Program-made: the position numbers and the translations under genes | Notes under the pieces: model-generated | The model's database searches: none | The model's input: only the letters and a program-made list of their open reading frames with translations | What the model was told of the DNA's origin: nothing | Shown here: one piece after another, positions 1 through 64,000 of the stretch | How the letters are laid out: each line of letters opens with the position of its first letter | How positions within the stretch are numbered: the first letter of the stretch is position 1 | Sequence record: DRR723986_13572 | DNA: 64,000 nt | Strand: one strand, 5' to 3'

Positions 1-1919
1 TTTTCGGTCATGGATTTATCGAGCTCGTTTCTGACCAACCATTTATAAGATGGCATTATAGAACCACTAGACGTACTTTGCGGATCGTACATATGGTTTA
101 AGTGCCAGTTATCAGAGTATTTTCCACCCACACGGTGTAAATCTGGTCCAGTACGTTTACTTCCCCAAAGGAATGGGTGGTCATAGACAAATTCACCAGC
201 TTTTGAATATTCACCATAACGTTCTACCTCACTTCTAAACGGACGAACCATTTGAGAGTGACAACCCACACATCCTTCTCTTATATAGATATCTCTACCT
301 TCAAGTTCTAATGGTGTATACGGTTGTACACTGCTTATCGTTGGTATGTTAGATTTAACAACAATGGTTGGTATAATCTGAACAACACCACCTATTAAGA
401 TAGCTATAGTAGCATATATAGTAAGTAAAACTGGTTTACGCTCTAACCAGGTGTGCCATCCTTCTCCGGCTGCACGTCTCTTTGAGACACGTTGTAATGC
501 TGGTGCTTCGGCTAACTCATCTGTTACTTTATTATTTGATCTAGAAACAGTCATTATAACATTATACACTAAAATGAGCATACCAGAAATGTAAAGTGTA
601 CCACCAATAGCACGCATCCAGTACATTGGCATAATTTCAGTTACTGTTTCTAAGAAGTTACCATATACTAAAGATCCATCTGGATTAAATTGTTTCCACA
701 TACTCGCTTGTGCGAAACCAGCAACATACATTGGTAATGCATATAATATAATACCTAAAGTACCTATCCAGAAATGAACATTTGCCAGACCAACTGAGAA
801 TAATTTTGTTTTAAATAAACGTGGTATTAACCAATAGATGATACCAAAAGCAAGGAATCCGTTCCATGCTAAGGCACCAACGTGAACGTGTGCAATAATC
901 CAATCCGTAAAGTGGGCAATGGCGTTTACATTTTTAAGTGATAGCATTGGCCCTTCAAAAGTGGCCATACCATAACCAGTAATAGCAACTACCATAAATT
1001 TAAGTACAGGGTCTGTACGTACCTTATCCCAAGCTCCACGTAAGGTTAATAAACCATTAATCATACCTCCCCAAGAAGGTGCAATTAACATTACTGAAAA
1101 CGCAACACCTAAATGTTGTGCCCATTCTGGTAAAGCTGTATATAATAAATGGTGAGGACCTGCCCAGATATATATGAAAATTAGAGACCAGAAGTGAACA
1201 ATAGATAGTCTATAGGAATATACTGGTCGGTTGGCTGCTTTAGGTACAAAATAATACATTAGTCCTAAGAATGGTGTAGTAAGGAAGAAAGCAACTGCAT
1301 TGTGACCATACCACCATTGTACTAAGGCATCTTGTACACCTGCATAAACTGAATAACTTTTTAATCCACTAACAGGTAATTCTAAACTATTAAATATATG
1401 TAAGACTGCTACTGTAACGAATGTTGCTAAATAAAACCATATAGCAACATATAAGTGACGCTGACGACGCTTTAAAATTGTACCAATCATATTAACACCA
1501 AAGGCCACCCAAATTAAAGCAATGGCGATATCAAAAGGCCATTCTAATTCTGCATATTCTTTAGATGTTGTATAGCCTAGAGGTAGTGTTATTGCGGCAC
1601 CAACAATTAATAGTTGCCACGCCCAAAAGTTGAAGTTACTTAAAAGGTCGCTGAACATTCTAGCCTTAAGTAGACGTTGTAGCGAATAATAAACACCAGC
1701 AAAAATTGCATTACCTACAAAGGCGAAAATTACAGCGTTGGTATGTAATGGTCTTAAACGGCCAAAACTTAACCACGAAATACCGTCGGTCATATTTGGG
1801 AATAAAAACATAAAGGCCAGTATTAGACCTATAAGCATCCCAACAACTCCCCAAAGTATGGTGGCGTAAAGGAATTTTTTAACGATTTTGTTATCGTAAT
1901 AAAATTGTTGCATTTCCAT
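1..1919 (-). CDS. ccoN: cbb3-type cytochrome c oxidase subunit I/II fusion (CcoN-CcoO), 3' end outside window
   Basis: Manual translation from ATG at 1919: [16 protein letters not shown]...; heme-copper motifs QWWYGHNAV and WAGPHHLLY, then c-heme motif EGCVGCHSQ near 250-275. Not in the ORF track because it runs off the edge. Confidence 0.95.
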
Positions 1920-1965
1920 ATTAATTGTATTAGTCAGTTTTTGTATTAATTGATTCTATATTTTG

Positions 1966-2115
1966 TTATTTTACAAGTTCATCTTCAAACAGCATACGTA
2001 CAGATGGCGTATAGCTATCATCATATTGACCAGATTTAACTGCCATTAAAAAAATGATAAAAAAAGCTATGCCAACAATGACGCTAACCGTTAAAACAAT
2101 GTATATAACACTCAT
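1966..2115 (-). CDS. ccoS: cbb3 oxidase maturation protein CcoS (49 aa)
   Basis: Manual translation MSVIYIVLTVSVIVGIAFFIIFLMAVKSGQYDDSYTPSVRMLFEDELVK*; single TM helix plus GQYDD motif; lies between ccoI and ccoN. Confidence 0.9.
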   Translation of the reverse strand: MSVIYIVLTVSVIVGIAFFIIFLMAVKSGQYDDSYTPSVRMLFEDELVK

Positions 2116-2162
2116 ACCTATTTGAAGTTATGGCTCAAAAATAAAGCTGACCCTTTTTTTAA

Positions 2163-2182
2163 AACATGACTTTTATCATGTT
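2163..2182. promoter_or_regulatory. Putative Crp/Fnr-family operator upstream of ccoS-ccoNO
   Basis: Inverted repeat AACATGA-CTTTTA-TCATGTT (core ATGAC-N4-ATCAT), FNR-box-like geometry. Confidence 0.65.
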
Positions 2183-2189
2183 GATTTTT

Positions 2190-4565
2190 TTATTTCAATT
2201 TTTTACCTAAAATGTTAGTACAGATGGTTGTGAAAACAACTATACTAATTGAACTTAAAGGCATTAAAATTGCAGCTACTACAGGCGCTAACTGACCTGT
2301 AACAGCAAAGTATAAGCCTATAACATTATAGATAAAAGAGAGTAAAAAACTCCATTTGATTATTTTTATCGCAGATTTTGAAGTCATTATGTAATTGTAC
2401 AACTCCTTAAATTTTGTTGCATCTAAAATAGCATCACAAGCAGGAGAAAAGACATTAACATCCTCAGAAATTGCTATTCCAACATTACTTTGTGCTAAAG
2501 CACCAGCATCATTTAAACCATCTCCAATCATAAGTACTTTGGCACCTTCAGATTGATGAAATTTGATATAATCTAATTTATCTTCTGGCTTCTGATTAAA
2601 AATTAGCTTTGTTTTAGTGGGTAATAATTTTTTTAAGTTCTCCCTTTCACCTTCGTTATCGCCAGATAGTATAACAAGATCAAATTGTTGCTTTAGAGTA
2701 TTGAATAGTTTTGAAACTCCTTTTCTATAACTATTATAAAAGGTGAATTTTCCTTTATAATCATTATTGCTACTTATATGAACGGTTGTATTTAAAACTT
2801 TAGCCTCACCAGAAGCTCCTACAAAATTTGCAGATCCAATTTTAAGATTTACATCTCCATGTTTAGCTTCAATTCCTTTGCCAATATGCTCTTTATAATT
2901 GTCTAAAGTAACAATGTTATGCTCGTCTAGAATGCTATATAATGTTCGACTTAATGGATGGTTTGATCCTCTTAACGAGTTTTTTAAAACTATACTCTCT
3001 GCATTATTAAGTTGTATACCTTCATACTCTGCATTACTATTTTTATTTGAAGTAATTGTACCAGTTTTATCAAAAATCACAGTGTTTACCTGTGCTAGTT
3101 GTTCAATAACGCTGGCATTTTTAATGTAAAATTTTAGCTTGCCAAAGATGCGTAATAGATTTCCAAAAGTAAATGGTGCCGATAATGCTATAGCACAAGG
3201 ACAAGCAATGATTAAAACAGCTGTAAACACATTCATGGCTTTACTTGCGTCTGTAAACAACCAAAATGCAGTTGCAATGCATGCAATAGTTAAAATTGCA
3301 ATAGTAAAATGCTTACTTATGGTATTAGTAATATTTGTAAAAGCGTCTTCTTTATTTTTATTGAAGACATCATTACTCCATAATTGCGTTAGATAACTTT
3401 GCTCAACAGATTTTATAGCTTCAAGTTCAATAACACCAGAAGTCTGTTTGCCACCAGCAAACAACTTATCACCTGATTGTTTTGATACTGTTTGAGATTC
3501 ACCAGTGACAAAACTATAATCTATTCTTGCTTTTCCATTGATTAAAATTCCATCTACAGGAATTAACTCTTCGTTTCGGATTAAGAGTCGATCCCCTTTT
3601 TTAATGTCATAGACCTGTATAGAATCTTCATTTCCATTTTTATCAATTTTCGTGATAGCAATAGGGAAGTAAGATTTGTAATCCCGTTCAAAAGATAAAA
3701 AATCATATGTTTTTTGTTGAAAAAATTTGCCAACCAATAGAAAGAATACTAAGCCAGCTAAACTATCAAAAAACCCAGAACCAATATCAAATGTAATTTC
3801 AGCTGTGCTTCTTATAAATAATACAGTAATACCTAAGGCTATAGGTACATCAATATTCAAAAGCTTCGCTTTTAATCCTTTGTAAGCAGAAATAAAATAA
3901 TCTTGGGCAGAGTAAAATACAACAGGAACAGATAGGCCAAACATTAACCAGCGAAACATATGTTTGTATTGTTCTAACCAGTATTCATTAATTTCAAAAT
4001 ATTCAGGGAAGGATAGAAACATTATGTTTCCAAAAGCAAATCCGGCAACGCCTAGTTTATAAATAAGAGTTCTATTAATATGCTTTTTCCCAGATTTAAA
4101 ATCATCTAAACTAATATAAGGCTCGTAACCAATAGAACTTAAGAGTAATACGACTGACTTTAAATCAGTTCTTTCAGAATTATAAGTTACTCTTACTGTT
4201 TTCTTTCCAAAATTAACTTGCGAATCAGAGATATTAGGATTTAACTTATTTAAATTTTCTAAAATCCAAATACAAGAGCTACAATGTATATGAGGAATAT
4301 AAAGAGTGCTAATTTCAATTGAGTCGCTTCTAAATTCAGTAAGCTTTTCAATGATGTTTTCTTGTGATAAAAAGTCATATTTACCTTCAATTTCTTTAGG
4401 AATTGCTCCTGGTGCATTCTCTAAATCATAGTAACATGTCAGGTCATTTTCATTAAAAATCTCAAAAACAGTTTTACAACCGTTGCAACAAAAAGACTTT
4501 TCTTGAAATGTAATTGTGTGATTACCACAGTCATCACCACAATGAAAACAAGTGTTGTTTTTCAT
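2190..4565 (-). CDS. ccoI: P1B-type heavy-metal (copper) ATPase, CcoI/FixI-like
   Basis: N-terminal CxHC/CCxGC, HCSSC metal-binding domain, TGES, CPC, DKTGT, GDGLND motifs; cco context. Confidence 0.9.
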   Translation of the reverse strand: MKNNTCFHCGDDCGNHTITFQEKSFCCNGCKTVFEIFNENDLTCYYDLENAPGAIPKEIEGKYDFLSQENIIEKLTEFRSDSIEISTLYIPHIHCSSCIWILENLNKLNPNISDSQVNFGKKTVRVTYNSERTDLKSVVLLLSSIGYEPYISLDDFKSGKKHINRTLIYKLGVAGFAFGNIMFLSFPEYFEINEYWLEQYKHMFRWLMFGLSVPVVFYSAQDYFISAYKGLKAKLLNIDVPIALGITVLFIRSTAEITFDIGSGFFDSLAGLVFFLLVGKFFQQKTYDFLSFERDYKSYFPIAITKIDKNGNEDSIQVYDIKKGDRLLIRNEELIPVDGILINGKARIDYSFVTGESQTVSKQSGDKLFAGGKQTSGVIELEAIKSVEQSYLTQLWSNDVFNKNKEDAFTNITNTISKHFTIAILTIACIATAFWLFTDASKAMNVFTAVLIIACPCAIALSAPFTFGNLLRIFGKLKFYIKNASVIEQLAQVNTVIFDKTGTITSNKNSNAEYEGIQLNNAESIVLKNSLRGSNHPLSRTLYSILDEHNIVTLDNYKEHIGKGIEAKHGDVNLKIGSANFVGASGEAKVLNTTVHISSNNDYKGKFTFYNSYRKGVSKLFNTLKQQFDLVILSGDNEGERENLKKLLPTKTKLIFNQKPEDKLDYIKFHQSEGAKVLMIGDGLNDAGALAQSNVGIAISEDVNVFSPACDAILDATKFKELYNYIMTSKSAIKIIKWSFLLSFIYNVIGLYFAVTGQLAPVVAAILMPLSSISIVVFTTICTNILGKKLK

Positions 4566-4621
4566 TTTTATTTGCTCATTTATACCTGTAACAAAGGTGA
4601 CATATATGCATAGTTTAAAAT

Positions 4622-4635
4622 ATGATATTTGTCAT
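4622..4635. promoter_or_regulatory. Putative Crp/Fnr-family operator in the ccoI/fnr divergent promoter
   Basis: ATGATATTTGTCAT = reverse complement ATGAC-AAAT-ATCAT, same core as the site at 2166-2179. Confidence 0.6.
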
Positions 4636-4673
4636 GTAATTATTATATTTGAAACTATCACAAAACAATAGGT

Positions 4674-5351
4674 ATGAGTAAATGTGAATCTTGTATTATT
4701 AAGGAGTTTAATGCTTTAAAATCTCTTACAAGAGAAGAATTAATGCGGGTTTCCGCCTGTAAGACAGGTAAGATATACAGAAAAGGTCAAGTCATTTTTG
4801 AAGAAGGGGAAACGATTAATGGTGTATACTGTGTGAAGGATGGTGTTTGTAAATTGACAAAATTGAGTGAAAATGGAAAAGATCAGGTTGTAAAGTTAGT
4901 GGTTAAGGGAGGTTTATTAGGTAAACGATCTTTAGTAACTGAACAGAAAACCAATCTTAGTGCCGTGGCTTTAAATGACATGGAGATGTGTTTTATTCCA
5001 AAGAGTGAAATTATAAATGACCTACAGAAGAATCCAAAATTTACAATGGATGTTTTGAAGAAAATGGCTGAAGATTTAAAGGTTTCTGATGAGTCGTTAG
5101 TTAATATGGCTCAGAAATCTGTTAAGCGCAGAATGGCTGAAATTTTAATGTACATCAATAACGATTTTGGTACAGATGATGATGGCTTTTTAAGCATTGT
5201 ATTATCTCGTGAAGATTATGCAAGTATGGTTGGTACGGCAACAGAGTCGGCTATTAGAATTCTTTCTCAATTTAAAAAAGAAGGTTTAATTTCTACAAAG
5301 GGAAAACAAATTAAGATTGAAGATTTGAATGCCCTTAAGTGGATGGAATAA
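4674..5351 (+). CDS. Crp/Fnr family transcriptional regulator (FNR-like)
   Basis: N-terminal CxxC, cNMP-binding fold, C-terminal HTH (SREDYASMVGTATESAIR); divergent from ccoI. Confidence 0.9.
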   Translation: MSKCESCIIKEFNALKSLTREELMRVSACKTGKIYRKGQVIFEEGETINGVYCVKDGVCKLTKLSENGKDQVVKLVVKGGLLGKRSLVTEQKTNLSAVALNDMEMCFIPKSEIINDLQKNPKFTMDVLKKMAEDLKVSDESLVNMAQKSVKRRMAEILMYINNDFGTDDDGFLSIVLSREDYASMVGTATESAIRILSQFKKEGLISTKGKQIKIEDLNALKWME

Positions 5352-5385
5352 AAAAAATGCTCTAGTTATCTAGAGCATTTTTTTT
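5350..5385. terminator. Bidirectional intrinsic terminator
   Basis: A-tract, ATGCTCTAG-TTAT-CTAGAGCAT hairpin, T-tract between convergent genes. Confidence 0.85.
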
Positions 5386-5399
5386 ATAACTATTTCTGG

Positions 5400-8300
5400 T
5401 TAATCTAGACTAAAGGTCTTAATTTCTTTGAAAGGATTTAACTTTAAGGTTTTCATTGTGTTCTCATAAGTCTTCCATCCATTATTAAAGTAATTGTTAG
5501 TTTCCCCCAATAATTTATCTAATGCATCTTTAGCATGTTTTATTAAGGTTGTTTCTGTAGACGTTAGACCAGTTTGACTATTAAAAACATAACCTTGGGC
5601 AGTTCTTAGTCTCTGTAAAGGTGTAACTTCAGGATTTCTTGTAATTCCCTGGCGCTTGTCTATTTTACCCAAATACTTGTCAATGAGACTGTCTATAGAT
5701 GTAATTGCCTCTTTTGAAGCTTTAATTTGATCCTTGTAGGTCTCTTTATCAAGTTTTGATAATTCTTTCTTATAGCTCTCTGCAATCGATTTACTTTCTA
5801 CTAATTGTTTTACAGCTTCTGCTGCCGTTTGTTGCATTTGTTCTAATTGCTTAGCTGCAGAATAGACTTCATCAATATTTTTTTGCGACACCTTTAATCT
5901 TGGATCAGATTCAACTTTTATTGTTGTTTGAGATGTTTGGTCGCCATAATGCAACACAGCCTTATAAGTGCCTGGCTTTGCGGTTATTCCTCCTGGTTCT
6001 CTGGTTTGTTTTCTGATTCTTCGAGATGGTCTTGCAACGCCAGCTTCATCCATATACCACGTCCATTTGTGGACACCATTTTCTTTGGGTGCTTTACGTT
6101 TTAAAGTTCTTATTAAACGATCTCCATCATATAGTTTTAAGGTTAAAGAATCCCATTTGATATTATTTTCAAACATTTCAGAATCTAGGTCTTTTTCGGC
6201 CTTATCTTTCTTTGCTTGCTCTTTTTTATTAAAAAGGTAAGTGAACCTAGCACCACCACTACGATTTTCTCCATGATACATTGCATCCGCACCAAAGCGA
6301 CTTCCTGTTGGTTGTTGATATGCAGCTTGATATGATGTTGGTGGATTAAATAATTTAATATTTGAAGTCATTACAGCTTTATTCTTTGCCATTTCGCGTA
6401 GAGGTCTAATATCATCTAAGACCCAAGCTGCTCGTCCGAACGTTCCAATAACTAAATCATGCTCACGTGGATGTATTACTAAATCTTTTACTGATGTGGT
6501 AGGAAAGCCTTCTGTCCATTTGGTCCACTTTTCACCTGCATTAATTGATATATATAATCCGTCATCAGTTCCTAAAAACATAAGGTTTGGTTCTTCCAAA
6601 TCTTCAACTATAGCCAAAGTATAACTCTGTACGTCGTTTTCATCGACTATACGTTCCCAAGACTTACCGTAGTTTGTTGTTCTGTAGGCGTATGGAGTAT
6701 AATTAAAGCGCCTATAATCGTTAGCAATTAACAGTGCTTCACCTTTATTTTTGTTAGATGCTTTGATTTGAGCTATCCAACTACCTTCAGGCAAACCTTT
6801 AAGATTTTTGGTAACTTCAGTCCAACTATTTCCTCCATCAGTTGTATAGTGTACACGACCATCATCAGTACCTGCCCAAAGTATATCTTTTTCAACTACT
6901 GAGGGTTCAATTACTAAAACTGTACAATGGTTTTCTGCACCAGTAGCATCCATGGTTAAACCGCCACTTTCAGATTGTTTTTGTTTTTCAGGATCATTGG
7001 TAGACAAGTCAGGAGAGATGACTGTCCATGTCTCACCTTTGTCTGTGGATTTATGTACAAATTGACTTCCGAAGTAGATGGTGCTATTATCGAAAGGATC
7101 AATATTTATGGCAGAATTCCAGTTGAATCTTAATCTAATATCCGGATCTGGATGTGTTGGTCTCACACCATAATTATTCCCGGTTTGCCAATCGTAACGA
7201 CTTACAAATCCTTGTTGGCTCATTGACCACCCATAACGCGAATCATCTTTGTCTGGCACAACATCAAAACCATCACCAAAACTAATCTCTTGCCAATAGC
7301 TATTTCTAATACCTTGTGCACGCCACACATAAGCAGGACCTCTCCAAGACCCATTATCTTGCATTCCGCCATAGACATTGTAAGGATACTCATTATCTAC
7401 AGCAATATGGTAAAATTGAGCCACGGGTAAATTGCCGATAAAACGCCAGGATTTTCCACCATCTTTAGTGATGTTCATTCCGCCATCGTTACCATCAATA
7501 ATAAAACTACCATCATCTGGATGAATCCACCATGCATGATGATCTGGATGTACGCCATTACTCACGCCGTAAGCTGGCATTAATTGTGTAAAGTTTTTAC
7601 CACCATCTTCAGAAACATTCACATAAGTAAATACAGAATACACACGATTCTCATTGTGTGGATCTACATAGATTTCAGAATAGTAGAACGGACGATTACC
7701 GATATCACTTTTATCATTAATCTTTTTCCACTTAAAGCCGCCATCTTCACTTTTGTATAAGGCGTTCTTTTTGGCTTCAACCAAAGCATAAATAATATTT
7801 GGTTTATTCGGTGCAATAGCAACACCAATACGACCTAAATTGCCTTTCGGTAATCCATCTTCATCAGTTATTTTTTTCCAGGTTTCGCCTCCGTCATGAG
7901 TGATGTGTAACCCAGAACCTTCACCACCGGAATTAAAGAACCAAGGATCGCGTTTATGTTCCCATAGTGCTGCAATTAGTTTGTTAGGATTCGTTGGGTC
8001 CATAACTAAATCGGCTACACCTGTTTTATTATTGGCAAATAATATTTTATGCCAAGTTTTACCACCATCAGTCGTTTTAAACACACCACGTTCTGGATGT
8101 TCTCCCCAAGGAGATCCAATTGCACCTACATAAACAACATCTGGATTTGTTGGGTCTACTATTATACGATGGATGTGTCTAGTCTTCTCAAGACCCATAG
8201 CCATCCAGGTTTTTCCACCATCTAAAGACTTGTATACACCGTAACCACCATTTAATGAATTACGAGGATTTCCTTCTCCAGTACCTACCCAAATAACGCT

Positions 8301-8591
8301 TGGATTAGATTGTTGAATTTCAACAGCACCAATGGAAGCCGTTAGCTCATTGTCAAAAACAGGTTCCCATTTTATGCCGCCTGAAGTCGATTTCCATAGG
8401 CCTCCAGAAGCTGTGCCTACATACATTACGTCAGGATTATTTAAAACAACATCAATGGCAGTTACACGACCAGACATACCACCAGGACCAATATTTCTTG
8501 GTGCCATATTTTTGACCATGTCCATTGAAAATTCTTGTGCAGAAATGGTTGCTATGCAGATTAGCATTAGCAAGGATAAAATTCGTTTCAT
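5400..8591 (-). CDS. Secreted VPS10/sortilin-like BNR (Asp-box) repeat beta-propeller protein
   Basis: Signal peptide; RNIGPGGMSGRV start; many S/TxDGGxTW Asp-box repeats. Confidence 0.85.
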   Translation of the reverse strand: MKRILSLLMLICIATISAQEFSMDMVKNMAPRNIGPGGMSGRVTAIDVVLNNPDVMYVGTASGGLWKSTSGGIKWEPVFDNELTASIGAVEIQQSNPSVIWVGTGEGNPRNSLNGGYGVYKSLDGGKTWMAMGLEKTRHIHRIIVDPTNPDVVYVGAIGSPWGEHPERGVFKTTDGGKTWHKILFANNKTGVADLVMDPTNPNKLIAALWEHKRDPWFFNSGGEGSGLHITHDGGETWKKITDEDGLPKGNLGRIGVAIAPNKPNIIYALVEAKKNALYKSEDGGFKWKKINDKSDIGNRPFYYSEIYVDPHNENRVYSVFTYVNVSEDGGKNFTQLMPAYGVSNGVHPDHHAWWIHPDDGSFIIDGNDGGMNITKDGGKSWRFIGNLPVAQFYHIAVDNEYPYNVYGGMQDNGSWRGPAYVWRAQGIRNSYWQEISFGDGFDVVPDKDDSRYGWSMSQQGFVSRYDWQTGNNYGVRPTHPDPDIRLRFNWNSAINIDPFDNSTIYFGSQFVHKSTDKGETWTVISPDLSTNDPEKQKQSESGGLTMDATGAENHCTVLVIEPSVVEKDILWAGTDDGRVHYTTDGGNSWTEVTKNLKGLPEGSWIAQIKASNKNKGEALLIANDYRRFNYTPYAYRTTNYGKSWERIVDENDVQSYTLAIVEDLEEPNLMFLGTDDGLYISINAGEKWTKWTEGFPTTSVKDLVIHPREHDLVIGTFGRAAWVLDDIRPLREMAKNKAVMTSNIKLFNPPTSYQAAYQQPTGSRFGADAMYHGENRSGGARFTYLFNKKEQAKKDKAEKDLDSEMFENNIKWDSLTLKLYDGDRLIRTLKRKAPKENGVHKWTWYMDEAGVARPSRRIRKQTREPGGITAKPGTYKAVLHYGDQTSQTTIKVESDPRLKVSQKNIDEVYSAAKQLEQMQQTAAEAVKQLVESKSIAESYKKELSKLDKETYKDQIKASKEAITSIDSLIDKYLGKIDKRQGITRNPEVTPLQRLRTAQGYVFNSQTGLTSTETTLIKHAKDALDKLLGETNNYFNNGWKTYENTMKTLKLNPFKEIKTFSLD

Positions 8592-8713
8592 TATTATTTG
8601 GTTAGTTAAATGAAGTTAAAATTAATGAAAAGAAATTTTACAAATCTTAATGTGTTGTTAAGGTGTCGTAAAGGCTGTAGTAAAATTTAAAAAAGCATTA
8701 TTTTTACATAACA

Positions 8714-9859
8714 ATGAAAGAGAGTATTAAAAAATCAGGTTTTGTATTTAAAACTTATGAAGCTCCTAATCAATCTCCGTTTGAAAAGTTATTCGAAATC
8801 TTTAAAGAACTCATAACTTATACTTCTGGTGATTTTGATGAAGCTATAGATTGGTTACGTCAATTAGACAAAGAGTATGAATTGACAACTCCAGAATATA
8901 CTATAGATGACTTTATTGAAGATTTAAAAAACAAAGGCTACATCAGAGAGGAAATTGATCCTGCTAATGGTGATGGCACTGGAGATGGGAATGGCAGATT
9001 GACCATAACTGCGAAGACGGAACGAGCCATCCGTCAGCAAGCCTTAGATCACATATTCGGAAAAATAAAACGTAGTGGTTCTGGTAATCATAAAAGTAAA
9101 GGAGTAGGGCTTGGAGATGAACATACAGGTGATTTTAGAGCTTATCAGTTTGGCGATGCATTAGATAAGGTATCAATGACGGAAAGTTTGCGTAATGCCC
9201 AAATCAATCATGGTATTGGAGATTTTAATCTCACAGAAGATGATCTAGTTGTAGAGGAAACACTTCATAAAAGCCAGATGAGTACTGTGTTAATGATAGA
9301 TATTAGTCATAGTATGATTTTATATGGTGAAGATCGTATTACACCAGCTAAGAAAGTTGCTATGGCATTATCTGAGTTAATTACAACACGATACCCAAAA
9401 GATAGTATTGAAATATTGGTATTTGGCAACGATGCTTGGCCTATAAAAATTAAAGATTTGCCATATCTTAAAGTTGGACCTTATCACACCAATACAGTTG
9501 CAGGATTACAGTTAGCTATGGATATGCTTCGACGTAAACGAAATACTAATAAGCAGATATTTATGATTACGGATGGTAAACCAAGCTGTTTGAGATTACC
9601 AGATGGGCGGTATTATAAAAACAGTAATGGTCTAGATCCATATATTACCAACAAATGTTATGCTATGGCGCAGCAAGCCAGACGATTGCATATACCTATC
9701 ACTACATTTATGATTGCTGAAGATCCATATCTTATGCGATTTGTGCGTGAATTTACGCAAGCCAATAAGGGCAAAGCATTTTACACGGGATTAAAAGGAT
9801 TGGGAGAAATGATTTTTGAAGATTACGAGAATAACAGAAAGAGAAGAATTAAAGGATAA
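8714..9859 (+). CDS. vWA (MIDAS) domain protein
   Basis: DISHS MIDAS motif, TNT and ITDG motifs; directly upstream of an AAA+ ATPase. Confidence 0.85.
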   Translation: MKESIKKSGFVFKTYEAPNQSPFEKLFEIFKELITYTSGDFDEAIDWLRQLDKEYELTTPEYTIDDFIEDLKNKGYIREEIDPANGDGTGDGNGRLTITAKTERAIRQQALDHIFGKIKRSGSGNHKSKGVGLGDEHTGDFRAYQFGDALDKVSMTESLRNAQINHGIGDFNLTEDDLVVEETLHKSQMSTVLMIDISHSMILYGEDRITPAKKVAMALSELITTRYPKDSIEILVFGNDAWPIKIKDLPYLKVGPYHTNTVAGLQLAMDMLRRKRNTNKQIFMITDGKPSCLRLPDGRYYKNSNGLDPYITNKCYAMAQQARRLHIPITTFMIAEDPYLMRFVREFTQANKGKAFYTGLKGLGEMIFEDYENNRKRRIKG

Positions 9860-9871
9860 TAAAGGCGATTT

Positions 9872-9925
9872 GCTTTTAGCTGTTAGCCTTTTGCTAAAAG
9901 CCAAGAGCCAAAAGCCAAAAGCTAG
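9872..9925. repeat. 7-bp periodic repeat / inverted-repeat tract
   Basis: GCTTTTAGC TGTTAGC CTTTT GCTAAAAGC CAAGAGC CAAAAGC CAAAAGC: opposing heptamer arrays able to pair. Confidence 0.7.
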
Positions 9926-9928
9926 AAT

Positions 9929-11386
9929 ATGAAAGACATTAAAACATTAGGTGAATTAAAAAAAGCGGGTTATCAGTCTAAGTCTATAAAAGATGAATTA
10001 AGAGATAATCTAATTGAAAACATAAAGAATAAAGTTACCACTTTTGAAGGCATACATGGTTATGAAAACACAGTGATTCCAGAGTTAGAGCGTGCGATTT
10101 TATCACGACATAATATTAATTTGTTAGGATTACGTGGACAGGCCAAAACACGTTTGGCGCGTATGATGGTGAACTTACTCGATGAGTATATTCCTTGTGT
10201 AGAAGGTTCAGAAATCAATGATGATCCGTTACAACCTATTTCGCGCTATGCAGTCGAATTAATTAAGGAAAAAGGTGATAACACACCAATTGCATGGCTA
10301 CATCGCGATGAACGTTTTGCAGAGAAATTAGCAACGCCAGATGTAACGGTTGCTGACATTATTGGAGATGTAGACCCAATAAAAGCAGCGAACTTAAAGT
10401 TGAGTTATGCAGATGATCGTGTGATACATTATGGTATGATTCCAAGAGCGAACCGTTGCATTTTTGTTATTAATGAGTTACCAGATTTACAGGCAAGAAT
10501 TCAAGTGGCGCTTTTTAATATTCTACAGGAAGGAGATATACAAATTAGAGGATTTAAGTTGCGCTTACCTTTAGATATGCAATTTGTGTTTACAGCGAAT
10601 CCTGAAGATTATACCAATAGAGGAAGCATCGTTACACCATTAAAAGATAGAATAGGCTCCCAGATTTTAACGCATTATCCAGATTCAGTAGATACAGCTA
10701 GAACGATTACGTCGCAAGAAGCGCGATTAGATGAAAGACAAGCTGAATCTGTCTATGTGCCAGATTTAGCTAAGGACTTACTAGAGCAAATTAGTTTTGA
10801 AGCTAGAGAGAGCGAATATGTGGATGTAAAAAGTGGCGTGAGTGCACGAATGAGCATCACAGCATTTGAAAATTTATTAAGTACTGCTGAGCGTCGTTCT
10901 TTACTAGCTGGAGATGACACTACAACAGTGCGGTTGTCTGATTTTATTGGAGTCATTCCTGCAATTACAGGTAAAGTGGAGTTGGTATACGAAGGCGAAC
11001 AGGAAGGAGCCGATTTTGTAGCAAACACTTTAATTGATGAAGCTATTAAAACACTATTCCCTAAATACTTCCCAAAAATTGAAAAACTAGAGAAGCAAGG
11101 TGAAGAAACACCATATGATGATTTGATTTCATGGTTCTTGAATGGTGATGGTTTTGAACTTTTGGATGATTATGATGATGCAACCTATAAAGCCAAATTA
11201 GATGAGGTAACACCATTAGATGCCTTATTAGCAGATTACCAACCAGATATTGATAAACGAGATGTTTATTTTGAGAAAGAATTTATACTTTGGGGCTTGG
11301 TACAGTTTAAGAAACTCAGTAAATATCGCTACTCGGAAGGACTTCAAATAAAAGATCCTTATGGGAGTTATATTAGTGGATTATAA
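9929..11386 (+). CDS. AAA+ ATPase, Mg-chelatase ChlI/MoxR-related family
   Basis: Walker A GLRGQAKT, Walker B-like FVINE, sensor FTANPED; paired with a vWA gene. Confidence 0.85.
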   Translation: MKDIKTLGELKKAGYQSKSIKDELRDNLIENIKNKVTTFEGIHGYENTVIPELERAILSRHNINLLGLRGQAKTRLARMMVNLLDEYIPCVEGSEINDDPLQPISRYAVELIKEKGDNTPIAWLHRDERFAEKLATPDVTVADIIGDVDPIKAANLKLSYADDRVIHYGMIPRANRCIFVINELPDLQARIQVALFNILQEGDIQIRGFKLRLPLDMQFVFTANPEDYTNRGSIVTPLKDRIGSQILTHYPDSVDTARTITSQEARLDERQAESVYVPDLAKDLLEQISFEARESEYVDVKSGVSARMSITAFENLLSTAERRSLLAGDDTTTVRLSDFIGVIPAITGKVELVYEGEQEGADFVANTLIDEAIKTLFPKYFPKIEKLEKQGEETPYDDLISWFLNGDGFELLDDYDDATYKAKLDEVTPLDALLADYQPDIDKRDVYFEKEFILWGLVQFKKLSKYRYSEGLQIKDPYGSYISGL

Positions 11387-11388
11387 TT

Positions 11389-11961
11389 TTACCAATTATC
11401 ACGACTTTTAATATTAGCATTGCAAAGTCTTATAATTTCTGCAATACGCTTTTCTCTCGTCGCTTGTCGCTTGGCACTGTTAAGCCATGATAGGTAACTC
11501 TTTCTATAACCTTTGGAGAAGTTCTGGTAGTTTTCAAATGCTTTTGGGTTAGCATCAAAGGCTTTTTGTAACTCAGGTGGAATTACTCCATTTTCTACAT
11601 CATCCATTGCAGTCCAGGTTCCTGTTGACTTTGCTAATTCAATCATTTTCCAACCAGGTTCTTGTATGAGACTTGCTTCTTCTAGTTCTATGATGTATTT
11701 TTTATTAAGAGCACTCCAAGTACTTTTGGGGTTTCTAGGTGAGAAGTATTGTTTACGTTTGCCGTCTTCTAAACTTTTAACTGTAGAATCTATCCAACCA
11801 AAACATAGTGCCACTTTTACAGCTTCTTCCCAACGCATGATTGGTATACCAACTTCTAACTTATAAAATATGAGATATACAGCTCTATGTTTATAATGGT
11901 TTTGAAGTAACCAGTCGTACCAATCAGTATCTCGTTCAAAATAGAGTTCTGGGAATTCCAA
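11389..11961 (-). CDS. YdeI/OmpD-associated family protein
   Basis: ALCFGWIDS, PRNPKSTWS and AKRQATREKRI motifs. Confidence 0.85.
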   Translation of the reverse strand: MEFPELYFERDTDWYDWLLQNHYKHRAVYLIFYKLEVGIPIMRWEEAVKVALCFGWIDSTVKSLEDGKRKQYFSPRNPKSTWSALNKKYIIELEEASLIQEPGWKMIELAKSTGTWTAMDDVENGVIPPELQKAFDANPKAFENYQNFSKGYRKSYLSWLNSAKRQATREKRIAEIIRLCNANIKSRDNW

Positions 11962-11967
11962 AGGTTA

Positions 11968-13602
11968 TTAAATTTGCTCAGAATAAATATAATAATCTCT
12001 ATCCACTTCTATTTTATTACCTTTTATAGGCCTAGTTTTCCATTCTGAATTTGGAAATAACCACTCAGTTCCCCCATCAATCTTAACTTCAATTGGCATA
12101 TCAAATCCTTCAACGATGTTGGCATAGCGGAACTTTAATTCATCATTTTCAATCTTATATTCTAACGTCGGAATGCGAACATCTCTAAGATATTGATTAA
12201 AAAATGCGCTTAAATCTTTATTGGTTTTTTCACTGATATAATCTTCAATTTGCTTGGTAGTAACGGTCTTATGGTAAAATTCTGAATTTAGCCCTCTCAG
12301 CACTTCTTTCCATAAGTCATCATCTTCAACCAATTGCCGTAAGGTGTGTAACATGTTTGCACCTTTATAATACATGTCACTTGAGCCTTCTTTGTTTACA
12401 TTATAAGGACCAATTAGAGGTTTGTCGTTCTGAATATTTGCTCTAGTGCCTATGACATAATCTGCAGAAGCTTCTTTGCCATAATAATAGTCTAAAAAGA
12501 GGTTTTCCGAATAGGCTGTAAACCCTTCGTGAATCCACATATCTGCAATGTCTTTATTTGTGATGTTATTGGCAAACCACTCATGACCAGCTTCGTGAAT
12601 AATTATAAAATCGAATTTTAAACCCCAACCAGTTCTAGAAAGATCTCTGCCCAAATACCCTTTTTTATACTGATTTCCATAGGTTACAGAACTTTGGTGC
12701 TCCATACCCAAATAGGGTACTTCAACTAACTTAAAACTATCTTCATAGAATGGATATGGTCCAAACCAATGCTCAAAAGCCTTCATCATTTTTGGTGCGT
12801 CTTTAAATTGCTCTTTGGCTTTATCAACGTTATAAGATAAAACCCAATAATCCATGTCTAATGGGCCTTTTTCACCTTGATAGTCTTCTGAAAAATTGAC
12901 ATAATCACCAATGTTTACATTTACACCATAATTGTTAATAGGATTGGAAACAAACCATTCATACATTTTAAAACCACCATAGTCGTATTCATAAGTATCT
13001 CTGAGTCTGCCATTGGCAACAGCGATTAAGTCCTTTGGAACATCGATAGCAATTCGCATACTGTCGACTTCATCATACATATGGTCTTTGTTAGGCCACC
13101 AAACACTGGCTCCCAAACCTTGGCATGACGTAGCAACAAAGTGCTTTCCGTTTTGGTCTTTTTTCCAAGAAAATCCGCCATCCCAAGGTGCGCGAATCGC
13201 TTCTTTTGGTTTGCCTGAATATTGAACATATAATTCGTTGTAGTCTCCCGGAACTTGTTTTTTCTTTAAATACACGAAATATGCTGGACCAATTTTATTA
13301 TAGTCTAATTTCTCGTTGTCTTGAGAGATTGCTAAAACTTCAAGAGGGTCTTGTAAATCAATCTGAATGACATTATGAGATTTTAATACTTTATAGCGGA
13401 TAATATTATAGCCAGAGACATACTTTTCGTCTGGTTGAACCTTTATATTGAGATCGTAATAATTTAAATCCCACCATTCGCGCTCTGGTGTTATACTGCC
13501 CCTTAGTGTATCTAGCTTAGTAAATTGTTCTTTCACTTTAAGTAATTGTGCAGATGATACAGTACTTAGAGCTAGAAAAAGTATGAGTAAAAATTGCTTC
13601 AC
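11968..13602 (-). CDS. M1 family zinc aminopeptidase, secreted
   Basis: GMEH, HEAGHEW...WIHEG (HExxH-x18-E), YYKGA; signal peptide. Confidence 0.9.
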   Translation of the reverse strand: MKQFLLILFLALSTVSSAQLLKVKEQFTKLDTLRGSITPEREWWDLNYYDLNIKVQPDEKYVSGYNIIRYKVLKSHNVIQIDLQDPLEVLAISQDNEKLDYNKIGPAYFVYLKKKQVPGDYNELYVQYSGKPKEAIRAPWDGGFSWKKDQNGKHFVATSCQGLGASVWWPNKDHMYDEVDSMRIAIDVPKDLIAVANGRLRDTYEYDYGGFKMYEWFVSNPINNYGVNVNIGDYVNFSEDYQGEKGPLDMDYWVLSYNVDKAKEQFKDAPKMMKAFEHWFGPYPFYEDSFKLVEVPYLGMEHQSSVTYGNQYKKGYLGRDLSRTGWGLKFDFIIIHEAGHEWFANNITNKDIADMWIHEGFTAYSENLFLDYYYGKEASADYVIGTRANIQNDKPLIGPYNVNKEGSSDMYYKGANMLHTLRQLVEDDDLWKEVLRGLNSEFYHKTVTTKQIEDYISEKTNKDLSAFFNQYLRDVRIPTLEYKIENDELKFRYANIVEGFDMPIEVKIDGGTEWLFPNSEWKTRPIKGNKIEVDRDYYIYSEQI

Positions 13603-13605
13603 GCT

Positions 13606-13950
13606 TTAATTGATTTTTAATTTAATGTACTTCAGAAACATAAAGGTTCCCATTACCAAATTGAGGCCAATATATATAGTACCCACGATGAGTAAATTAT
13701 TATAATTATCAGTAACCGTTTCAAATTCTGAAAGCTCCGATATTAAGGCTAAAACCATATATAGGTTCAGAAAAATGAATATGGCTGAAATTATCATACC
13801 AGAAATCGCCTTTTTACTTGTTATTTGGTATATCATTACTGTTAATAGAGCAATGGCAACTGGGTTTAAAATGTTAGCGGTTAAGGTCCAATAATATATT
13901 ATGGAAATGATTAAAAATAATTCTGGTATGACAAGTTTTAAGTTTTTCAT
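13606..13950 (-). CDS. Hypothetical membrane protein (about 4 TM)
   Basis: Hydrophobic 114-aa ORF tightly packed in the operon. Confidence 0.7.
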   Translation of the reverse strand: MKNLKLVIPELFLIISIIYYWTLTANILNPVAIALLTVMIYQITSKKAISGMIISAIFIFLNLYMVLALISELSEFETVTDNYNNLLIVGTIYIGLNLVMGTFMFLKYIKLKIN

Positions 13951-13996
13951 TTAATGATTGAATTAAAATATACAAACTAAACGAACAAAACTACCT

Positions 13997-15343
13997 TTAT
14001 CGTATGATTTTATTTGGAAAAACCACTACGCTTTCATGACCTTCCTCATCAACAGAAGCGACACCAAATAATGAATTATCAATTACAATACCTTCTAAAG
14101 TAAACTCAGTAACATCACCAACATAACGACTGTTGTCCCAAGTAGCTGAGGTCGTATCTCGCCAATAAATTTTATAACCAGCAGCACCATCTACTTTAGA
14201 CCATTGTAATTTAGCTGAAGCTTTGACAATACCACCAATACCAACTTCCTTTGGTGATGGAGGAGCAGAAGCAAGGTTAGCCATAGTTATGGCGTTAACT
14301 GCAGTTAGTTTTTTACAATATGGAAAATTTACATGTTCAAATGTATCGCCATATGCAATGCCATTTTCAGTTCTTATGTCTTGATGCTGTTGCGTGTAGT
14401 TTTCGTGAGCTTCCATGATTCTGAGCCCAGCAAAACCCACATCATTAAATGGTCTATGATGACCTCCACGACCAAATCGATCTAGACGATAGACCATCAT
14501 TGGATTCATTTCTGGCATGTAAGTCTTTGTAGTTTTATATACATATCGTGCTAATTGACGTGAAATACCATCCACTTCACCACCATAAAAACGGCGTGCT
14601 CTTGCTTGTCCTTTTAATTTTTCAGCGTCGGTTTCACCCGTTGTTGTAGGTTCCGAGAAAATTCTAAAAGTACGATTGTCAATGACTCCATCAACACCTT
14701 CAATATTTCCAATCATATCATTATTTAGTACGCCAATGATCTCCCAATTATTTTCTTTAGCATACCTAGCCATCCCTTGTCCACCAAATAAGCCTTGTTC
14801 TTCACCAGACAAACCCAAATAAACAATACTACTTTCAAATTTATATTTTGAAAGAACACGAGCGGCTTCAATGGCTCCAGCCATTCCTGTGGCATTATCG
14901 TTGGCACCTGGTGAATCCGATGTGTAGTCTGTTGGGTCAGATACTCTAGAATCAATATCACCACTCATTATAATAAATCGGTTTGGATATTTAGTACCAC
15001 GTTGTATAGCGACTACATTAACGACCATTACATCTTTAACAATTCGTTGATTTGTGCCTTTTTCTACGAGATCTTTTTGAAAAAAGACTTCTAAGCAATC
15101 ATTACAGTCCTTAGAAATATTATCGAATTGTGATTTTATCCAGCGTCTAGCAGCTCCTATGCCACGAGTTTCGGAGAGTGTATCGCTTAAGGTGTGTCTC
15201 GTGCCAAAATCAGCAAGTGTTTTTACATCATTTCTTAGACGATCTTCAGAAACATCATTAATAATGTCATAGATTTTTGGGTCTGTTTGGGCTGAAGAAA
15301 AGAAAGAAAAAAGAAGGATAAAAAGAGATAGTATATATTTCAT
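13997..15343 (-). CDS. M28 family metallopeptidase with C-terminal FN3-like domain
   Basis: PGANDNATG, GEEQGL, LNNDMIG, GHH motifs; signal peptide. Confidence 0.9.
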   Translation of the reverse strand: MKYILSLFILLFSFFSSAQTDPKIYDIINDVSEDRLRNDVKTLADFGTRHTLSDTLSETRGIGAARRWIKSQFDNISKDCNDCLEVFFQKDLVEKGTNQRIVKDVMVVNVVAIQRGTKYPNRFIIMSGDIDSRVSDPTDYTSDSPGANDNATGMAGAIEAARVLSKYKFESSIVYLGLSGEEQGLFGGQGMARYAKENNWEIIGVLNNDMIGNIEGVDGVIDNRTFRIFSEPTTTGETDAEKLKGQARARRFYGGEVDGISRQLARYVYKTTKTYMPEMNPMMVYRLDRFGRGGHHRPFNDVGFAGLRIMEAHENYTQQHQDIRTENGIAYGDTFEHVNFPYCKKLTAVNAITMANLASAPPSPKEVGIGGIVKASAKLQWSKVDGAAGYKIYWRDTTSATWDNSRYVGDVTEFTLEGIVIDNSLFGVASVDEEGHESVVVFPNKIIR

Positions 15344-15349
15344 TTGATA

Positions 15350-16495
15350 TTAATTTGTAAGTTTTAAAGTTCCGAAAATATTTGCATCAATCCAACCTCT
15401 GTTTTTGTCCTCACTTGGGACATAAACTGAGCCGATAAAATTTTCGCGATGTTCACTATTATCATTATCACAATAGGCTAGAGCAAAACCTACACCTTTA
15501 CCCGGTTGAAGTTTTATAGGTGAGTTTTCTCCATCATCAGAATAAAAATCATCATAAAGCGATATTTTTACTTCCCAAACTGATGTATTTCCTGTAGTAA
15601 TGCGTTTAGATTCTATGTGAGAATTATAAATTTTCCCTTTTTTATCTGTAGACATATCTACTACGTTTCCATCTAAAGCAATATGATAAGCAAAGGCATT
15701 ATGATTGTATTGATGATTGCCACCACTATTATCTTCATCAACAAATATTTCTAAGCAATCATCATCCCACCAGGCAGTAAGAGGATCTGCGTTATTGTCT
15801 ACCAGTTTATCATCTTTAATTTCGGCTAAAAGATAAATCGCATCCTCATCCCACGACAATTTATATCGTCCAGCAAAATCTTCTTTGGAGTAAGCTTCCC
15901 CAAGCCAGAGTTGATCTAAAGGCAACCAAATTTTGCTTGACCAAATATCATCATCTGCCTTACCATCGATAACTGGTTTTACTTCAGCTTTTCTTACAGT
16001 AATAAGTTGATTGATGTGTTTCGGTTTTGCAACCTCCTTTTTATAATTGAATTTTACAGTTTCAACTTTGCCATTTTCTTTTATGTCTACATAAACATTC
16101 ATTTCATTAGTCGAAACACGTTCAAAAGCCATGCCTTCAAAAACGACTTTGTTTTTAGTAATTTCAATTAATGGAAAATCAACCGTTTCATCTTTAGTTT
16201 CCCAACCTTTTAAATCTGGCCCGAAGTGTTTCAGATGCAACACCAAAGTATTTTCAATTTCGCGAATAACTTCAATTTCATAAAAGGTGACTTTGCCATC
16301 GTTTATTAACTTAAAAGTCGCCATCATGGGGCCACCAGAAGGTTCACTCCAAATTTCTTCAGTTTGCCCACCGAAGGCCTCTCCATGCCATGTACCAGCA
16401 ATCCAAGCGATGTTTTCTAGCTTAGGTTCTAAGGGTTTATTCTGCGAAATAACAGTGAATGATAAACAAATAAATAAAAGGTTTAGGTATTTCAT
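15350..16495 (-). CDS. Secreted two-domain protein: DUF6265-like N-terminus plus CBM9/DOMON-like sugar-binding C-terminus
   Basis: WIAGTWHG...EEIWSEP N-domain; PVIDGKADDDIW...WDEDAIYLLAEIKDD...DCLEIFVD C-domain. Confidence 0.65.
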   Translation of the reverse strand: MKYLNLLFICLSFTVISQNKPLEPKLENIAWIAGTWHGEAFGGQTEEIWSEPSGGPMMATFKLINDGKVTFYEIEVIREIENTLVLHLKHFGPDLKGWETKDETVDFPLIEITKNKVVFEGMAFERVSTNEMNVYVDIKENGKVETVKFNYKKEVAKPKHINQLITVRKAEVKPVIDGKADDDIWSSKIWLPLDQLWLGEAYSKEDFAGRYKLSWDEDAIYLLAEIKDDKLVDNNADPLTAWWDDDCLEIFVDEDNSGGNHQYNHNAFAYHIALDGNVVDMSTDKKGKIYNSHIESKRITTGNTSVWEVKISLYDDFYSDDGENSPIKLQPGKGVGFALAYCDNDNSEHRENFIGSVYVPSEDKNRGWIDANIFGTLKLTN

Positions 16496-16543
16496 CTGTA
16501 TAGTATAATCAGTATCTTCGTGAAGATACCATAAACTTTAAAT

Positions 16544-17869
16544 ATGAACAAGATTCTTATACCTATACTCTTTTTTTTAATCTGTTTTGGTTGTGCCGAA
16601 AATGCACCTGAAACAACATCTATTAATCCAGAAACTTATTGGGGTGCAAGTCCTTGGCCAGACATTAGAAAAAAGAGAATCAATGAATTATTACCAAAAG
16701 CATTAAAGGCTGCTAAAGTAGATTGTTGGTTAATTATTTGTAGAGAGAATAACAACGATCCTATAGCAGATCATATTGGTGGTGAGAATGCTGGCGGAAC
16801 AGCTGTGTTTTTATTTTACAATGATTCAGAAGGCTTTCACTCTAAAGTATTTTCACCTTCTGGTGAGGCTACAGCGTTGGATGACTTGGATATACATGAT
16901 GAAGTCATTAGCGTAGAAAGAGGCACATCTGCTGTTACTATGGCTGTGGATTATATTAAAACCAATGATTTTGAGAGCATTGCAGTAAATTCATCTACAA
17001 GTAATTCTATGGCAGATGGATTAACTTATACACAACGAGAGAATTTAGAAGCACTCTTGGGTAGTCATTCTGAGCGTTTGGTTTCCTCTACGGAATTGGT
17101 ATATGAGTGGTTATCCATTAAACTACCTGAAGAAGTAGATATATTGCGTAAAGCAGCTCAGTTAACAGCCGATTGGCAAATAGAAGCTTACCAGCAAGTT
17201 ATTCCAGGTACATCGACAGATGCCGATATTGCTAAATTTTTAAAGCAAAAGATGGCTGAATATGGTGTAAAAGATGGTTGGGCACCAGATCAGAATCCAA
17301 ATGTGAATTCTGGTGCAGATCGTGGTCATTCGCATGCTACTGCTAAGGTTATAATGCCTGGTGATGTAATTCAAATTGATTTTGGAATAAAAGTTTATAA
17401 TCGTTGGGTAAGTGATATTCAACGTTTTGCTTATGTTTTAAGACAAGGTGAAACTGAAGTACCAAAAGACATTATGCACTACTGGGAAAGTGGAAAAGCA
17501 GGAAATAGAGCTGCATTAGCAGCCATGAAGCCTGGTGTAAAAGGTGTAGACGTGGACAGAGCACAACGCGTTCTTATGGAAAAGGCAGGCTCTGATTATG
17601 TAATGTGGAGTACAGGTCACCCTGTAGGGTACGTTGCTCATGATGTAGGGCCCAATCTTGGTGGTTCGCAAGCTTCTCACCTACGACCTGCATCTGAAAA
17701 AATAATCAAAGAAGGTATGACATTTGCGTTTGATGGTTTTCACGCATGGAAATTAAAAGATGGTGGTATAAAAACAATATCAGTAGAGGAAATGGCTGTA
17801 GTCAAAGCTGATAAAGCGGAATATTTAATAGAGCCTCAGGAAGATTTAATTTTGATTAAGAGTAAGTGA
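16544..17869 (+). CDS. M24 family (Xaa-Pro-like) metallopeptidase, probable lipoprotein
   Basis: Lipobox-like CFGC; QIDFG, SDIQR, GHPVG..HD and VEEM pita-bread motifs. Confidence 0.85.
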   Translation: MNKILIPILFFLICFGCAENAPETTSINPETYWGASPWPDIRKKRINELLPKALKAAKVDCWLIICRENNNDPIADHIGGENAGGTAVFLFYNDSEGFHSKVFSPSGEATALDDLDIHDEVISVERGTSAVTMAVDYIKTNDFESIAVNSSTSNSMADGLTYTQRENLEALLGSHSERLVSSTELVYEWLSIKLPEEVDILRKAAQLTADWQIEAYQQVIPGTSTDADIAKFLKQKMAEYGVKDGWAPDQNPNVNSGADRGHSHATAKVIMPGDVIQIDFGIKVYNRWVSDIQRFAYVLRQGETEVPKDIMHYWESGKAGNRAALAAMKPGVKGVDVDRAQRVLMEKAGSDYVMWSTGHPVGYVAHDVGPNLGGSQASHLRPASEKIIKEGMTFAFDGFHAWKLKDGGIKTISVEEMAVVKADKAEYLIEPQEDLILIKSK

Positions 17870-17886
17870 TAATATGGTTTTGAGTC

Positions 17887-19161
17887 CTACTGTATAAAAG
17901 TTACTTTAGAAATTTTACCATTTTCAACTTCATAAATTGCGACAGCATTAAAAACTTGTCCGTTTGCAGTAACTTGCTCTTCATCAATTACTTTATTGCC
18001 AATAACAATTCGTTTTTTAATGAAAGCTCTTAGGTCTGGAGTCTGTTTAAACCAAGCCGAGTAATCTTTTCGCATTTGTTCTTGTCCTTCTGATAATAAA
18101 GTGTTTGGGTATCTGTATAGTTTTACATTCTTAGTGTAAGTAGCCATAAATGCATCAATATCTCTGGCGTTATATGCATCTAATTGCATCTGTACAATTC
18201 GTTCGGCTTCAGTTGGTTCAATATTTTCAGTTGAGCTATCAGAATCGGCTTCTTCTGTTTTAGTAGTTGTTTCTGTCGATGTTTCTTCAGTTTTAGTGTC
18301 GTTAGATAAATCAGCAGCAATTAGAAGTTGGGTTCCAGATTCATTTACTGCCAAACGTGTAATTTTTGAAATTCCATTGTCCTTTAAGTCTGTTATTGTT
18401 TTCCAGTTGTTATCTCTACGCAATGTTAGTTTGAAAAGTACGCTGTCTTTACCAGATAAAAGTGTATTACCGTCTAACCAGCAGATATCTTCAACACCTT
18501 CAATTGTATTTGCAATAAGCCTTATTCGACCTGTTTTGGGATCTATGGATTTTATCTGCCATTGATTCTCATTTTCCTTAGAAATGAAACTCACTAAATT
18601 CGAATTCGGGATTCTTTGGAATGAACGTCCAACATTGGTTGCATATTTTTGGCTTTTGCCGGTTTCTATGTCAATAGCGTAAAGGTTTAACTCTTCATCT
18701 TCAATTACCGCTGAAACAATAGTATTATTAGACCATGTGTAATAAGCAACTACTAGGTCTTGTATTAATTCTTCTGATTCTCCATTGCTCCAATTGTAGT
18801 AATATAATCTCTGTTTGCCATCTTTATCTAAACGCACTGCAGAAATATCATTTTTATTTGGAATGCGTAGCGGTGTATATTCACCACCTTCGGTATAATT
18901 CAACCAACTTTTAGCATTATAACGTGTATCAAATTTTGCAATATCGGTTTGTCCGTTTCTGTTTGAAGCAAATAAAATATATCTGTCGTCATAAAAAGAA
19001 GGTTGATTATCATATCCCTCATTGTTTGATAGGTTTGTACCACTATCGAAACTAATTTTTGAGGCTGATTTTTCAATTTTAAAAAGGAAAACTTCCGTAT
19101 TAGATTGAGAAAAACAATTAATGGTAAAAAGAACAATAAAGATTGAATAGAAATATTTCAT
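17887..19161 (-). CDS. Secreted TolB-like propeller fused to NTF2/SnoaL-like domain
   Basis: GYDNQPSF propeller repeats, T/E/S-rich linker, C-terminal VQMQLDAYNARDIDAF...VIDEE NTF2-like domain. Confidence 0.75.
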   Translation of the reverse strand: MKYFYSIFIVLFTINCFSQSNTEVFLFKIEKSASKISFDSGTNLSNNEGYDNQPSFYDDRYILFASNRNGQTDIAKFDTRYNAKSWLNYTEGGEYTPLRIPNKNDISAVRLDKDGKQRLYYYNWSNGESEELIQDLVVAYYTWSNNTIVSAVIEDEELNLYAIDIETGKSQKYATNVGRSFQRIPNSNLVSFISKENENQWQIKSIDPKTGRIRLIANTIEGVEDICWLDGNTLLSGKDSVLFKLTLRRDNNWKTITDLKDNGISKITRLAVNESGTQLLIAADLSNDTKTEETSTETTTKTEEADSDSSTENIEPTEAERIVQMQLDAYNARDIDAFMATYTKNVKLYRYPNTLLSEGQEQMRKDYSAWFKQTPDLRAFIKKRIVIGNKVIDEEQVTANGQVFNAVAIYEVENGKISKVTFIQ

Positions 19162-19399
19162 TAGAAAGCAAGATTGATTCTTTAAATATAAACATTATCC
19201 CAATTATGACTGTAAAATTATTATAGAATACTTGTACTCTTATGCTGCAGAAGTTCAGTTTCAATATATGTTTTTCATCGGTGAAATTTACAAGACTTAC
19301 ATTTTGAACGATTTAACATACGTTTATGGCAGTAATACTCGTACTTAGATGATATGCAGTTGATTTGTACAACCCAAACAATCTATAAATAACCTACAT

Positions 19400-19964
19400 A
19401 TGAAAACTACTCTTGTAAAAATAGTATTTACTTCAGTATTAATCTCTGTAGTTTTTATCGGAAAATTGAATGCCAACACTTGTGTTTAGCACAATAATGT
19501 ATATACATCAGTAAAGGAGGGTTCTACCAATACTAACACTAACGATCATAGACGTAAAATTAGATTAGGTTTTACTGCACCGAGTGCCATGCATCGTCAA
19601 TTACTATTAACTGAAGATGAAAATGCATCAAATGAAATAGATTGGGGTTATGATGGTGAGTATTACGAAACAGAATATGATGATATGTATTGGTTAATAG
19701 AAGGTGGTTTATTTACAATACAGGGAACAGACATTATAGACGAGTCTTCTAATTTTACTATAGGATTTCATACAAATGATAGCGGTTTAAATACGATTAG
19801 AATAGATGTATTAGAGAATATCGGTGATGGTTTATACTAATACAAATTTATGAGATGGCACCTATGGCGAGTATGAGCTTAATAACTTAAGTACCGGAAC
19901 TTATATCATTAAATTGTATACAGAAAACAACAAAGCCATTACAAAGAAAATTATTGTGAAGTAA
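19400..19964 (+). pseudogene. Disrupted T9SS-secreted protein (in-frame TAG plus probable internal deletion/frameshift)
   Basis: ATG 19400 MKTTLVK... signal peptide; TAG at 19487-19489; frame continues KIRLGF..HRQLLL..GYDG; stop at 19838-19840; a T9SS CTD tail LSTGTYIIKL...TKKIIVK* follows in another frame. Confidence 0.75.
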
Positions 19965-19993
19965 TGTGATACTTCGATTTTTTAGTTAGTTAG

Positions 19994-20071
19994 AAAAAGG
20001 TTTTAAGGTTTTACACTTTAAAGCCTTTTTAATAATAAAAAAGCCAATTCAAATTAATGAATTGGCTTTTT
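19994..20071. terminator. Two tandem intrinsic terminator hairpins between convergent genes
   Basis: AAAAAGGTTTTAAG..CTTTAAAGCCTTTTT and AAAAAGCCAATTCA..TGAATTGGCTTTTT. Confidence 0.75.
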
Positions 20072-20092
20072 CCATTTTCTAACTAAACTTAA

Positions 20093-21901
20093 TTAAAAGC
20101 AGTATTTATTTTCTGCTTTAACTTTTTCAGCGATCTCATTTCTAAGGTCTACTATATCTGGATAATTTTGATATTTCGTAAATCGTTTAAGACCCATAAG
20201 CATCATGCGTTGTTCATCACCCTCAGCAAACGAAATAATACTTTCTCGTCCCTTATCTTCTACAATGTTAAGTGCATTGTATAAATATAATTTAGACATA
20301 GCAATTTGTACTTTTTGGGCATCTTCACCAAAACGCTTCGCATTTTTCTCAGTTCTTAATATTGCAGACTCTGCCATATAGATCTCAATTAAGATATCAG
20401 CTGCAGCAATCAGTAATTGCTGATGTTTCTCCATTTCTGGTCCAAATTTCTGAACAGCAGCACCTGCAACCATCAAGAATACTTTTTTCATCTTCGCAAT
20501 CATTGCTTTCTCTTCAGAAAATAGCTCAGAATAATCTGGAGTATCAAATGATGGAATACCCATTAATTCTTCTTGTACTTTCATTGCAGGCCCTAATAGG
20601 TCTACGTGACCTTTCATAGCTTTTTTCACTAACATACCAACAGATAACATTCTGTTTATTTCGTTAGTTCCTTCGTAGATACGAGCAATACGTGCATCTC
20701 TCCAAGCAGCTTCCATTGGTGTTTCTTCAGAGAATCCCATACCACCAAAGATTTGAATTCCTTCATCTGCACAATTCTGTACGTCTTCAGAAACGGCTAC
20801 TTTTAGTATAGAACATTCTATTGCATACTCTTCAACACCTTTTAATTCTGCCTCTTGGTGAGAATTACCCGAAGCTTCTCTAATTGCAATACGATCTTCA
20901 ATGTTTTTAGCAGCACGGTAAGTTGCTGATTCCCCTGCATAGGCATCAGCAGCCATTTTAGCTAACTTCATTTTAATAGCGCCAAAATCCGCTATTGGTG
21001 TTTTAAATTGCTTACGTTCATTAGCATAATTTACTGCAGTAGTTAAAATACGTCTTTGAGAATCTAAACATGCAGCTGCCAATTTAATACGACCAACATT
21101 TAAAGCATTCATAGCAATTTTAAAACCTTCACCGCGACCAGCTAACATATTTTCTACCGGTACTAAAGTATCGTTAAAGAATACTTGACGTGTAGAACTC
21201 GCTCTAATACCTAACTTATGTTCTTCTTCTCCGAGTGTTACACCGTTTGGATTTTCAGGATCATATTCTACAATAAATCCAGTGATATTTTTATCGTCTT
21301 CGATACGTGCAAATACAATCATCAAACTACAGAAACCTGCATTTGAAATCCACATTTTTTGCCCATTAATTTTATAAGACTTACCATCTGCTGAAAGTTC
21401 AGCTGTAGTTTTTCCTGAGTTGGCGTCAGAACCTGCTCCAGGTTCAGTTAAACAGTAAGCTCCAAACCACTCTCCTGTGGCTAATTTTGGAACATATTTT
21501 TGTTTTTGTTCTTCCGTACCATAAAGTGTAATTGGCATAGTACCAATCCCTGTATGTGCGCCAAAAGCTGTGCTAAATGAGCCAGTACCTGACGATATAT
21601 AATCACAAACTAAACAAGTAGAGACAAATCCCATTCCTAAACCATCATAGGCTTCTGGAACTGCAACGCCTAAGAATCCTAGCTCACCTGCTTTACGCAT
21701 ACACTCTTCGGTTAAAGCGTAATCTTTTGCCTCAAATCTATCTTTATGTGCAATAATTTCACGGTCATTAAATTCCATAACCGCTTCTTTCATCATTTGC
21801 TGCTCTTCTGAAAAATCTTCAGGAGTAAATACGTCTTCACATTTTGTTTCTTTAACTAAGAATTGACCTCCACGTAGGATATCTTTTTCAGTTGTTTCCA
21901 T
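20093..21901 (-). CDS. Acyl-CoA dehydrogenase (long form)
   Basis: AYCLTEPGAGSD, NGQKMWISN, QIFGGMGF, RIYEGTNEI. Confidence 0.95.
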   Translation of the reverse strand: METTEKDILRGGQFLVKETKCEDVFTPEDFSEEQQMMKEAVMEFNDREIIAHKDRFEAKDYALTEECMRKAGELGFLGVAVPEAYDGLGMGFVSTCLVCDYISSGTGSFSTAFGAHTGIGTMPITLYGTEEQKQKYVPKLATGEWFGAYCLTEPGAGSDANSGKTTAELSADGKSYKINGQKMWISNAGFCSLMIVFARIEDDKNITGFIVEYDPENPNGVTLGEEEHKLGIRASSTRQVFFNDTLVPVENMLAGRGEGFKIAMNALNVGRIKLAAACLDSQRRILTTAVNYANERKQFKTPIADFGAIKMKLAKMAADAYAGESATYRAAKNIEDRIAIREASGNSHQEAELKGVEEYAIECSILKVAVSEDVQNCADEGIQIFGGMGFSEETPMEAAWRDARIARIYEGTNEINRMLSVGMLVKKAMKGHVDLLGPAMKVQEELMGIPSFDTPDYSELFSEEKAMIAKMKKVFLMVAGAAVQKFGPEMEKHQQLLIAAADILIEIYMAESAILRTEKNAKRFGEDAQKVQIAMSKLYLYNALNIVEDKGRESIISFAEGDEQRMMLMGLKRFTKYQNYPDIVDLRNEIAEKVKAENKYCF

Positions 21902-21925
21902 TTTATAGTATTGTATTAAGTTCTT

Positions 21926-23116
21926 TTAATTTAAAAATTCAAATATTCCGCAAGCACCTTGTCCTGTACCTACACACATTGTTACAGCGCCATATTTACC
22001 TGTCATTTCGCGTTTACGCATTTCATCAAATAACTGTACAGAAAGCTTAGCGCCTGTACATCCTAAAGGGTGACCGAGCGCAATTGCTCCACCATTAACA
22101 TTTATAATATCTGGATTAAGATCTAACTCCCTTATAACAGCTAAAGACTGCGATGCGAATGCTTCGTTTAATTCAATCAAACCTAAATCGTCTTGATTTA
22201 ATCCTGCTTGTTTTAAAGCTTTAGGAATAGCCTTAACAGGACCTATTCCCATAATTCTTGGTTCTACACCAGCCGCCGCATAACTCACCAGACGCGCAAT
22301 AGGTTCAATATTTAATTCCTTAACCATATCCTCACTCATAACCATTACAAAGGCAGCACCATCACTCATTTGAGATGAGTTACCAGCAGTAACACTTCCA
22401 CCAGCTGCGAATACAGCTCTTAATTTAGCTAATGCTCGTTTGCTTGTCCCTTTTCTTGGGCCTTCATCTTTTGCTACAGTATACGATCTAGTAGCTTTAT
22501 TCCCATTTTCATCAATATAGGTTTGATCTACAGTAATTGGCACAATTTGATCCTGAAAACGATTTTCTGCTTGAGCCTTAAGTGCTTTCATGTGAGAATT
22601 AAATGCAAATTCATCTTGATCTTCTCTAGATACATTAAATTGATTGGCAACTGCCTCTGCGGTATTTCCCATTCCCCAATAATATTCTTCATGACCTGCT
22701 TTTACGGTATCGTAATTTAATTCTGGTTTAAAACCTGTCATTGGAACGGAGCTCATACTTTCAGAACCACCTGCTATGATACAATCTGCCATTCCTGCTT
22801 GTATTTTGGCAGTTGCAATACCAATAGTTTCAATACCTGAAGAACAAAAACGATTAACTGTTACACCAGGCACATCTACACTGTTTAATCCTATTAAAGA
22901 AATAAATCTAGCCATATTAAGACCTTGAGATCCTTCTGGCATTGCATTACCTACAATAACATCATCAATTCTTGAGACATCTAAGTTTGGTAATTCCTTC
23001 ATCATGTGCTGAATGGTTTCAGCTCCTAATTCGTCAGCTCTTTTAAATCTGAATACACCTTTTGGAGCTTTTCCTACCGCTGTTCTGTATGCTTTTACTA
23101 TATATGCTTGTTTCAT
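21926..23116 (-). CDS. fadA: Acetyl-CoA C-acyltransferase (thiolase)
   Basis: NRFCSSG, NEAFA, GHPLGCTG, CVGTGQG motifs. Confidence 0.93.
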   Translation of the reverse strand: MKQAYIVKAYRTAVGKAPKGVFRFKRADELGAETIQHMMKELPNLDVSRIDDVIVGNAMPEGSQGLNMARFISLIGLNSVDVPGVTVNRFCSSGIETIGIATAKIQAGMADCIIAGGSESMSSVPMTGFKPELNYDTVKAGHEEYYWGMGNTAEAVANQFNVSREDQDEFAFNSHMKALKAQAENRFQDQIVPITVDQTYIDENGNKATRSYTVAKDEGPRKGTSKRALAKLRAVFAAGGSVTAGNSSQMSDGAAFVMVMSEDMVKELNIEPIARLVSYAAAGVEPRIMGIGPVKAIPKALKQAGLNQDDLGLIELNEAFASQSLAVIRELDLNPDIINVNGGAIALGHPLGCTGAKLSVQLFDEMRKREMTGKYGAVTMCVGTGQGACGIFEFLN

Positions 23117-23120
23117 TGTA

Positions 23121-25529
23121 TTAATTTCTTAAAGGTTTACCAGTTTTTAACATGTGTTGTATACGCTCTAACGTTTTGCGCTCTGTACATAGTGATAGGA
23201 ATGCTTCACGTTCTAAGTCTAGTAAATATTGTTCGCTAACAAGAGTTGGTTCAGATAAATCACCACCTGCCATTACATAAGCAAGTTTGTTAGCAATTTT
23301 CTGATCGTGTTCACTGATATAATGACTCGCTTCCATAGAGTCAGTTCCTACCAAGAACATACCTAAAGCTTGTTTACCAAGAACTTTAATATCCTTACGT
23401 TTTACTGGTTGAGTATAACCTGCGTCTGCTAATAATCTTGCATGAGCTTTAGCAGTTGCGATTTGCCTATCTTTATTGACAACAACAATATCTTTCCCTT
23501 TTTGCAACACGCCCAAATCATAAGCTTCATAAGCTGAGGTTGCTACTTTAGCCATACCAATAGTTAAGAAATATTCCTGTAAAACATTTAGCTCAACATC
23601 TCCTTTTCTAAATGTGTCTTGTGCTCTTAAAGCCATTTCTTTAGAACCACCACCACCAGGGATAACTCCAACTCCAAACTCTACAAGACCAATGTAAGTT
23701 TCTGCTGCAGCAACAACTTTATCAGCATGCATTGATAATTCACAACCTCCACCAAGAGCCATACCATGTGGTGCAGCTATAGTTGGGATAGAAGAATAAC
23801 GCATACGCATCATAGAATCCTGGAAGTATTTAATCGCCATATTAAGCTCGTCATATTCTTGCTCGGCTGCCATCATAAAGATCATACCTATGTTAGCACC
23901 TACAGAGAAGTTTGCAGCTTGATTACCAACAATTAAACCATCAAAATCTTTTTCAGCAATATCAATAGCTTTATTTAGACCTGCTAAAACATCACCTCCA
24001 ATGGTATTCATTTTAGACTGAAATTCTACATTAAGAATACCATCACCTAAATCTTCAACAACAACTCCAGAATTTTTAAAGACTTCATTAGACTTTCTAA
24101 TATTATCTAGAATGATGAAACTGTCTTGTCCAGGTATTTTAGCTTGAGATTTACTTGGTACATCATAAGCATAAGAAGCACCATCTTTTACTGAATAAAA
24201 TGCTTTACTACCTGAAGCTAACATATCAATTACCCATGTATTAGGTTCTAAACCTTCTGCTTTCATCATTTCAATACCAGCTTCTACACCAATTGCATCC
24301 CAAATCTGAAAAGGACCATGTCCCCAACCAAATCCGGCTTTCATCGCATCATCAATCTTATATAGCTCATCTGTAATTTCAGGAATGCGATTAGAAACAT
24401 AGGCAAATAAAGCCGCTAAATGTTTCCTGTAGAATTCACCAGCTTTATCTTTTCCTTTTACTAATACTTTAAAACGGTCTGCAACATTATCTATAGTTTT
24501 TGTTAATTCTAGCGTAGCAAATTTAGCACGCATTTTAGCTCTATAATCTAAGGTATCTAAGTCTAGGGATAGTATTTCTTTTTTACCTTCAGCAGAAACA
24601 CTCTTTTTATAAAATCCTTGACCAGTTTTACTGCCTAACCACTTGTTTTCCATCATGGTATTGATAAAATATGGAATGGTAAAAAGTTCTAATTGCTCAT
24701 CATTAGGACAATTATTTTTAATTCCATTAGCTACATGAACTAAAGTATCTAAACCAACAACATCTACAGTTCTGAACGTAGCTGATTTTGGTCTACCGAT
24801 AACAGGGCCAGATAATTTATCTACTTCTTCTATAGTGAGTCCTAATTCTTTTACCACATGGAAAACATTCATAATGCTAAAAATTCCGATACGATTGCCA
24901 ATAAAAGCAGGAGTATCCTTTGCAACTACCGATGTTTTTCCTAAAAATTGCTCTCCATATCCATTTAAGAATTCTAAAACAGATGCATCGGTTTTAGGTC
25001 CAGGTATGATTTCGAATAGTTTTAGGTAACGAGCAGGATTAAAGAAGTGTGTTCCACAGAAATGCTTCTGGAAATCTTCACTACGACCTTCACTCATAAA
25101 TTTAATAGGAATACCTGAGGTATTTGATGTAATAAGTGTACCAGGTGTTCTATACTTTTCTAGCTTTTCAAATACCTGTTGTTTTATATCTAAACGCTCT
25201 ACTACAACCTCCATAATCCAATCAACATCAGCCACTTTAGCAATATCATCTTCAAGATTACCAGTTGTAATTCGGTTTTTGAATGAGGAATGATAGAGTG
25301 GAGCAGGTTTAGATTTTATTGAAGCTGTTAAAGCATCATTTACTAAACGGTTTCTTACAATCTTATCGTCTAAAGATAAGCCTTTAGTTTTCTCTTTGTC
25401 ATTTAATTCTCTTGGTACTATGTCAAGCAATAAGACATCTACACCGATATTTGCAAAATGGCAAGCAATACCGCTTCCCATAATACCAGAACCAATAATA
25501 GCTATTTTCTTTATTCTACGTTTACTCAT
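23121..25529 (-). CDS. 3-hydroxyacyl-CoA dehydrogenase / enoyl-CoA hydratase fusion (FadN-like)
   Basis: GSGIMG, SNTSG, HFFNP; C-terminal crotonase FSVGAN, GGGCE, GLVEFGVG. Confidence 0.93.
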   Translation of the reverse strand: MSKRRIKKIAIIGSGIMGSGIACHFANIGVDVLLLDIVPRELNDKEKTKGLSLDDKIVRNRLVNDALTASIKSKPAPLYHSSFKNRITTGNLEDDIAKVADVDWIMEVVVERLDIKQQVFEKLEKYRTPGTLITSNTSGIPIKFMSEGRSEDFQKHFCGTHFFNPARYLKLFEIIPGPKTDASVLEFLNGYGEQFLGKTSVVAKDTPAFIGNRIGIFSIMNVFHVVKELGLTIEEVDKLSGPVIGRPKSATFRTVDVVGLDTLVHVANGIKNNCPNDEQLELFTIPYFINTMMENKWLGSKTGQGFYKKSVSAEGKKEILSLDLDTLDYRAKMRAKFATLELTKTIDNVADRFKVLVKGKDKAGEFYRKHLAALFAYVSNRIPEITDELYKIDDAMKAGFGWGHGPFQIWDAIGVEAGIEMMKAEGLEPNTWVIDMLASGSKAFYSVKDGASYAYDVPSKSQAKIPGQDSFIILDNIRKSNEVFKNSGVVVEDLGDGILNVEFQSKMNTIGGDVLAGLNKAIDIAEKDFDGLIVGNQAANFSVGANIGMIFMMAAEQEYDELNMAIKYFQDSMMRMRYSSIPTIAAPHGMALGGGCELSMHADKVVAAAETYIGLVEFGVGVIPGGGGSKEMALRAQDTFRKGDVELNVLQEYFLTIGMAKVATSAYEAYDLGVLQKGKDIVVVNKDRQIATAKAHARLLADAGYTQPVKRKDIKVLGKQALGMFLVGTDSMEASHYISEHDQKIANKLAYVMAGGDLSEPTLVSEQYLLDLEREAFLSLCTERKTLERIQHMLKTGKPLRN

Positions 25530-25984
25530 TATTTTATGGTATGTTCTTTTTGATTATATATTTTCTTGTTTGAAATCATATTATTTATGATTTCAGTGAC
25601 TTCGTAAAAATTATTTAATTGTGTTTCAGACAAGTTTGATTTAATTGTTTCATTGAAAATCAATACTCGCTCTTTCGAGTACTCACGCTTTTCTCTACCA
25701 AATTCTGTTAAATGGATTAACACACCTCGACCATCTTCAGGATTAGGCTTACGTATTATTAAACCTTTTTCTTCCATGGTTTTTAAAGTTCTTGAAAGAC
25801 TAGTAGCTTCCATGCCCATTTTTGGTCCTAGTGAGGTAGAAGGAGTTCCTTTTTCGGGATCGATACTCAATAAAGTAAAGCCAGTGGCCATTGTGGTACC
25901 GAACTTAGAAGCTTCTTCGTTGTACATTTTATTAACTGCTAACCATGTGGTTCTCAGTACGTAATCTATAGTTTTATCTTTCAT
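25529..25984 (-). CDS. MarR family regulator heading the beta-oxidation operon
   Basis: Winged HTH TSLSRTLKTMEEKGLI..DGR..LTEFG; stop overlaps the next start codon. Confidence 0.9.
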   Translation of the reverse strand: MKDKTIDYVLRTTWLAVNKMYNEEASKFGTTMATGFTLLSIDPEKGTPSTSLGPKMGMEATSLSRTLKTMEEKGLIIRKPNPEDGRGVLIHLTEFGREKREYSKERVLIFNETIKSNLSETQLNNFYEVTEIINNMISNKKIYNQKEHTIK

Positions 25985-26018
25985 ACTTTTTAGTAAGTTT
26001 CCAAAGATAATAAAAAAA

Positions 26019-26063
26019 TACTATGCACGCATAGTAAATTTAAAAAATTATGCATGCATAGTA
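26019..26063. promoter_or_regulatory. Two tandem palindromic operators (probable MarR sites)
   Basis: TACTATGCACGCATAGTA (26019-26036) and AATTATGCATGCATAGTA (26046-26063) just upstream of the marR promoter -7 box (TATCTTTG on minus strand). Confidence 0.75.
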
Positions 26064-26103
26064 TATTGTGATAAAAATAAGTACTTAAGCTAAATCTTAT
26101 TTC

Positions 26104-27879
26104 TTATGGGCGGTATATTTTTTCGTAAAGTGTATCATACTTTTTACGGATTACACTACGTTTCATTTTCATGGTAGGTGTTAAATGACCTGCATCAATA
26201 GACCAAACTTCTGGAGTCAATTCAAATCGTTTAATTTGTTCCCACTTACCAAAATTTTTGTTGTATTTATCTACTTCTTTTTGAATTCGTTTTATCACTA
26301 CATCTGATGTAGCTATTTCCGTTTCAGAATGCCCAATAGTATGTTCTTTATGTTCAATCCAGTCTCTTACAAAATCAAAATTTGGCTGTATGATAGCTCC
26401 TGGCATTTTTTCACCTTCACCGACAACCATTACTTGCTCAATAAACAAAGACTGTTTTAAGTCATTTTCTAAAAGTGTTGGGATAATATATTTTCCACCA
26501 GAGGTTTTGAACATTTCCTTTTTTCGGCCTGTTATTTTTAAGAATCCATCATTGTCAATTTCTCCTTTATCACCAGTATGGAAATATTCACCAGTCATTA
26601 CACTAGCCGTCTTTTCAGGATCTTTATAATAACCCATCATTACATTTGGTCCTTTGATGAGTATCTCACCATCTTCTGCAATTTTAACTTCAACATTTTC
26701 TATAGGTTTACCTACTGTACCAACCTTGTAATTTTTATCATTGTACATACCAACAGATACGACAGGTGATGTTTCTGTAAGACCATAGCCTTCCATAACT
26801 TTCATGTTTGCAGCACCAAAAATACGAGCTAACCTAGGTTGTAATGCTGCACTGCCAGATACCATTGTACCAAGTTCTCCTCCCAGTGCTTCACGCCATT
26901 TACTAAAAATTAATTTATTAGCAATTTTTAATTGAAATTCATACCAACTCCCATTTGCACCATATGGTTCCCATCGTTCTCCGATGCGTACAGCCCAAAA
27001 GAATAGGGCTTTTTTGATGCCAGTAAGATCTTCTCCTTTTAGCATTATTTTATCGAAAACTTTTTCAAGCAATCGTGGTACAACACTCATTAAGTTTGGA
27101 TTAATCTCTTTAGCATTATCACCAATTTTATCTAAAGCTTCAGCAAAATAAATAGACGTGCCGGCATATTGGTAAACGTAAATAAGAACACGCTCAAAAA
27201 TATGACAAATGGGTAAGAAGCTTAATACTCTGGTTTCACCTGATGGTGGTAAAGGAACGCGTGGTGAACTATCTAATACATTACTAGTAATATTCCAATG
27301 TGATAACATTACACCTTTAGGTCTTCCAGTGGTACCAGAAGTATAGATTATTGTAGCTAAATCGTCTGGTTTTACAGCTTCTTTTCTAGCTTCAACTTCT
27401 GGTTGTGTTACTTCATCTTTACCTAATTCAAATAACTCAGAGTAGTGTTTACATCCATTAATGTGGTCAAAAGAATAAACCTCTTTTAAACTAGTATTGG
27501 CTTTTACTTTTTTAACTTTTTCTAAAACCTCCTCATCTGAAACAAAGCAGTATATTGATTCACTATGGTTTAAAACATATTCGTAATCTTCTGCACTAAT
27601 GGTAGGATAGATAGGTATATTTTGAGCACCAACTTGTAAAATACCAATATCCATAATATTCCATTCGGTTCTATTGGTAGAGGAAATTATAGCGATTTTA
27701 TCATTTTTTTGAATTCCTAATTTTAAAAGTGCTCTACTGATAGCATTTGCTTTGTCTAAATACGTTTGAGTAGACATAGCTTCCCATTTACCGTTGTATT
27801 TTGTAACTAATGCAGAATCATTAGGTTTATGTTTTAATTGATAATAAGGGAAATCAAAAAGGCGGGTTATCTCGGTCAT
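26104..27879 (-). CDS. fadD: Long-chain fatty acid-CoA ligase
   Basis: YTSGTTGRPKG, GYGLTE, FHTGD, ITGRKK motifs. Confidence 0.9.
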   Translation of the reverse strand: MTEITRLFDFPYYQLKHKPNDSALVTKYNGKWEAMSTQTYLDKANAISRALLKLGIQKNDKIAIISSTNRTEWNIMDIGILQVGAQNIPIYPTISAEDYEYVLNHSESIYCFVSDEEVLEKVKKVKANTSLKEVYSFDHINGCKHYSELFELGKDEVTQPEVEARKEAVKPDDLATIIYTSGTTGRPKGVMLSHWNITSNVLDSSPRVPLPPSGETRVLSFLPICHIFERVLIYVYQYAGTSIYFAEALDKIGDNAKEINPNLMSVVPRLLEKVFDKIMLKGEDLTGIKKALFFWAVRIGERWEPYGANGSWYEFQLKIANKLIFSKWREALGGELGTMVSGSAALQPRLARIFGAANMKVMEGYGLTETSPVVSVGMYNDKNYKVGTVGKPIENVEVKIAEDGEILIKGPNVMMGYYKDPEKTASVMTGEYFHTGDKGEIDNDGFLKITGRKKEMFKTSGGKYIIPTLLENDLKQSLFIEQVMVVGEGEKMPGAIIQPNFDFVRDWIEHKEHTIGHSETEIATSDVVIKRIQKEVDKYNKNFGKWEQIKRFELTPEVWSIDAGHLTPTMKMKRSVIRKKYDTLYEKIYRP

Positions 27880-27984
27880 AGTCTAGCCACAATAAAGTTA
27901 ATGTGATTTTACGAAAATAAGAAAATTAAAGCTATTTGTCCTAATGATTTTTAGAGGTTTAGAACAGTTAAAATTTAGATAAGA

Positions 27985-28098
27985 GCAAAAAAAGAAAAGA
28001 GACTAAAAACTAGTCTCCTTTCAAAAATACTTTTAACCCTATTACTTGAAATTAATATAATAACCCTAACATTATATTTAATTAGTATAAAAGTATTA
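27985..28098 (-). ncRNA. Candidate sRNA (or structured araC 3' UTR) with two UAGGGUU motifs
   Basis: -7 box TAATTTTG (28108-28101), 10-bp outer stem, about 12-bp inner stem with GUUAGGGUU loop, terminator with a G:U pair on the minus strand and U7 tail. Confidence 0.5.
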
Positions 28099-28146
28099 CT
28101 CAAAATTAAGGACTTTGGTGTTTGTATTGATGTAAAAAATCGAAAG

Positions 28147-28953
28147 CTATTTGTTTAAATACTCACTAAGAAAAGGATGTTGTGTCTTAAAATACTCTTT
28201 TGGAGATTGTTTCATAAAATATTTAAAATCCTTTGTAAAGTGAGAATGATCATAATAGTCGTACATATAAATAAGATTGTTTAGACTGATTTCCTTACCT
28301 TCATACTTGCGCATTAACTTTAAAAAGCGGTATAAACGAATATACCTTCCTGGCGTTAATCCAACTATTTTTTTAAAATGTGTTTCGAGAGTTTTTTGAC
28401 TGAACTCAACTGAATCTAACAATTCGTAGGTATTTAATAGTCCTTCTTTTTCTTGTATTACACATATAGTTTTATCGATTTGTTGTATTACTGGATTATC
28501 TTGAAGAGATATATTTTGTATAGCTAGTTTTAGAATTTTTGATAGTTCAGGAATATTATTTTTATGTTCAGTAAATAAAGGATTCAATGCATTAAAAAGA
28601 GTTTCATCAAAGTTTTTCAGAGGAATATGCTTGTTCTTTATTTTCCCAATATCCGCTTTAGAAATTTTATAAAGTGCTGTAGGATGCAGGGACATACCGA
28701 ATGAAAAACCTTCTTTATTTACTAAAAATTGATAGGAATCATAGAATTGCCCAGTGACTATAGGTCCAGAGAGCGAGGTGTGATGATTATTATAAATAGC
28801 TTTTTGACTATCACTATAAATAAATGTAATTGAAGTGTTGCATATGGGCAAAACGGTAGACTGAAAAGGTACATCTTCTTCAGAGAATTTTAGAAGAAAA
28901 AGCTCTTCAACTAAATCTTTAACATCATCAACATTAAAATATTTGAGCGTCAT
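28147..28953 (-). CDS. AraC-family HTH regulator (DUF6597-like N-terminus)
   Basis: C-terminal KTLETHFKKIVGLTP...YYDHSHFTKDFK..SPKEY. Confidence 0.85.
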   Translation of the reverse strand: MTLKYFNVDDVKDLVEELFLLKFSEEDVPFQSTVLPICNTSITFIYSDSQKAIYNNHHTSLSGPIVTGQFYDSYQFLVNKEGFSFGMSLHPTALYKISKADIGKIKNKHIPLKNFDETLFNALNPLFTEHKNNIPELSKILKLAIQNISLQDNPVIQQIDKTICVIQEKEGLLNTYELLDSVEFSQKTLETHFKKIVGLTPGRYIRLYRFLKLMRKYEGKEISLNNLIYMYDYYDHSHFTKDFKYFMKQSPKEYFKTQHPFLSEYLNK

Positions 28954-29072
28954 ACATTTTAATTATATGTAGGTAAAATACGACAAAATAAAAATTATAC
29001 AAATTTTTTTTAATAGGGTCTCTTTTATTTGAGCTATGTAAATATAACGTATTTAAATTCAGATGATTTCTT

Positions 29073-29426
29073 TTGTTTTTTTATTTCTTACCAGAGATTA
29101 CAATGGAACTACTATTCTTACTCATTTTATTTACTGTAATTACAATGTATGGTGGTGGTTTTGCGACTTTACCAGCATTTTTAGGTGACCTTTTTGGCAC
29201 GAAACAGTTGGGAGCTATACATGGTATGATATTAGCTGGTTGGGGACTTGCAGGTGTCGTTGGGCCAACTATATATGATGTAGTTAAAAGTTCAACAGGT
29301 TCCTTAGATATTACATTAAAAGTATTTTCAGGATTATTTGTTGTGGCTCTAGTTGTTTCACTATTAATGAAACGTTCAGTAAACAAAGCTTACAAGGCAA
29401 AAATTAGAAAAATTGAAGTGGTATAA
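29073..29426 (+). pseudogene. C-terminal remnant of an OFA-family MFS transporter
   Basis: YGGGFATLPAFLGDLFGTKQLGAIHG..AGVVGP matches the last helices of OFA MFS; only about 120 bp upstream, no room for the N-terminal two-thirds. Confidence 0.75.
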
Positions 29427-29444
29427 ATTAAATTCAGACCACAA

Positions 29445-32400
29445 TTAATGTTTTTCAATCCACTTTCTGGCATTGATAAAAGCTTCTAGCCAAGGTGAGA
29501 CTTCATCATTTCTATCATCAGGATAATGTGCCCAATTCCATTGAAATATAGAGCGTTCTATGTGCGGCATTGTTACTAAATGACGACCTGTTTTATCACA
29601 CATCATTGCTGTATTAAAATCAGAACCATTTGGATTATGAGGATAGTCTTCATAGCCGTATTTAGCGACGATGTGATATTTGTCTTCAGAATACGGTAAA
29701 TCAAATTTTCCTTCTCCGTGAGAAATCCAAACACCCAAAGTATTACCAGCTAAACTCGATAACATTATAGAATCATTCTTTTGAATTTTTACTGAAGTAA
29801 AACTGCTCTCGTGTTTGTTAGAATCATTGTGCACCATTTTACCGTGAATCTCATGATCTGGATTAATTTCTTCTAATTCCATAAACAATTGACAGCCGTT
29901 GCATATTCCAACAGAAAGTGTGTCTTCTCTATCAAAGAAATTCTGAATAACTCGATTGGCTTGCTCATTGTACTTTATAGCTCCAGCCCATCCTTTTGCA
30001 GAGCCCAAAACATCCGAATTACTAAATCCACCAACAGCGCCCAAAAATTGAATATCTTCTAGTGTTTCTCTACCAGAAATTAAATCCGTCATATGAACGT
30101 CTTTTACATCAAAACCTGCTAAATACATTGCATTAGCCATTTCGCGCTCTGAGTTACTGCCTTTTTCTCTAAGTATGGCTGCCTTAGGACGAGTTTGAGT
30201 TTTATTTATTTCAGGAAGTTCACCTGTAAAATACGTAGGAAACGTATAATCTAATGGTTGATTTTTATAGTTAGCAAAACGAGTATTAGCTAAATTATTA
30301 GCTGTCTGTCTGCGATCTAAAAAATGTGATGTTTTATACCACATATCTCTCAAGCGAGAAACAGTCATGGTAAATACTTCATTCTTATTTATGATTCCTA
30401 AAACATCACTTTCAGTGACTTCTCCTATTTTATGGAAATTGATATTTGCTTTTTCTAATTCAGACTCGATAGAACTATCAGTAGACTGAAAAACTATTCC
30501 TACATTTTCTGCAAATAATAATTTAAAAGAATCCATTTCATTAAGGCTAGTAAGATCTATTTCTGCTCCGAGGTTATTGTCAGCAAAACACATTTCAAGA
30601 AGTGTTGTAATTAGTCCACCAGATGCAACATCGTGACCAGCAACGATTTTATAACTTTTTATTAAATTTTGTATTGTGTTAAATACTGTTTTTATGTATT
30701 CCGCACTTTTTATTGTCGGTGCAGAATTGCCCACTTTATTAACAATTTGAGCAAAAGAACTTCCACCTAATTCAAAGTTATCTTGGGATAAATTGATGTA
30801 GTAAATTGATCCTTTATTCTTTTTTAAAACAGGTTCAACAACATTTGTAATATCGCTGCAATTAGCTGCTGCAGAAATTATTACAGTACCAGGTGCAATT
30901 ACATCTCCATCAGGATACTTTTGCTTCATGGATAAAGAATCTTTACCAGTTGGTACGTTAATTCCTAAATCAATTGCGAATTCTGATATAGCTTTAACTG
31001 CTTTATAAAGTCTAGCATCTTCGCCTTCGTTATTACATGGCCACATCCAATTAGCTGAAAGTGATACACTTTTTAATCCATCTTTTAAAGGCGCCCAAAT
31101 AATATTAGTCAGTGCTTCAGAAATAGAATTTCTACTACCAGCTACAGGATCAATTAGACCAGAAATAGGAGAGTGTCCAATACTTGTTGCAATGCCTTCT
31201 TTACCTTTAAAGTCTAAAGCCATTACACCTACATTATTTAATGGTAATTGTAATGGTCCTGCACATTGTTGTTTAGCAACTTTTCCTCCAACACATCGAT
31301 CAACTTTGTTTGTTAACCAATCCTTGCACGCTACGGCTTCTAATTGAAGAACCTGATCTAAATAATCGTAGAAATTATCTTTATTATAAGTTACATCTGA
31401 GAAGTCCTTTTTTACAGTAATGTCTTTCATTATAGTTTTTGGAGAACTACCAAACATATCTTCTAAGGCTAAATCCATAGGTTTATCACCTTTAGTTTTA
31501 GATTCAAAAGTAAAACGATGTTTACCAGTAACATCTCCGACATCGTAAATTGGAGACCGTTCTCTATCTGCTATTTTATGTAAAACTTCTAAGTGGTTTT
31601 CAGATATCACTAATCCCATTCGTTCTTGAGATTCGTTTCCAATGATCTCTTTAGCAGATAGCGTTGGATCACCTACTGGAAGCTTATCTAAATCTATAAG
31701 TCCTCCGGTATCTTCTACCAATTCTGAAAGACAATTTAGATGTCCACCAGCACCATGATCGTGAATTGAAACAATAAAATTCTCTTCACTCTCTACCATG
31801 CCTCTAACTGCATTAGCTGCACGTTTTTGCATTTCTGGGTTAGAACGCTGTACGGCGTTTAACTCAATCCCAGTATCAAACTCACCAGTATCTGCAGATG
31901 ATACTGCCGCACCACCCATACCAATGCGGTAATTATCACCACCTAGTATTACAATTTTATCACCTGTCTTTGGTACATCTTTTATAGCCTGATCTGCTTT
32001 TCCATATCCTATACCACCAGCTTGCATAATTACTTTATCGTAACCAATTTTATTATTAGATTCACTATGCTCAAAAGTTAAAACTGAACCACAAATAAGA
32101 GGTTGACCAAACTTATTTCCAAAATCCGACGCACCGTTACTGGCTTTTATCAAAATATCCATTGGTGTTTGGTATAGCCATTTACGTTCTGGGAAAGCTT
32201 TTTCCCAAGGTCTTTCTTCATTTAATCTTGAATAAGATGTCATGTAAACAGCAGTACCAGCAAGAGGTATAGATCCTTTTCCACCAGCTAATCTGTCTCT
32301 AATTTCACCACCAGAACCTGTAGCTGCACCATTAAAAGGCTCTACTGTAGTTGGAAAATTATGTGTTTCTGCTTTCAGTGAAATTACTGACTCAAAGTCT

Positions 32401-33107
32401 TTTGTTGTGTAAAAGTCTGGTATATCTGCACGTTGAGGAGCAAACTGTTCTACCACTGGTCCCTTTATAAATGCAACGTTATCTTTGTAAGCTGAAACGA
32501 TATCATTAGGATTTTGTCTTGATGTTTCTTTTATCATATTGAACAACGATGAAGGCTGTTCTTGACCGTCAATTACAAATGTGCCATTGAAGATTTTATG
32601 TCTGCAGTGTTCTGAATTAACTTGTGAAAAACCAAACACTTCGGAGTCTGTTAAAGGTCTACCAATTTTATTTGATACACCTTCTAAATACTCTATTTCC
32701 TCATCACTTAATGCTAGCCCTTCTTGTTTGTTGTAAGCTGCAATATCATTAATATTTTGAATGTCCTCTGGCTGAATATTTATTGTGAATAAATCTTGAT
32801 TAAGATTCTTGAATTTTTCTGAAATCATAGGATCAAAATCCCTAAATGTATCAGAAATTGCTATAAATTCTTCAATTCGTATTATACCTTCAATTCCCAT
32901 ATTTTGGGTTATTTCAACGGCATTTGTACTCCAAGGAGTTATCATTGCTGCCCTTGGACCAACAAAAAAAGCATCAATTGATGCTTGTTCTATTTTTGGC
33001 TGATTGCCAAATAACCAGACTAGTTTTAAAATAGTTTCGGTTGATAATTCTTTTGTTGCTTGAACAGCAAATACTTTACTGTTTTGGTTTCCAAAGAAAT
33101 GAATCAT
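29445..33107 (-). CDS. purL: Phosphoribosylformylglycinamidine synthase (large single-chain PurL)
   Basis: NSEHCRHKIF, KAETHNFP, HDHGAGG, GICNGCQ, MPHIER. Confidence 0.97.
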   Translation of the reverse strand: MIHFFGNQNSKVFAVQATKELSTETILKLVWLFGNQPKIEQASIDAFFVGPRAAMITPWSTNAVEITQNMGIEGIIRIEEFIAISDTFRDFDPMISEKFKNLNQDLFTINIQPEDIQNINDIAAYNKQEGLALSDEEIEYLEGVSNKIGRPLTDSEVFGFSQVNSEHCRHKIFNGTFVIDGQEQPSSLFNMIKETSRQNPNDIVSAYKDNVAFIKGPVVEQFAPQRADIPDFYTTKDFESVISLKAETHNFPTTVEPFNGAATGSGGEIRDRLAGGKGSIPLAGTAVYMTSYSRLNEERPWEKAFPERKWLYQTPMDILIKASNGASDFGNKFGQPLICGSVLTFEHSESNNKIGYDKVIMQAGGIGYGKADQAIKDVPKTGDKIVILGGDNYRIGMGGAAVSSADTGEFDTGIELNAVQRSNPEMQKRAANAVRGMVESEENFIVSIHDHGAGGHLNCLSELVEDTGGLIDLDKLPVGDPTLSAKEIIGNESQERMGLVISENHLEVLHKIADRERSPIYDVGDVTGKHRFTFESKTKGDKPMDLALEDMFGSSPKTIMKDITVKKDFSDVTYNKDNFYDYLDQVLQLEAVACKDWLTNKVDRCVGGKVAKQQCAGPLQLPLNNVGVMALDFKGKEGIATSIGHSPISGLIDPVAGSRNSISEALTNIIWAPLKDGLKSVSLSANWMWPCNNEGEDARLYKAVKAISEFAIDLGINVPTGKDSLSMKQKYPDGDVIAPGTVIISAAANCSDITNVVEPVLKKNKGSIYYINLSQDNFELGGSSFAQIVNKVGNSAPTIKSAEYIKTVFNTIQNLIKSYKIVAGHDVASGGLITTLLEMCFADNNLGAEIDLTSLNEMDSFKLLFAENVGIVFQSTDSSIESELEKANINFHKIGEVTESDVLGIINKNEVFTMTVSRLRDMWYKTSHFLDRRQTANNLANTRFANYKNQPLDYTFPTYFTGELPEINKTQTRPKAAILREKGSNSEREMANAMYLAGFDVKDVHMTDLISGRETLEDIQFLGAVGGFSNSDVLGSAKGWAGAIKYNEQANRVIQNFFDREDTLSVGICNGCQLFMELEEINPDHEIHGKMVHNDSNKHESSFTSVKIQKNDSIMLSSLAGNTLGVWISHGEGKFDLPYSEDKYHIVAKYGYEDYPHNPNGSDFNTAMMCDKTGRHLVTMPHIERSIFQWNWAHYPDDRNDEVSPWLEAFINARKWIEKH

Positions 33108-33217
33108 TTATATGTTGAATTTGATGTGAAAAATAAAAACACAAAGTTAATCGATTTTACGATAATCTTATTAATTTTTGAGCTACATATGGTTAAGTAT
33201 TCAACAGGTTTTGAACA

Positions 33218-33250
33218 AAAAATAGCAGCTTATTAAAGCTGCTATTTTTT
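33218..33250 (-). terminator. Intrinsic terminator
   Basis: AAAAAATAGCAGCT-TATTAA-AGCTGCTATTTTTT. Confidence 0.8.
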
Positions 33251-34328
33251 ATTCAATAATAAGTTTCTTAGTGATTGTTCTATCGTCTTGAATAAATTTA
33301 AAGAGATACAATCCAGATGTTAATGAACTCACATCTATAGACATTGACTCATTGATCTTTCGAACAAACACTCGTTTCCCTAAAATATCATATATTTCTA
33401 TTCTCGTTACTGCATTATTAGAAATAGAAATATTAACATGGTCTTTAGCAGGGTTAGGATAGATACTCAACGTTGTATCTAATTCTTGTTCCTCTACTGA
33501 TAGTGTTCCCCAAGGGTCTTCAGGATCTAAGTTTCCACCCCAAATAACTTTAGCTAAATAAGGGTTGTCAATAAATGGATTACGGTTACCATAAGTAGAC
33601 TCTAGTAAGTTATTACGATTGTTTTCTAGTTCAGAAACAGGATCGATAGCGTTCCATTCTAATAAAACTTGTAACATTTCTGTACTACCCTCTTTAGGAC
33701 CAGTAGCATTAAGATCTGGCAAACACCTGTCTCCATATCTAACATACATGTACATCATTATACGCGCTACGTCACCAATCCATTCGTCACCTGGATACCA
33801 GTTACCACTACCAACATCACCAGAGTTACCATTACCAGCTGCAAATAACTTACTTCCTCTATTGCCATTGCGCTGTACGTCACTAGCTCTTAAATTGTGA
33901 GGGTCTGCAACAATACCTAGAGAAGAGTTATTTGCCGAACCCATTGTTGGGTCTGCATTTGATCTTGCAAAAACATGCTCTCTATTATAATCACAATTAC
34001 TACCGCCAAAATCATCCTTATCTCTAATTCTTCTATCATTAATTCCACTAACACAACCTAAATTATCTACATATCCATAGACTAATAAGACATTAGAGTT
34101 TGATACATCGGTAGGGTCTAAATCCATAATTTTAATATCATCTCTCACATCTCCATAGGTGTATGTAGAATTATTTGTGTTATTACTTATTTTAAGTTGT
34201 ATGGCATCATACATAGCCTGTCCTGTAAGCGTAAAATCTACATTATTTTGTCCATTAGAATAATAGGCTTGCTGGGATAAACCCACAAAACTATAAATTA
34301 AAAATGCTATTATGTAAAAGTGTTTCAT
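33249..34328 (-). CDS. Extracellular endonuclease I (EndA/NucM-type) with T9SS C-terminal domain
   Basis: NREHVF, DPHNL, GDVAR..YM, GNRNPFID; CTD IYPNPA...YDILGK..TKKLIIE. Confidence 0.9.
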   Translation of the reverse strand: MKHFYIIAFLIYSFVGLSQQAYYSNGQNNVDFTLTGQAMYDAIQLKISNNTNNSTYTYGDVRDDIKIMDLDPTDVSNSNVLLVYGYVDNLGCVSGINDRRIRDKDDFGGSNCDYNREHVFARSNADPTMGSANNSSLGIVADPHNLRASDVQRNGNRGSKLFAAGNGNSGDVGSGNWYPGDEWIGDVARIMMYMYVRYGDRCLPDLNATGPKEGSTEMLQVLLEWNAIDPVSELENNRNNLLESTYGNRNPFIDNPYLAKVIWGGNLDPEDPWGTLSVEEQELDTTLSIYPNPAKDHVNISISNNAVTRIEIYDILGKRVFVRKINESMSIDVSSLTSGLYLFKFIQDDRTITKKLIIE

Positions 34329-34352
34329 AATCAATATTGTTTTTAACTCGAG

Positions 34353-35564
34353 TTATTTTTTTTCTAATAATGCCATATAAAATCCATCAAATCCAGATTT
34401 ATGAGCTAATATTTTTTTGTCTTTAATTAGTTTAAATCCTTGTCCTGCTTCCGAAGTTAAGAAATTTTCTATTTGCTTTTGGTTTTCAGAAGGTAGAACT
34501 GAACAAGTTGCATATACCATCTTACCACCAGATTTAACCATTTTTGAGTACTGTTGTAATACTTCTGCTTGAGTTTTTTTAATATTTTCTACAAACTCTG
34601 GTTGTAATTTCCACTTAGAATCGGGATTACGTCTTAATACACCTAAACCAGAGCAAGGTGCATCTATTAATAAACGATCAGCTTTACCGTGTAATTTTTT
34701 AATAGGTTTTGTAGAGTCGATAACTTTCATCTCCATATTATGGACGCCATTTCTGCGTGCTCTAATTTTGAGTTTTTTCAATTTACTCTCGTAAATATCC
34801 ATTGCTATTATCTGACCCTTGTTTTCCATAAGCGATGCCAAATGCAAGGTTTTACCACCTGCACCTGCACATACATCTACAACTTTCATGCCTGGTTTAA
34901 CATCCAAGAATTCTGCAACTAGCTGAGATGATGCATCTTGTACCTCAAACCAACCATTTTTAAAGGCTTCAGTTTTGAATACATTAGCGCGTTCAATAAG
35001 CTTTAAAGCAGATTGGTGATTTGGTAAAAATTCAGTTTCAATTTCTTCCGACTGTAATTTTAGTTGTAGATCTTTTTTATTGGTCTTTAAGGTATTTACT
35101 CTAAGAATTACATCAGCTTGTTCATTTTGCTTTGCTATTTCTTTTGTCCATTCAGTTTCTCCTAATTCTTTAACACCTAGATCGTCCATCCAATCTGGAA
35201 TAGATTCACGGTATTTTCTAATTTTTAAAAGTTCATCAAAACGACCTTTTATTTTTCGAGTTGGAGTATCTGTAAAGTATTTCCAATCTGGTAATTTAAT
35301 GCCTTTTAAAGTAGCCCAAACAGCAAATAATCTCCAGAGATTATCTCTGTCGTAGGGAGCTTTTACATTGGCTATTTCTGCATATAGTCTCTGATAACGT
35401 ACAATTTCATATACAGTTTCTGCTATGAATCCTCGATCACGACTTCCCCAACGTTTATCGCGTTTAAGAAGTTGCTGTATTACTTTATCGGCATATTCAC
35501 CCTCATTGAAGATTTTATGTAAACCATCAATAACTGCAAAACATAAGTTTCTGTGTAATCGCAT
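34353..35564 (-). CDS. RsmB/NOP family SAM-dependent RNA m5C methyltransferase
   Basis: QDASSQ, DVCAGAGGKT, DAPCSG, YATCS. Confidence 0.92.
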   Translation of the reverse strand: MRLHRNLCFAVIDGLHKIFNEGEYADKVIQQLLKRDKRWGSRDRGFIAETVYEIVRYQRLYAEIANVKAPYDRDNLWRLFAVWATLKGIKLPDWKYFTDTPTRKIKGRFDELLKIRKYRESIPDWMDDLGVKELGETEWTKEIAKQNEQADVILRVNTLKTNKKDLQLKLQSEEIETEFLPNHQSALKLIERANVFKTEAFKNGWFEVQDASSQLVAEFLDVKPGMKVVDVCAGAGGKTLHLASLMENKGQIIAMDIYESKLKKLKIRARRNGVHNMEMKVIDSTKPIKKLHGKADRLLIDAPCSGLGVLRRNPDSKWKLQPEFVENIKKTQAEVLQQYSKMVKSGGKMVYATCSVLPSENQKQIENFLTSEAGQGFKLIKDKKILAHKSGFDGFYMALLEKK

Positions 35565-35666
35565 TTAAAAAGATATAAGCGTGCAAATGTACAGTTAATT
35601 GTTATTTGATAAAAGTATTAATGGTTTATTCCGTATCCTTTTCTATTTTTAGAAAAAAATTATACT

Positions 35667-36749
35667 ATGAGATTTGTAGTTCTATTAGCCTTTTTTGTTT
35701 TATTAAGTTCTTGCAAAGAGGAATATATTAGATCATCTAATGTGTCTAAAGTTGAAGTAGAAAATTTAGTTAATGATTCAACCTTGAGTGTAAGGGCACT
35801 AGATTTTAATGATGAATACATTTTTTATGGAAGTGAAGACCATATAGGTAAGCATGCGTTGAGCGCTCAATTTAAAATAAATTTAGATGATTTTTCAACT
35901 AATAATGGAAAAACACATTTTAAAAATGTTTTGACTTATGATGATCAGCCACTTCATTTTAGAGCAATTGAGGAGGTAGAAGGAAAATTTTTAGCGATTT
36001 CAATAGGTAATCCTGCGCGACTATATAAATTAAATCGAAAATCTAGTGAACCTAGATTAGTATATGAAGAAGTTAATGATAAGGTGTTTTATGACGCGAT
36101 GAATTTTTGGAATACTAAAGAAGGTATTGCCATCGGTGATCCTACGGATGATTGCATGAGTATAATTATCACCAGAGATGGAGGTGAATCTTGGAAGAAA
36201 ATTGATTGTGATAAATTACCAAAAGTTAGAGAGGGTGAAGCTGCTTTTGCCGCTAGCGATACTAATATAGCCGTTGTCGGTGACCATACATGGATAGCTT
36301 CGGGAGGCAAGGCAAGTCGTATTTTATACTCTCCAGACAAAGGGAATACATGGAATGTTTTTGATACTCCAATAATTCAAGGTAAGGAGACTACAGGCAT
36401 GTATTCAGTAGACTTCTATGATGAAAAAAATGGTTTTGCGATTGGAGGAGATTATACTAAACCAAGCGATACACTTGATAATAAAATTAGGACTAATGAT
36501 GGTGGTATAACTTGGCAAGTTGTTGCTAACGGTAAAGCAACAGGCTATAGAAGCTGTGTACAATATATACCCAATAGAGATGGTAATGAATTAGTAGCCG
36601 TTGGTTTTAAGGGTATAGACTACAGTAATGATTCTGGCACTACTTGGACACATTTAAGTGACGAAGGTTTTTATACTATACGCTTCTTAAATGATTCTAT
36701 TGCTTATGCAGCAGGTAGAGGACGAATAAGTAAATTAATGTTTAGATAA
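35667..36749 (+). CDS. BNR/Ycf48-like beta-propeller lipoprotein
   Basis: Lipobox LSSC; TRDGGESW, SPDKGNTW, TNDGGITW Asp-boxes. Confidence 0.8.
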   Translation: MRFVVLLAFFVLLSSCKEEYIRSSNVSKVEVENLVNDSTLSVRALDFNDEYIFYGSEDHIGKHALSAQFKINLDDFSTNNGKTHFKNVLTYDDQPLHFRAIEEVEGKFLAISIGNPARLYKLNRKSSEPRLVYEEVNDKVFYDAMNFWNTKEGIAIGDPTDDCMSIIITRDGGESWKKIDCDKLPKVREGEAAFAASDTNIAVVGDHTWIASGGKASRILYSPDKGNTWNVFDTPIIQGKETTGMYSVDFYDEKNGFAIGGDYTKPSDTLDNKIRTNDGGITWQVVANGKATGYRSCVQYIPNRDGNELVAVGFKGIDYSNDSGTTWTHLSDEGFYTIRFLNDSIAYAAGRGRISKLMFR

Positions 36750-36781
36750 AAAAAAAGCAGCTAAACAGCTGCCTTTTTATT

Positions 36782-37237
36782 CTAATTTCTTCTATTTCCG
36801 CGTTTTTCTCTAAACTCTCTTAATCGCTCTAATAGCATTTTATTGAATTGATCTTCAGCGGCTTTTAATTTTATAATTTTTGTTGAGGATATCACTTTTT
36901 TTAAATCGGTAACAAGCTCTAATTTAGCATCGTGCATATCTTTTTCAGCTTTTAAAAGTTTTTCTAATAACTCATCAGCTTCTCTATCTGAAACATCACC
37001 CTTGCGCATTTTCATTTTTATAGCTCTCAGGTCGTCATCCTTGATTTTTTCGACTTTAGCTTCAAAGGCATTATAAATTGGCCAAAACTTTTGTGCTTCT
37101 TCAGCTGTTAAACTTAATTTATCTGTTATAAAAGCTATTTTTTGAGCTTTTATCTTTTCTTGCATTTCCTTTCTTCCTCCTTGAGCAAAAATTGAAACAC
37201 TAAAAAGGAATAGTGCTATCGGGATTATTTTTTTCAT
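36782..37237 (-). CDS. Periplasmic helical protein of the ECF sigma operon
   Basis: Signal peptide; KIAFITDKLSLTAEEAQKFWPIYN motif; third gene after sigma and anti-sigma. Confidence 0.75.
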   Translation of the reverse strand: MKKIIPIALFLFSVSIFAQGGRKEMQEKIKAQKIAFITDKLSLTAEEAQKFWPIYNAFEAKVEKIKDDDLRAIKMKMRKGDVSDREADELLEKLLKAEKDMHDAKLELVTDLKKVISSTKIIKLKAAEDQFNKMLLERLREFREKRGNRRN

Positions 37238-37251
37238 TTCAAGTGTTATTT

Positions 37252-37752
37252 TTATTCTAAAATTGTTTCTATATCTGCATTCTCTAAAAGATAATCTTCT
37301 AGATTATCTTCATTGTAATTAGTTTCAATTATTGTAAAGTCATCTTCAAGTATATCAGCATCTGATAGTAGTTGAGCTAAATCATAAGTGTCTAAACCAC
37401 TATTTTCAAAATATGCTTCTACCATCTCACCAGTTAATTCATCTGGTTTTTCAATATTTATAAACACCGCAAATAGTAGTATTAATGATGCTGCAATACC
37501 TGCTACATAATAAAAGGATTTACGCGCAAATAAATGTACAATTGGTTTATCATCATTATTTATTTTAACTAAAACCTCTTGTTCAATGGTGTTAAAATAA
37601 TCTTTTGGCACAGAAAATCCTGGTGAATCAATTTCCTTAATTACATCAGATTCATTGATACGACTTAGGATTTTATCCTCAAGAGTATCAAAGTAGTTGC
37701 CTGGCGTTTTAAAACCTGTTGACTTAATGTTATGTAATTTATCTTCTTTCAT
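37252..37752 (-). CDS. Probable membrane-anchored anti-sigma factor
   Basis: Duplicated GFxxPxxYF motif, single TM (YYVAGIAASLILLF), downstream of the ECF sigma. Confidence 0.7.
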   Translation of the reverse strand: MKEDKLHNIKSTGFKTPGNYFDTLEDKILSRINESDVIKEIDSPGFSVPKDYFNTIEQEVLVKINNDDKPIVHLFARKSFYYVAGIAASLILLFAVFINIEKPDELTGEMVEAYFENSGLDTYDLAQLLSDADILEDDFTIIETNYNEDNLEDYLLENADIETILE

Positions 37753-37762
37753 TTGTTATTAT

Positions 37763-37787
37763 GACTTCAAATTATACAAATAGTTTA
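37763..37787 (-). promoter_or_regulatory. Putative ECF sigma promoter for the anti-sigma gene
   Basis: Minus strand TAAAC-N17-GTC-ATAATA. Confidence 0.55.
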
Positions 37788-38327
37788 ATCTGAAGTTAAA
37801 AAGGATTCTATTTTTTTAACTGCTAAATGATATGAAGCTTTTAGTGCTCCTTCAGTTGTGTCCAATATTTCGGACATATCTTTATATTTAATATCATCAA
37901 AATATTTCATATTAAATACAAGTTGCTGTTTTTGAGGCAAGGATGCAATGGCCTTCTGCAATTTAAGCTGTATATCATCACCCTCAAAATATACATCTGC
38001 CGTTAAGCTGTTAATAGCATTGTTTTGATGTTCTTCATTCGTTATTTGTAATCGTTTAGCATTTCTATTGATATGCGTTATAGATTCATTTGTAGCGATA
38101 CGATAGAGCCAAGAATAGAGTTTGCTTTCGCCTTTAAACTTGTCAATACTGCGATATACTTTTATGAAGGTGTTTTGCAATACATCGTCTGCATCATCAT
38201 GATTTAATACTATTTTTCGAATATGCCAATACAGACGTTCCTTATAGAGTTGCAATAACTCTCTAAACGCGGCTTCTTTAGAATTAGGGTTTTGTAGGCG
38301 TAATATGAAATCTGATTCGTTGATCAA
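37785..38327 (-). CDS. ECF RNA polymerase sigma-70 factor
   Basis: DADDVLQNTF..SWLYRIATN region 2; LPQKQQLVF..GALKASYH region 4. Confidence 0.93.
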   Translation of the reverse strand: MINESDFILRLQNPNSKEAAFRELLQLYKERLYWHIRKIVLNHDDADDVLQNTFIKVYRSIDKFKGESKLYSWLYRIATNESITHINRNAKRLQITNEEHQNNAINSLTADVYFEGDDIQLKLQKAIASLPQKQQLVFNMKYFDDIKYKDMSEILDTTEGALKASYHLAVKKIESFLTSD

Positions 38328-38347
38328 GTCAATAGGTTTGCTATTAA

Positions 38348-38372
38348 GACTCTACAAATTACTAAAAGTTTA
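38348..38372 (-). promoter_or_regulatory. Putative autoregulatory ECF sigma promoter
   Basis: Minus strand TAAAC-N17-GTC-TTAATA, same geometry as 37763-37787. Confidence 0.6.
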
Positions 38373-38518
38373 ATTGTATTGTTTAATTAAATTAATTGCA
38401 ATTAATCGTTTACTGATAATTAAATAGTTACAAGATAAATACTCGATAAAAAGCAAAAAAACACGATAAAAAGCACTTTTTTCTTGTTTTGTACTTTATT
38501 TTGTTATATGTTTGACCC

Positions 38519-38599
38519 AGCTTAACCTATAACCGTTACCAGTGTCCCCAAATCTGGTAACAAACAGAGAAGGATGCATGTAAAAGTGCATCCTTTTTG
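38519..38599 (+). ncRNA. Candidate orphan sRNA with CCCC-loop hairpin
   Basis: -7 box TATGTTTG 38507-38514; hairpin GTTACCAG-TGTCCCCAAAT-CTGGTAAC; terminator AAGGATGCA..TGCATCCTT-TTT on the + strand, opposite to both flanking genes. Confidence 0.6.
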
Positions 38600-38627
38600 A
38601 TTTTTATAAAAAGTAAATGATTAGGTT

Positions 38628-40454
38628 TTAATCGAAACTTTGCATGTCTACCAATTTTTTGTAAACACCATTTTTAGCAATTAATTCAGAGTGTGTGCCT
38701 TGTTCAGCGATTTCTCCTTTTTGCATTACAACTATAAGGTCAGCATTTTGAATAGTAGACAATCTATGCGCTATAACAATAGAGGTTCTATTTTTCATCA
38801 TATTTTCTAAAGCCTCTTGCACTAAGCGCTCGCTCTCTGTGTCTAAGGCAGAAGTAGCTTCGTCTAATATCATTATCGGAGGGTTTTTAAGAACTGCTCT
38901 TGCAATACTTAAGCGCTGTTGTTGCCCACCCGATAGTTTGCCACCAGAATCACCTATATTAGTATCTATGCCATTTGGTAAGTCTTTTACAAATTCCCAT
39001 GCGTTCGCAATTTTTAAAGCATCAATAATATCCTCGTCGTTGGCACTTTCGCGTCCTAAAAGCAAATTATTTTTTATAGTGTCGTTAAAAAGTATAGAAT
39101 CTTGAGTTACTAAGCCTATCAAGCCTCTCAATGCATGTTTTTTAAGTTCTATTATATTCTCTCCGTCTATGGTAATACTACCTTCATTGACATCGTAAAA
39201 ACGTGTAACAAGATTTGCAATGGTACTTTTACCACTGCCAGATTGACCAACTAAGGCAACACTTTTTCCCTTTGGTACAGAGAGTGAAAAGTTTTTTAAG
39301 ACTAAATCCTCTTCATATTTAAATGAAATATTATTTAAAGTAATTTCAGAATTAAAATCACTTTTTTCTTTTGCATTTGGTACATCTTCTAGTGGTGATA
39401 CCGTATTTAAAATCTCTAAAACTCTATCCGCAGCAGCGTTACCTGCTCTAACTTTATAACTAGCCTTGCTTATAGCTTTGGCAGGTGTTAATATTTGCCA
39501 TGCTAAACCTATATAAACAATAAAAGCACCGCCAGATAATGTTTTGTCTACCAACACCATGCTACCACCATACCAAAGGAGCACAGCGATTGTAATGATA
39601 CCTAAAACTTCACTCATAGGCGAAGCCAGATTTTGCCGATTCATTAATTTATTTGAAAATCTGTAAAATCGACTGGTTGATTTTTGAAAGGTATTATTAA
39701 AACGACCTTCTGCATTAAATCCCTTAATAACCTTTAGCCCACCAAGAGTTTCTTCTAAGGTTGATAAAAATACTCCTTGTTCTGTCTGTACACGATTTGA
39801 TTTTTTCTTTAAACTTTTTCCTATTCTAGAAATAATAAATCCTGAAATTGGTACAAATAGAAAAACAAATATTGTCAACTTAACCGATGTGATAAACATT
39901 GCAACAATTGCAAATAATATAGTTAGTGGTTCTTTAACAATTAATTCTAAAATAGCTAATAATGAATTCTTAACCTCATTAACATCACCAGAAATTCTGG
40001 CAATGATATCTCCCTTTTTCTTTTCGGAATAGTAGGATATAGGTAGTCTTGTTACTTTTTCGTAAATCTCATTTCTTAAGTCTTTTAAAACGCCATTCCT
40101 AAGGAAGGTAATAAAATATAGACCTAAATAATTAAATACGTTTTTAAGTAAGAATAACGAAATTATAAGAATTATCATATATAACAACGATCGTTGCGCT
40201 CCGTATTGCTCTGATGTTGTTGTTATAATGTAATTTATATAGTTCTCAGCATAATCTTTTAAATTACCAATACCATCATAGATTGGTTTTACCTTGATTT
40301 TTTTTCCTTCTCCAAATAATACATTAATCATTGGCATTAAAGAAATCATTGCCAATGTATTGAAAAGGGCATAGAAGATATTAGCAATAATATTTAAAAC
40401 ACCATATCTCTTATATGGTATAATAAATCTTGCAAGTTTTTTGATGTAATCCAT
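38628..40454 (-). CDS. ABC exporter, MsbA-like (TMD + NBD)
   Basis: GQSGSGKS, LSGGQ, ILDEATSALD; N-terminal TM helices. Confidence 0.9.
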   Translation of the reverse strand: MDYIKKLARFIIPYKRYGVLNIIANIFYALFNTLAMISLMPMINVLFGEGKKIKVKPIYDGIGNLKDYAENYINYIITTTSEQYGAQRSLLYMIILIISLFLLKNVFNYLGLYFITFLRNGVLKDLRNEIYEKVTRLPISYYSEKKKGDIIARISGDVNEVKNSLLAILELIVKEPLTILFAIVAMFITSVKLTIFVFLFVPISGFIISRIGKSLKKKSNRVQTEQGVFLSTLEETLGGLKVIKGFNAEGRFNNTFQKSTSRFYRFSNKLMNRQNLASPMSEVLGIITIAVLLWYGGSMVLVDKTLSGGAFIVYIGLAWQILTPAKAISKASYKVRAGNAAADRVLEILNTVSPLEDVPNAKEKSDFNSEITLNNISFKYEEDLVLKNFSLSVPKGKSVALVGQSGSGKSTIANLVTRFYDVNEGSITIDGENIIELKKHALRGLIGLVTQDSILFNDTIKNNLLLGRESANDEDIIDALKIANAWEFVKDLPNGIDTNIGDSGGKLSGGQQQRLSIARAVLKNPPIMILDEATSALDTESERLVQEALENMMKNRTSIVIAHRLSTIQNADLIVVMQKGEIAEQGTHSELIAKNGVYKKLVDMQSFD

Positions 40455-40457
40455 TAA

Positions 40458-42185
40458 TTATAAATTCATATCCTTGAGGATGGAATCAATTCTATCTTCC
40501 AATAACTGCTCCGTTTCCTTAAAAGCAGACACATTGTCTAATTTTGTGTTTACACTTATATAAAATTTAATCTTAGACTCTGTACCACTAGGTCTTAAAG
40601 CAATTTTACTACCATCTTCAGTATAGTATATTAATACGTTAGATTTAGGAATATTAATAACTTCTTCAGAATTGTTTTTAATGTTTTTTGCAATTGATAA
40701 TTGATAATCTTCAATTCTTACAACTTTAGAGCCATTGACTTCTTTTAATGGATTTTCTCTGGCATCAATCATCATTTGTTTAATTTCCTCGGCACCTTCA
40801 ATTCCCTTTTTAGTCAGTGATATTAATCGTTCTTTATAAAAGCCATGTTCTATATATAAGTCTATTAAGGCTTGATACATAGTTTTACCATTTGCTTTTG
40901 CCTGAGCTGCAATTTCACAAGCTAAAAGTGTAGAAGTTACTGCGTCTTTATCTCGCACAAAATCACCAACCATAAATCCAAAACTTTCTTCACCACCACC
41001 AATGAAATCCATATTAGGGTAATCCTTTATCATTTTGGCAATCCACTTAAATCCTGTGAGGCCAATTTTACATTCTACACCATAGGCGTTTGTTAATACT
41101 GGCATCATGGGTGTAGAAACAATTGTTGATCCAACAAACTGATTACCATTTATTTTATTGGCGTTTTTCCATTGTTTTAAAAGAAAATCGGTCATTAATA
41201 TCATGGTTTGGTTACCGTTAAGAATAACCAATTCATTTTCTAAATTTCTCGCTACAACTCCCAGTCTGTCACAATCTGGATCTGTACCAATAACAATATC
41301 TCCATCAATTTTATCAGCTAATTCTGTAGCCATTTTTAATGCTTCTGGCTCTTCAGGATTTGGAGATACAACCGTTGGGAAATCGCCATTGGGTTCACGC
41401 TGTTCTTCAACAATATTTACATTGGTATAGCTTGCACGTTTTAAAGTCTCAGGTATAGCTGTAATAGAAGTTCCATGTAAAGATGTAAATACAATATTTA
41501 AATTCCCTTTTGCTTCAGTAGGTGTATTAAAACTTCCATTTTTTACTGAATTGTTTATAAATACATTATCAACATTTTCACCTATAAACTCTATTAGATT
41601 TTCTTTTGCTTCAAATTTTATTTCAGAATAATCTAAGCGGTTAATTTCTGCAATGATTTCAGCATCTTGAGGAGGTACTAATTGACCACCATCTTGCCAA
41701 TAAACTTTGTAACCATTATATTCAGGTGGATTATGTGATGCTGTTAATACAATACCACAATGGCAATTTAAATGTTTTAGTGTAAATGATAACTCTGGCG
41801 TTGGTCTTAAATCTTCAAATAAATATACTTTTATGTCATTTGCTGAAAATACATCTGCAACCACTTTGCCAAATGTTTTACTATTATGCCTACAATCATA
41901 GGCAATGGCAACTTTTAATTGTTCGTTAGGGAAAACTTCCTGAAGGTAATTACTTAATCCTTGGGTGTTTTTTCCTAATGTGTATTTGTTAATTCGGTTG
42001 GTGCCAAGTCCCATAATACCGCGCATTCCGCCAGTACCAAATTCCAGGTCCTTATAGAAACTTTCCTCTAACTCTTTTGGGTTAGAAGCAATCATATGTT
42101 TTATTTTATCTTGTGTGTCTTTGTCAAAAGCTGGCGTTAACCAGGTGTTTACACGTTTTAAGATTTCTGGTTTAATGTAAATCAT
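40458..42185 (-). CDS. pgm: Phosphoglucomutase/phosphomannomutase
   Basis: FGTGG, TASHNP, DPDCDR, GEES motifs. Confidence 0.92.
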
Positions 42186-42264
42186 GCACTTATATTATTA
42201 TAGGGCAAAAGTAAGAAAATCAACAGTCGTAACTTAACCCGAAAGGAAAAATCTAGGTAATAAT

Positions 42265-43215
42265 TTATTCTAAATTAAGAACATCTTTGATATGATATCT
42301 CTGTTCTTGTCTCTTAGTTCTGAGAATTAGTTCTCCTAAGAAACCAGCAATAAAAAACTGTGAACCGATAATCATTGTCGATAAAGCAATGTAAAACTGC
42401 GGTCTTTCAGTTATTAATCTCCCAGTTGGATTAAAAAATAGTTTATCTAATCCTAAGTACAATGCAAAGCTAAAGCCAATAATAAACATTATAACACCCA
42501 ATGCACCAAATAAATGCATTGGTCGTTTACCAAAACGAGAGATAAACCATACAGTAATTAAATCTAAGAAACCGTTTATAAATCTGTTCATCCCAAATTT
42601 AGTCTTACCATATTTTCTAGCCTGATGTTTAACTACTTTTTCTCCAATTTTAGAAAATCCTGCATTTTTAGCTAATACAGGTATATATCTATGCATTTCA
42701 CCGTAAACATCGATGTGTTTTACTAGGGTGTTGCTATAAGCCTTTAGGCCACAATTGAAATCGTGTAACTTAACGCCAGACGTACGTCTTGCTGCCCAAT
42801 TAAATAATTTAGAAGGGATATTCTTTGTTAATACAGAGTCAAAGCGTTTTTTCTTCCATCCAGACACAAGATCTAAATTTTCATCTTTAATCATTGTAAA
42901 TAATTCTGGAATTTCTTCAGGACTATCCTGCAAGTCCGCATCCATAGTAATAACTACATCGCCATTTGCTTGTGCAAAACCAGCATGTAATGCCTGACTT
43001 TTACCAAAATTCTTAAAAAACCGAATACCTTTTACATTGGTGTTTTTAGTAGAAAGTGATGTAATAACTTCCCAAGATTTATCAGTACTACCATCATCTA
43101 TAAATAGGATTTCATAAGAAAACGAATTGGATTGCATCACTGATACAATCCAATCGTGTAATTCTTTTAATGATTCTTCTTCGTTAAGTAGTGGTATAAC
43201 TACTGATATATTCAT
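42265..43215 (-). CDS. GT2 glycosyltransferase (ArnC/GtrB-like polyprenol-phosphate transferase)
   Basis: IDDGSTD, NFGKS, MDADLQD; two C-terminal TMs. Confidence 0.9.
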   Translation of the reverse strand: MNISVVIPLLNEEESLKELHDWIVSVMQSNSFSYEILFIDDGSTDKSWEVITSLSTKNTNVKGIRFFKNFGKSQALHAGFAQANGDVVITMDADLQDSPEEIPELFTMIKDENLDLVSGWKKKRFDSVLTKNIPSKLFNWAARRTSGVKLHDFNCGLKAYSNTLVKHIDVYGEMHRYIPVLAKNAGFSKIGEKVVKHQARKYGKTKFGMNRFINGFLDLITVWFISRFGKRPMHLFGALGVIMFIIGFSFALYLGLDKLFFNPTGRLITERPQFYIALSTMIIGSQFFIAGFLGELILRTKRQEQRYHIKDVLNLE

Positions 43216-43267
43216 AGTTGCTGTCTAAGTCTTAGACTTCAAAAATAAGAGAAATAAATTTATTTGG

Positions 43268-43780
43268 TTAGCTATCGCTTCTCATTATTAATCCAGCTAT
43301 TAAAGAAACAATTAATCCAAAAACTAATGATCCAATAATAGACATTAAACTGAAGAAACCAGAATTCATAAACATACCGCTTATACTCATAGCTTGGTCT
43401 ACTTGCTCTTGAGTCATATTAGGATTTTGCTCTATCATTTGTTGATAAGCAGTTTCTTTTTGCATTTCTATAAATTCAGGGTAAATGAATTCATAATGTA
43501 CATAAGCGTAAACAGCAGATAATAATCCACCAATAACAGCTATTGCAAGACCAACCTTAACGGCTTGCCCAACACTAAGAACGTTAGAATTATTTAATTT
43601 ATATTCTTTGATACCATAAACCAATATTAAAACTCCTGCTACAAAACTTACACTAGATAAAATCCAGCTTTTGTCCATATTTCCAACATACATAATGACC
43701 AATACAATAATACTTACTAATGCAGAGTATAAGCCATACTTGTAAGCAATCGGTTTAATAGGTGCGGTTTGATTTTCCAT
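43268..43780 (-). CDS. DUF4199-like membrane protein
   Basis: Four TM segments with a soluble loop; typical neighbour of this GT2 in Bacteroidota. Confidence 0.7.
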   Translation of the reverse strand: MENQTAPIKPIAYKYGLYSALVSIIVLVIMYVGNMDKSWILSSVSFVAGVLILVYGIKEYKLNNSNVLSVGQAVKVGLAIAVIGGLLSAVYAYVHYEFIYPEFIEMQKETAYQQMIEQNPNMTQEQVDQAMSISGMFMNSGFFSLMSIIGSLVFGLIVSLIAGLIMRSDS

Positions 43781-43942
43781 AATTTAGTTGATTTTTTGAG
43801 TTAATTGTCTAGTTAGTACTCAAAGATAGGTAATTGTTACATTATTTGCCTAAAATAAAAACTTATTAAAAAGATTGTACATTTGTAAAAATTACTTAAA
43901 TTTGCACCTCGAAAAAATCGATTTTATTTAAAGCATTTAGTG

Positions 43943-44194
43943 ATGAAAGCAGGAATACATCCAGAAAATTATAGAGTAGTAGCGTTTAAAGATATGTCTA
44001 ATGATGATGTGTTTTTAACTAAATCTACAGCAGATACAAATGAAACTATTGAGGTTGATGGTGTTGAATATCCATTAGTTAAATTGGAAATATCTAGAAC
44101 ATCTCATCCATACTACACAGGTAAGTCTAAATTGGTAGATACAGCAGGTCGTATTGATAAATTTAAGAGTAAATACGCTAAGTTTAAAAAATAA
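43943..44194 (+). CDS. rpmE2: 50S ribosomal protein L31 type B
   Basis: [10 protein letters not shown]...[17 protein letters not shown]; no Cys. Confidence 0.95.
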
Positions 44195-44216
44195 ACTTAA
44201 GTCAATAGATATTATT

Positions 44217-44248
44217 AAAAAGCCTTTCTACTATAGAAAGGCTTTTTT
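44217..44248 (+). terminator. Intrinsic terminator after rpmE2
   Basis: AAAAAGCCTTTCTA-CTA-TAGAAAGGCTTTTT. Confidence 0.8.
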
Positions 44249-44271
44249 ATTTTTACATAAATTCTATAGAA

Positions 44272-45447
44272 ATGAACTATATTTTATTTGATGGCCCATA
44301 TCGTAACAATCTCTTGCCTTTTACTTATACAAGGCCAGTTGCTGATATTAGAATAGGTATTTTAACTATTAGACAAAAATGGGAGTCATTTTTAGAATAT
44401 ACAACTACAACCGTTACCGAAGATTATTTATCTAGTAAATATCCTATGGTAGAAATGGAAGAGAATATTATGATTAATGCTTCTTTTTTACCAAATGCTG
44501 AGGTTGCTGAAGTCGTTAAGAATTTAAAATACAATCAGGCTTTATTTAAAGGAGAGGATGTAATTGCATTTTACGCAAAAGAAGGTGAGGAGGTTAAAGA
44601 TTTTTCTTCTTTTGAAGCCATTGAGTATGAAGGTGAAAGTATTAAAGTTGAGCATACTTGGGATATATTCTCAAAAAATGGTGAAGCTATAAGAGAAGAT
44701 TTTAATTTAATCACTAAGAATAAACAGTCTCAGCCAATACCAGCAACAATAAATACTATAAATCCAGAACATATATTTATTGAAAAAGGAGCAAAACTAA
44801 ACTTTGCTACTCTTAACGCAAGTAATGGACCAATATACATAGGTAAAGATTCAGAAATAATGGAAGGTTCTGTAGTAAGAGGACCTTTTGCCTTATGTAA
44901 TAATGCTACTTTAAAACTTGCTAGTAAAATTTATGGCCCAACTACAATTGGACCACATAGTAAGGTTGGTGGTGAAGTAAATAACTCTGTAATTTTTGGT
45001 TTTTCTAATAAGGGACACGATGGTTTTTTAGGTAACTCAGTATTAGGTGAGTGGTGCAATATTGGTGCAGATTCTAATAACAGTAACCTTAAAAATAATT
45101 ATGCCGAAGTGAGATTGTGGGATTATCAAAGTGAAGGCTTTGCAAAAACCGGATTACAATTTTGCGGTTTAATGATGGGAGATCATAGTAAGTGTGGTAT
45201 TAACACCATGTTTAATACTGGTACGGTTGTTGGTGTAAGTGCTAATATTTTTGGAAGTGGTTTTCCTAGAAACTTTGTGCCGAGTTTTTCGTGGGGTGGA
45301 AGCAAAGGATTTGTTACCTATAAAACCAATAAAGCTTTCGAAGTTGCTAAAGTCGTAATGGCGAGACGTAAAGAAGAATTTACAGAAAAAGATGAAGCAA
45401 TTTTAGAACATGTATTTGAAGAAACTAAACAATATAGAAGAGAATAA
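44272..45447 (+). CDS. GlmU-related putative sugar nucleotidyl/acetyltransferase with left-handed beta-helix
   Basis: LLPFTYTRPVADIRIGI N-terminus; hexapeptide repeats, NKGHDGFLG. Confidence 0.85.
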   Translation: MNYILFDGPYRNNLLPFTYTRPVADIRIGILTIRQKWESFLEYTTTTVTEDYLSSKYPMVEMEENIMINASFLPNAEVAEVVKNLKYNQALFKGEDVIAFYAKEGEEVKDFSSFEAIEYEGESIKVEHTWDIFSKNGEAIREDFNLITKNKQSQPIPATINTINPEHIFIEKGAKLNFATLNASNGPIYIGKDSEIMEGSVVRGPFALCNNATLKLASKIYGPTTIGPHSKVGGEVNNSVIFGFSNKGHDGFLGNSVLGEWCNIGADSNNSNLKNNYAEVRLWDYQSEGFAKTGLQFCGLMMGDHSKCGINTMFNTGTVVGVSANIFGSGFPRNFVPSFSWGGSKGFVTYKTNKAFEVAKVVMARRKEEFTEKDEAILEHVFEETKQYRRE

Positions 45448-45451
45448 TATT

Positions 45452-46355
45452 ATGCATAAGTCCAAATTTACACTACTACTTTTAATAGCCTTTACCTACA
45501 GTTTTTCTCAAGATGTTGAAGTAAAAAAACTCGATTTAAATACCAAGCTAGATCACTTTTCTGCTGTTGTTAAAAACGATAAAGTTTATGTTAGCCATAA
45601 TCTAAAATCCAAAAGAGAGGAGGAGCTTTAAAAGACAAATACAATGGATTTATTTATACCATTTATGAGGGTAAAGTGAATAAGTCTGGTGAGATCATTG
45701 AAGAACAACCAATAGAAAAGACTGAATTAGGTCAGTTTAATATGTCGGCACCAACTTTTTCGAAAGATGGTAATTATATGTATTTTACAACTAACCATAC
45801 TGGTAAAGGAACAAATAAATTAAAAGGTATTGAAACATTTAATCTACAGATTCAACGCGCAGAATTTGTAGAAGGTGTAAGGGTTGGACAAATTTTGAAA
45901 CCTTAGAATTTTGCGATCCTAATTTTAATTAGGCACATCCAGCTTTAAGTCCAGATGGTAATACGTTGTATTTTGTATCAAATATAAAGGGTACAAAAGG
46001 TAAATCAGATCTATTTAAAGTGTCTGATACTAATCATAAATCATATGGTGAGCCAGTACAACTCAGTGAAACTATTAATTCGTCTCGTACAGAATTATTT
46101 CCTTTTGTTAGTGCAGACAATAAGTAGTACTTTTCTTCAAATCGAAGAGGAGGTAAGGGGGCGATGGATATTTATGTATACGATTTAAACTCTTCAGATA
46201 CTGAGCAGGTACCTGTGTCATTAGATTCACCCATTAATAGTCTTGGTGAAGATTTAGCGTTTTTCTTAAATGATGATCTAACAACAGGTTATATAACCTC
46301 TAGACGTTATAAAGGTGAAGGTGGAGATGATTTGTATTACTTTTCTAATTTTTAG
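45452..46355 (+). pseudogene. Disrupted PD40/TolB-like beta-propeller protein
   Basis: Three consecutive frames joined by shifts near 45615 and 45876; in-frame TAG at 45930 and 46125; PD40 motifs HPALSPDGNTLYFVS, ELFPFVS..YFSSNR..G.G..DIY, GGDDLY. Confidence 0.85.
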
Positions 46356-47967
46356 TCTTACTTACAGATTTTAACTCTAATAGATTGGTTGCGTTAATAC
46401 CCAATCCATTGACACTTTTTCTGGTGAATCGTACAACTTCATCATAAAATAAGGGTACAATAGGTACTTCTGCCATTATGATAGAATCCATTTTTGCATA
46501 TAAATTTGCTCTTACTTCAGGGTCTATTTCTAAATAGGTTTTTTCATATAATTGATCAAACATCTCATTTTCAAAATGTGTATAATTAGGTCCAATAGGT
46601 GCAAAATTCTCACTGTAGTAAAGAGATAAGTAATTTTCAGCATCAGGATAATCTGCGACCCAACTCGCTCTAAAAAAATCGAGTTGCCCATTTGCTTTAC
46701 CATCCTTTAAACTTGAAGCAGGTATAACATCTACATTTATCTGTAGTCCAATTTTCTGAAGCTCACGTTGAATAAATTCACAAAAACTTAAATAATTACT
46801 TGTGGTGGTTAGTGTAATTTCGGGATTAGTTATTCCAGTTTCAGATTTAAACTCAGTTACTAATTGTTGAGCAATATCTGGTTGATAGTCAAACCCAACA
46901 GAGTTATCAAAACCTGGCAGTCCTTTTGGTATAAATCCGCCATTAGCAGGCACACCAATGCCATTGCGCAGGTAGGTGATCATTTTTGCACGGTCAAATC
47001 CTAGGTTTATAGCTTTTCTGAGTTTAAGCTCTTGTAATTCCTCAACTTCAGTTTCCATAAAGAAAGCCAGATATTCGGTGTTGAGATAAGGACCGCGAAT
47101 CATATTTATGTCATTGCTATATTTAGATTTTAATTGTCCATTGGCAGTTAAAATTTCATCCTTGTATGACGCATCTAGACCAGAAACAAAATCAATATTA
47201 CCTTGTACAAACTGAAGAAATTCACTTTGTTTATCAGGTAAAAAAGTTATGGATACAGCTTCGAGATATGGAAGGGTGTTACCATCTTTATCATTTTCAA
47301 AATAATTACTATTTCGCCTAAACACAAGTTTAATATTTTCTTCCCATCGTTTAAATAAAAAAGGACCTGTACCTATGGGATGTGATCTAAAATCATTACC
47401 ATAATATTCCACTATTTCTTTTGGTACAACTGAGCAATACTTCATTGTGAGTAGACCCAGAAATGCAGGGAAAGGCTGCTTTAATTTTATCTGAAATGTT
47501 GAATCATTTATTGCAGAATATCCTTCAACTTTCTTTAATACCCAACTACCTGGTGAAGCAATAGATTCATCTTTAAGTCTATTAAAACTATAAACAAAAT
47601 CACTTGCTTTTACTATACGAGTTGAATCTTTTCCAAATAACTGATGTTTGTGAAAACTCACATCTGTTCGTAACTGAAAGGTATAAACTCTGGCACTATC
47701 ACTAATTATCCAGGATTTTGCAATGCATGGTTTTACTTTTAAGTCACTATCCATTTGTACAAGGCCATTAAATAATTGATGAGTGGCCCAGATATCTGCA
47801 TTATCTTTAGAAAACGCAGGGTCTAATGATCCAATATTCTTATGTTCATTATATCTAAACACAAGATAGTCTCTTTTAGAGGACTTATTAGAGTTACAAG
47901 AAAATACCATTAAAATGATAAAAACACATGGTAACGATTTCAATAAGAATTGAGTGAGTTTTAGCAT
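46345..47967 (-). CDS. ABC transporter substrate-binding lipoprotein, family 5 (peptide/nickel)
   Basis: Lipobox VFSC; SLDPA, LFNGLV, PIGTGPF, WVADYPD. Start moved to ATG 47967. Confidence 0.88.
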   Translation of the reverse strand: MLKLTQFLLKSLPCVFIILMVFSCNSNKSSKRDYLVFRYNEHKNIGSLDPAFSKDNADIWATHQLFNGLVQMDSDLKVKPCIAKSWIISDSARVYTFQLRTDVSFHKHQLFGKDSTRIVKASDFVYSFNRLKDESIASPGSWVLKKVEGYSAINDSTFQIKLKQPFPAFLGLLTMKYCSVVPKEIVEYYGNDFRSHPIGTGPFLFKRWEENIKLVFRRNSNYFENDKDGNTLPYLEAVSITFLPDKQSEFLQFVQGNIDFVSGLDASYKDEILTANGQLKSKYSNDINMIRGPYLNTEYLAFFMETEVEELQELKLRKAINLGFDRAKMITYLRNGIGVPANGGFIPKGLPGFDNSVGFDYQPDIAQQLVTEFKSETGITNPEITLTTTSNYLSFCEFIQRELQKIGLQINVDVIPASSLKDGKANGQLDFFRASWVADYPDAENYLSLYYSENFAPIGPNYTHFENEMFDQLYEKTYLEIDPEVRANLYAKMDSIIMAEVPIVPLFYDEVVRFTRKSVNGLGINATNLLELKSVSKTKN

Positions 47968-48050
47968 ATAACTTATATGTTGTAAATTTGCAGCCACAAA
48001 AATGAGAACCTGTTTTTTAACATTTATTTTGTGATAAAGGTAAATTTAAA

Positions 48051-48077
48051 AATATCCTGATACAAGTTCAGGATGAC
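48051..48077 (+). repeat. REP-like palindrome just upstream of mtaB
   Basis: AATATCCTGA-TACAAGT-TCAGGATGAC; similar copy at 63343-63369. Confidence 0.6.
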
Positions 48078-48082
48078 AAAAG

Positions 48083-49411
48083 ATGGAAACAAAAAAAGTT
48101 GCATTTTACACCTTAGGTTGTAAGCTTAATTTCTCAGAAACTTCAACCATAGCAAGAAGTTTTAAGGATGAAGGCTTTAATAGAGTTGACTTTAAGGAAA
48201 AAGCAGATATATATGTTATAAATACATGTTCTGTTACTGAGAATGCAGACAAGCGTTTTAAAACTATAGTAAAACAAGCACAGAAAGTTAATCCAGATGC
48301 CTTTGTGGCCGCAATTGGTTGCTATGCGCAGCTAAAACCAGAGGAACTTGCTGATGTAGATGGTGTGGATTTAGTTTTAGGAGCAACTGAAAAGTTTAAG
48401 ATTACAGATTATTTAAACGACCTAAGTAAAAATGATTTTGGAGAAGTTCATAGTTGCGAAATAGAAGATGCAGATTTTTATGTAGGAAGTTACTCAATTG
48501 GTGATAGAACTAGAGCATTTTTAAAAGTACAGGATGGATGTGATTATAAATGCACCTATTGTACCATTCCTTTAGCCAGAGGTATTTCTCGAAGTGATAC
48601 TATGGATAATGTGCTAAGTAATGCTAAAGAGATTTCAGAACAAGGCATTAAAGAAATTGTCCTTACAGGTGTTAATATAGGTGATTATGGTAAAGGTGAG
48701 TTTGGTAATAAAAAACACGAACATACCTTTTTAGACTTGGTAACCGAATTAGATAAGGTAGAAGGCATAGAACGACTTAGAATTTCTTCAATAGAACCAA
48801 ATTTATTAAAGAATGAAACTATAGAGTTGGTATCTCAGTCAAGAGCATTTGTACCACATTTTCATGTGCCTTTACAGAGTGGAAGTAACGCTGTTCTTAA
48901 GAAAATGAAACGTCGATACATGCGAGAGTTGTATGTAGACAGAGTTTCAAAAATAAAAGAAGTTATGCCACTTGCTTGTATTGGTGTAGATGTTATCGTT
49001 GGTTTTCCTGGGGAAACAGATGAACTTTTTCTTGAAACTTATAACTTTTTAAATGAATTAGATATTTCGTATTTACATGTCTTTACGTACTCTGAACGCG
49101 ACAATACTGAAGCAGCTGAAATGAGCGGAATAGTCCCTAAGAATATAAGATCAAAGCGAAGTAAAATGTTACGTGGACTGTCTGCAAAAAAGCGTAGAGC
49201 ATTTTACGAAGCGCAACTTGGTACACAACGGACCGTATTATTTGAAGGAGAGAATAAGGAAGGTTATATTCATGGATTTACAGAGAATTATATAAAGGTA
49301 AAAGCGCCATGGAATCCTGAATTGGTAAACACATTGCATGAAGTTGAATTAACCACTATAGACGAGGATGGATTGGTGAGATTTGAGTTTTTAAAAGAAT
49401 TTGTAAAATAA
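48083..49411 (+). CDS. mtaB: tRNA t6A37 methylthiotransferase MtaB
   Basis: TLGCKLNFSE, NTCSVT, radical SAM KVQDGCDYKCTYC, RISSIEP. Confidence 0.93.
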   Translation: METKKVAFYTLGCKLNFSETSTIARSFKDEGFNRVDFKEKADIYVINTCSVTENADKRFKTIVKQAQKVNPDAFVAAIGCYAQLKPEELADVDGVDLVLGATEKFKITDYLNDLSKNDFGEVHSCEIEDADFYVGSYSIGDRTRAFLKVQDGCDYKCTYCTIPLARGISRSDTMDNVLSNAKEISEQGIKEIVLTGVNIGDYGKGEFGNKKHEHTFLDLVTELDKVEGIERLRISSIEPNLLKNETIELVSQSRAFVPHFHVPLQSGSNAVLKKMKRRYMRELYVDRVSKIKEVMPLACIGVDVIVGFPGETDELFLETYNFLNELDISYLHVFTYSERDNTEAAEMSGIVPKNIRSKRSKMLRGLSAKKRRAFYEAQLGTQRTVLFEGENKEGYIHGFTENYIKVKAPWNPELVNTLHEVELTTIDEDGLVRFEFLKEFVK

Positions 49412-49465
49412 AAAACCCGAAACTAAAGTTGCTCCGGGTATTGTTAATAATATTCCTTTTTCAAA

Positions 49466-49762
49466 TTATATGCGAATACCAACAGGTAGCATTCGTTTAT
49501 ATTTTCTGTTGCTTCTTACAAATTTTGCAATTTCAGGACTAGTAGGTACAACACTGATATTTCTATCTTTAATATTGTCAAATACAAGTGCTAAAAACTC
49601 TTTTTCAAATTCAGTAGTTTTAATACTATCCGGAATTATCATCTTTGTTAAGAATATTTTACGTTCTTGTAATGAATATTCAATAACAGCCATTTCATTT
49701 TCAACCTTTAATTCAAATTGACGTAGAAATTCATTGTCAATCAATTCTGCAGTTTCAGTCAT
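49466..49762 (-). CDS. Small GNAT-like (YjdJ-type) protein
   Basis: DNEFLRQFEL..IEY...VVPTSPEIAKFV pattern. Confidence 0.7.
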   Translation of the reverse strand: MTETAELIDNEFLRQFELKVENEMAVIEYSLQERKIFLTKMIIPDSIKTTEFEKEFLALVFDNIKDRNISVVPTSPEIAKFVRSNRKYKRMLPVGIRI

Positions 49763-49946
49763 AATTTCATTTTTAAAATTAGCGATTGGCGTGTAGATAC
49801 TATAAATTGTATAGTTTTGCTGTGCAAAGGTACAAAAAATCCATGAGACTTTAAGATTCTTAGTGTTAAAACCTTAACGGATAAGTAATTATAGCAGAGT
49901 TATTTTGTTAATTTGCAGCAGTGACTATTCAGAAATTAATTTACTA

Positions 49947-50609
49947 ATGAGCTCAAATCTAACCCATGTCTATTTTATGCCAGGAATGGCCGCAAATCCT
50001 ACTATCTTTGAACATATTAAGTTGCCAGAAGATCGTTATGTTATCCATTGGTTAGAATGGCAAATTCCAAATAAAGATGAAACTTTAGAAGCATATGCTA
50101 AGCGCATGTGTAAATTTATAGAGCACGATGATATTGTGTTATTAGGAGTCTCTTTTGGTGGTATATTGGTACAGGAAATGAGTAAATTTCTTAAGGTAAA
50201 AAAACTCTTTGTTGTGTCTAGTGTAAAGTCACATCATGAGTTACCAAGACGACTTAAACTCTTAAAAATAACTAAAGCCTATAAAATCTTACCAACACAA
50301 TTAGTTGGTAATATTGATTTATTAGCAAAATATGCTTTAGGTGAAACTGTTAAAAAGCGAGTAGATCTATATAAGAAATATCTTTCTGTAAATGATAAAA
50401 CATACTTAGATTGGGCCATAAAACAGGTTGTATGTTGGGAACAAGAAGAACCACATCCAAATGCTATCTATATTCATGGTGATAAGGATTTAATATTTCC
50501 TTACTCTTGTGTTGGTAATTGTATTATTGTAAAAGGTGGTACACATATTATGATAATCAATAAATACAAGTGGTTTAATGAGAATTTGCCAAAACTTATA
50601 GAAGCTTGA
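49947..50609 (+). CDS. Alpha/beta hydrolase
   Basis: FMPGMAA, GVSFGG nucleophile elbow, IHGDKD, GGTH; start at ATG 49947. Confidence 0.85.
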   Translation: MSSNLTHVYFMPGMAANPTIFEHIKLPEDRYVIHWLEWQIPNKDETLEAYAKRMCKFIEHDDIVLLGVSFGGILVQEMSKFLKVKKLFVVSSVKSHHELPRRLKLLKITKAYKILPTQLVGNIDLLAKYALGETVKKRVDLYKKYLSVNDKTYLDWAIKQVVCWEQEEPHPNAIYIHGDKDLIFPYSCVGNCIIVKGGTHIMIINKYKWFNENLPKLIEA

Positions 50610-50660
50610 ATTTGAAAGAGTTAAGTAGATTACTTACATTTAAAAAAAAATATTAAAGCC

Positions 50661-51596
50661 GTGCAAATCTTAAAAAATACATTAGCCGCAATAGGATTAG
50701 TCTGTGTTTCAGGACTTTTTATCTTTTCAATGCAAAAAGCACCTTCATATAAAACTATTGGTAAGGAACAGCCAATTGTAAATGATTATAATGTATATGC
50801 TCTAGAAATGCCAGAAGGTTTAAACTTTGCAGGTGAGATGCTGCCAATTGAAAATCCAGACATATACGAGCGTATGGATAGGGAATTACTAGTAAATACC
50901 TATTGGCAATCTAATGGTTTATTGATGTTTAAAAGAGCTCAAAAATATTTTCCAATTATTGAGCCAATACTAGAAAGAAATGGAGTACCAGATGATGTTA
51001 AATATTTAGCTGTTATTGAAAGTGGACTTACAAATGCAGTTTCGCCAGCTGGCGCAAGAGGTTTTTGGCAGATCATGAAGGCTACAGGAAGGGAAAATGG
51101 TTTAGAAGTTAATACAAATGTTGATGAACGTTACAATTTAGAAATGGCCACTGAAGTAGCTTGTAAATATTTAAAAAAGGCTAAGAATAAATTAGGATCA
51201 TGGACACTAGCTGCAGCTGCGTATAATGCAGGTAATGCAGGTATTGCAAGACGACTAAAAGAACAAGGTGTTAATAATTATTACGATTTACTCTTAGGTG
51301 AGGAGACTGGACGTTATATATTTAGAATAGTGGCATTGAAAGAGATTTTAAATCATCCAGATAAATACGGGTTTAATTTTAATAAAAGTGATTTATATAA
51401 ACCGATTCCTACTTATAAGGTAGAAGTTGATTCTGCTGTGACTGACTTCGCCCAATTTGCAAAGCGGTTTGGTATCAATTACAAAATATTAAAATTACAT
51501 AATCCATGGTTGCGCGAGCCGCATTTAAACAATAAATCAAGAAAACTATATACTATCGAAATTCCGAAAGAAGGTTACTACTTAACTAAAACTTAA
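50661..51596 (+). CDS. Lytic transglycosylase (SLT/MltD-like)
   Basis: AVIES, SPAGARGFWQIM, AAYNAG, ETGRY. Confidence 0.9.
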   Translation: MQILKNTLAAIGLVCVSGLFIFSMQKAPSYKTIGKEQPIVNDYNVYALEMPEGLNFAGEMLPIENPDIYERMDRELLVNTYWQSNGLLMFKRAQKYFPIIEPILERNGVPDDVKYLAVIESGLTNAVSPAGARGFWQIMKATGRENGLEVNTNVDERYNLEMATEVACKYLKKAKNKLGSWTLAAAAYNAGNAGIARRLKEQGVNNYYDLLLGEETGRYIFRIVALKEILNHPDKYGFNFNKSDLYKPIPTYKVEVDSAVTDFAQFAKRFGINYKILKLHNPWLREPHLNNKSRKLYTIEIPKEGYYLTKT

Positions 51597-51599
51597 TAT

Positions 51600-53048
51600 T
51601 TGGAATATATCAAAGAACATATTTGGCAAATTATGATAGTTTTAAACTACGTTTTAGCACTATCTGCAGTTGTTACAATATAGTTTAAAAAAGTGAATCC
51701 AACAAAAACACTAAGTTACATTATTGTTTTGTTGGTTTTTCCTTTTATAGGCTTGTTAGTTTATTATCTATTCGGTCAAGAATATAGAAAGTCTAAAATC
51801 TTTTCAAGAAAAAATGTATTAAATCAATCTTTTGTAAAGCAGATTCAAAATGATTTAGAATTAGATATTAAAATAATTGAAAAGGTTGATGAATTGCTCG
51901 AAGAAAAATCAAAGCTTATTCCGCTTTTATATAAAAGTGAAAAATCAAAACTAACCGTTAGAAACGAGATAGAACTTATTAAAAACGGTGATGATAAATT
52001 TAAACTACTTCTTAAGGATTTAAATGAAGCCAATCACCACATCCATTTACAGTATTATATATTAAAGGACGATACCATAGGTACAAAAGTTTTAGATATA
52101 CTTTGTGAAAAGGCCAAGTCGGGCTTACAAGTGAAAATTGTAATAGATGATGTTGGCAGTTCAATTTCATCAAAAATGAAAAAGAAACTAAAACAAAGTG
52201 GCGTAAAACTATTTGCGTTTATGCCAGTTCTATTTTCGAGATTTACGGGTCAAATGAACTATAGAGACCATCGCAAAATAATTGTCATTGATGGAAAAAT
52301 AGGATACATAGGCGGCATTAATATTTCTGATAATTATGTGAACGCAAATAACAATAGATACTGGCGAGATACCCATATTAGGTTGGTTAGCGAAGCTGTA
52401 AGACAATTACAGATTTTGTTTTTTACGACTTGGGATTTTGTTAGTGATGGCGACTTAAAAATTTCTAAAAAGCATTTTCCCGACCATTCATGTAAAGAAA
52501 ACGTACCATTACAAATTGCGGCAAGTGGACCAGATACGGATTGGTCTAATATTATGGAGTCTATTTTTGTTGCCATAGCTAATGCAGAAGACTTTATTTA
52601 TATCACCACACCGTATTTTATCCCAAATGATGAGATTGTAACAGCACTTCAAGTTGCAGCAAGAAGTAATATTGAAGTAAAATTAATTGTGCCGAAAAAA
52701 TCTGATTCTTGGGTAGCATAATATGCAACCAATTCATATTTAGAACGCCTTTTAGAAGCAGGAGTGGAGGTTTATCAGTATACTAAGGGTTTTGTGCACG
52801 CTAAATCTATGGTTGTTGATGGTGTGTTCAGTACAGTCGGTACTGCCAATATGGATTACAGAAGTTTTAATATAAACTTTGAAGTCAATGCCTTAGTTTA
52901 TAATGAAAACTTTAGTGAAAAATTAGTAGATATGTTTAACACAGACCTTAAGGATACTATACAATTAGAATTAAAGTCGTGGCACAAACGATCTAAAAAA
53001 GTAAAGTTTATTGAGGCAATTGCACGTCTTGCAGCACCTTTGTTATAA
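51600..53048 (+). pseudogene. cls: Cardiolipin synthase with two in-frame nonsense codons
   Basis: Single frame from TTG 51600 to TAA 53048 interrupted by TAG 51681-51683 and TAA 52719-52721; HKD motifs HRKIIVID and HAKSMVVD fall on either side of the second stop. Confidence 0.88.
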
Positions 53049-53056
53049 TATAAAGC

Positions 53057-53635
53057 TTAGCGTCTACTTCTTCTGTTTTGTCTTGATGATGTTGGTTGGC
53101 CATAATGTTGTCTAGGTATGGAGGCCTTTTTCATTTGCTGTTTCATCATCTTTATCTGTTCGGCTAACATATCACGTTTATCAAGTTTTTCTGCCTCAGA
53201 TAATAATTTTTGAGCCTCTTGTTTTCTGCGTTTAGAAAACGCTATACCGGCCAAATTCAGTTTTGCCATAGCCAAATCATGGTCCATTGATAAACCGAGG
53301 TTAATCGCGTTTTTAAAATACTTTTCAGCTTCATTCATATTGGTTTGAGATACCATAATGCCGTTGAGGTAATTTAAATATCCCTGTTGCTTTTTTACTA
53401 AAGCCGCCTCAGGATTTTTTATTTTATCTAACCATTTTTTTGCACCTGGAAAATCTTGCTTTCTTAATTTTAAAAATGCTAGTAAGATCAATTCATTTTT
53501 AATATAAAGAAAGATAAATATGGTAGATAAAAGAAGGAACATAATGCCATTACCAATATAACCTTCAGTAAATTGATAAATTGCATAACCAATAATTAAG
53601 GCAGCAATGACTAATTTTATATTTTTATTAAACAT
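53057..53635 (-). CDS. Membrane-anchored TPR-like conserved protein
   Basis: Two N-terminal TMs then TPR-like helices; start at ATG 53635. Confidence 0.7.
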   Translation of the reverse strand: MFNKNIKLVIAALIIGYAIYQFTEGYIGNGIMFLLLSTIFIFLYIKNELILLAFLKLRKQDFPGAKKWLDKIKNPEAALVKKQQGYLNYLNGIMVSQTNMNEAEKYFKNAINLGLSMDHDLAMAKLNLAGIAFSKRRKQEAQKLLSEAEKLDKRDMLAEQIKMMKQQMKKASIPRQHYGQPTSSRQNRRSRR

Positions 53636-53795
53636 GTTTAAAACTATTTTTGCAGTGCGCAAAGGTAATAAAAACAATTAAAATTTTTTTCTTTTTGGGT
53701 CTTGCTAAAGTAAAAACTTGTTGTATATTTGCACGCAGTTTTGAGATATGTCTCAACAAATAAAAAAGATAATTCAGATTTAAAAATATAAGACA

Positions 53796-53957
53796 ATGCC
53801 AAAAAGAACGTTTCAGCCGTCAAAAAGAAAGAGAAGAAACAAGCATGGTTTCAGAGAAAGAATGGCTTCTGTTAATGGAAGAAAAGTTTTAGCACGTAGA
53901 AGAGCTAAGGGAAGAAAGAAATTGTCTGTATCATCTGAAACAAGACATAAAAAATAA
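53796..53957 (+). CDS. rpmH: 50S ribosomal protein L34
   Basis: Manual translation [23 protein letters not shown]...[10 protein letters not shown] (53 aa; below ORF-track cutoff). Confidence 0.97.
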
Positions 53958-53980
53958 TGATTAACAATTGTTAATATTTT

Positions 53981-54012
53981 AAAGGTGTTACTTAGGTGTA
54001 ACACCTTTTTTT
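53981..54012 (+). terminator. Intrinsic terminator after rpmH
   Basis: AAAGGTGTTAC-TTAGGT-GTAACACCTTTTTTT. Confidence 0.8.
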
Positions 54013-54055
54013 GTACCCTATTGATATTTATTTTTGCAAACCAAAAGATATACTC

Positions 54056-56911
54056 ATGCCAAAGAACAAAAACATTAAATCGATTTTACTAATAGGTTCA
54101 GGTCCAATTATTATAGGTCAGGCCTGCGAATTTGATTACTCAGGATCTCAAGCACTACGCTCGTTAAGAGAAGATGGAATAGAAACTATTCTCATCAATT
54201 CTAATCCAGCAACAATAATGACTGACCCTACAATGGCAGACCATGTTTACCTGTTGCCATTAACTACTAAGTCTATTATTAAAATATTAAAGGAGCATCC
54301 ACAAATTGATGCCGTTTTACCAACAATGGGTGGTCAAACAGCATTAAATCTATGTATTGAAGCCGACGAAAAAGGGATTTGGGAAGATTTTAATGTAGAA
54401 ATTATTGGTGTAGATATCGATGCCATAAACATTACGGAAGATAGAGAGCAGTTTAGAGATTTAATGACTAAAATAGGCGTAGGTATGGCGCCACAAGAAA
54501 CGGCAACATCATTCTTAAAAGGTAAAGAAATTGCTCAGGAGTTTGGTTTCCCTTTGTGTATTAGAGCATCTTTTACTTTGGGTGGCGCTGGTGCTTCGAT
54601 TGTTTATGATGAAAAGGAATTTGATGAAGCCTTAACAAGAGGATTAGAGATATCACCAATCCATGAGGTAATGATCGACAAAGCCTTATTAGGTTGGAAA
54701 GAATATGAGCTAGAGTTATTACGAGACAAAAACGATAATGTTGTAATTATTTGTACCATAGAAAATATGGATCCAATGGGAATCCATACAGGAGATTCTA
54801 TTACGGTAGCTCCAGCAATGACATTATCTGATAAAACATTCCAAAAAATGCGTGACATGGCTATACATATGATGCGCAGTATTGGAGACTTTGCAGGTGG
54901 TTGTAATGTGCAATTCGCTGTGAGTCCAGATGAAGAGGAAGAAATTATCGCAATTGAGATTAACCCTCGTGTATCGCGTTCATCTGCATTAGCAAGTAAA
55001 GCGACAGGTTACCCAATTGCAAAAATTGCTGCAAAATTAGCTTTAGGTTATACACTAGATGAGTTGAGTAACCAAATAACAAAATCTACCTCCGCTTTAT
55101 TTGAACCAACTTTAGACTATGTTATTGTAAAAATTCCGCGATGGAACTTTGATAAGTTCGAAGGGTCAGATAGAACTCTAGGTCTTCAAATGAAGGCTGT
55201 TGGAGAAGTAATGGCAATAGGTCGTTCTTTTCAGGAGGCATTGCACAAAGCAACTCAATCTTTAGAAATTAAAAGAAATGGTTTAGGAGCCGACGGAAAA
55301 GGATACAAAGACTATGATACCATAATAAATAAGTTAAAATATGCAAGTTGGGATCGTGTTTTTGCTATTTACGATGCAATAGAAATAGGTATTCCATTGA
55401 GTCGTATTTTCGAAATCACTAAAATCGATATGTGGTTCTTAAAGCAATATGAAGAATTATTTCAATTGCATAAAGAAATTTCAACCTACGAAATTGAAAC
55501 TATAGATAGAGAATTACTTCTTGAAGCAAAACAAAAAGGTTATGGTGACAGACAAATAGCCCATATGCTTGGATGTCTAGAAAGTCAGGTTTATAATAAA
55601 AGACGCGAATTAAATATTAACCGTGTTTATAAGCTTGTCGATACTTGTGCTGCGGAATTTAAAGCGCAAACACCATACTATTATTCAACTTTTGAAAGTG
55701 AAATGGAAACTTCGGATGGAACTGTTTCTGTAGCCAATGAAAGTGAAGTAACTGATAAAAAGAAAATTATAGTTTTAGGTTCTGGACCAAACCGTATCGG
55801 TCAAGGTATTGAGTTTGATTATTGTTGTGTTCACGGTGTTTTAGCTGCTGCTGAATGTGGTTATGAAACCATAATGATTAACTGTAATCCAGAAACGGTT
55901 TCAACTGATTTTGATATTGCAGATAAACTATATTTTGAACCTGTATTTTGGGAGCATATATATGACATTATTCAACATGAAAAACCAGAAGGTGTCATTG
56001 TACAGTTAGGTGGTCAAACTGCATTGAAACTAGCTGAAAAATTAGAGCGTTATGGTGTGAAAATTATAGGAACTAGTTTTGAATCTTTAGACTTAGCTGA
56101 AGATAGAGGAAGTTTTTCTACCTTATTAAAAGCCAATAATATTCCTTATCCAGAATTTGATACAGCAGAAACAGCAGATGAAGCATTAGCAATTGCTGAT
56201 GTATTAGACTTTCCAATTTTAGTAAGACCTTCTTATGTACTTGGTGGTCAAGGCATGAAAATCGTAATTAATAAAGATGAATTAGAAGCTCATGTCATTG
56301 ATTTATTAAAATCAATACCTGGTAACAAACTATTGTTAGACCACTATTTAGATGGTGCTATTGAAGCAGAAGCAGATGCTATATGTGATGCAGATGGAAA
56401 TGTTTATATAATAGGTATTATGGAGCATATTGAACCTTGTGGTATACACTCTGGTGATAGTAATGCTACATTACCAGCTTTTAATCTTGGTGATTTGGTT
56501 ATGCAACAGATTATTGACCATACACATACCATAGCGAGAGCTTTAAATACGGTTGGTTTAATTAATATTCAATTTGCTATTAAAGATGATACGGTTTACA
56601 TTATCGAAGCCAATCCAAGAGCTTCTCGTACTGTGCCATTTATTGCTAAAGCATACAAAGAGCCATATGTTAATTATGCAACTAAAGTAATGCTTGGAGA
56701 AAAGAAGGTTACTGACTTTAATTTCAATCCTCAGCTTGATGGTTATGCCATTAAACAACCAGTATTTTCATTCAATAAATTCCCTAACGTAAATAAAAAA
56801 CTAGGACCAGAAATGAAGAGTACAGGGGAGAGCATCTTATTTATAGATAGTTTAAAAGATGATGAATTCTATGATTTATACTCTAGGCGAAAAATGTATT
56901 TAAGTAAATAA
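54056..56911 (+). CDS. carB: Carbamoyl-phosphate synthase large subunit (short form)
   Basis: IGSGPIIIGQACEFDYSG, GSGPNRIGQGIEFDY, EMKSTGE; two ATP-grasp units; start at ATG 54056. Confidence 0.96.
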   Translation: MPKNKNIKSILLIGSGPIIIGQACEFDYSGSQALRSLREDGIETILINSNPATIMTDPTMADHVYLLPLTTKSIIKILKEHPQIDAVLPTMGGQTALNLCIEADEKGIWEDFNVEIIGVDIDAINITEDREQFRDLMTKIGVGMAPQETATSFLKGKEIAQEFGFPLCIRASFTLGGAGASIVYDEKEFDEALTRGLEISPIHEVMIDKALLGWKEYELELLRDKNDNVVIICTIENMDPMGIHTGDSITVAPAMTLSDKTFQKMRDMAIHMMRSIGDFAGGCNVQFAVSPDEEEEIIAIEINPRVSRSSALASKATGYPIAKIAAKLALGYTLDELSNQITKSTSALFEPTLDYVIVKIPRWNFDKFEGSDRTLGLQMKAVGEVMAIGRSFQEALHKATQSLEIKRNGLGADGKGYKDYDTIINKLKYASWDRVFAIYDAIEIGIPLSRIFEITKIDMWFLKQYEELFQLHKEISTYEIETIDRELLLEAKQKGYGDRQIAHMLGCLESQVYNKRRELNINRVYKLVDTCAAEFKAQTPYYYSTFESEMETSDGTVSVANESEVTDKKKIIVLGSGPNRIGQGIEFDYCCVHGVLAAAECGYETIMINCNPETVSTDFDIADKLYFEPVFWEHIYDIIQHEKPEGVIVQLGGQTALKLAEKLERYGVKIIGTSFESLDLAEDRGSFSTLLKANNIPYPEFDTAETADEALAIADVLDFPILVRPSYVLGGQGMKIVINKDELEAHVIDLLKSIPGNKLLLDHYLDGAIEAEADAICDADGNVYIIGIMEHIEPCGIHSGDSNATLPAFNLGDLVMQQIIDHTHTIARALNTVGLINIQFAIKDDTVYIIEANPRASRTVPFIAKAYKEPYVNYATKVMLGEKKVTDFNFNPQLDGYAIKQPVFSFNKFPNVNKKLGPEMKSTGESILFIDSLKDDEFYDLYSRRKMYLSK

Positions 56912-56989
56912 ATACATACTTTTTCGATAAACTGTTGAGCGTAATTGCATAATAATTACTAATTTAGCTAATAGCAAAGAAATATATCT

Positions 56990-57856
56990 ATGAAAAGAAC
57001 ATTACTTACTGTCGCACTGGCGATGTTTACAATTATTAGTTTTGCACAGATATCCGCTGGTGAAACCAGTGATTTTGAAATTGATATTGAGGGTTGGGAA
57101 CACCAAATTTCTAATCCTAATGATCCAATTCAAATTGCCGATGGCGGACCTAATGGTGCTGGAGATGGCTATTTGAGTACATCAAGTACAGGAGGTGGTG
57201 GTTCTGGCTCTAGACATGTTTTTGCAAATGATAATGCAGAATGGATTGGAAATTATACAAGTGCTGGAATTATTGCTTTTACTTTTGATGTAAGAAATAC
57301 TAATGCAACAGAGGATTTATATTTAAGAGTCGGTTTTAATGGAACAGGTTTTAATGATTGGGCAGCATCAACAAATCCTGTTATTGTTCCGGCTGGTTCA
57401 GGTTGGACATCAGTAACGATTCCTGTTGAGGCATCTGATTTATCAATTTCTGGAAGTCCTACTACAGTAGCAGCGATTTTGGCAAATGTAACGCAAGTGC
57501 GTATTTTGAGTAATGACGGTTCTGATAGTTTACACAAAGGACAACGTTTGGCATTGACCTCAGATTATGACAATATAGTAGCTGTTGACGTCTTAAGTAC
57601 ACCTGAGTTTGAACTTCAAAATAACGAATTTACAATTTCTCCAAACCCAGCTAAGAATAATCTAAATATTACAATTCCAGATGGAAATGGTGATATTAGA
57701 TTAGAAGTTTATGATGTATTAGGAAAAAGAATCTTTAAAGGTATACTCACTGATTTAGAATCTTCAATAAATGTTTCTAACTGGAAAACTGGAGTTTACC
57801 TGGTTAAAGTTTCTAGTGACAAAATTTCACAGACTAAACGTTTTATTAAACAATAG
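56990..57856 (+). CDS. T9SS type A sorting-domain secreted protein
   Basis: Signal peptide; CTD ISPNPA..VYDVLGK..GVYLVKV..TKRFIKQ. Confidence 0.88.
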   Translation: MKRTLLTVALAMFTIISFAQISAGETSDFEIDIEGWEHQISNPNDPIQIADGGPNGAGDGYLSTSSTGGGGSGSRHVFANDNAEWIGNYTSAGIIAFTFDVRNTNATEDLYLRVGFNGTGFNDWAASTNPVIVPAGSGWTSVTIPVEASDLSISGSPTTVAAILANVTQVRILSNDGSDSLHKGQRLALTSDYDNIVAVDVLSTPEFELQNNEFTISPNPAKNNLNITIPDGNGDIRLEVYDVLGKRIFKGILTDLESSINVSNWKTGVYLVKVSSDKISQTKRFIKQ

Positions 57857-57879
57857 TAATTGTTTTAAATATATAATAT

Positions 57880-57908
57880 AGAGCCATCTCAATTGAGGTG
57901 GCTTTTTT
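57880..57908 (+). terminator. Intrinsic terminator
   Basis: AGAGCCATCTC-AATT-GAGGTGGCTTTTTT. Confidence 0.75.
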
Positions 57909-58446
57909 ATTTAATATTTACTTTAACACGGTAGTCCTTTAATAGTTCCAAATGATTATGCACATTCTTGTACACTTCAGATTCATCAAATTCTATTTTT
58001 GCTTCACTGTTTCGTCTTATTATAGTTTTAATAAACCGTTTGGCTTCAATTTTAGACGATAATACTAAACCAGGTACTTCAACCGTGCCACCATTCTCAT
58101 CAATTGCTACCATTGTAAAATATGATTAATTATAGTGTTTTTTCTTGCCTGATCTTATATTTTCTGACTCTACGCGTATACCAAATACCATAGAAGATTT
58201 TCCGATATAGTTTATGGAAGCTTTCATGGTAACAAGTTCGCCAACCTCTATGGGATTTAAGAAATTCACCTTATCTACAGATGCTGTTACACAATAACTT
58301 CCTGAATGTTTAGAAGCACAGGCAAAGGCAATCTGGTCCATTAAACCTAATATATAACCACCATATATTTTTCCGGCAAAATTGGTGTTAGATGGAAGCA
58401 TTAGTTGTGAAATTTGAATTCTAGAGTCTTCTATAGTTTTAAACAT
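57907..58446 (-). pseudogene. Acyl-CoA thioesterase (YciA-like hotdog fold) with in-frame TAA
   Basis: ORFs 58126-58446 and 57907-58113 share a frame: ...KKKHYN*SYFTMVAID...; TAA at 58128-58126. Confidence 0.85.
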
Positions 58447-58465
58447 TTTTTTGAAGTTTATTTAG

Positions 58466-58741
58466 TTAGTGCTCATCTTCATGTTTAATTTCATGAAGTT
58501 TTTTACGTATTCCATCTTCAGTTTCATATAATGTAAAAAGGCCTATTAGAAAAAGAGTTGAACCAATTAATCCACACATAATAAGTATAAATAAATTTAG
58601 ATCAGATTGGTTGGTGACCTTATAATCAGTAAAAAAAAGGACTGAACAAAAGCTTAATAAAAAGGTGCCAAAAAATAAAATTCTTGCGTAGTTGAACCTT
58701 AAAGTCCATTTGTAAATGGTACTAATGACTTTATTCTTCAA
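58466..58741 (-). CDS. Hypothetical two-TM membrane protein
   Basis: 91-aa ORF overlapping the rmuC stop; two hydrophobic segments. Confidence 0.55.
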   Translation of the reverse strand: MKNKVISTIYKWTLRFNYARILFFGTFLLSFCSVLFFTDYKVTNQSDLNLFILIMCGLIGSTLFLIGLFTLYETEDGIRKKLHEIKHEDEH

Positions 58742-60056
58742 GATTTTCTGAGGCTCGTTTTATTATATTTTCAGGTAGTGACTTTTTAGCTTTAGCACCC
58801 ATCTTTTTTATTTTTTCTACACGAGAAATCAAATTGCCTTTCCCTTCAACTAATTTGTTCATAGCGGAAGAGTAGTCATTTTTTGCAGCATCAATCTTTT
58901 TACCTACACCAGTTAAGTCTTGCACTAAGCCTTCAAATTTATCATAAAGTGCACCCGCTTGCTTAGCAATTTCAATCGCATTTTGCTGCTGTTTTTCGTT
59001 ATTCCACATTGTATCTATGGTTCTAAGCGTAGCGAGTAGAGTCGAAGGAGTTACAATTACAATATTCTGCTCAAATGCTTTGTTGTAGAGTGAATTATCT
59101 TCATTAATGGCTACGGCAAATGCAGGTTCAATAGGTATAAACATCAACACAAAATCAGGTGATTCTATATCATAAAGATCTTGATAGTTTTTTGCAGATA
59201 ATTGATCCACATGTTTTTTAATAGAATTAACGTGTGCTTTCAAAAAGATATCACGTTGGTCGTCTTCGGCATTAACTAAACGTTCATAGTCTGTTAATGA
59301 TACCTTAGAATCAATAATCATTTTTTTAGAATCTGGCAGATGTAGAACTACATCTGGCATTACACGAGAGCCATCTTCACGTTGAAAATTTTGCTGAACA
59401 AAATACTCCCTGTCTTTTTCTAAACCAGATTTTTCTAAAACACGTTCTAATACCAATTCTCCCCAATTTCCTTGTGTTTTACTATCACCTTTTAATGCTT
59501 TTGTGAGATTAGTAGCTTCCTTAGCCATTTGTTGGTTTAGGTCTTTTAAACCCAGTAATTGCTCTTTAAGTGCAGAGTGCATACTAATGCTTTCCTTCTG
59601 TGTGTCTTCTACTTTCTTTTCAAAGGTTTTTATTTTTTCCTCAAGAGGATTTAATATGTTTTTTATGTTCTCCTTATTCTGTAGTGTAAATTTCTCTGAC
59701 TTTTCATCAAGTATTTTTGATGCCATTAACTCGAAGTCTTTACGTAATTGTTCTTGTTGTTTGGCTAATTCTTCGTCACGCTTTAGATTCTGTTGTTGCA
59801 AGTTTTCAAACTCTGTATTTCTTCGAGATAATTCAGTATTCAAAAAATCTTTTTCTCTTCTAATAGCTTCTCTATCAGTTTCGATTTTTTCAACGGTATA
59901 TTTTAATTCACCAATAGTGTTATTAAGCTGTAACTGACGTTCTTCTAATGTGCTTTTATCGCTTTTGCCTTTTAGTTTAGCAAATTGAAGACCAATAAAA
60001 GCACCAATACCTGCTGATATAATAATGGCTACAAATAAAATGATGTTATCGTTCAT
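58731..60056 (-). CDS. rmuC: DNA recombination protein RmuC
   Basis: Coiled coil, QGNWGELVLERVLEKSGL, PDVVLHLP..IIDSK, DFVLMFIP. Confidence 0.93.
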   Translation of the reverse strand: MNDNIILFVAIIISAGIGAFIGLQFAKLKGKSDKSTLEERQLQLNNTIGELKYTVEKIETDREAIRREKDFLNTELSRRNTEFENLQQQNLKRDEELAKQQEQLRKDFELMASKILDEKSEKFTLQNKENIKNILNPLEEKIKTFEKKVEDTQKESISMHSALKEQLLGLKDLNQQMAKEATNLTKALKGDSKTQGNWGELVLERVLEKSGLEKDREYFVQQNFQREDGSRVMPDVVLHLPDSKKMIIDSKVSLTDYERLVNAEDDQRDIFLKAHVNSIKKHVDQLSAKNYQDLYDIESPDFVLMFIPIEPAFAVAINEDNSLYNKAFEQNIVIVTPSTLLATLRTIDTMWNNEKQQQNAIEIAKQAGALYDKFEGLVQDLTGVGKKIDAAKNDYSSAMNKLVEGKGNLISRVEKIKKMGAKAKKSLPENIIKRASENLEE

Positions 60057-60141
60057 TTTTTTAAGAGAAATTTATCAAAGATAATTTATTTTAATAGGAC
60101 CATAGAGGCTGAAAACAGGAAGTTTTTAACATCAAATCAAA

Positions 60142-60936
60142 TTACTTTGAGACTCTAAAACTACCGGAAGTTTTATCGAAAGAAATAAGATCTTTAGGGA
60201 AAAGTGACTCAAATACTCCATGAGAAATTAGATTACATGGCTGATCGCAAACTACATTATCTTCTCTCATTACAATCATAGTGTCGCACAATTGAATGGC
60301 CAAATCAATTTCATGAGATGAAAACAAAATGGTCTTACCTGTCTCTTTTGTCAACTTCTGGAGTAATTTAAGAATATATGCCTTATGGTACATATCTAGA
60401 TGCGTCGTTGGTTCATCTAAAACAATGATATCTGTGTCTTGAGCCAAGGCACGTGCTAACATCACTTTTTGTAATTGACCATCACTTAGTTGAAAACATT
60501 TTTTATCTATAAGACTTTTAATATTAACTGACCTAATCGCATTATCAATAATATGTTCATCAGAGTTTGTAAGACTACCTATCCAATTTGTATAAGGATG
60601 TCGTCCTAATGCAATTAATTCATACACCGAAAGATTTTTAGATGTTAATGGCTCTGTCAAAACTATACTTAATTGCTTGGCTAGGTCTACGGTGCTTAGT
60701 TTATTAATATTTTGGCCATTTAATAATACAGATCCAGATATTGCTGGTTGAACCTTAATAAGTGTGCGTAGCAATGTAGATTTTCCAATTCCATTGGCGC
60801 CGACAAGACCGATTAACTGTCCTTTTTGTAATTCAAAATTTATATTATGCGCAATGACAGCTTGGGTTTTTTTAGATTTATATCCTATAGAAAGATCTTC
60901 AGCTTTTAAGACGATATGTGATGTTTCTTTTATCAT
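60142..60936 (-). CDS. btuD: Cobalamin/Fe-chelate ABC ATPase (BtuD-like)
   Basis: GANGIGKS, LSDGQ, LDEPTTHLD; B12 locus. Confidence 0.8.
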   Translation of the reverse strand: MIKETSHIVLKAEDLSIGYKSKKTQAVIAHNINFELQKGQLIGLVGANGIGKSTLLRTLIKVQPAISGSVLLNGQNINKLSTVDLAKQLSIVLTEPLTSKNLSVYELIALGRHPYTNWIGSLTNSDEHIIDNAIRSVNIKSLIDKKCFQLSDGQLQKVMLARALAQDTDIIVLDEPTTHLDMYHKAYILKLLQKLTKETGKTILFSSHEIDLAIQLCDTMIVMREDNVVCDQPCNLISHGVFESLFPKDLISFDKTSGSFRVSK

Positions 60937-60937
60937 A

Positions 60938-61966
60938 TTAAAACATCATTTTTCGTTGTCTTACTAATAGCCATATAACAACTGGTGCGCCAATAAGAGC
61001 GGTAATGGCATTTATTGGTAAAGTATAATCGCTTGTTGGTACTTGAGCAATACAGTCGCATATAAGCATAACAATAGCACCAAACAGAAATACTGCAGGT
61101 AATAAAATCTTATGATTAGAGGTTTTAAATATCTGACGTGTTAGATGTGGTATAGCTAAACCTATAAAAGCAATAGGGCCAGCAAATGCAGTTATAGTAC
61201 CAGCTATTAAGCTTGTAGCAAATATGATAATGAATCGACTCTGTTTAAGATTTAAACCTAAACTTTTCGCATAATTATCACCTAATAAAAGTGTATTTAA
61301 ACCCTTTATCGATGCAATACTAAGAAGTAACCCAATGCTATATATACAAAAGAAAATAAATAGTTCTTGCCATGATAAATTACTTAAACTGCCAAAACCC
61401 CAAAAGATGTATTGTTGCAATTGTTCTGCAGTGCTGAAATATGATAATACACTTACAACAGCAGCTGTTATGCTACCAAACATTAAACCAATAATAAGAA
61501 TTGCCATTGTATCTCTGACTCTGCTAGAAACGGCTAATACCGCAAGTAATACTAAAAAACTGCCTAAACTTGCTGCAATTACAATGCTCCATTTTGATAT
61601 AAGTGCTGTTGCAAAAAAGCCGCCAAAAAGACCAGAGCCTAAAATAACTAATGCTACACCCAAACTAGCACCAGAACTAATACCCAAAACAAAAGGACCA
61701 GCTAATGGGTTTCTAAATAATGTTTGCATAAGTAATCCGGAAATACCTAGTCCAGAACCAACTAAAATTGCCGTAATGGCTTTAGGAAGTCTAAAATTAG
61801 TTACAATTATTTCCCAGTTAGAATTATCAATACTGCCAAAAAGGCTCGTGAATATATCTCTTAAGGGAATACTTACCGAGCCAAGACTAATATTAATAAT
61901 AAAGCAGATAATTAGTATTAATACTAAACCTGTAAACTGTATATAATATGTATTCTTAATACTCAA
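60938..61966 (-). CDS. btuC: FecCD/BtuC family permease
   Basis: RLPKA..QTLFRNPLAGP..LGISSGA; GPIAFIGLAIPH. Confidence 0.82.
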   Translation of the reverse strand: MSIKNTYYIQFTGLVLILIICFIINISLGSVSIPLRDIFTSLFGSIDNSNWEIIVTNFRLPKAITAILVGSGLGISGLLMQTLFRNPLAGPFVLGISSGASLGVALVILGSGLFGGFFATALISKWSIVIAASLGSFLVLLAVLAVSSRVRDTMAILIIGLMFGSITAAVVSVLSYFSTAEQLQQYIFWGFGSLSNLSWQELFIFFCIYSIGLLLSIASIKGLNTLLLGDNYAKSLGLNLKQSRFIIIFATSLIAGTITAFAGPIAFIGLAIPHLTRQIFKTSNHKILLPAVFLFGAIVMLICDCIAQVPTSDYTLPINAITALIGAPVVIWLLVRQRKMMF

Positions 61967-63109
61967 TTAATAAAGTTGTTTAAAAAAGTAGGGTTTATAG
62001 TCTTCTAATAATTCAGGATGACAAACTTTAATAATATCCTTTAATACTAAATCTGGTCTTGCAGTACCTAATTCGTAATACAGGACTCCACCTGTTGATC
62101 CTGTTGTATTTGAAAAAGTGTAAATACTTTTATTTTTAAATGCCTCAAAATTAGTGTATAGGTTATTTGCGGCCTTTAGTTGTTCATAACTACTGTAATA
62201 TGATGGGTTTAACCAAATATCAGCATCTTGTGCCTTGTCTAAAACTACTTCAAAACTTAAAGCTAAACTACCATTTCCAGAAGTGTCAGCCCAAATATAA
62301 TCTACATTGGCATCCTTTAAAAATTGTGCCTCTGCACTCGATCCGTTGGGTAAATACCATACGTCTTTATGCATGGCTCCACTTAAAACCGTTGGGCGTT
62401 TTGAGGCCTTCTTTGCCAGCACTTTTGCTTTTAAATAATCATCTTCAATTTGGTTAAAAATTGAATCCGCTTCTTTTTCCTTATTAAATAATACTCCAAA
62501 GAATTTTATCCATTCTGCTTTTGCAAGTGCAGACGATTCTACCCAATCTCCATTGTAAACTACCGGAATATTAGCTTTTTTAATGGTTTCGAAGGTTTTA
62601 TTGACTCCATCTACACCGAAACCAATTACAACATCAGGATTTAGCTCTAATAATACTTCGGTATTGATACCTTCATTTTTTCCAAGTTCTCTTATATCTC
62701 CACTGTCAATGCGCTTTCTGGTTTTTTCTGAAGAGATATAGTCAGTACCAGGGAAGCCAACTAATGTCTGTTCAACCTCTAAAAGTTCAAGTGCAGGAAT
62801 ATGTGTAGTAGACGTTGTTACAATCTTTTCGATAGAGTCAATAATAAACCCATCAAATTGATTTTTTGGAAATATCATTTTAGCCATATTATCTTTTGAG
62901 ATGATACAATAATTGTATTCTCTATCTGCATTTGGCCACGGTTTTAAAATGGTTAAAACCTTATATAATTTGTAATTGATAACGGAAAAACCTTCGGCAT
63001 ATTTTAAGTCTAACTGCTTAAAATCCTCAATATTTGAAAAAGAAGGTTTTGATTCATCTTTACATGAAATCAAAACAATCAAAAAAAGAAGGATTTTAAA
63101 TGTTTTCAT
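61967..63109 (-). CDS. btuF: Periplasmic binding lipoprotein (BtuF-like)
   Basis: Lipobox LISC; class III SBP motifs AEWIKFFG, RPDLVLKD. Confidence 0.8.
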   Translation of the reverse strand: MKTFKILLFLIVLISCKDESKPSFSNIEDFKQLDLKYAEGFSVINYKLYKVLTILKPWPNADREYNYCIISKDNMAKMIFPKNQFDGFIIDSIEKIVTTSTTHIPALELLEVEQTLVGFPGTDYISSEKTRKRIDSGDIRELGKNEGINTEVLLELNPDVVIGFGVDGVNKTFETIKKANIPVVYNGDWVESSALAKAEWIKFFGVLFNKEKEADSIFNQIEDDYLKAKVLAKKASKRPTVLSGAMHKDVWYLPNGSSAEAQFLKDANVDYIWADTSGNGSLALSFEVVLDKAQDADIWLNPSYYSSYEQLKAANNLYTNFEAFKNKSIYTFSNTTGSTGGVLYYELGTARPDLVLKDIIKVCHPELLEDYKPYFFKQLY

Positions 63110-63169
63110 ATTTAACTAATGTAACGTATTGTATTACTTTCTCATTGTAATTTTTTTAAAACTACAATT

Positions 63170-63277
63170 ATGAGAAGCGATTCAAATTTAACACTATATA
63201 TCGTTGCTGGAATCATCATTTTACATTTTTTAGTAGGTTTTGTTTATCTCATTTATAAAATGAATAAGAAAAATTAA
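63170..63277 (+). CDS. Putative 35-aa single-TM small protein
   Basis: MRSDSNLTLYIVAGIIILHFLVGFVYLIYKMNKKN*; hydrophobic helix with basic C-tail, A-rich upstream context. Confidence 0.55.
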   Translation: MRSDSNLTLYIVAGIIILHFLVGFVYLIYKMNKKN

Positions 63278-63319
63278 GGTTTAGGACTTCAACTTTACTT
63301 TAATACATTATTTTTGCGC

Positions 63320-63515
63320 AGAAATCTGGTTCGGCGAAAAATGAGATCCTGAAATAAATTTAGGACGACTACGTCGATTAAAAGGGAATTTGGTGAAAAT
63401 CCAAAACTGTTCCCGCAACTGTAAGCTATAAAGCTTGTTATAAACTTCAATGTCACTGGAATAATTTTTCTGGGAAGACTAATAATAAGACGCAAGTCAG
63501 GAGACCTGCCAATTT
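63320..63515 (+). ncRNA. Cobalamin (B12) riboswitch
   Basis: GGT..AAAAGGGAATTTGGTGAAAATCCAAAACTGTTCCCGCAACTGTAA..GTCACTG..TGGGAAG..AAGTCAGGAGACCTGCC B12 box; upstream of a TonB receptor. Confidence 0.95.
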
Positions 63516-63591
63516 CAACATAGAAGTAAAACTTTCGGGATAAAAGTTTACGTATAGTTCGCTGTATGTTCTCGAGCAATTAAATTTTTAA

Positions 63592-64000
63592 ATGAACAAA
63601 ACTAAACTGTTTTGTGGCATGCTTGGTATAAGTATGTTATCTGTAAGTCTTGCCCAACAAAAGCAAGATTCTGTTAAGGTTGAACTATTAGACGAAATTG
63701 TTTTAACCGATTCTCGTTTTGAACTAAAACGAGAAAACTCTGGAAAAGTTATTACCAAAATCACACAAGCTGATTTAAAGAAGCTTCAAGGTCAATCCAT
63801 TGCCGAAATCATTGGGAGAACGGTTGGAGTAGACGTAAATGGCGTGCGAAGTAATACAGGTCAAAACCTAAATTATTTTGTAAGAGGTGGTCGAAATCGA
63901 CAAGTATTAATTCTCATTGATGGTATACAAGTCACTGATCCATCACAAATCGCTAATGATTATGATTTACGATTATTGAACGTAGACCAAGTAGAATCAA
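63592..64000 (+). CDS. btuB: TonB-dependent receptor (BtuB-like), 5' part only
   Basis: MNKTKLF... signal peptide, LDEIVLTDSR TonB box, plug motif FVRGG..QVLILIDG; follows the B12 riboswitch. Confidence 0.85.
   Translation, partial: MNKTKLFCGMLGISMLSVSLAQQKQDSVKVELLDEIVLTDSRFELKRENSGKVITKITQADLKKLQGQSIAEIIGRTVGVDVNGVRSNTGQNLNYFVRGGRNRQVLILIDGIQVTDPSQIANDYDLRLLNVDQVES

Follow-up and report, generated by a model that had tools for sequence, protein, structure and literature searches.

Two conserved small-RNA genes of undescribed families, one of them a candidate sponge of an Rfp13-type small RNA

The two small-RNA loci and the decayed cargo gene

The window analysed here, a stretch of DNA 64 kb in length, carries two intergenic small-RNA units. 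Unit 1 lies on the minus strand between an AraC-family regulator gene and fadD, while unit 2 lies on the plus strand between a divergent ECF sigma factor gene and a convergent ABC transporter gene. A third element, what is left of a small T9SS cargo gene, begins at position 19400. The features of these loci are as follows.

19400..19965, plus strand: small T9SS cargo gene remnant (from its translation), made up of a signal peptide, a TAG at 19487-19489, an N-domain to 19840, a frame shift and a sorting-domain tail fragment at 19857-19961
26104..27879, minus strand: fadD, first gene of the fadD-marR-fadB-fadA-fadE operon (Pfam)
27987..28095, minus strand: unit 1, AraC-linked small RNA of ~109 nt (fold, family, terminator)
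27987-28021, minus strand: terminator of unit 1
28034-28041, minus strand: second UAGGGUUA of unit 1
28064-28070, minus strand: hairpin loop GUUAGGG of unit 1
28101..28142, minus strand: promoter of unit 1, with box CGATTTTTTACA at 28131-28142 and -7 box TAATTTTG at 28101-28108
28147..28953, minus strand: AraC-family regulator gene (DUF6597 and HTH_18; Pfam)
37785..38327, minus strand: ECF sigma factor gene, divergent from unit 2 (Pfam)
38444..38514, plus strand: promoter region of unit 2, at least 75-90% conserved over 31 homologues
38444-38455 and 38464-38475, plus strand: direct repeats CGATAAAAAGCA of the unit 2 promoter
38479-38486, plus strand: -33 element TTTTCTTG of the unit 2 promoter
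38507-38514, plus strand: -7 element TATGTTTG of the unit 2 promoter
About 38521..38603, plus strand: unit 2, C-type small RNA of ~80 nt (fold, covariance, homologues)
38521-38530, plus strand: 5' single strand CUUAACCUAU of unit 2
38535-38561, plus strand: hairpin of unit 2, with the 11-nt loop UGUCCCCAAAU at 38543-38553
38570-38598 and T run, plus strand: terminator of unit 2
38628..40454, minus strand: ABC transporter gene, convergent with unit 2 (Pfam)

The original prediction had placed G motifs in a hairpin loop and an internal loop of unit 1, on the minus strand, and a C-rich loop in unit 2, and both RNAs read and fold in this way. Unit 1 folds at -29.4 kcal/mol (z = -3.66; equalled by 0/200 shuffles), with a 7-nt hairpin loop that holds GUUAGGG, an internal loop that holds AAUAGGGUUAA within the closing helix, and the terminator at its 3' end. 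The word TAGGGTTA occurs just twice on both strands of the 64 kb, both times inside unit 1. Unit 2 folds at -28.8 kcal/mol (z = -5.52; equalled by 0/200 shuffles) into the hairpin bearing the 11-nt loop, followed by its terminator, a hairpin that it probably has in common with the convergent ABC transporter gene. Several homologues carry an extra CCCAAAU in the terminator loop.

Unit 2 is detected by its covariance model in 47 of 151 Flavobacteriaceae genomes, as a single copy save in one genome. Over 31 homologues its hairpin is 98% paired, with compensatory changes in 6/8 pairs, a result matched by 0/500 shuffles; promoter, hairpin and terminator are all conserved. Conservation of unpaired sequence is highest in two stretches, CUUAACCUA(C/U), that is CUUAACCUAY, in the 5' single strand and UCCCCAAAUCU in the hairpin loop, and the invariant unpaired columns are exactly these two motifs. 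The neighbourhood is equally stable, an ECF sigma orthologue adjoining unit 2 in 29/30 loci and the C-terminus of the ABC transporter in 28/30. Judged by this conservation, unit 2 is a single-copy small-RNA gene on the plus strand with a promoter of its own. We also considered unit 2 as the guide RNA of a dCas12f-sigmaE system, in which a passage of PMC13472631 places the guide at the 3' end of the scaffold. This candidate was rejected, as no Cas12f-like gene is linked to the ECF sigma gene; the genes that follow it encode proteins of 166 and 151 aa without a Cas12f-like domain.

Neither unit had been recognised as a named family, and comparison with Rfam bears this out. With Rfam 15 run on the whole window at gathering thresholds, neither unit was matched, and a search of the two intergenic regions relaxed to E = 10 gave only chance matches of 8-21 bits. 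The sole match in the window at gathering thresholds is a cobalamin riboswitch at 63309-63527. Assignment to GibS was rejected: the score, 15.9 bits where the gathering threshold is 115, is at chance level and comes from the terminator alone. Assignment to the Rfp13 type was likewise rejected, neither unit having the core CCAUAAC..GUAGGUUAAG..AUGGUAGAUUUGGGGC followed by a terminator. As far as sequence and structure comparisons tell, both units are conserved small-RNA genes, and the families they represent are undescribed.

Complementarity of unit 2 to an Rfp13-type RNA

Rfp13 is an sRNA of Flavobacterium psychrophilum, named beside Rfp15, which supplementary file 9 of Guerin et al. (2021, ISME Commun, PMC9723704) marks as induced when iron is depleted. 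The CopraRNA predictions of that paper for Rfp13 include putative adhesins, SprC/SprD and a metalloprotease, all of them predicted targets only. The RNA exposes two segments, AAGUAGGUUAAG in a hairpin loop and AGAUUUGGGGC as a single strand, and the conserved stretches CUUAACCUA(C/U) and UCCCCAAAUCU of unit 2 are their exact complements. So too are the shorter words UAACCUA, common to unit 2 and the 19400 leader, and the CCCCAAAU loop. Ranked among the 42,652 24-nt windows of the 64 kb, seed A of Rfp13 against the 5' end of unit 2 (-14.8 kcal/mol) stands 14th and seed B against the unit 2 loop (-19.2 kcal/mol) stands 7th.

This complementarity is conserved. Both seed energies were matched by 0/200 dinucleotide shuffles in 27/31 unit 2 homologues and by 1/200 in three; the 31st, L126, was wrongly cut and so falls outside the usable results. 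In the variants L120, L122 and L128 (AAACCUACUUAUG) pairing is kept by a shift along the Rfp13 loop, and L121, L124 and L130 carry CCGAC, which leaves one mismatch with Rfp13. Four homologues, L116, L119, L123 and L129, pair only weakly with seed B, at energies that 49 to 101 of 200 shuffles match. A shuffle control of the cofold was uninformative (71/200 shuffles). Because the motifs run in the same 5'-to-3' order in unit 2 and Rfp13, the two helices cannot form one coaxial duplex.

The candidate partner is itself widespread. The Rfp13 pattern is found in 122/151 genomes, against 10 matches in all for a backwards control, and the exact pattern stands in two tandem copies in 9/10 relatives searched, the tenth having one copy at a contig edge. 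Every genome with unit 2 has it (47/47), against 75/104 of those without (one-sided Fisher test, p = 4.8e-6, without correction for relatedness). All 19 copies examined from relatives (19/19) share an identical 40-nt core, and since it never varies, no compensatory change in both partners is observable. The Rfp13-type gene lies outside the 64-kb window, in which GTAGGTTAAG (with at most one mismatch) and GATTTGGGG match only the opposite strand of unit 2 or scattered chance sites. Its presence in the organism of the window is presumed from these relatives. Neither the unit 2 motifs nor a complementary RNA were found among the 85 F. psychrophilum RNAs listed in PMC9723704, so the pairing of unit 2 with Rfp13 is not universal.

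As would suit a sponge, the complementarity of unit 2 to the target-binding regions of an sRNA is beyond chance (ranks 14 and 7), is conserved, and goes with occurrence in the same genomes. Most probably, unit 2 works by pairing with the Rfp13-type RNA and covering both of its target-binding segments. Presumably transcribed from its own promoter, unit 2 would occupy AAGUAGGUUAAG and AGAUUUGGGGC with its 5' strand (CUUAACCUAY) and its loop (UCCCCAAAUCU), and as a sponge or anti-sRNA it would set the amount of free Rfp13 that reaches mRNA targets. A chaperone may assist this pairing.

The direction of control could also run the other way, with unit 2 regulating G-rich mRNA sites while the multi-copy Rfp13-type RNA antagonises it, or the two could titrate each other. 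The complementarity is the same for either arrangement, and Rfp13-type genes in 2 to 5 tandem copies beside a single-copy unit 2 would suit an abundant titrator. We consider this unlikely, as an invariant core (19/19) and a wider distribution (122 versus 47 of 151 genomes) are typical of a hub that serves many targets, and it is unit 2 that varies, adapting to the Rfp13-type core.

Unit 1 and its neighbours

Unit 1 has the hallmarks of a gene of its own: a promoter, an intrinsic terminator, conserved structure and no coding frame (longest ORF 6 aa). In its promoter the box CGATTTTTTACA stands exactly 34 nt upstream of the -7 box, with identical spacing in all members that bear the box; the -7 consensus, TAnnTTTG, was taken from a literature passage. 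Across 401 genomes the promoter pattern was matched 18 times and a backwards control twice; only 10 of the loci found are of sRNA type. The family counts 17 members, in 15 of which GGG sits in a hairpin loop, while the stems differ among subfamilies. An AraC orthologue directly precedes the sRNA in 16/17 members, ending just before the promoter box; in the window, 4 nt separate its stop codon from the box. On this evidence unit 1 is an independent small RNA with a conserved promoter directly behind an AraC-family gene, whose product is probably its controller.

With its AGGG loop, unit 1 most likely acts on targets by base pairing. Conserved complementarity was sought in the 19400 leader, unit 2, the fadD leaders and the AraC leaders, and all stood at background. 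Cognate fadD leaders (-14.0) did no better than non-cognate ones (-13.0, sd 3.65), nor did cognate AraC leaders (-19.8 versus -20.2).

Alternatively, unit 1 might work in cis rather than in trans, as a leader or attenuator that controls whether transcription from the AraC side reads through into the fad operon. It lies on the fadD strand, directly upstream of fadD in at least 14/17 members, and ends in a terminator. Against this, fadD starts 107 nt downstream of that terminator, past which it keeps a conserved promoter stretch of its own, even in relatives without the sRNA, where conservation is limited to the 40 nt adjoining fadD. Moreover, L090 and L101 keep the AraC gene with no fadD found in the 330 nt scanned past the sRNA, and the AraC linkage (16/17) is tighter than that to fadD. 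An attenuator is consequently improbable, and we retain unit 1 as an independent RNA.

The 19400 leader and comparison with known systems

Two sites of the leader are of concern here, both of which carry the strings originally reported; the second reaches 19402 and includes the ATG.

19369..19380, plus strand: ACAACCCAAACA, the first leader site of the original prediction, a weak partial match to either RNA
19389..19402, plus strand: AUAACCUACAUAUG, spanning the start codon of the decayed cargo gene and complementary to the Rfp13-type loop (12 bp, one mismatch)

The gene behind them had been taken for a T9SS cargo gene, an assignment that fails for an intact gene. A TAG interrupts it at codon 30 and a frame shift follows, leaving ~190 codons against 271-282 in intact homologues. 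These homologues (271-282 aa) carry a full Por_Secre_tail domain, of which only the last 28 profile positions persist here, in another frame (23.7 bits, E = 6e-5, cut-off 27). Nor does the leader have significant structure: its MFE of -6.5 kcal/mol (z = +0.83) is equalled by 163/200 shuffles, and the CCC said to sit in a hairpin loop does so only in this weak fold.

The start-codon site does fit Rfp13. Against seed A it reaches -13.9 kcal/mol (rank 30 of 42,652), while 19369-19380 against seed B reaches -11.8 (rank 1811 of 42,652). Cofolding of the leader with Rfp13 gains -16.2 kcal/mol, the best of 46 start regions in the window and a value reached by 6/300 shuffles; the 45 other genes average -6.6 (sd 3.1), with a best of -14.9. 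Two intact homologues, L183 (-25.0 kcal/mol) and L184 (-24.1 kcal/mol), fit far better, with a predicted duplex at -10 to +25 around the start codon. L185 gives only -11.3. The site was not conserved in L161, the one syntenic orthologue examined, and the exact word AACCTACNTATG was not enriched genome-wide (7 non-self matches versus 12 for the control in five genomes). The C-rich site of the decayed gene is thus a probable target site of an Rfp13-type RNA, or the relic of one, rather than a site for unit 1.

Could these motifs, UAGGGUUA, UAACCUA and CCCCAAAU, instead be sites for an RNA-binding protein, such as a small Bacteroidota RRM protein? They do lie in unpaired regions, and a passage of PMC11697453 describes Bacteroides RbpB as binding single-stranded parts of sRNAs. 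Yet two stretches of 10-11 nt exactly complementary to another conserved RNA would be unexpected for protein recognition, as would the register kept on the shift in L120-type variants, and we give this explanation little credence.

Least tenable is the circuit first proposed, in which unit 1 controls translation by pairing its G loops to the C-rich 19400 leader and is itself sponged by unit 2: short partial complementarity exists (10/12 at 19369-19380, -10.3 kcal/mol for loop 1; -10.6 kcal/mol for loop 2 against the 5' end of unit 2), but it ranks 856 for loop 1 and 4179 and 7373 for loop 2 against the leader, and 1152 and 339 for loops 1 and 2 against unit 2, among 42,652 windows, so that hundreds of sites in the 64 kb are as good or better; cofold gains are just -2.0 (leader) and -1.3 kcal/mol (unit 2); the target gene is broken; and the loop flanks of unit 1 vary between genera while unit 2 is constant and occurs in 47/151 genomes, against only 10 unit 1 sRNA-type loci in 401. 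These pairings of unit 1 are no better than chance. What stands of the original prediction are its sequences, the folds of both units, the two small-RNA genes, a C-rich RNA that looks like a base-pairing decoy and a plausible target at a start codon; what falls are the leader structure, the intact gene and unit 1 as partner, the complement of both decoy and leader being an Rfp13-type sRNA outside the window. Since Rfp13 fits both unit 2 and the start-codon site while unit 1 stays at chance, a circuit of G- and C-rich RNAs probably exists, with a different G partner.

Taken together, it is rather likely that unit 2 sponges Rfp13, that the 19400 site is an Rfp13 target or its relic, and that unit 1 is an independent sRNA. 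More tentatively, unit 2 might be the first sponge seen in the Bacteroidota: a dedicated, separately promoted RNA that blocks both Rfp13 segments at once and so gates what Rfp13 does at the start codons of small surface proteins secreted by the T9SS, in a phylum poor in Shine-Dalgarno signals, with unit 1 an AraC-driven member of the same G-seed sRNA network. If so, blocking by unit 2 would gate the hold of a family-wide, tandem, iron-starvation sRNA over T9SS-secreted proteins.

Among known systems, Rfp13 (as presented in PMC9723704) enters as the candidate partner, conserved across Flavobacteriaceae, with units 1 and 2 outside its family. GibS and FopS of Bacteroides thetaiotaomicron (PMC7366714, PMC11697453) pair through single-stranded seeds at start codons, in a phylum with little Shine-Dalgarno use; the passages of PMC11697453 describe no sponge for them. 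A functional parallel in outline is RosA of Bacillus subtilis (PMC8216469), which sponges RoxS and the iron-sparing sRNA FsrA. Like RosA, unit 2 is a separate gene complementary to the target-binding regions of an sRNA linked to iron limitation; unlike RosA, it belongs to another phylum, has no sequence relation and has a predicted function, and the polarity is reversed, the hub here being G-rich and the decoy C-rich. PrrF1 and PrrF2 of Pseudomonas are tandemly duplicated iron-starvation sRNAs, a layout like that of the Rfp13-type genes, although the sequences are unrelated and the likeness bears on the partner only, not on the units of the window. In enterobacteria, 3'ETS-leuZ is a sponge of RyhB and RybB and SroC a sponge of GcvB; both are processed from other transcripts and Hfq-dependent, and their seed pairing sets a threshold for the hub sRNA. 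Unit 2 differs from them in having its own promoter and terminator, and resembles them in its complementarity to the seed of a hub sRNA.

The AraC-linked small RNA and its surroundings

The window is AT-rich (33% G+C) and stems from a Flavobacteriaceae bacterium, with a FadD whose best identity, 88%, is to FadD of a Winogradskyella strain; statements of genome-wide scope rest on the genomes of relatives. All strings that the original prediction had placed in two small RNA units and in the leader (the upstream region of a T9SS cargo gene) are found at their positions, among the following features.

Features of the window (coordinates, strand, description)
19400-19965, plus: remnant of a T9SS cargo gene, preceded by the leader
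20093-27879, minus: fadD-marR-fadB-fadA-fadE operon
27987-28095, minus: AraC-linked small RNA
28147-28953, minus: AraC-family gene (DUF6597 + HTH_18)
29445-33107: purL
37785-38327, minus: ECF sigma gene
38521-38603, plus: C-type small RNA
38628-40454, minus: ABC transporter gene

The AraC-linked small RNA exposes two G-rich loops, as predicted: a closing helix surrounds a hairpin with a GUUAGGG loop, a second UAGGGUUA lies in an internal loop, and a terminator follows (-29.4 kcal/mol, z = -3.66). The only two copies of TAGGGTTA in the whole window both lie inside this unit. Neither small RNA matched any family in Rfam, and the original prediction had not recognised them as a named family either. 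In a BLASTN comparison of its intergenic region with 80 fadD loci, only the fadD-adjoining stretch matched and the small RNA did not; the same kind of element was found on reading the spacers between the AraC orthologue and fadD in relatives, and the family, enlarged by a pattern search for its promoter, comprises 17 distinct members. This promoter consists of a box, CGATTTTTTACA, placed exactly 34 nt 5' of a TAnnTTTR -7 element (a consensus taken from the literature), and its pattern has 18 matches in 401 genomes, 10 of them at sRNA-type loci, as against 2 for the backwards control. The members share the closing helix and the terminator, and A/U-AGGG-A/U-U occupies the hairpin loop in 15 of the 17, with at least four unrelated stem sequences; MAFFT and RNAalifold, applied to nine homologues, recovered the terminator alone, and the hairpins of the family were inspected singly. 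An AraC orthologue ends just 5' of the promoter box in 16 of the 17 members (one partial), and fadD lies 3' of the sRNA in at least 14; the AraC gene is missing at all five other box-bearing sites tested. Linkage and family conservation together mark the unit as a genuine RNA gene, conserved and tied to AraC.

Several further observations concern this family and its promoter. Most relatives (L002, L007, L009, L015, L016, L021, L030, L085, L090-L096) have UAGUUAGUUA 3' of the G-loop hairpin, in the place held in the window by the second UAGGGUUA. The 5' end of F. psychrophilum Rfp11 has the same AGUUAGUUAA as these relatives, Rfp22 has UUUAGGGUUUU, and GUUAAG-type seeds recur in Rfp11, Rfp13, Rfp15 and Rfp18. 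The fadD-adjoining stretch TTAATTTTCWTATTTTCGTAAWA (27880-27990, minus) is conserved in relatives (L004, L006, L010, L011, L018, L028). Because purL abuts fadD directly in several Winogradskyella genomes, the AraC gene and the sRNA have the look of a module that was inserted or lost. At the same spacing, the promoter box also stands 5' of other elements (L087, L088, L098/L100, L082, L099), none of which adjoins an AraC gene. One kind is a C-rich leader (AGCCCAAACCAAACAACC) accompanied by a hairpin and an ORF, both small; another, confined to one genome, is an unknown, tandemly duplicated element; a third is a DUF3857 gene (L099), seen in two related genomes only, whose leader in one genome is complementary to the G loop of that genome.

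Elsewhere in the window, a cobalamin riboswitch (63309-63527, plus; 109.7 bits) lies directly 5' of an ORF starting at 63592 and is adjoined by FecCD, ABC and periplasmic-binding transporter genes (60145-63109). A 117-aa ORF between purL and the AraC gene (29073-29426, plus) has a sub-cut-off MFS_1 match (21.8 bits) and may be what is left of a gene. Downstream of the ECF sigma gene lie two ORFs (36782-37752, minus; 166 and 151 aa) that match no Pfam family and are possibly anti-sigma partners of the ECF sigma factor; the idea of a dCas12f-sigmaE guide RNA was rejected.

The C-type small RNA and its complementarity to Rfp13

The C-type small RNA has the exposed C-rich loop expected of it, folding into a hairpin with loop UGUCCCCAAAU followed by a terminator (z = -5.52). 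A DNA search found its region, 5' flank included, in about 40 of 401 family genomes. In an alignment of 31 homologues, the promoter shows the repeat CGATAAAAWGCA twice in direct orientation, then TTTTCTTG at -33 and, properly spaced, TAnnTTTR at -7; the RNA itself has CUUAACCUAC as its single-stranded 5' part, then a hairpin in which the stem co-varies around an invariant loop UCCCCAAAU, and a terminator. Scored on that structure, the hairpin pairs at 98%, with changes on both sides in six of eight pairs; not one shuffle out of 500 attained any of the five measures, and in slid controls pairing fell to 35-61%. By covariance model the RNA is present in 47 of 151 sampled genomes, with one copy each except in one genome, and its neighbours are always the same (the ECF sigma gene at 29 of 30 loci, the ABC transporter gene at 28 of 30). 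This gene is presumably transcribed. Four metatranscriptome runs (X14-X17) gave sparse Logan contigs over 19300-38700, with a depth of 0-1.4 in the bins around both units and none of the listed pieces covering either.

It had been proposed that the G loops of the AraC-linked RNA pair with the C-rich leader of the T9SS cargo gene and that the C-type RNA acts as a sponge in this circuit. When the G-loop segments were scored against every 24-nt window on both strands (n = 42,652), the leader took rank 856, and 4179 or 7373, and the 5' end of the C-type RNA ranks 1152 and 339; the cofold gains were -2.0 and -1.3 kcal/mol, respectively. The energies of the folding tools take no account of kissing interactions, and duplexfold scans with the entire sRNAs gave too much noise to be of use. 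The AraC-linked RNA is not the partner of the C-rich sites, and neither proposed pairing held. Its own fadD leader (cognate -14.0 vs non-cognate -13.0 kcal/mol) and AraC leader (-19.8 vs -20.2) were likewise rejected, and no target was found for it among these two leaders, the cargo gene leader and the C-type RNA.

An unexpected candidate partner for the C-type RNA is Rfp13, a 73-nt sRNA of F. psychrophilum commented ‘induced under iron depletion’, whose hairpin loop displays AAGUAGGUUAAG and whose single strand 5' of the terminator contains AGAUUUGGGGC (PMC9723704). Each of these segments is exactly complementary to one of the two unpaired stretches conserved in the C-type RNA. The order of both motifs is identical in the two RNAs, and the C-type RNA is therefore not the opposite strand of an Rfp13 gene; its motifs are absent from all 85 F. 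psychrophilum RNAs (PMC9723704). In the window, the loop seed of Rfp13 against the 5' end of the C-type RNA gives -14.8 kcal/mol (rank 14 of 42,652), and the single-strand seed against the loop gives -19.2 (rank 7). Both energies are reached by none of 200 dinucleotide shuffles in 27 of the 31 homologues and by 1 of 200 in three, L126 being mis-cut. Three homologues with an altered 5' motif (AAACCUACUUAUG) keep their complementarity by sliding along the Rfp13 loop. Against the model stand a CCGAC mismatch in three homologues and weak pairing of the single-strand seed in four; two-sided change is not observable, because Rfp13 never varies. A cofold shuffle control was uninformative, the observed value being reached by 71 of 200 shuffles.

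There is no Rfp13-type gene within the 64-kb window. Such a gene is present in all ten relatives searched, nine with two tandem copies and one with a single copy at a contig edge, and all 19 copies agree throughout the 40-nt core. The exact Rfp13 pattern occurs in 122 of 151 sampled genomes, mostly in 2-5 tandem copies (10 matches for the backwards control), and is found in 47 of 47 genomes with the C-type RNA vs 75 of 104 without it (Fisher p = 4.8e-6 from a hand cross-tabulation; this value and the other counts across genomes disregard relatedness). Rfp13-type loci had no Rfam match, and a literature search gave nothing further on Rfp13 among the matches listed.

In the mechanism that we propose, two contacts would form through the putative sites CUUAACCUA/UAGGUUAAG and CCCCAAAU/AUUUGGGG: the loop of Rfp13 would bind the 5' strand of the C-type RNA, and the single strand of Rfp13 would bind the C-type loop. 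Should this pairing take place in the cell, as we infer, both target-binding segments of Rfp13 would be masked, and the C-type RNA would therefore be a sponge or anti-sRNA. That control instead runs from Rfp13 to the C-type RNA, or in both directions, seems less likely to us.

Two side observations touch on this pair of RNAs. A further CCCAAAU lies in the terminator loop of several C-type homologues; the loops of the terminator hairpins in L120, L122, L128, L121, L123, L116 and L117 hold this extra CCCAAAU or CCCCAAAU, which, judged by sequence, would give the Rfp13 single strand another decoy to bind. The promoter of the C-type RNA (38444-38475, plus) has two direct repeats CGATAAAAAGCA, 20 nt apart, the second being part of a palindrome (AAAATGCATTTT) in most relatives. 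A similar box, GATAAAAnTGCATTT, stands about 47 nt 5' of the first Rfp13-type copy in four of the five relatives inspected (L132-L136), the fifth having a close variant. A single DNA-binding protein may control both RNAs. A regulon search with the box GATAAAAnGCATTT gave four exact matches in two genomes, with uninformative neighbours, and no Fur-box information was found in PMC9331221.

Leaders of small T9SS cargo genes as candidate Rfp13 targets

The structure predicted for the leader did not materialize, as 19340-19430 has no significant fold (z = +0.83). The gene at 19400 does retain a T9SS sorting-domain tail fragment, namely the last 28 positions of the domain alone (23.7 bits vs a cut-off of 27), yet it is not the intact cargo gene envisaged: a stop at codon 30 and a frame shift mark it as a remnant. 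Against AUAACCUACAUAUG (19389-19402), the Rfp13 loop forms 12 predicted base pairs with one mismatch, covering the start codon, and its seed there ranks 30 of 42,652. The cofold gain of the leader with Rfp13, -16.2 kcal/mol, is the best of 46 window start regions (mean of the other 45, -6.6, sd 3.1, best -14.9) and is reached by 6 of 300 shuffles. The family of this gene encodes small T9SS cargo proteins, 271-282 aa in length; two intact members from Psychroserpens-like genomes (L183, L184) give -25.0 and -24.1 kcal/mol, in a duplex from about -10 to +25 with sRNA nucleotides 2-38, and other members give -4.3 to -15.9. The leader motif of the window is missing from the syntenic orthologue, and the exact word AACCTACNTATG has no genome-wide enrichment. 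Sorting-domain genes or remnants account for three of the 46 start regions and two of them rank first and third, very small numbers that were noticed post hoc. In the proposed mechanism, Rfp13-type RNA would in turn bind small T9SS cargo mRNAs over their start codons. CopraRNA predictions reported for Rfp13 include putative adhesins, SprC/SprD, GldL and a metalloprotease (PMC9723704).

The third-best predicted pairing with Rfp13-type RNA among the 46 start regions (-13.8 kcal/mol) belongs to a 288-aa T9SS cargo gene (56990-57853, plus) that resembles the 19400 family in the sorting domain alone. The AraC leader was rejected as an Rfp13 target, its pairing (-2.9 to -15.9 kcal/mol; -7.4 in the window) being not above background. 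For this reason, TTTACCTACA (28965-28978, minus), found 17 nt 5' of the AraC start codon in 7 of 15 loci, could serve as a promoter or operator element. The sole window copies of ACCTACATAT are both in 5' leaders, that of the AraC gene and that of the 19400 gene (19392-19401, plus).

Comparison with known sponge RNAs

Flavobacteriaceae are major degraders of marine polymers and count fish pathogens among them, and to our knowledge their post-transcriptional control is almost unexplored. Within the literature searched, Rfp18 is the only sRNA of the family with a genetic test, and the same literature gave no account of a sponge RNA from Bacteroidota or Flavobacteriaceae. The present analysis adds two sRNA families, both new, conserved and equipped with a defined promoter. 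For Rfp13, which is abundant and noted as iron-responsive, it names a concrete candidate partner and pinpoints two predicted pairing sites. As possible targets of Rfp13 it puts forward the small T9SS cargo proteins, for which near-continuous duplexes over the start codon are predicted. Sponge RNAs include 3'ETS-leuZ and SroC. If the pairing is real, the sponge-type cross-talk between sRNAs that is known in Proteobacteria and Firmicutes extends to Bacteroidota. The closest functional analogue of the C-type RNA would be RosA of B. subtilis, described as sponging both RoxS and the iron-sparing FsrA (PMC8216469).
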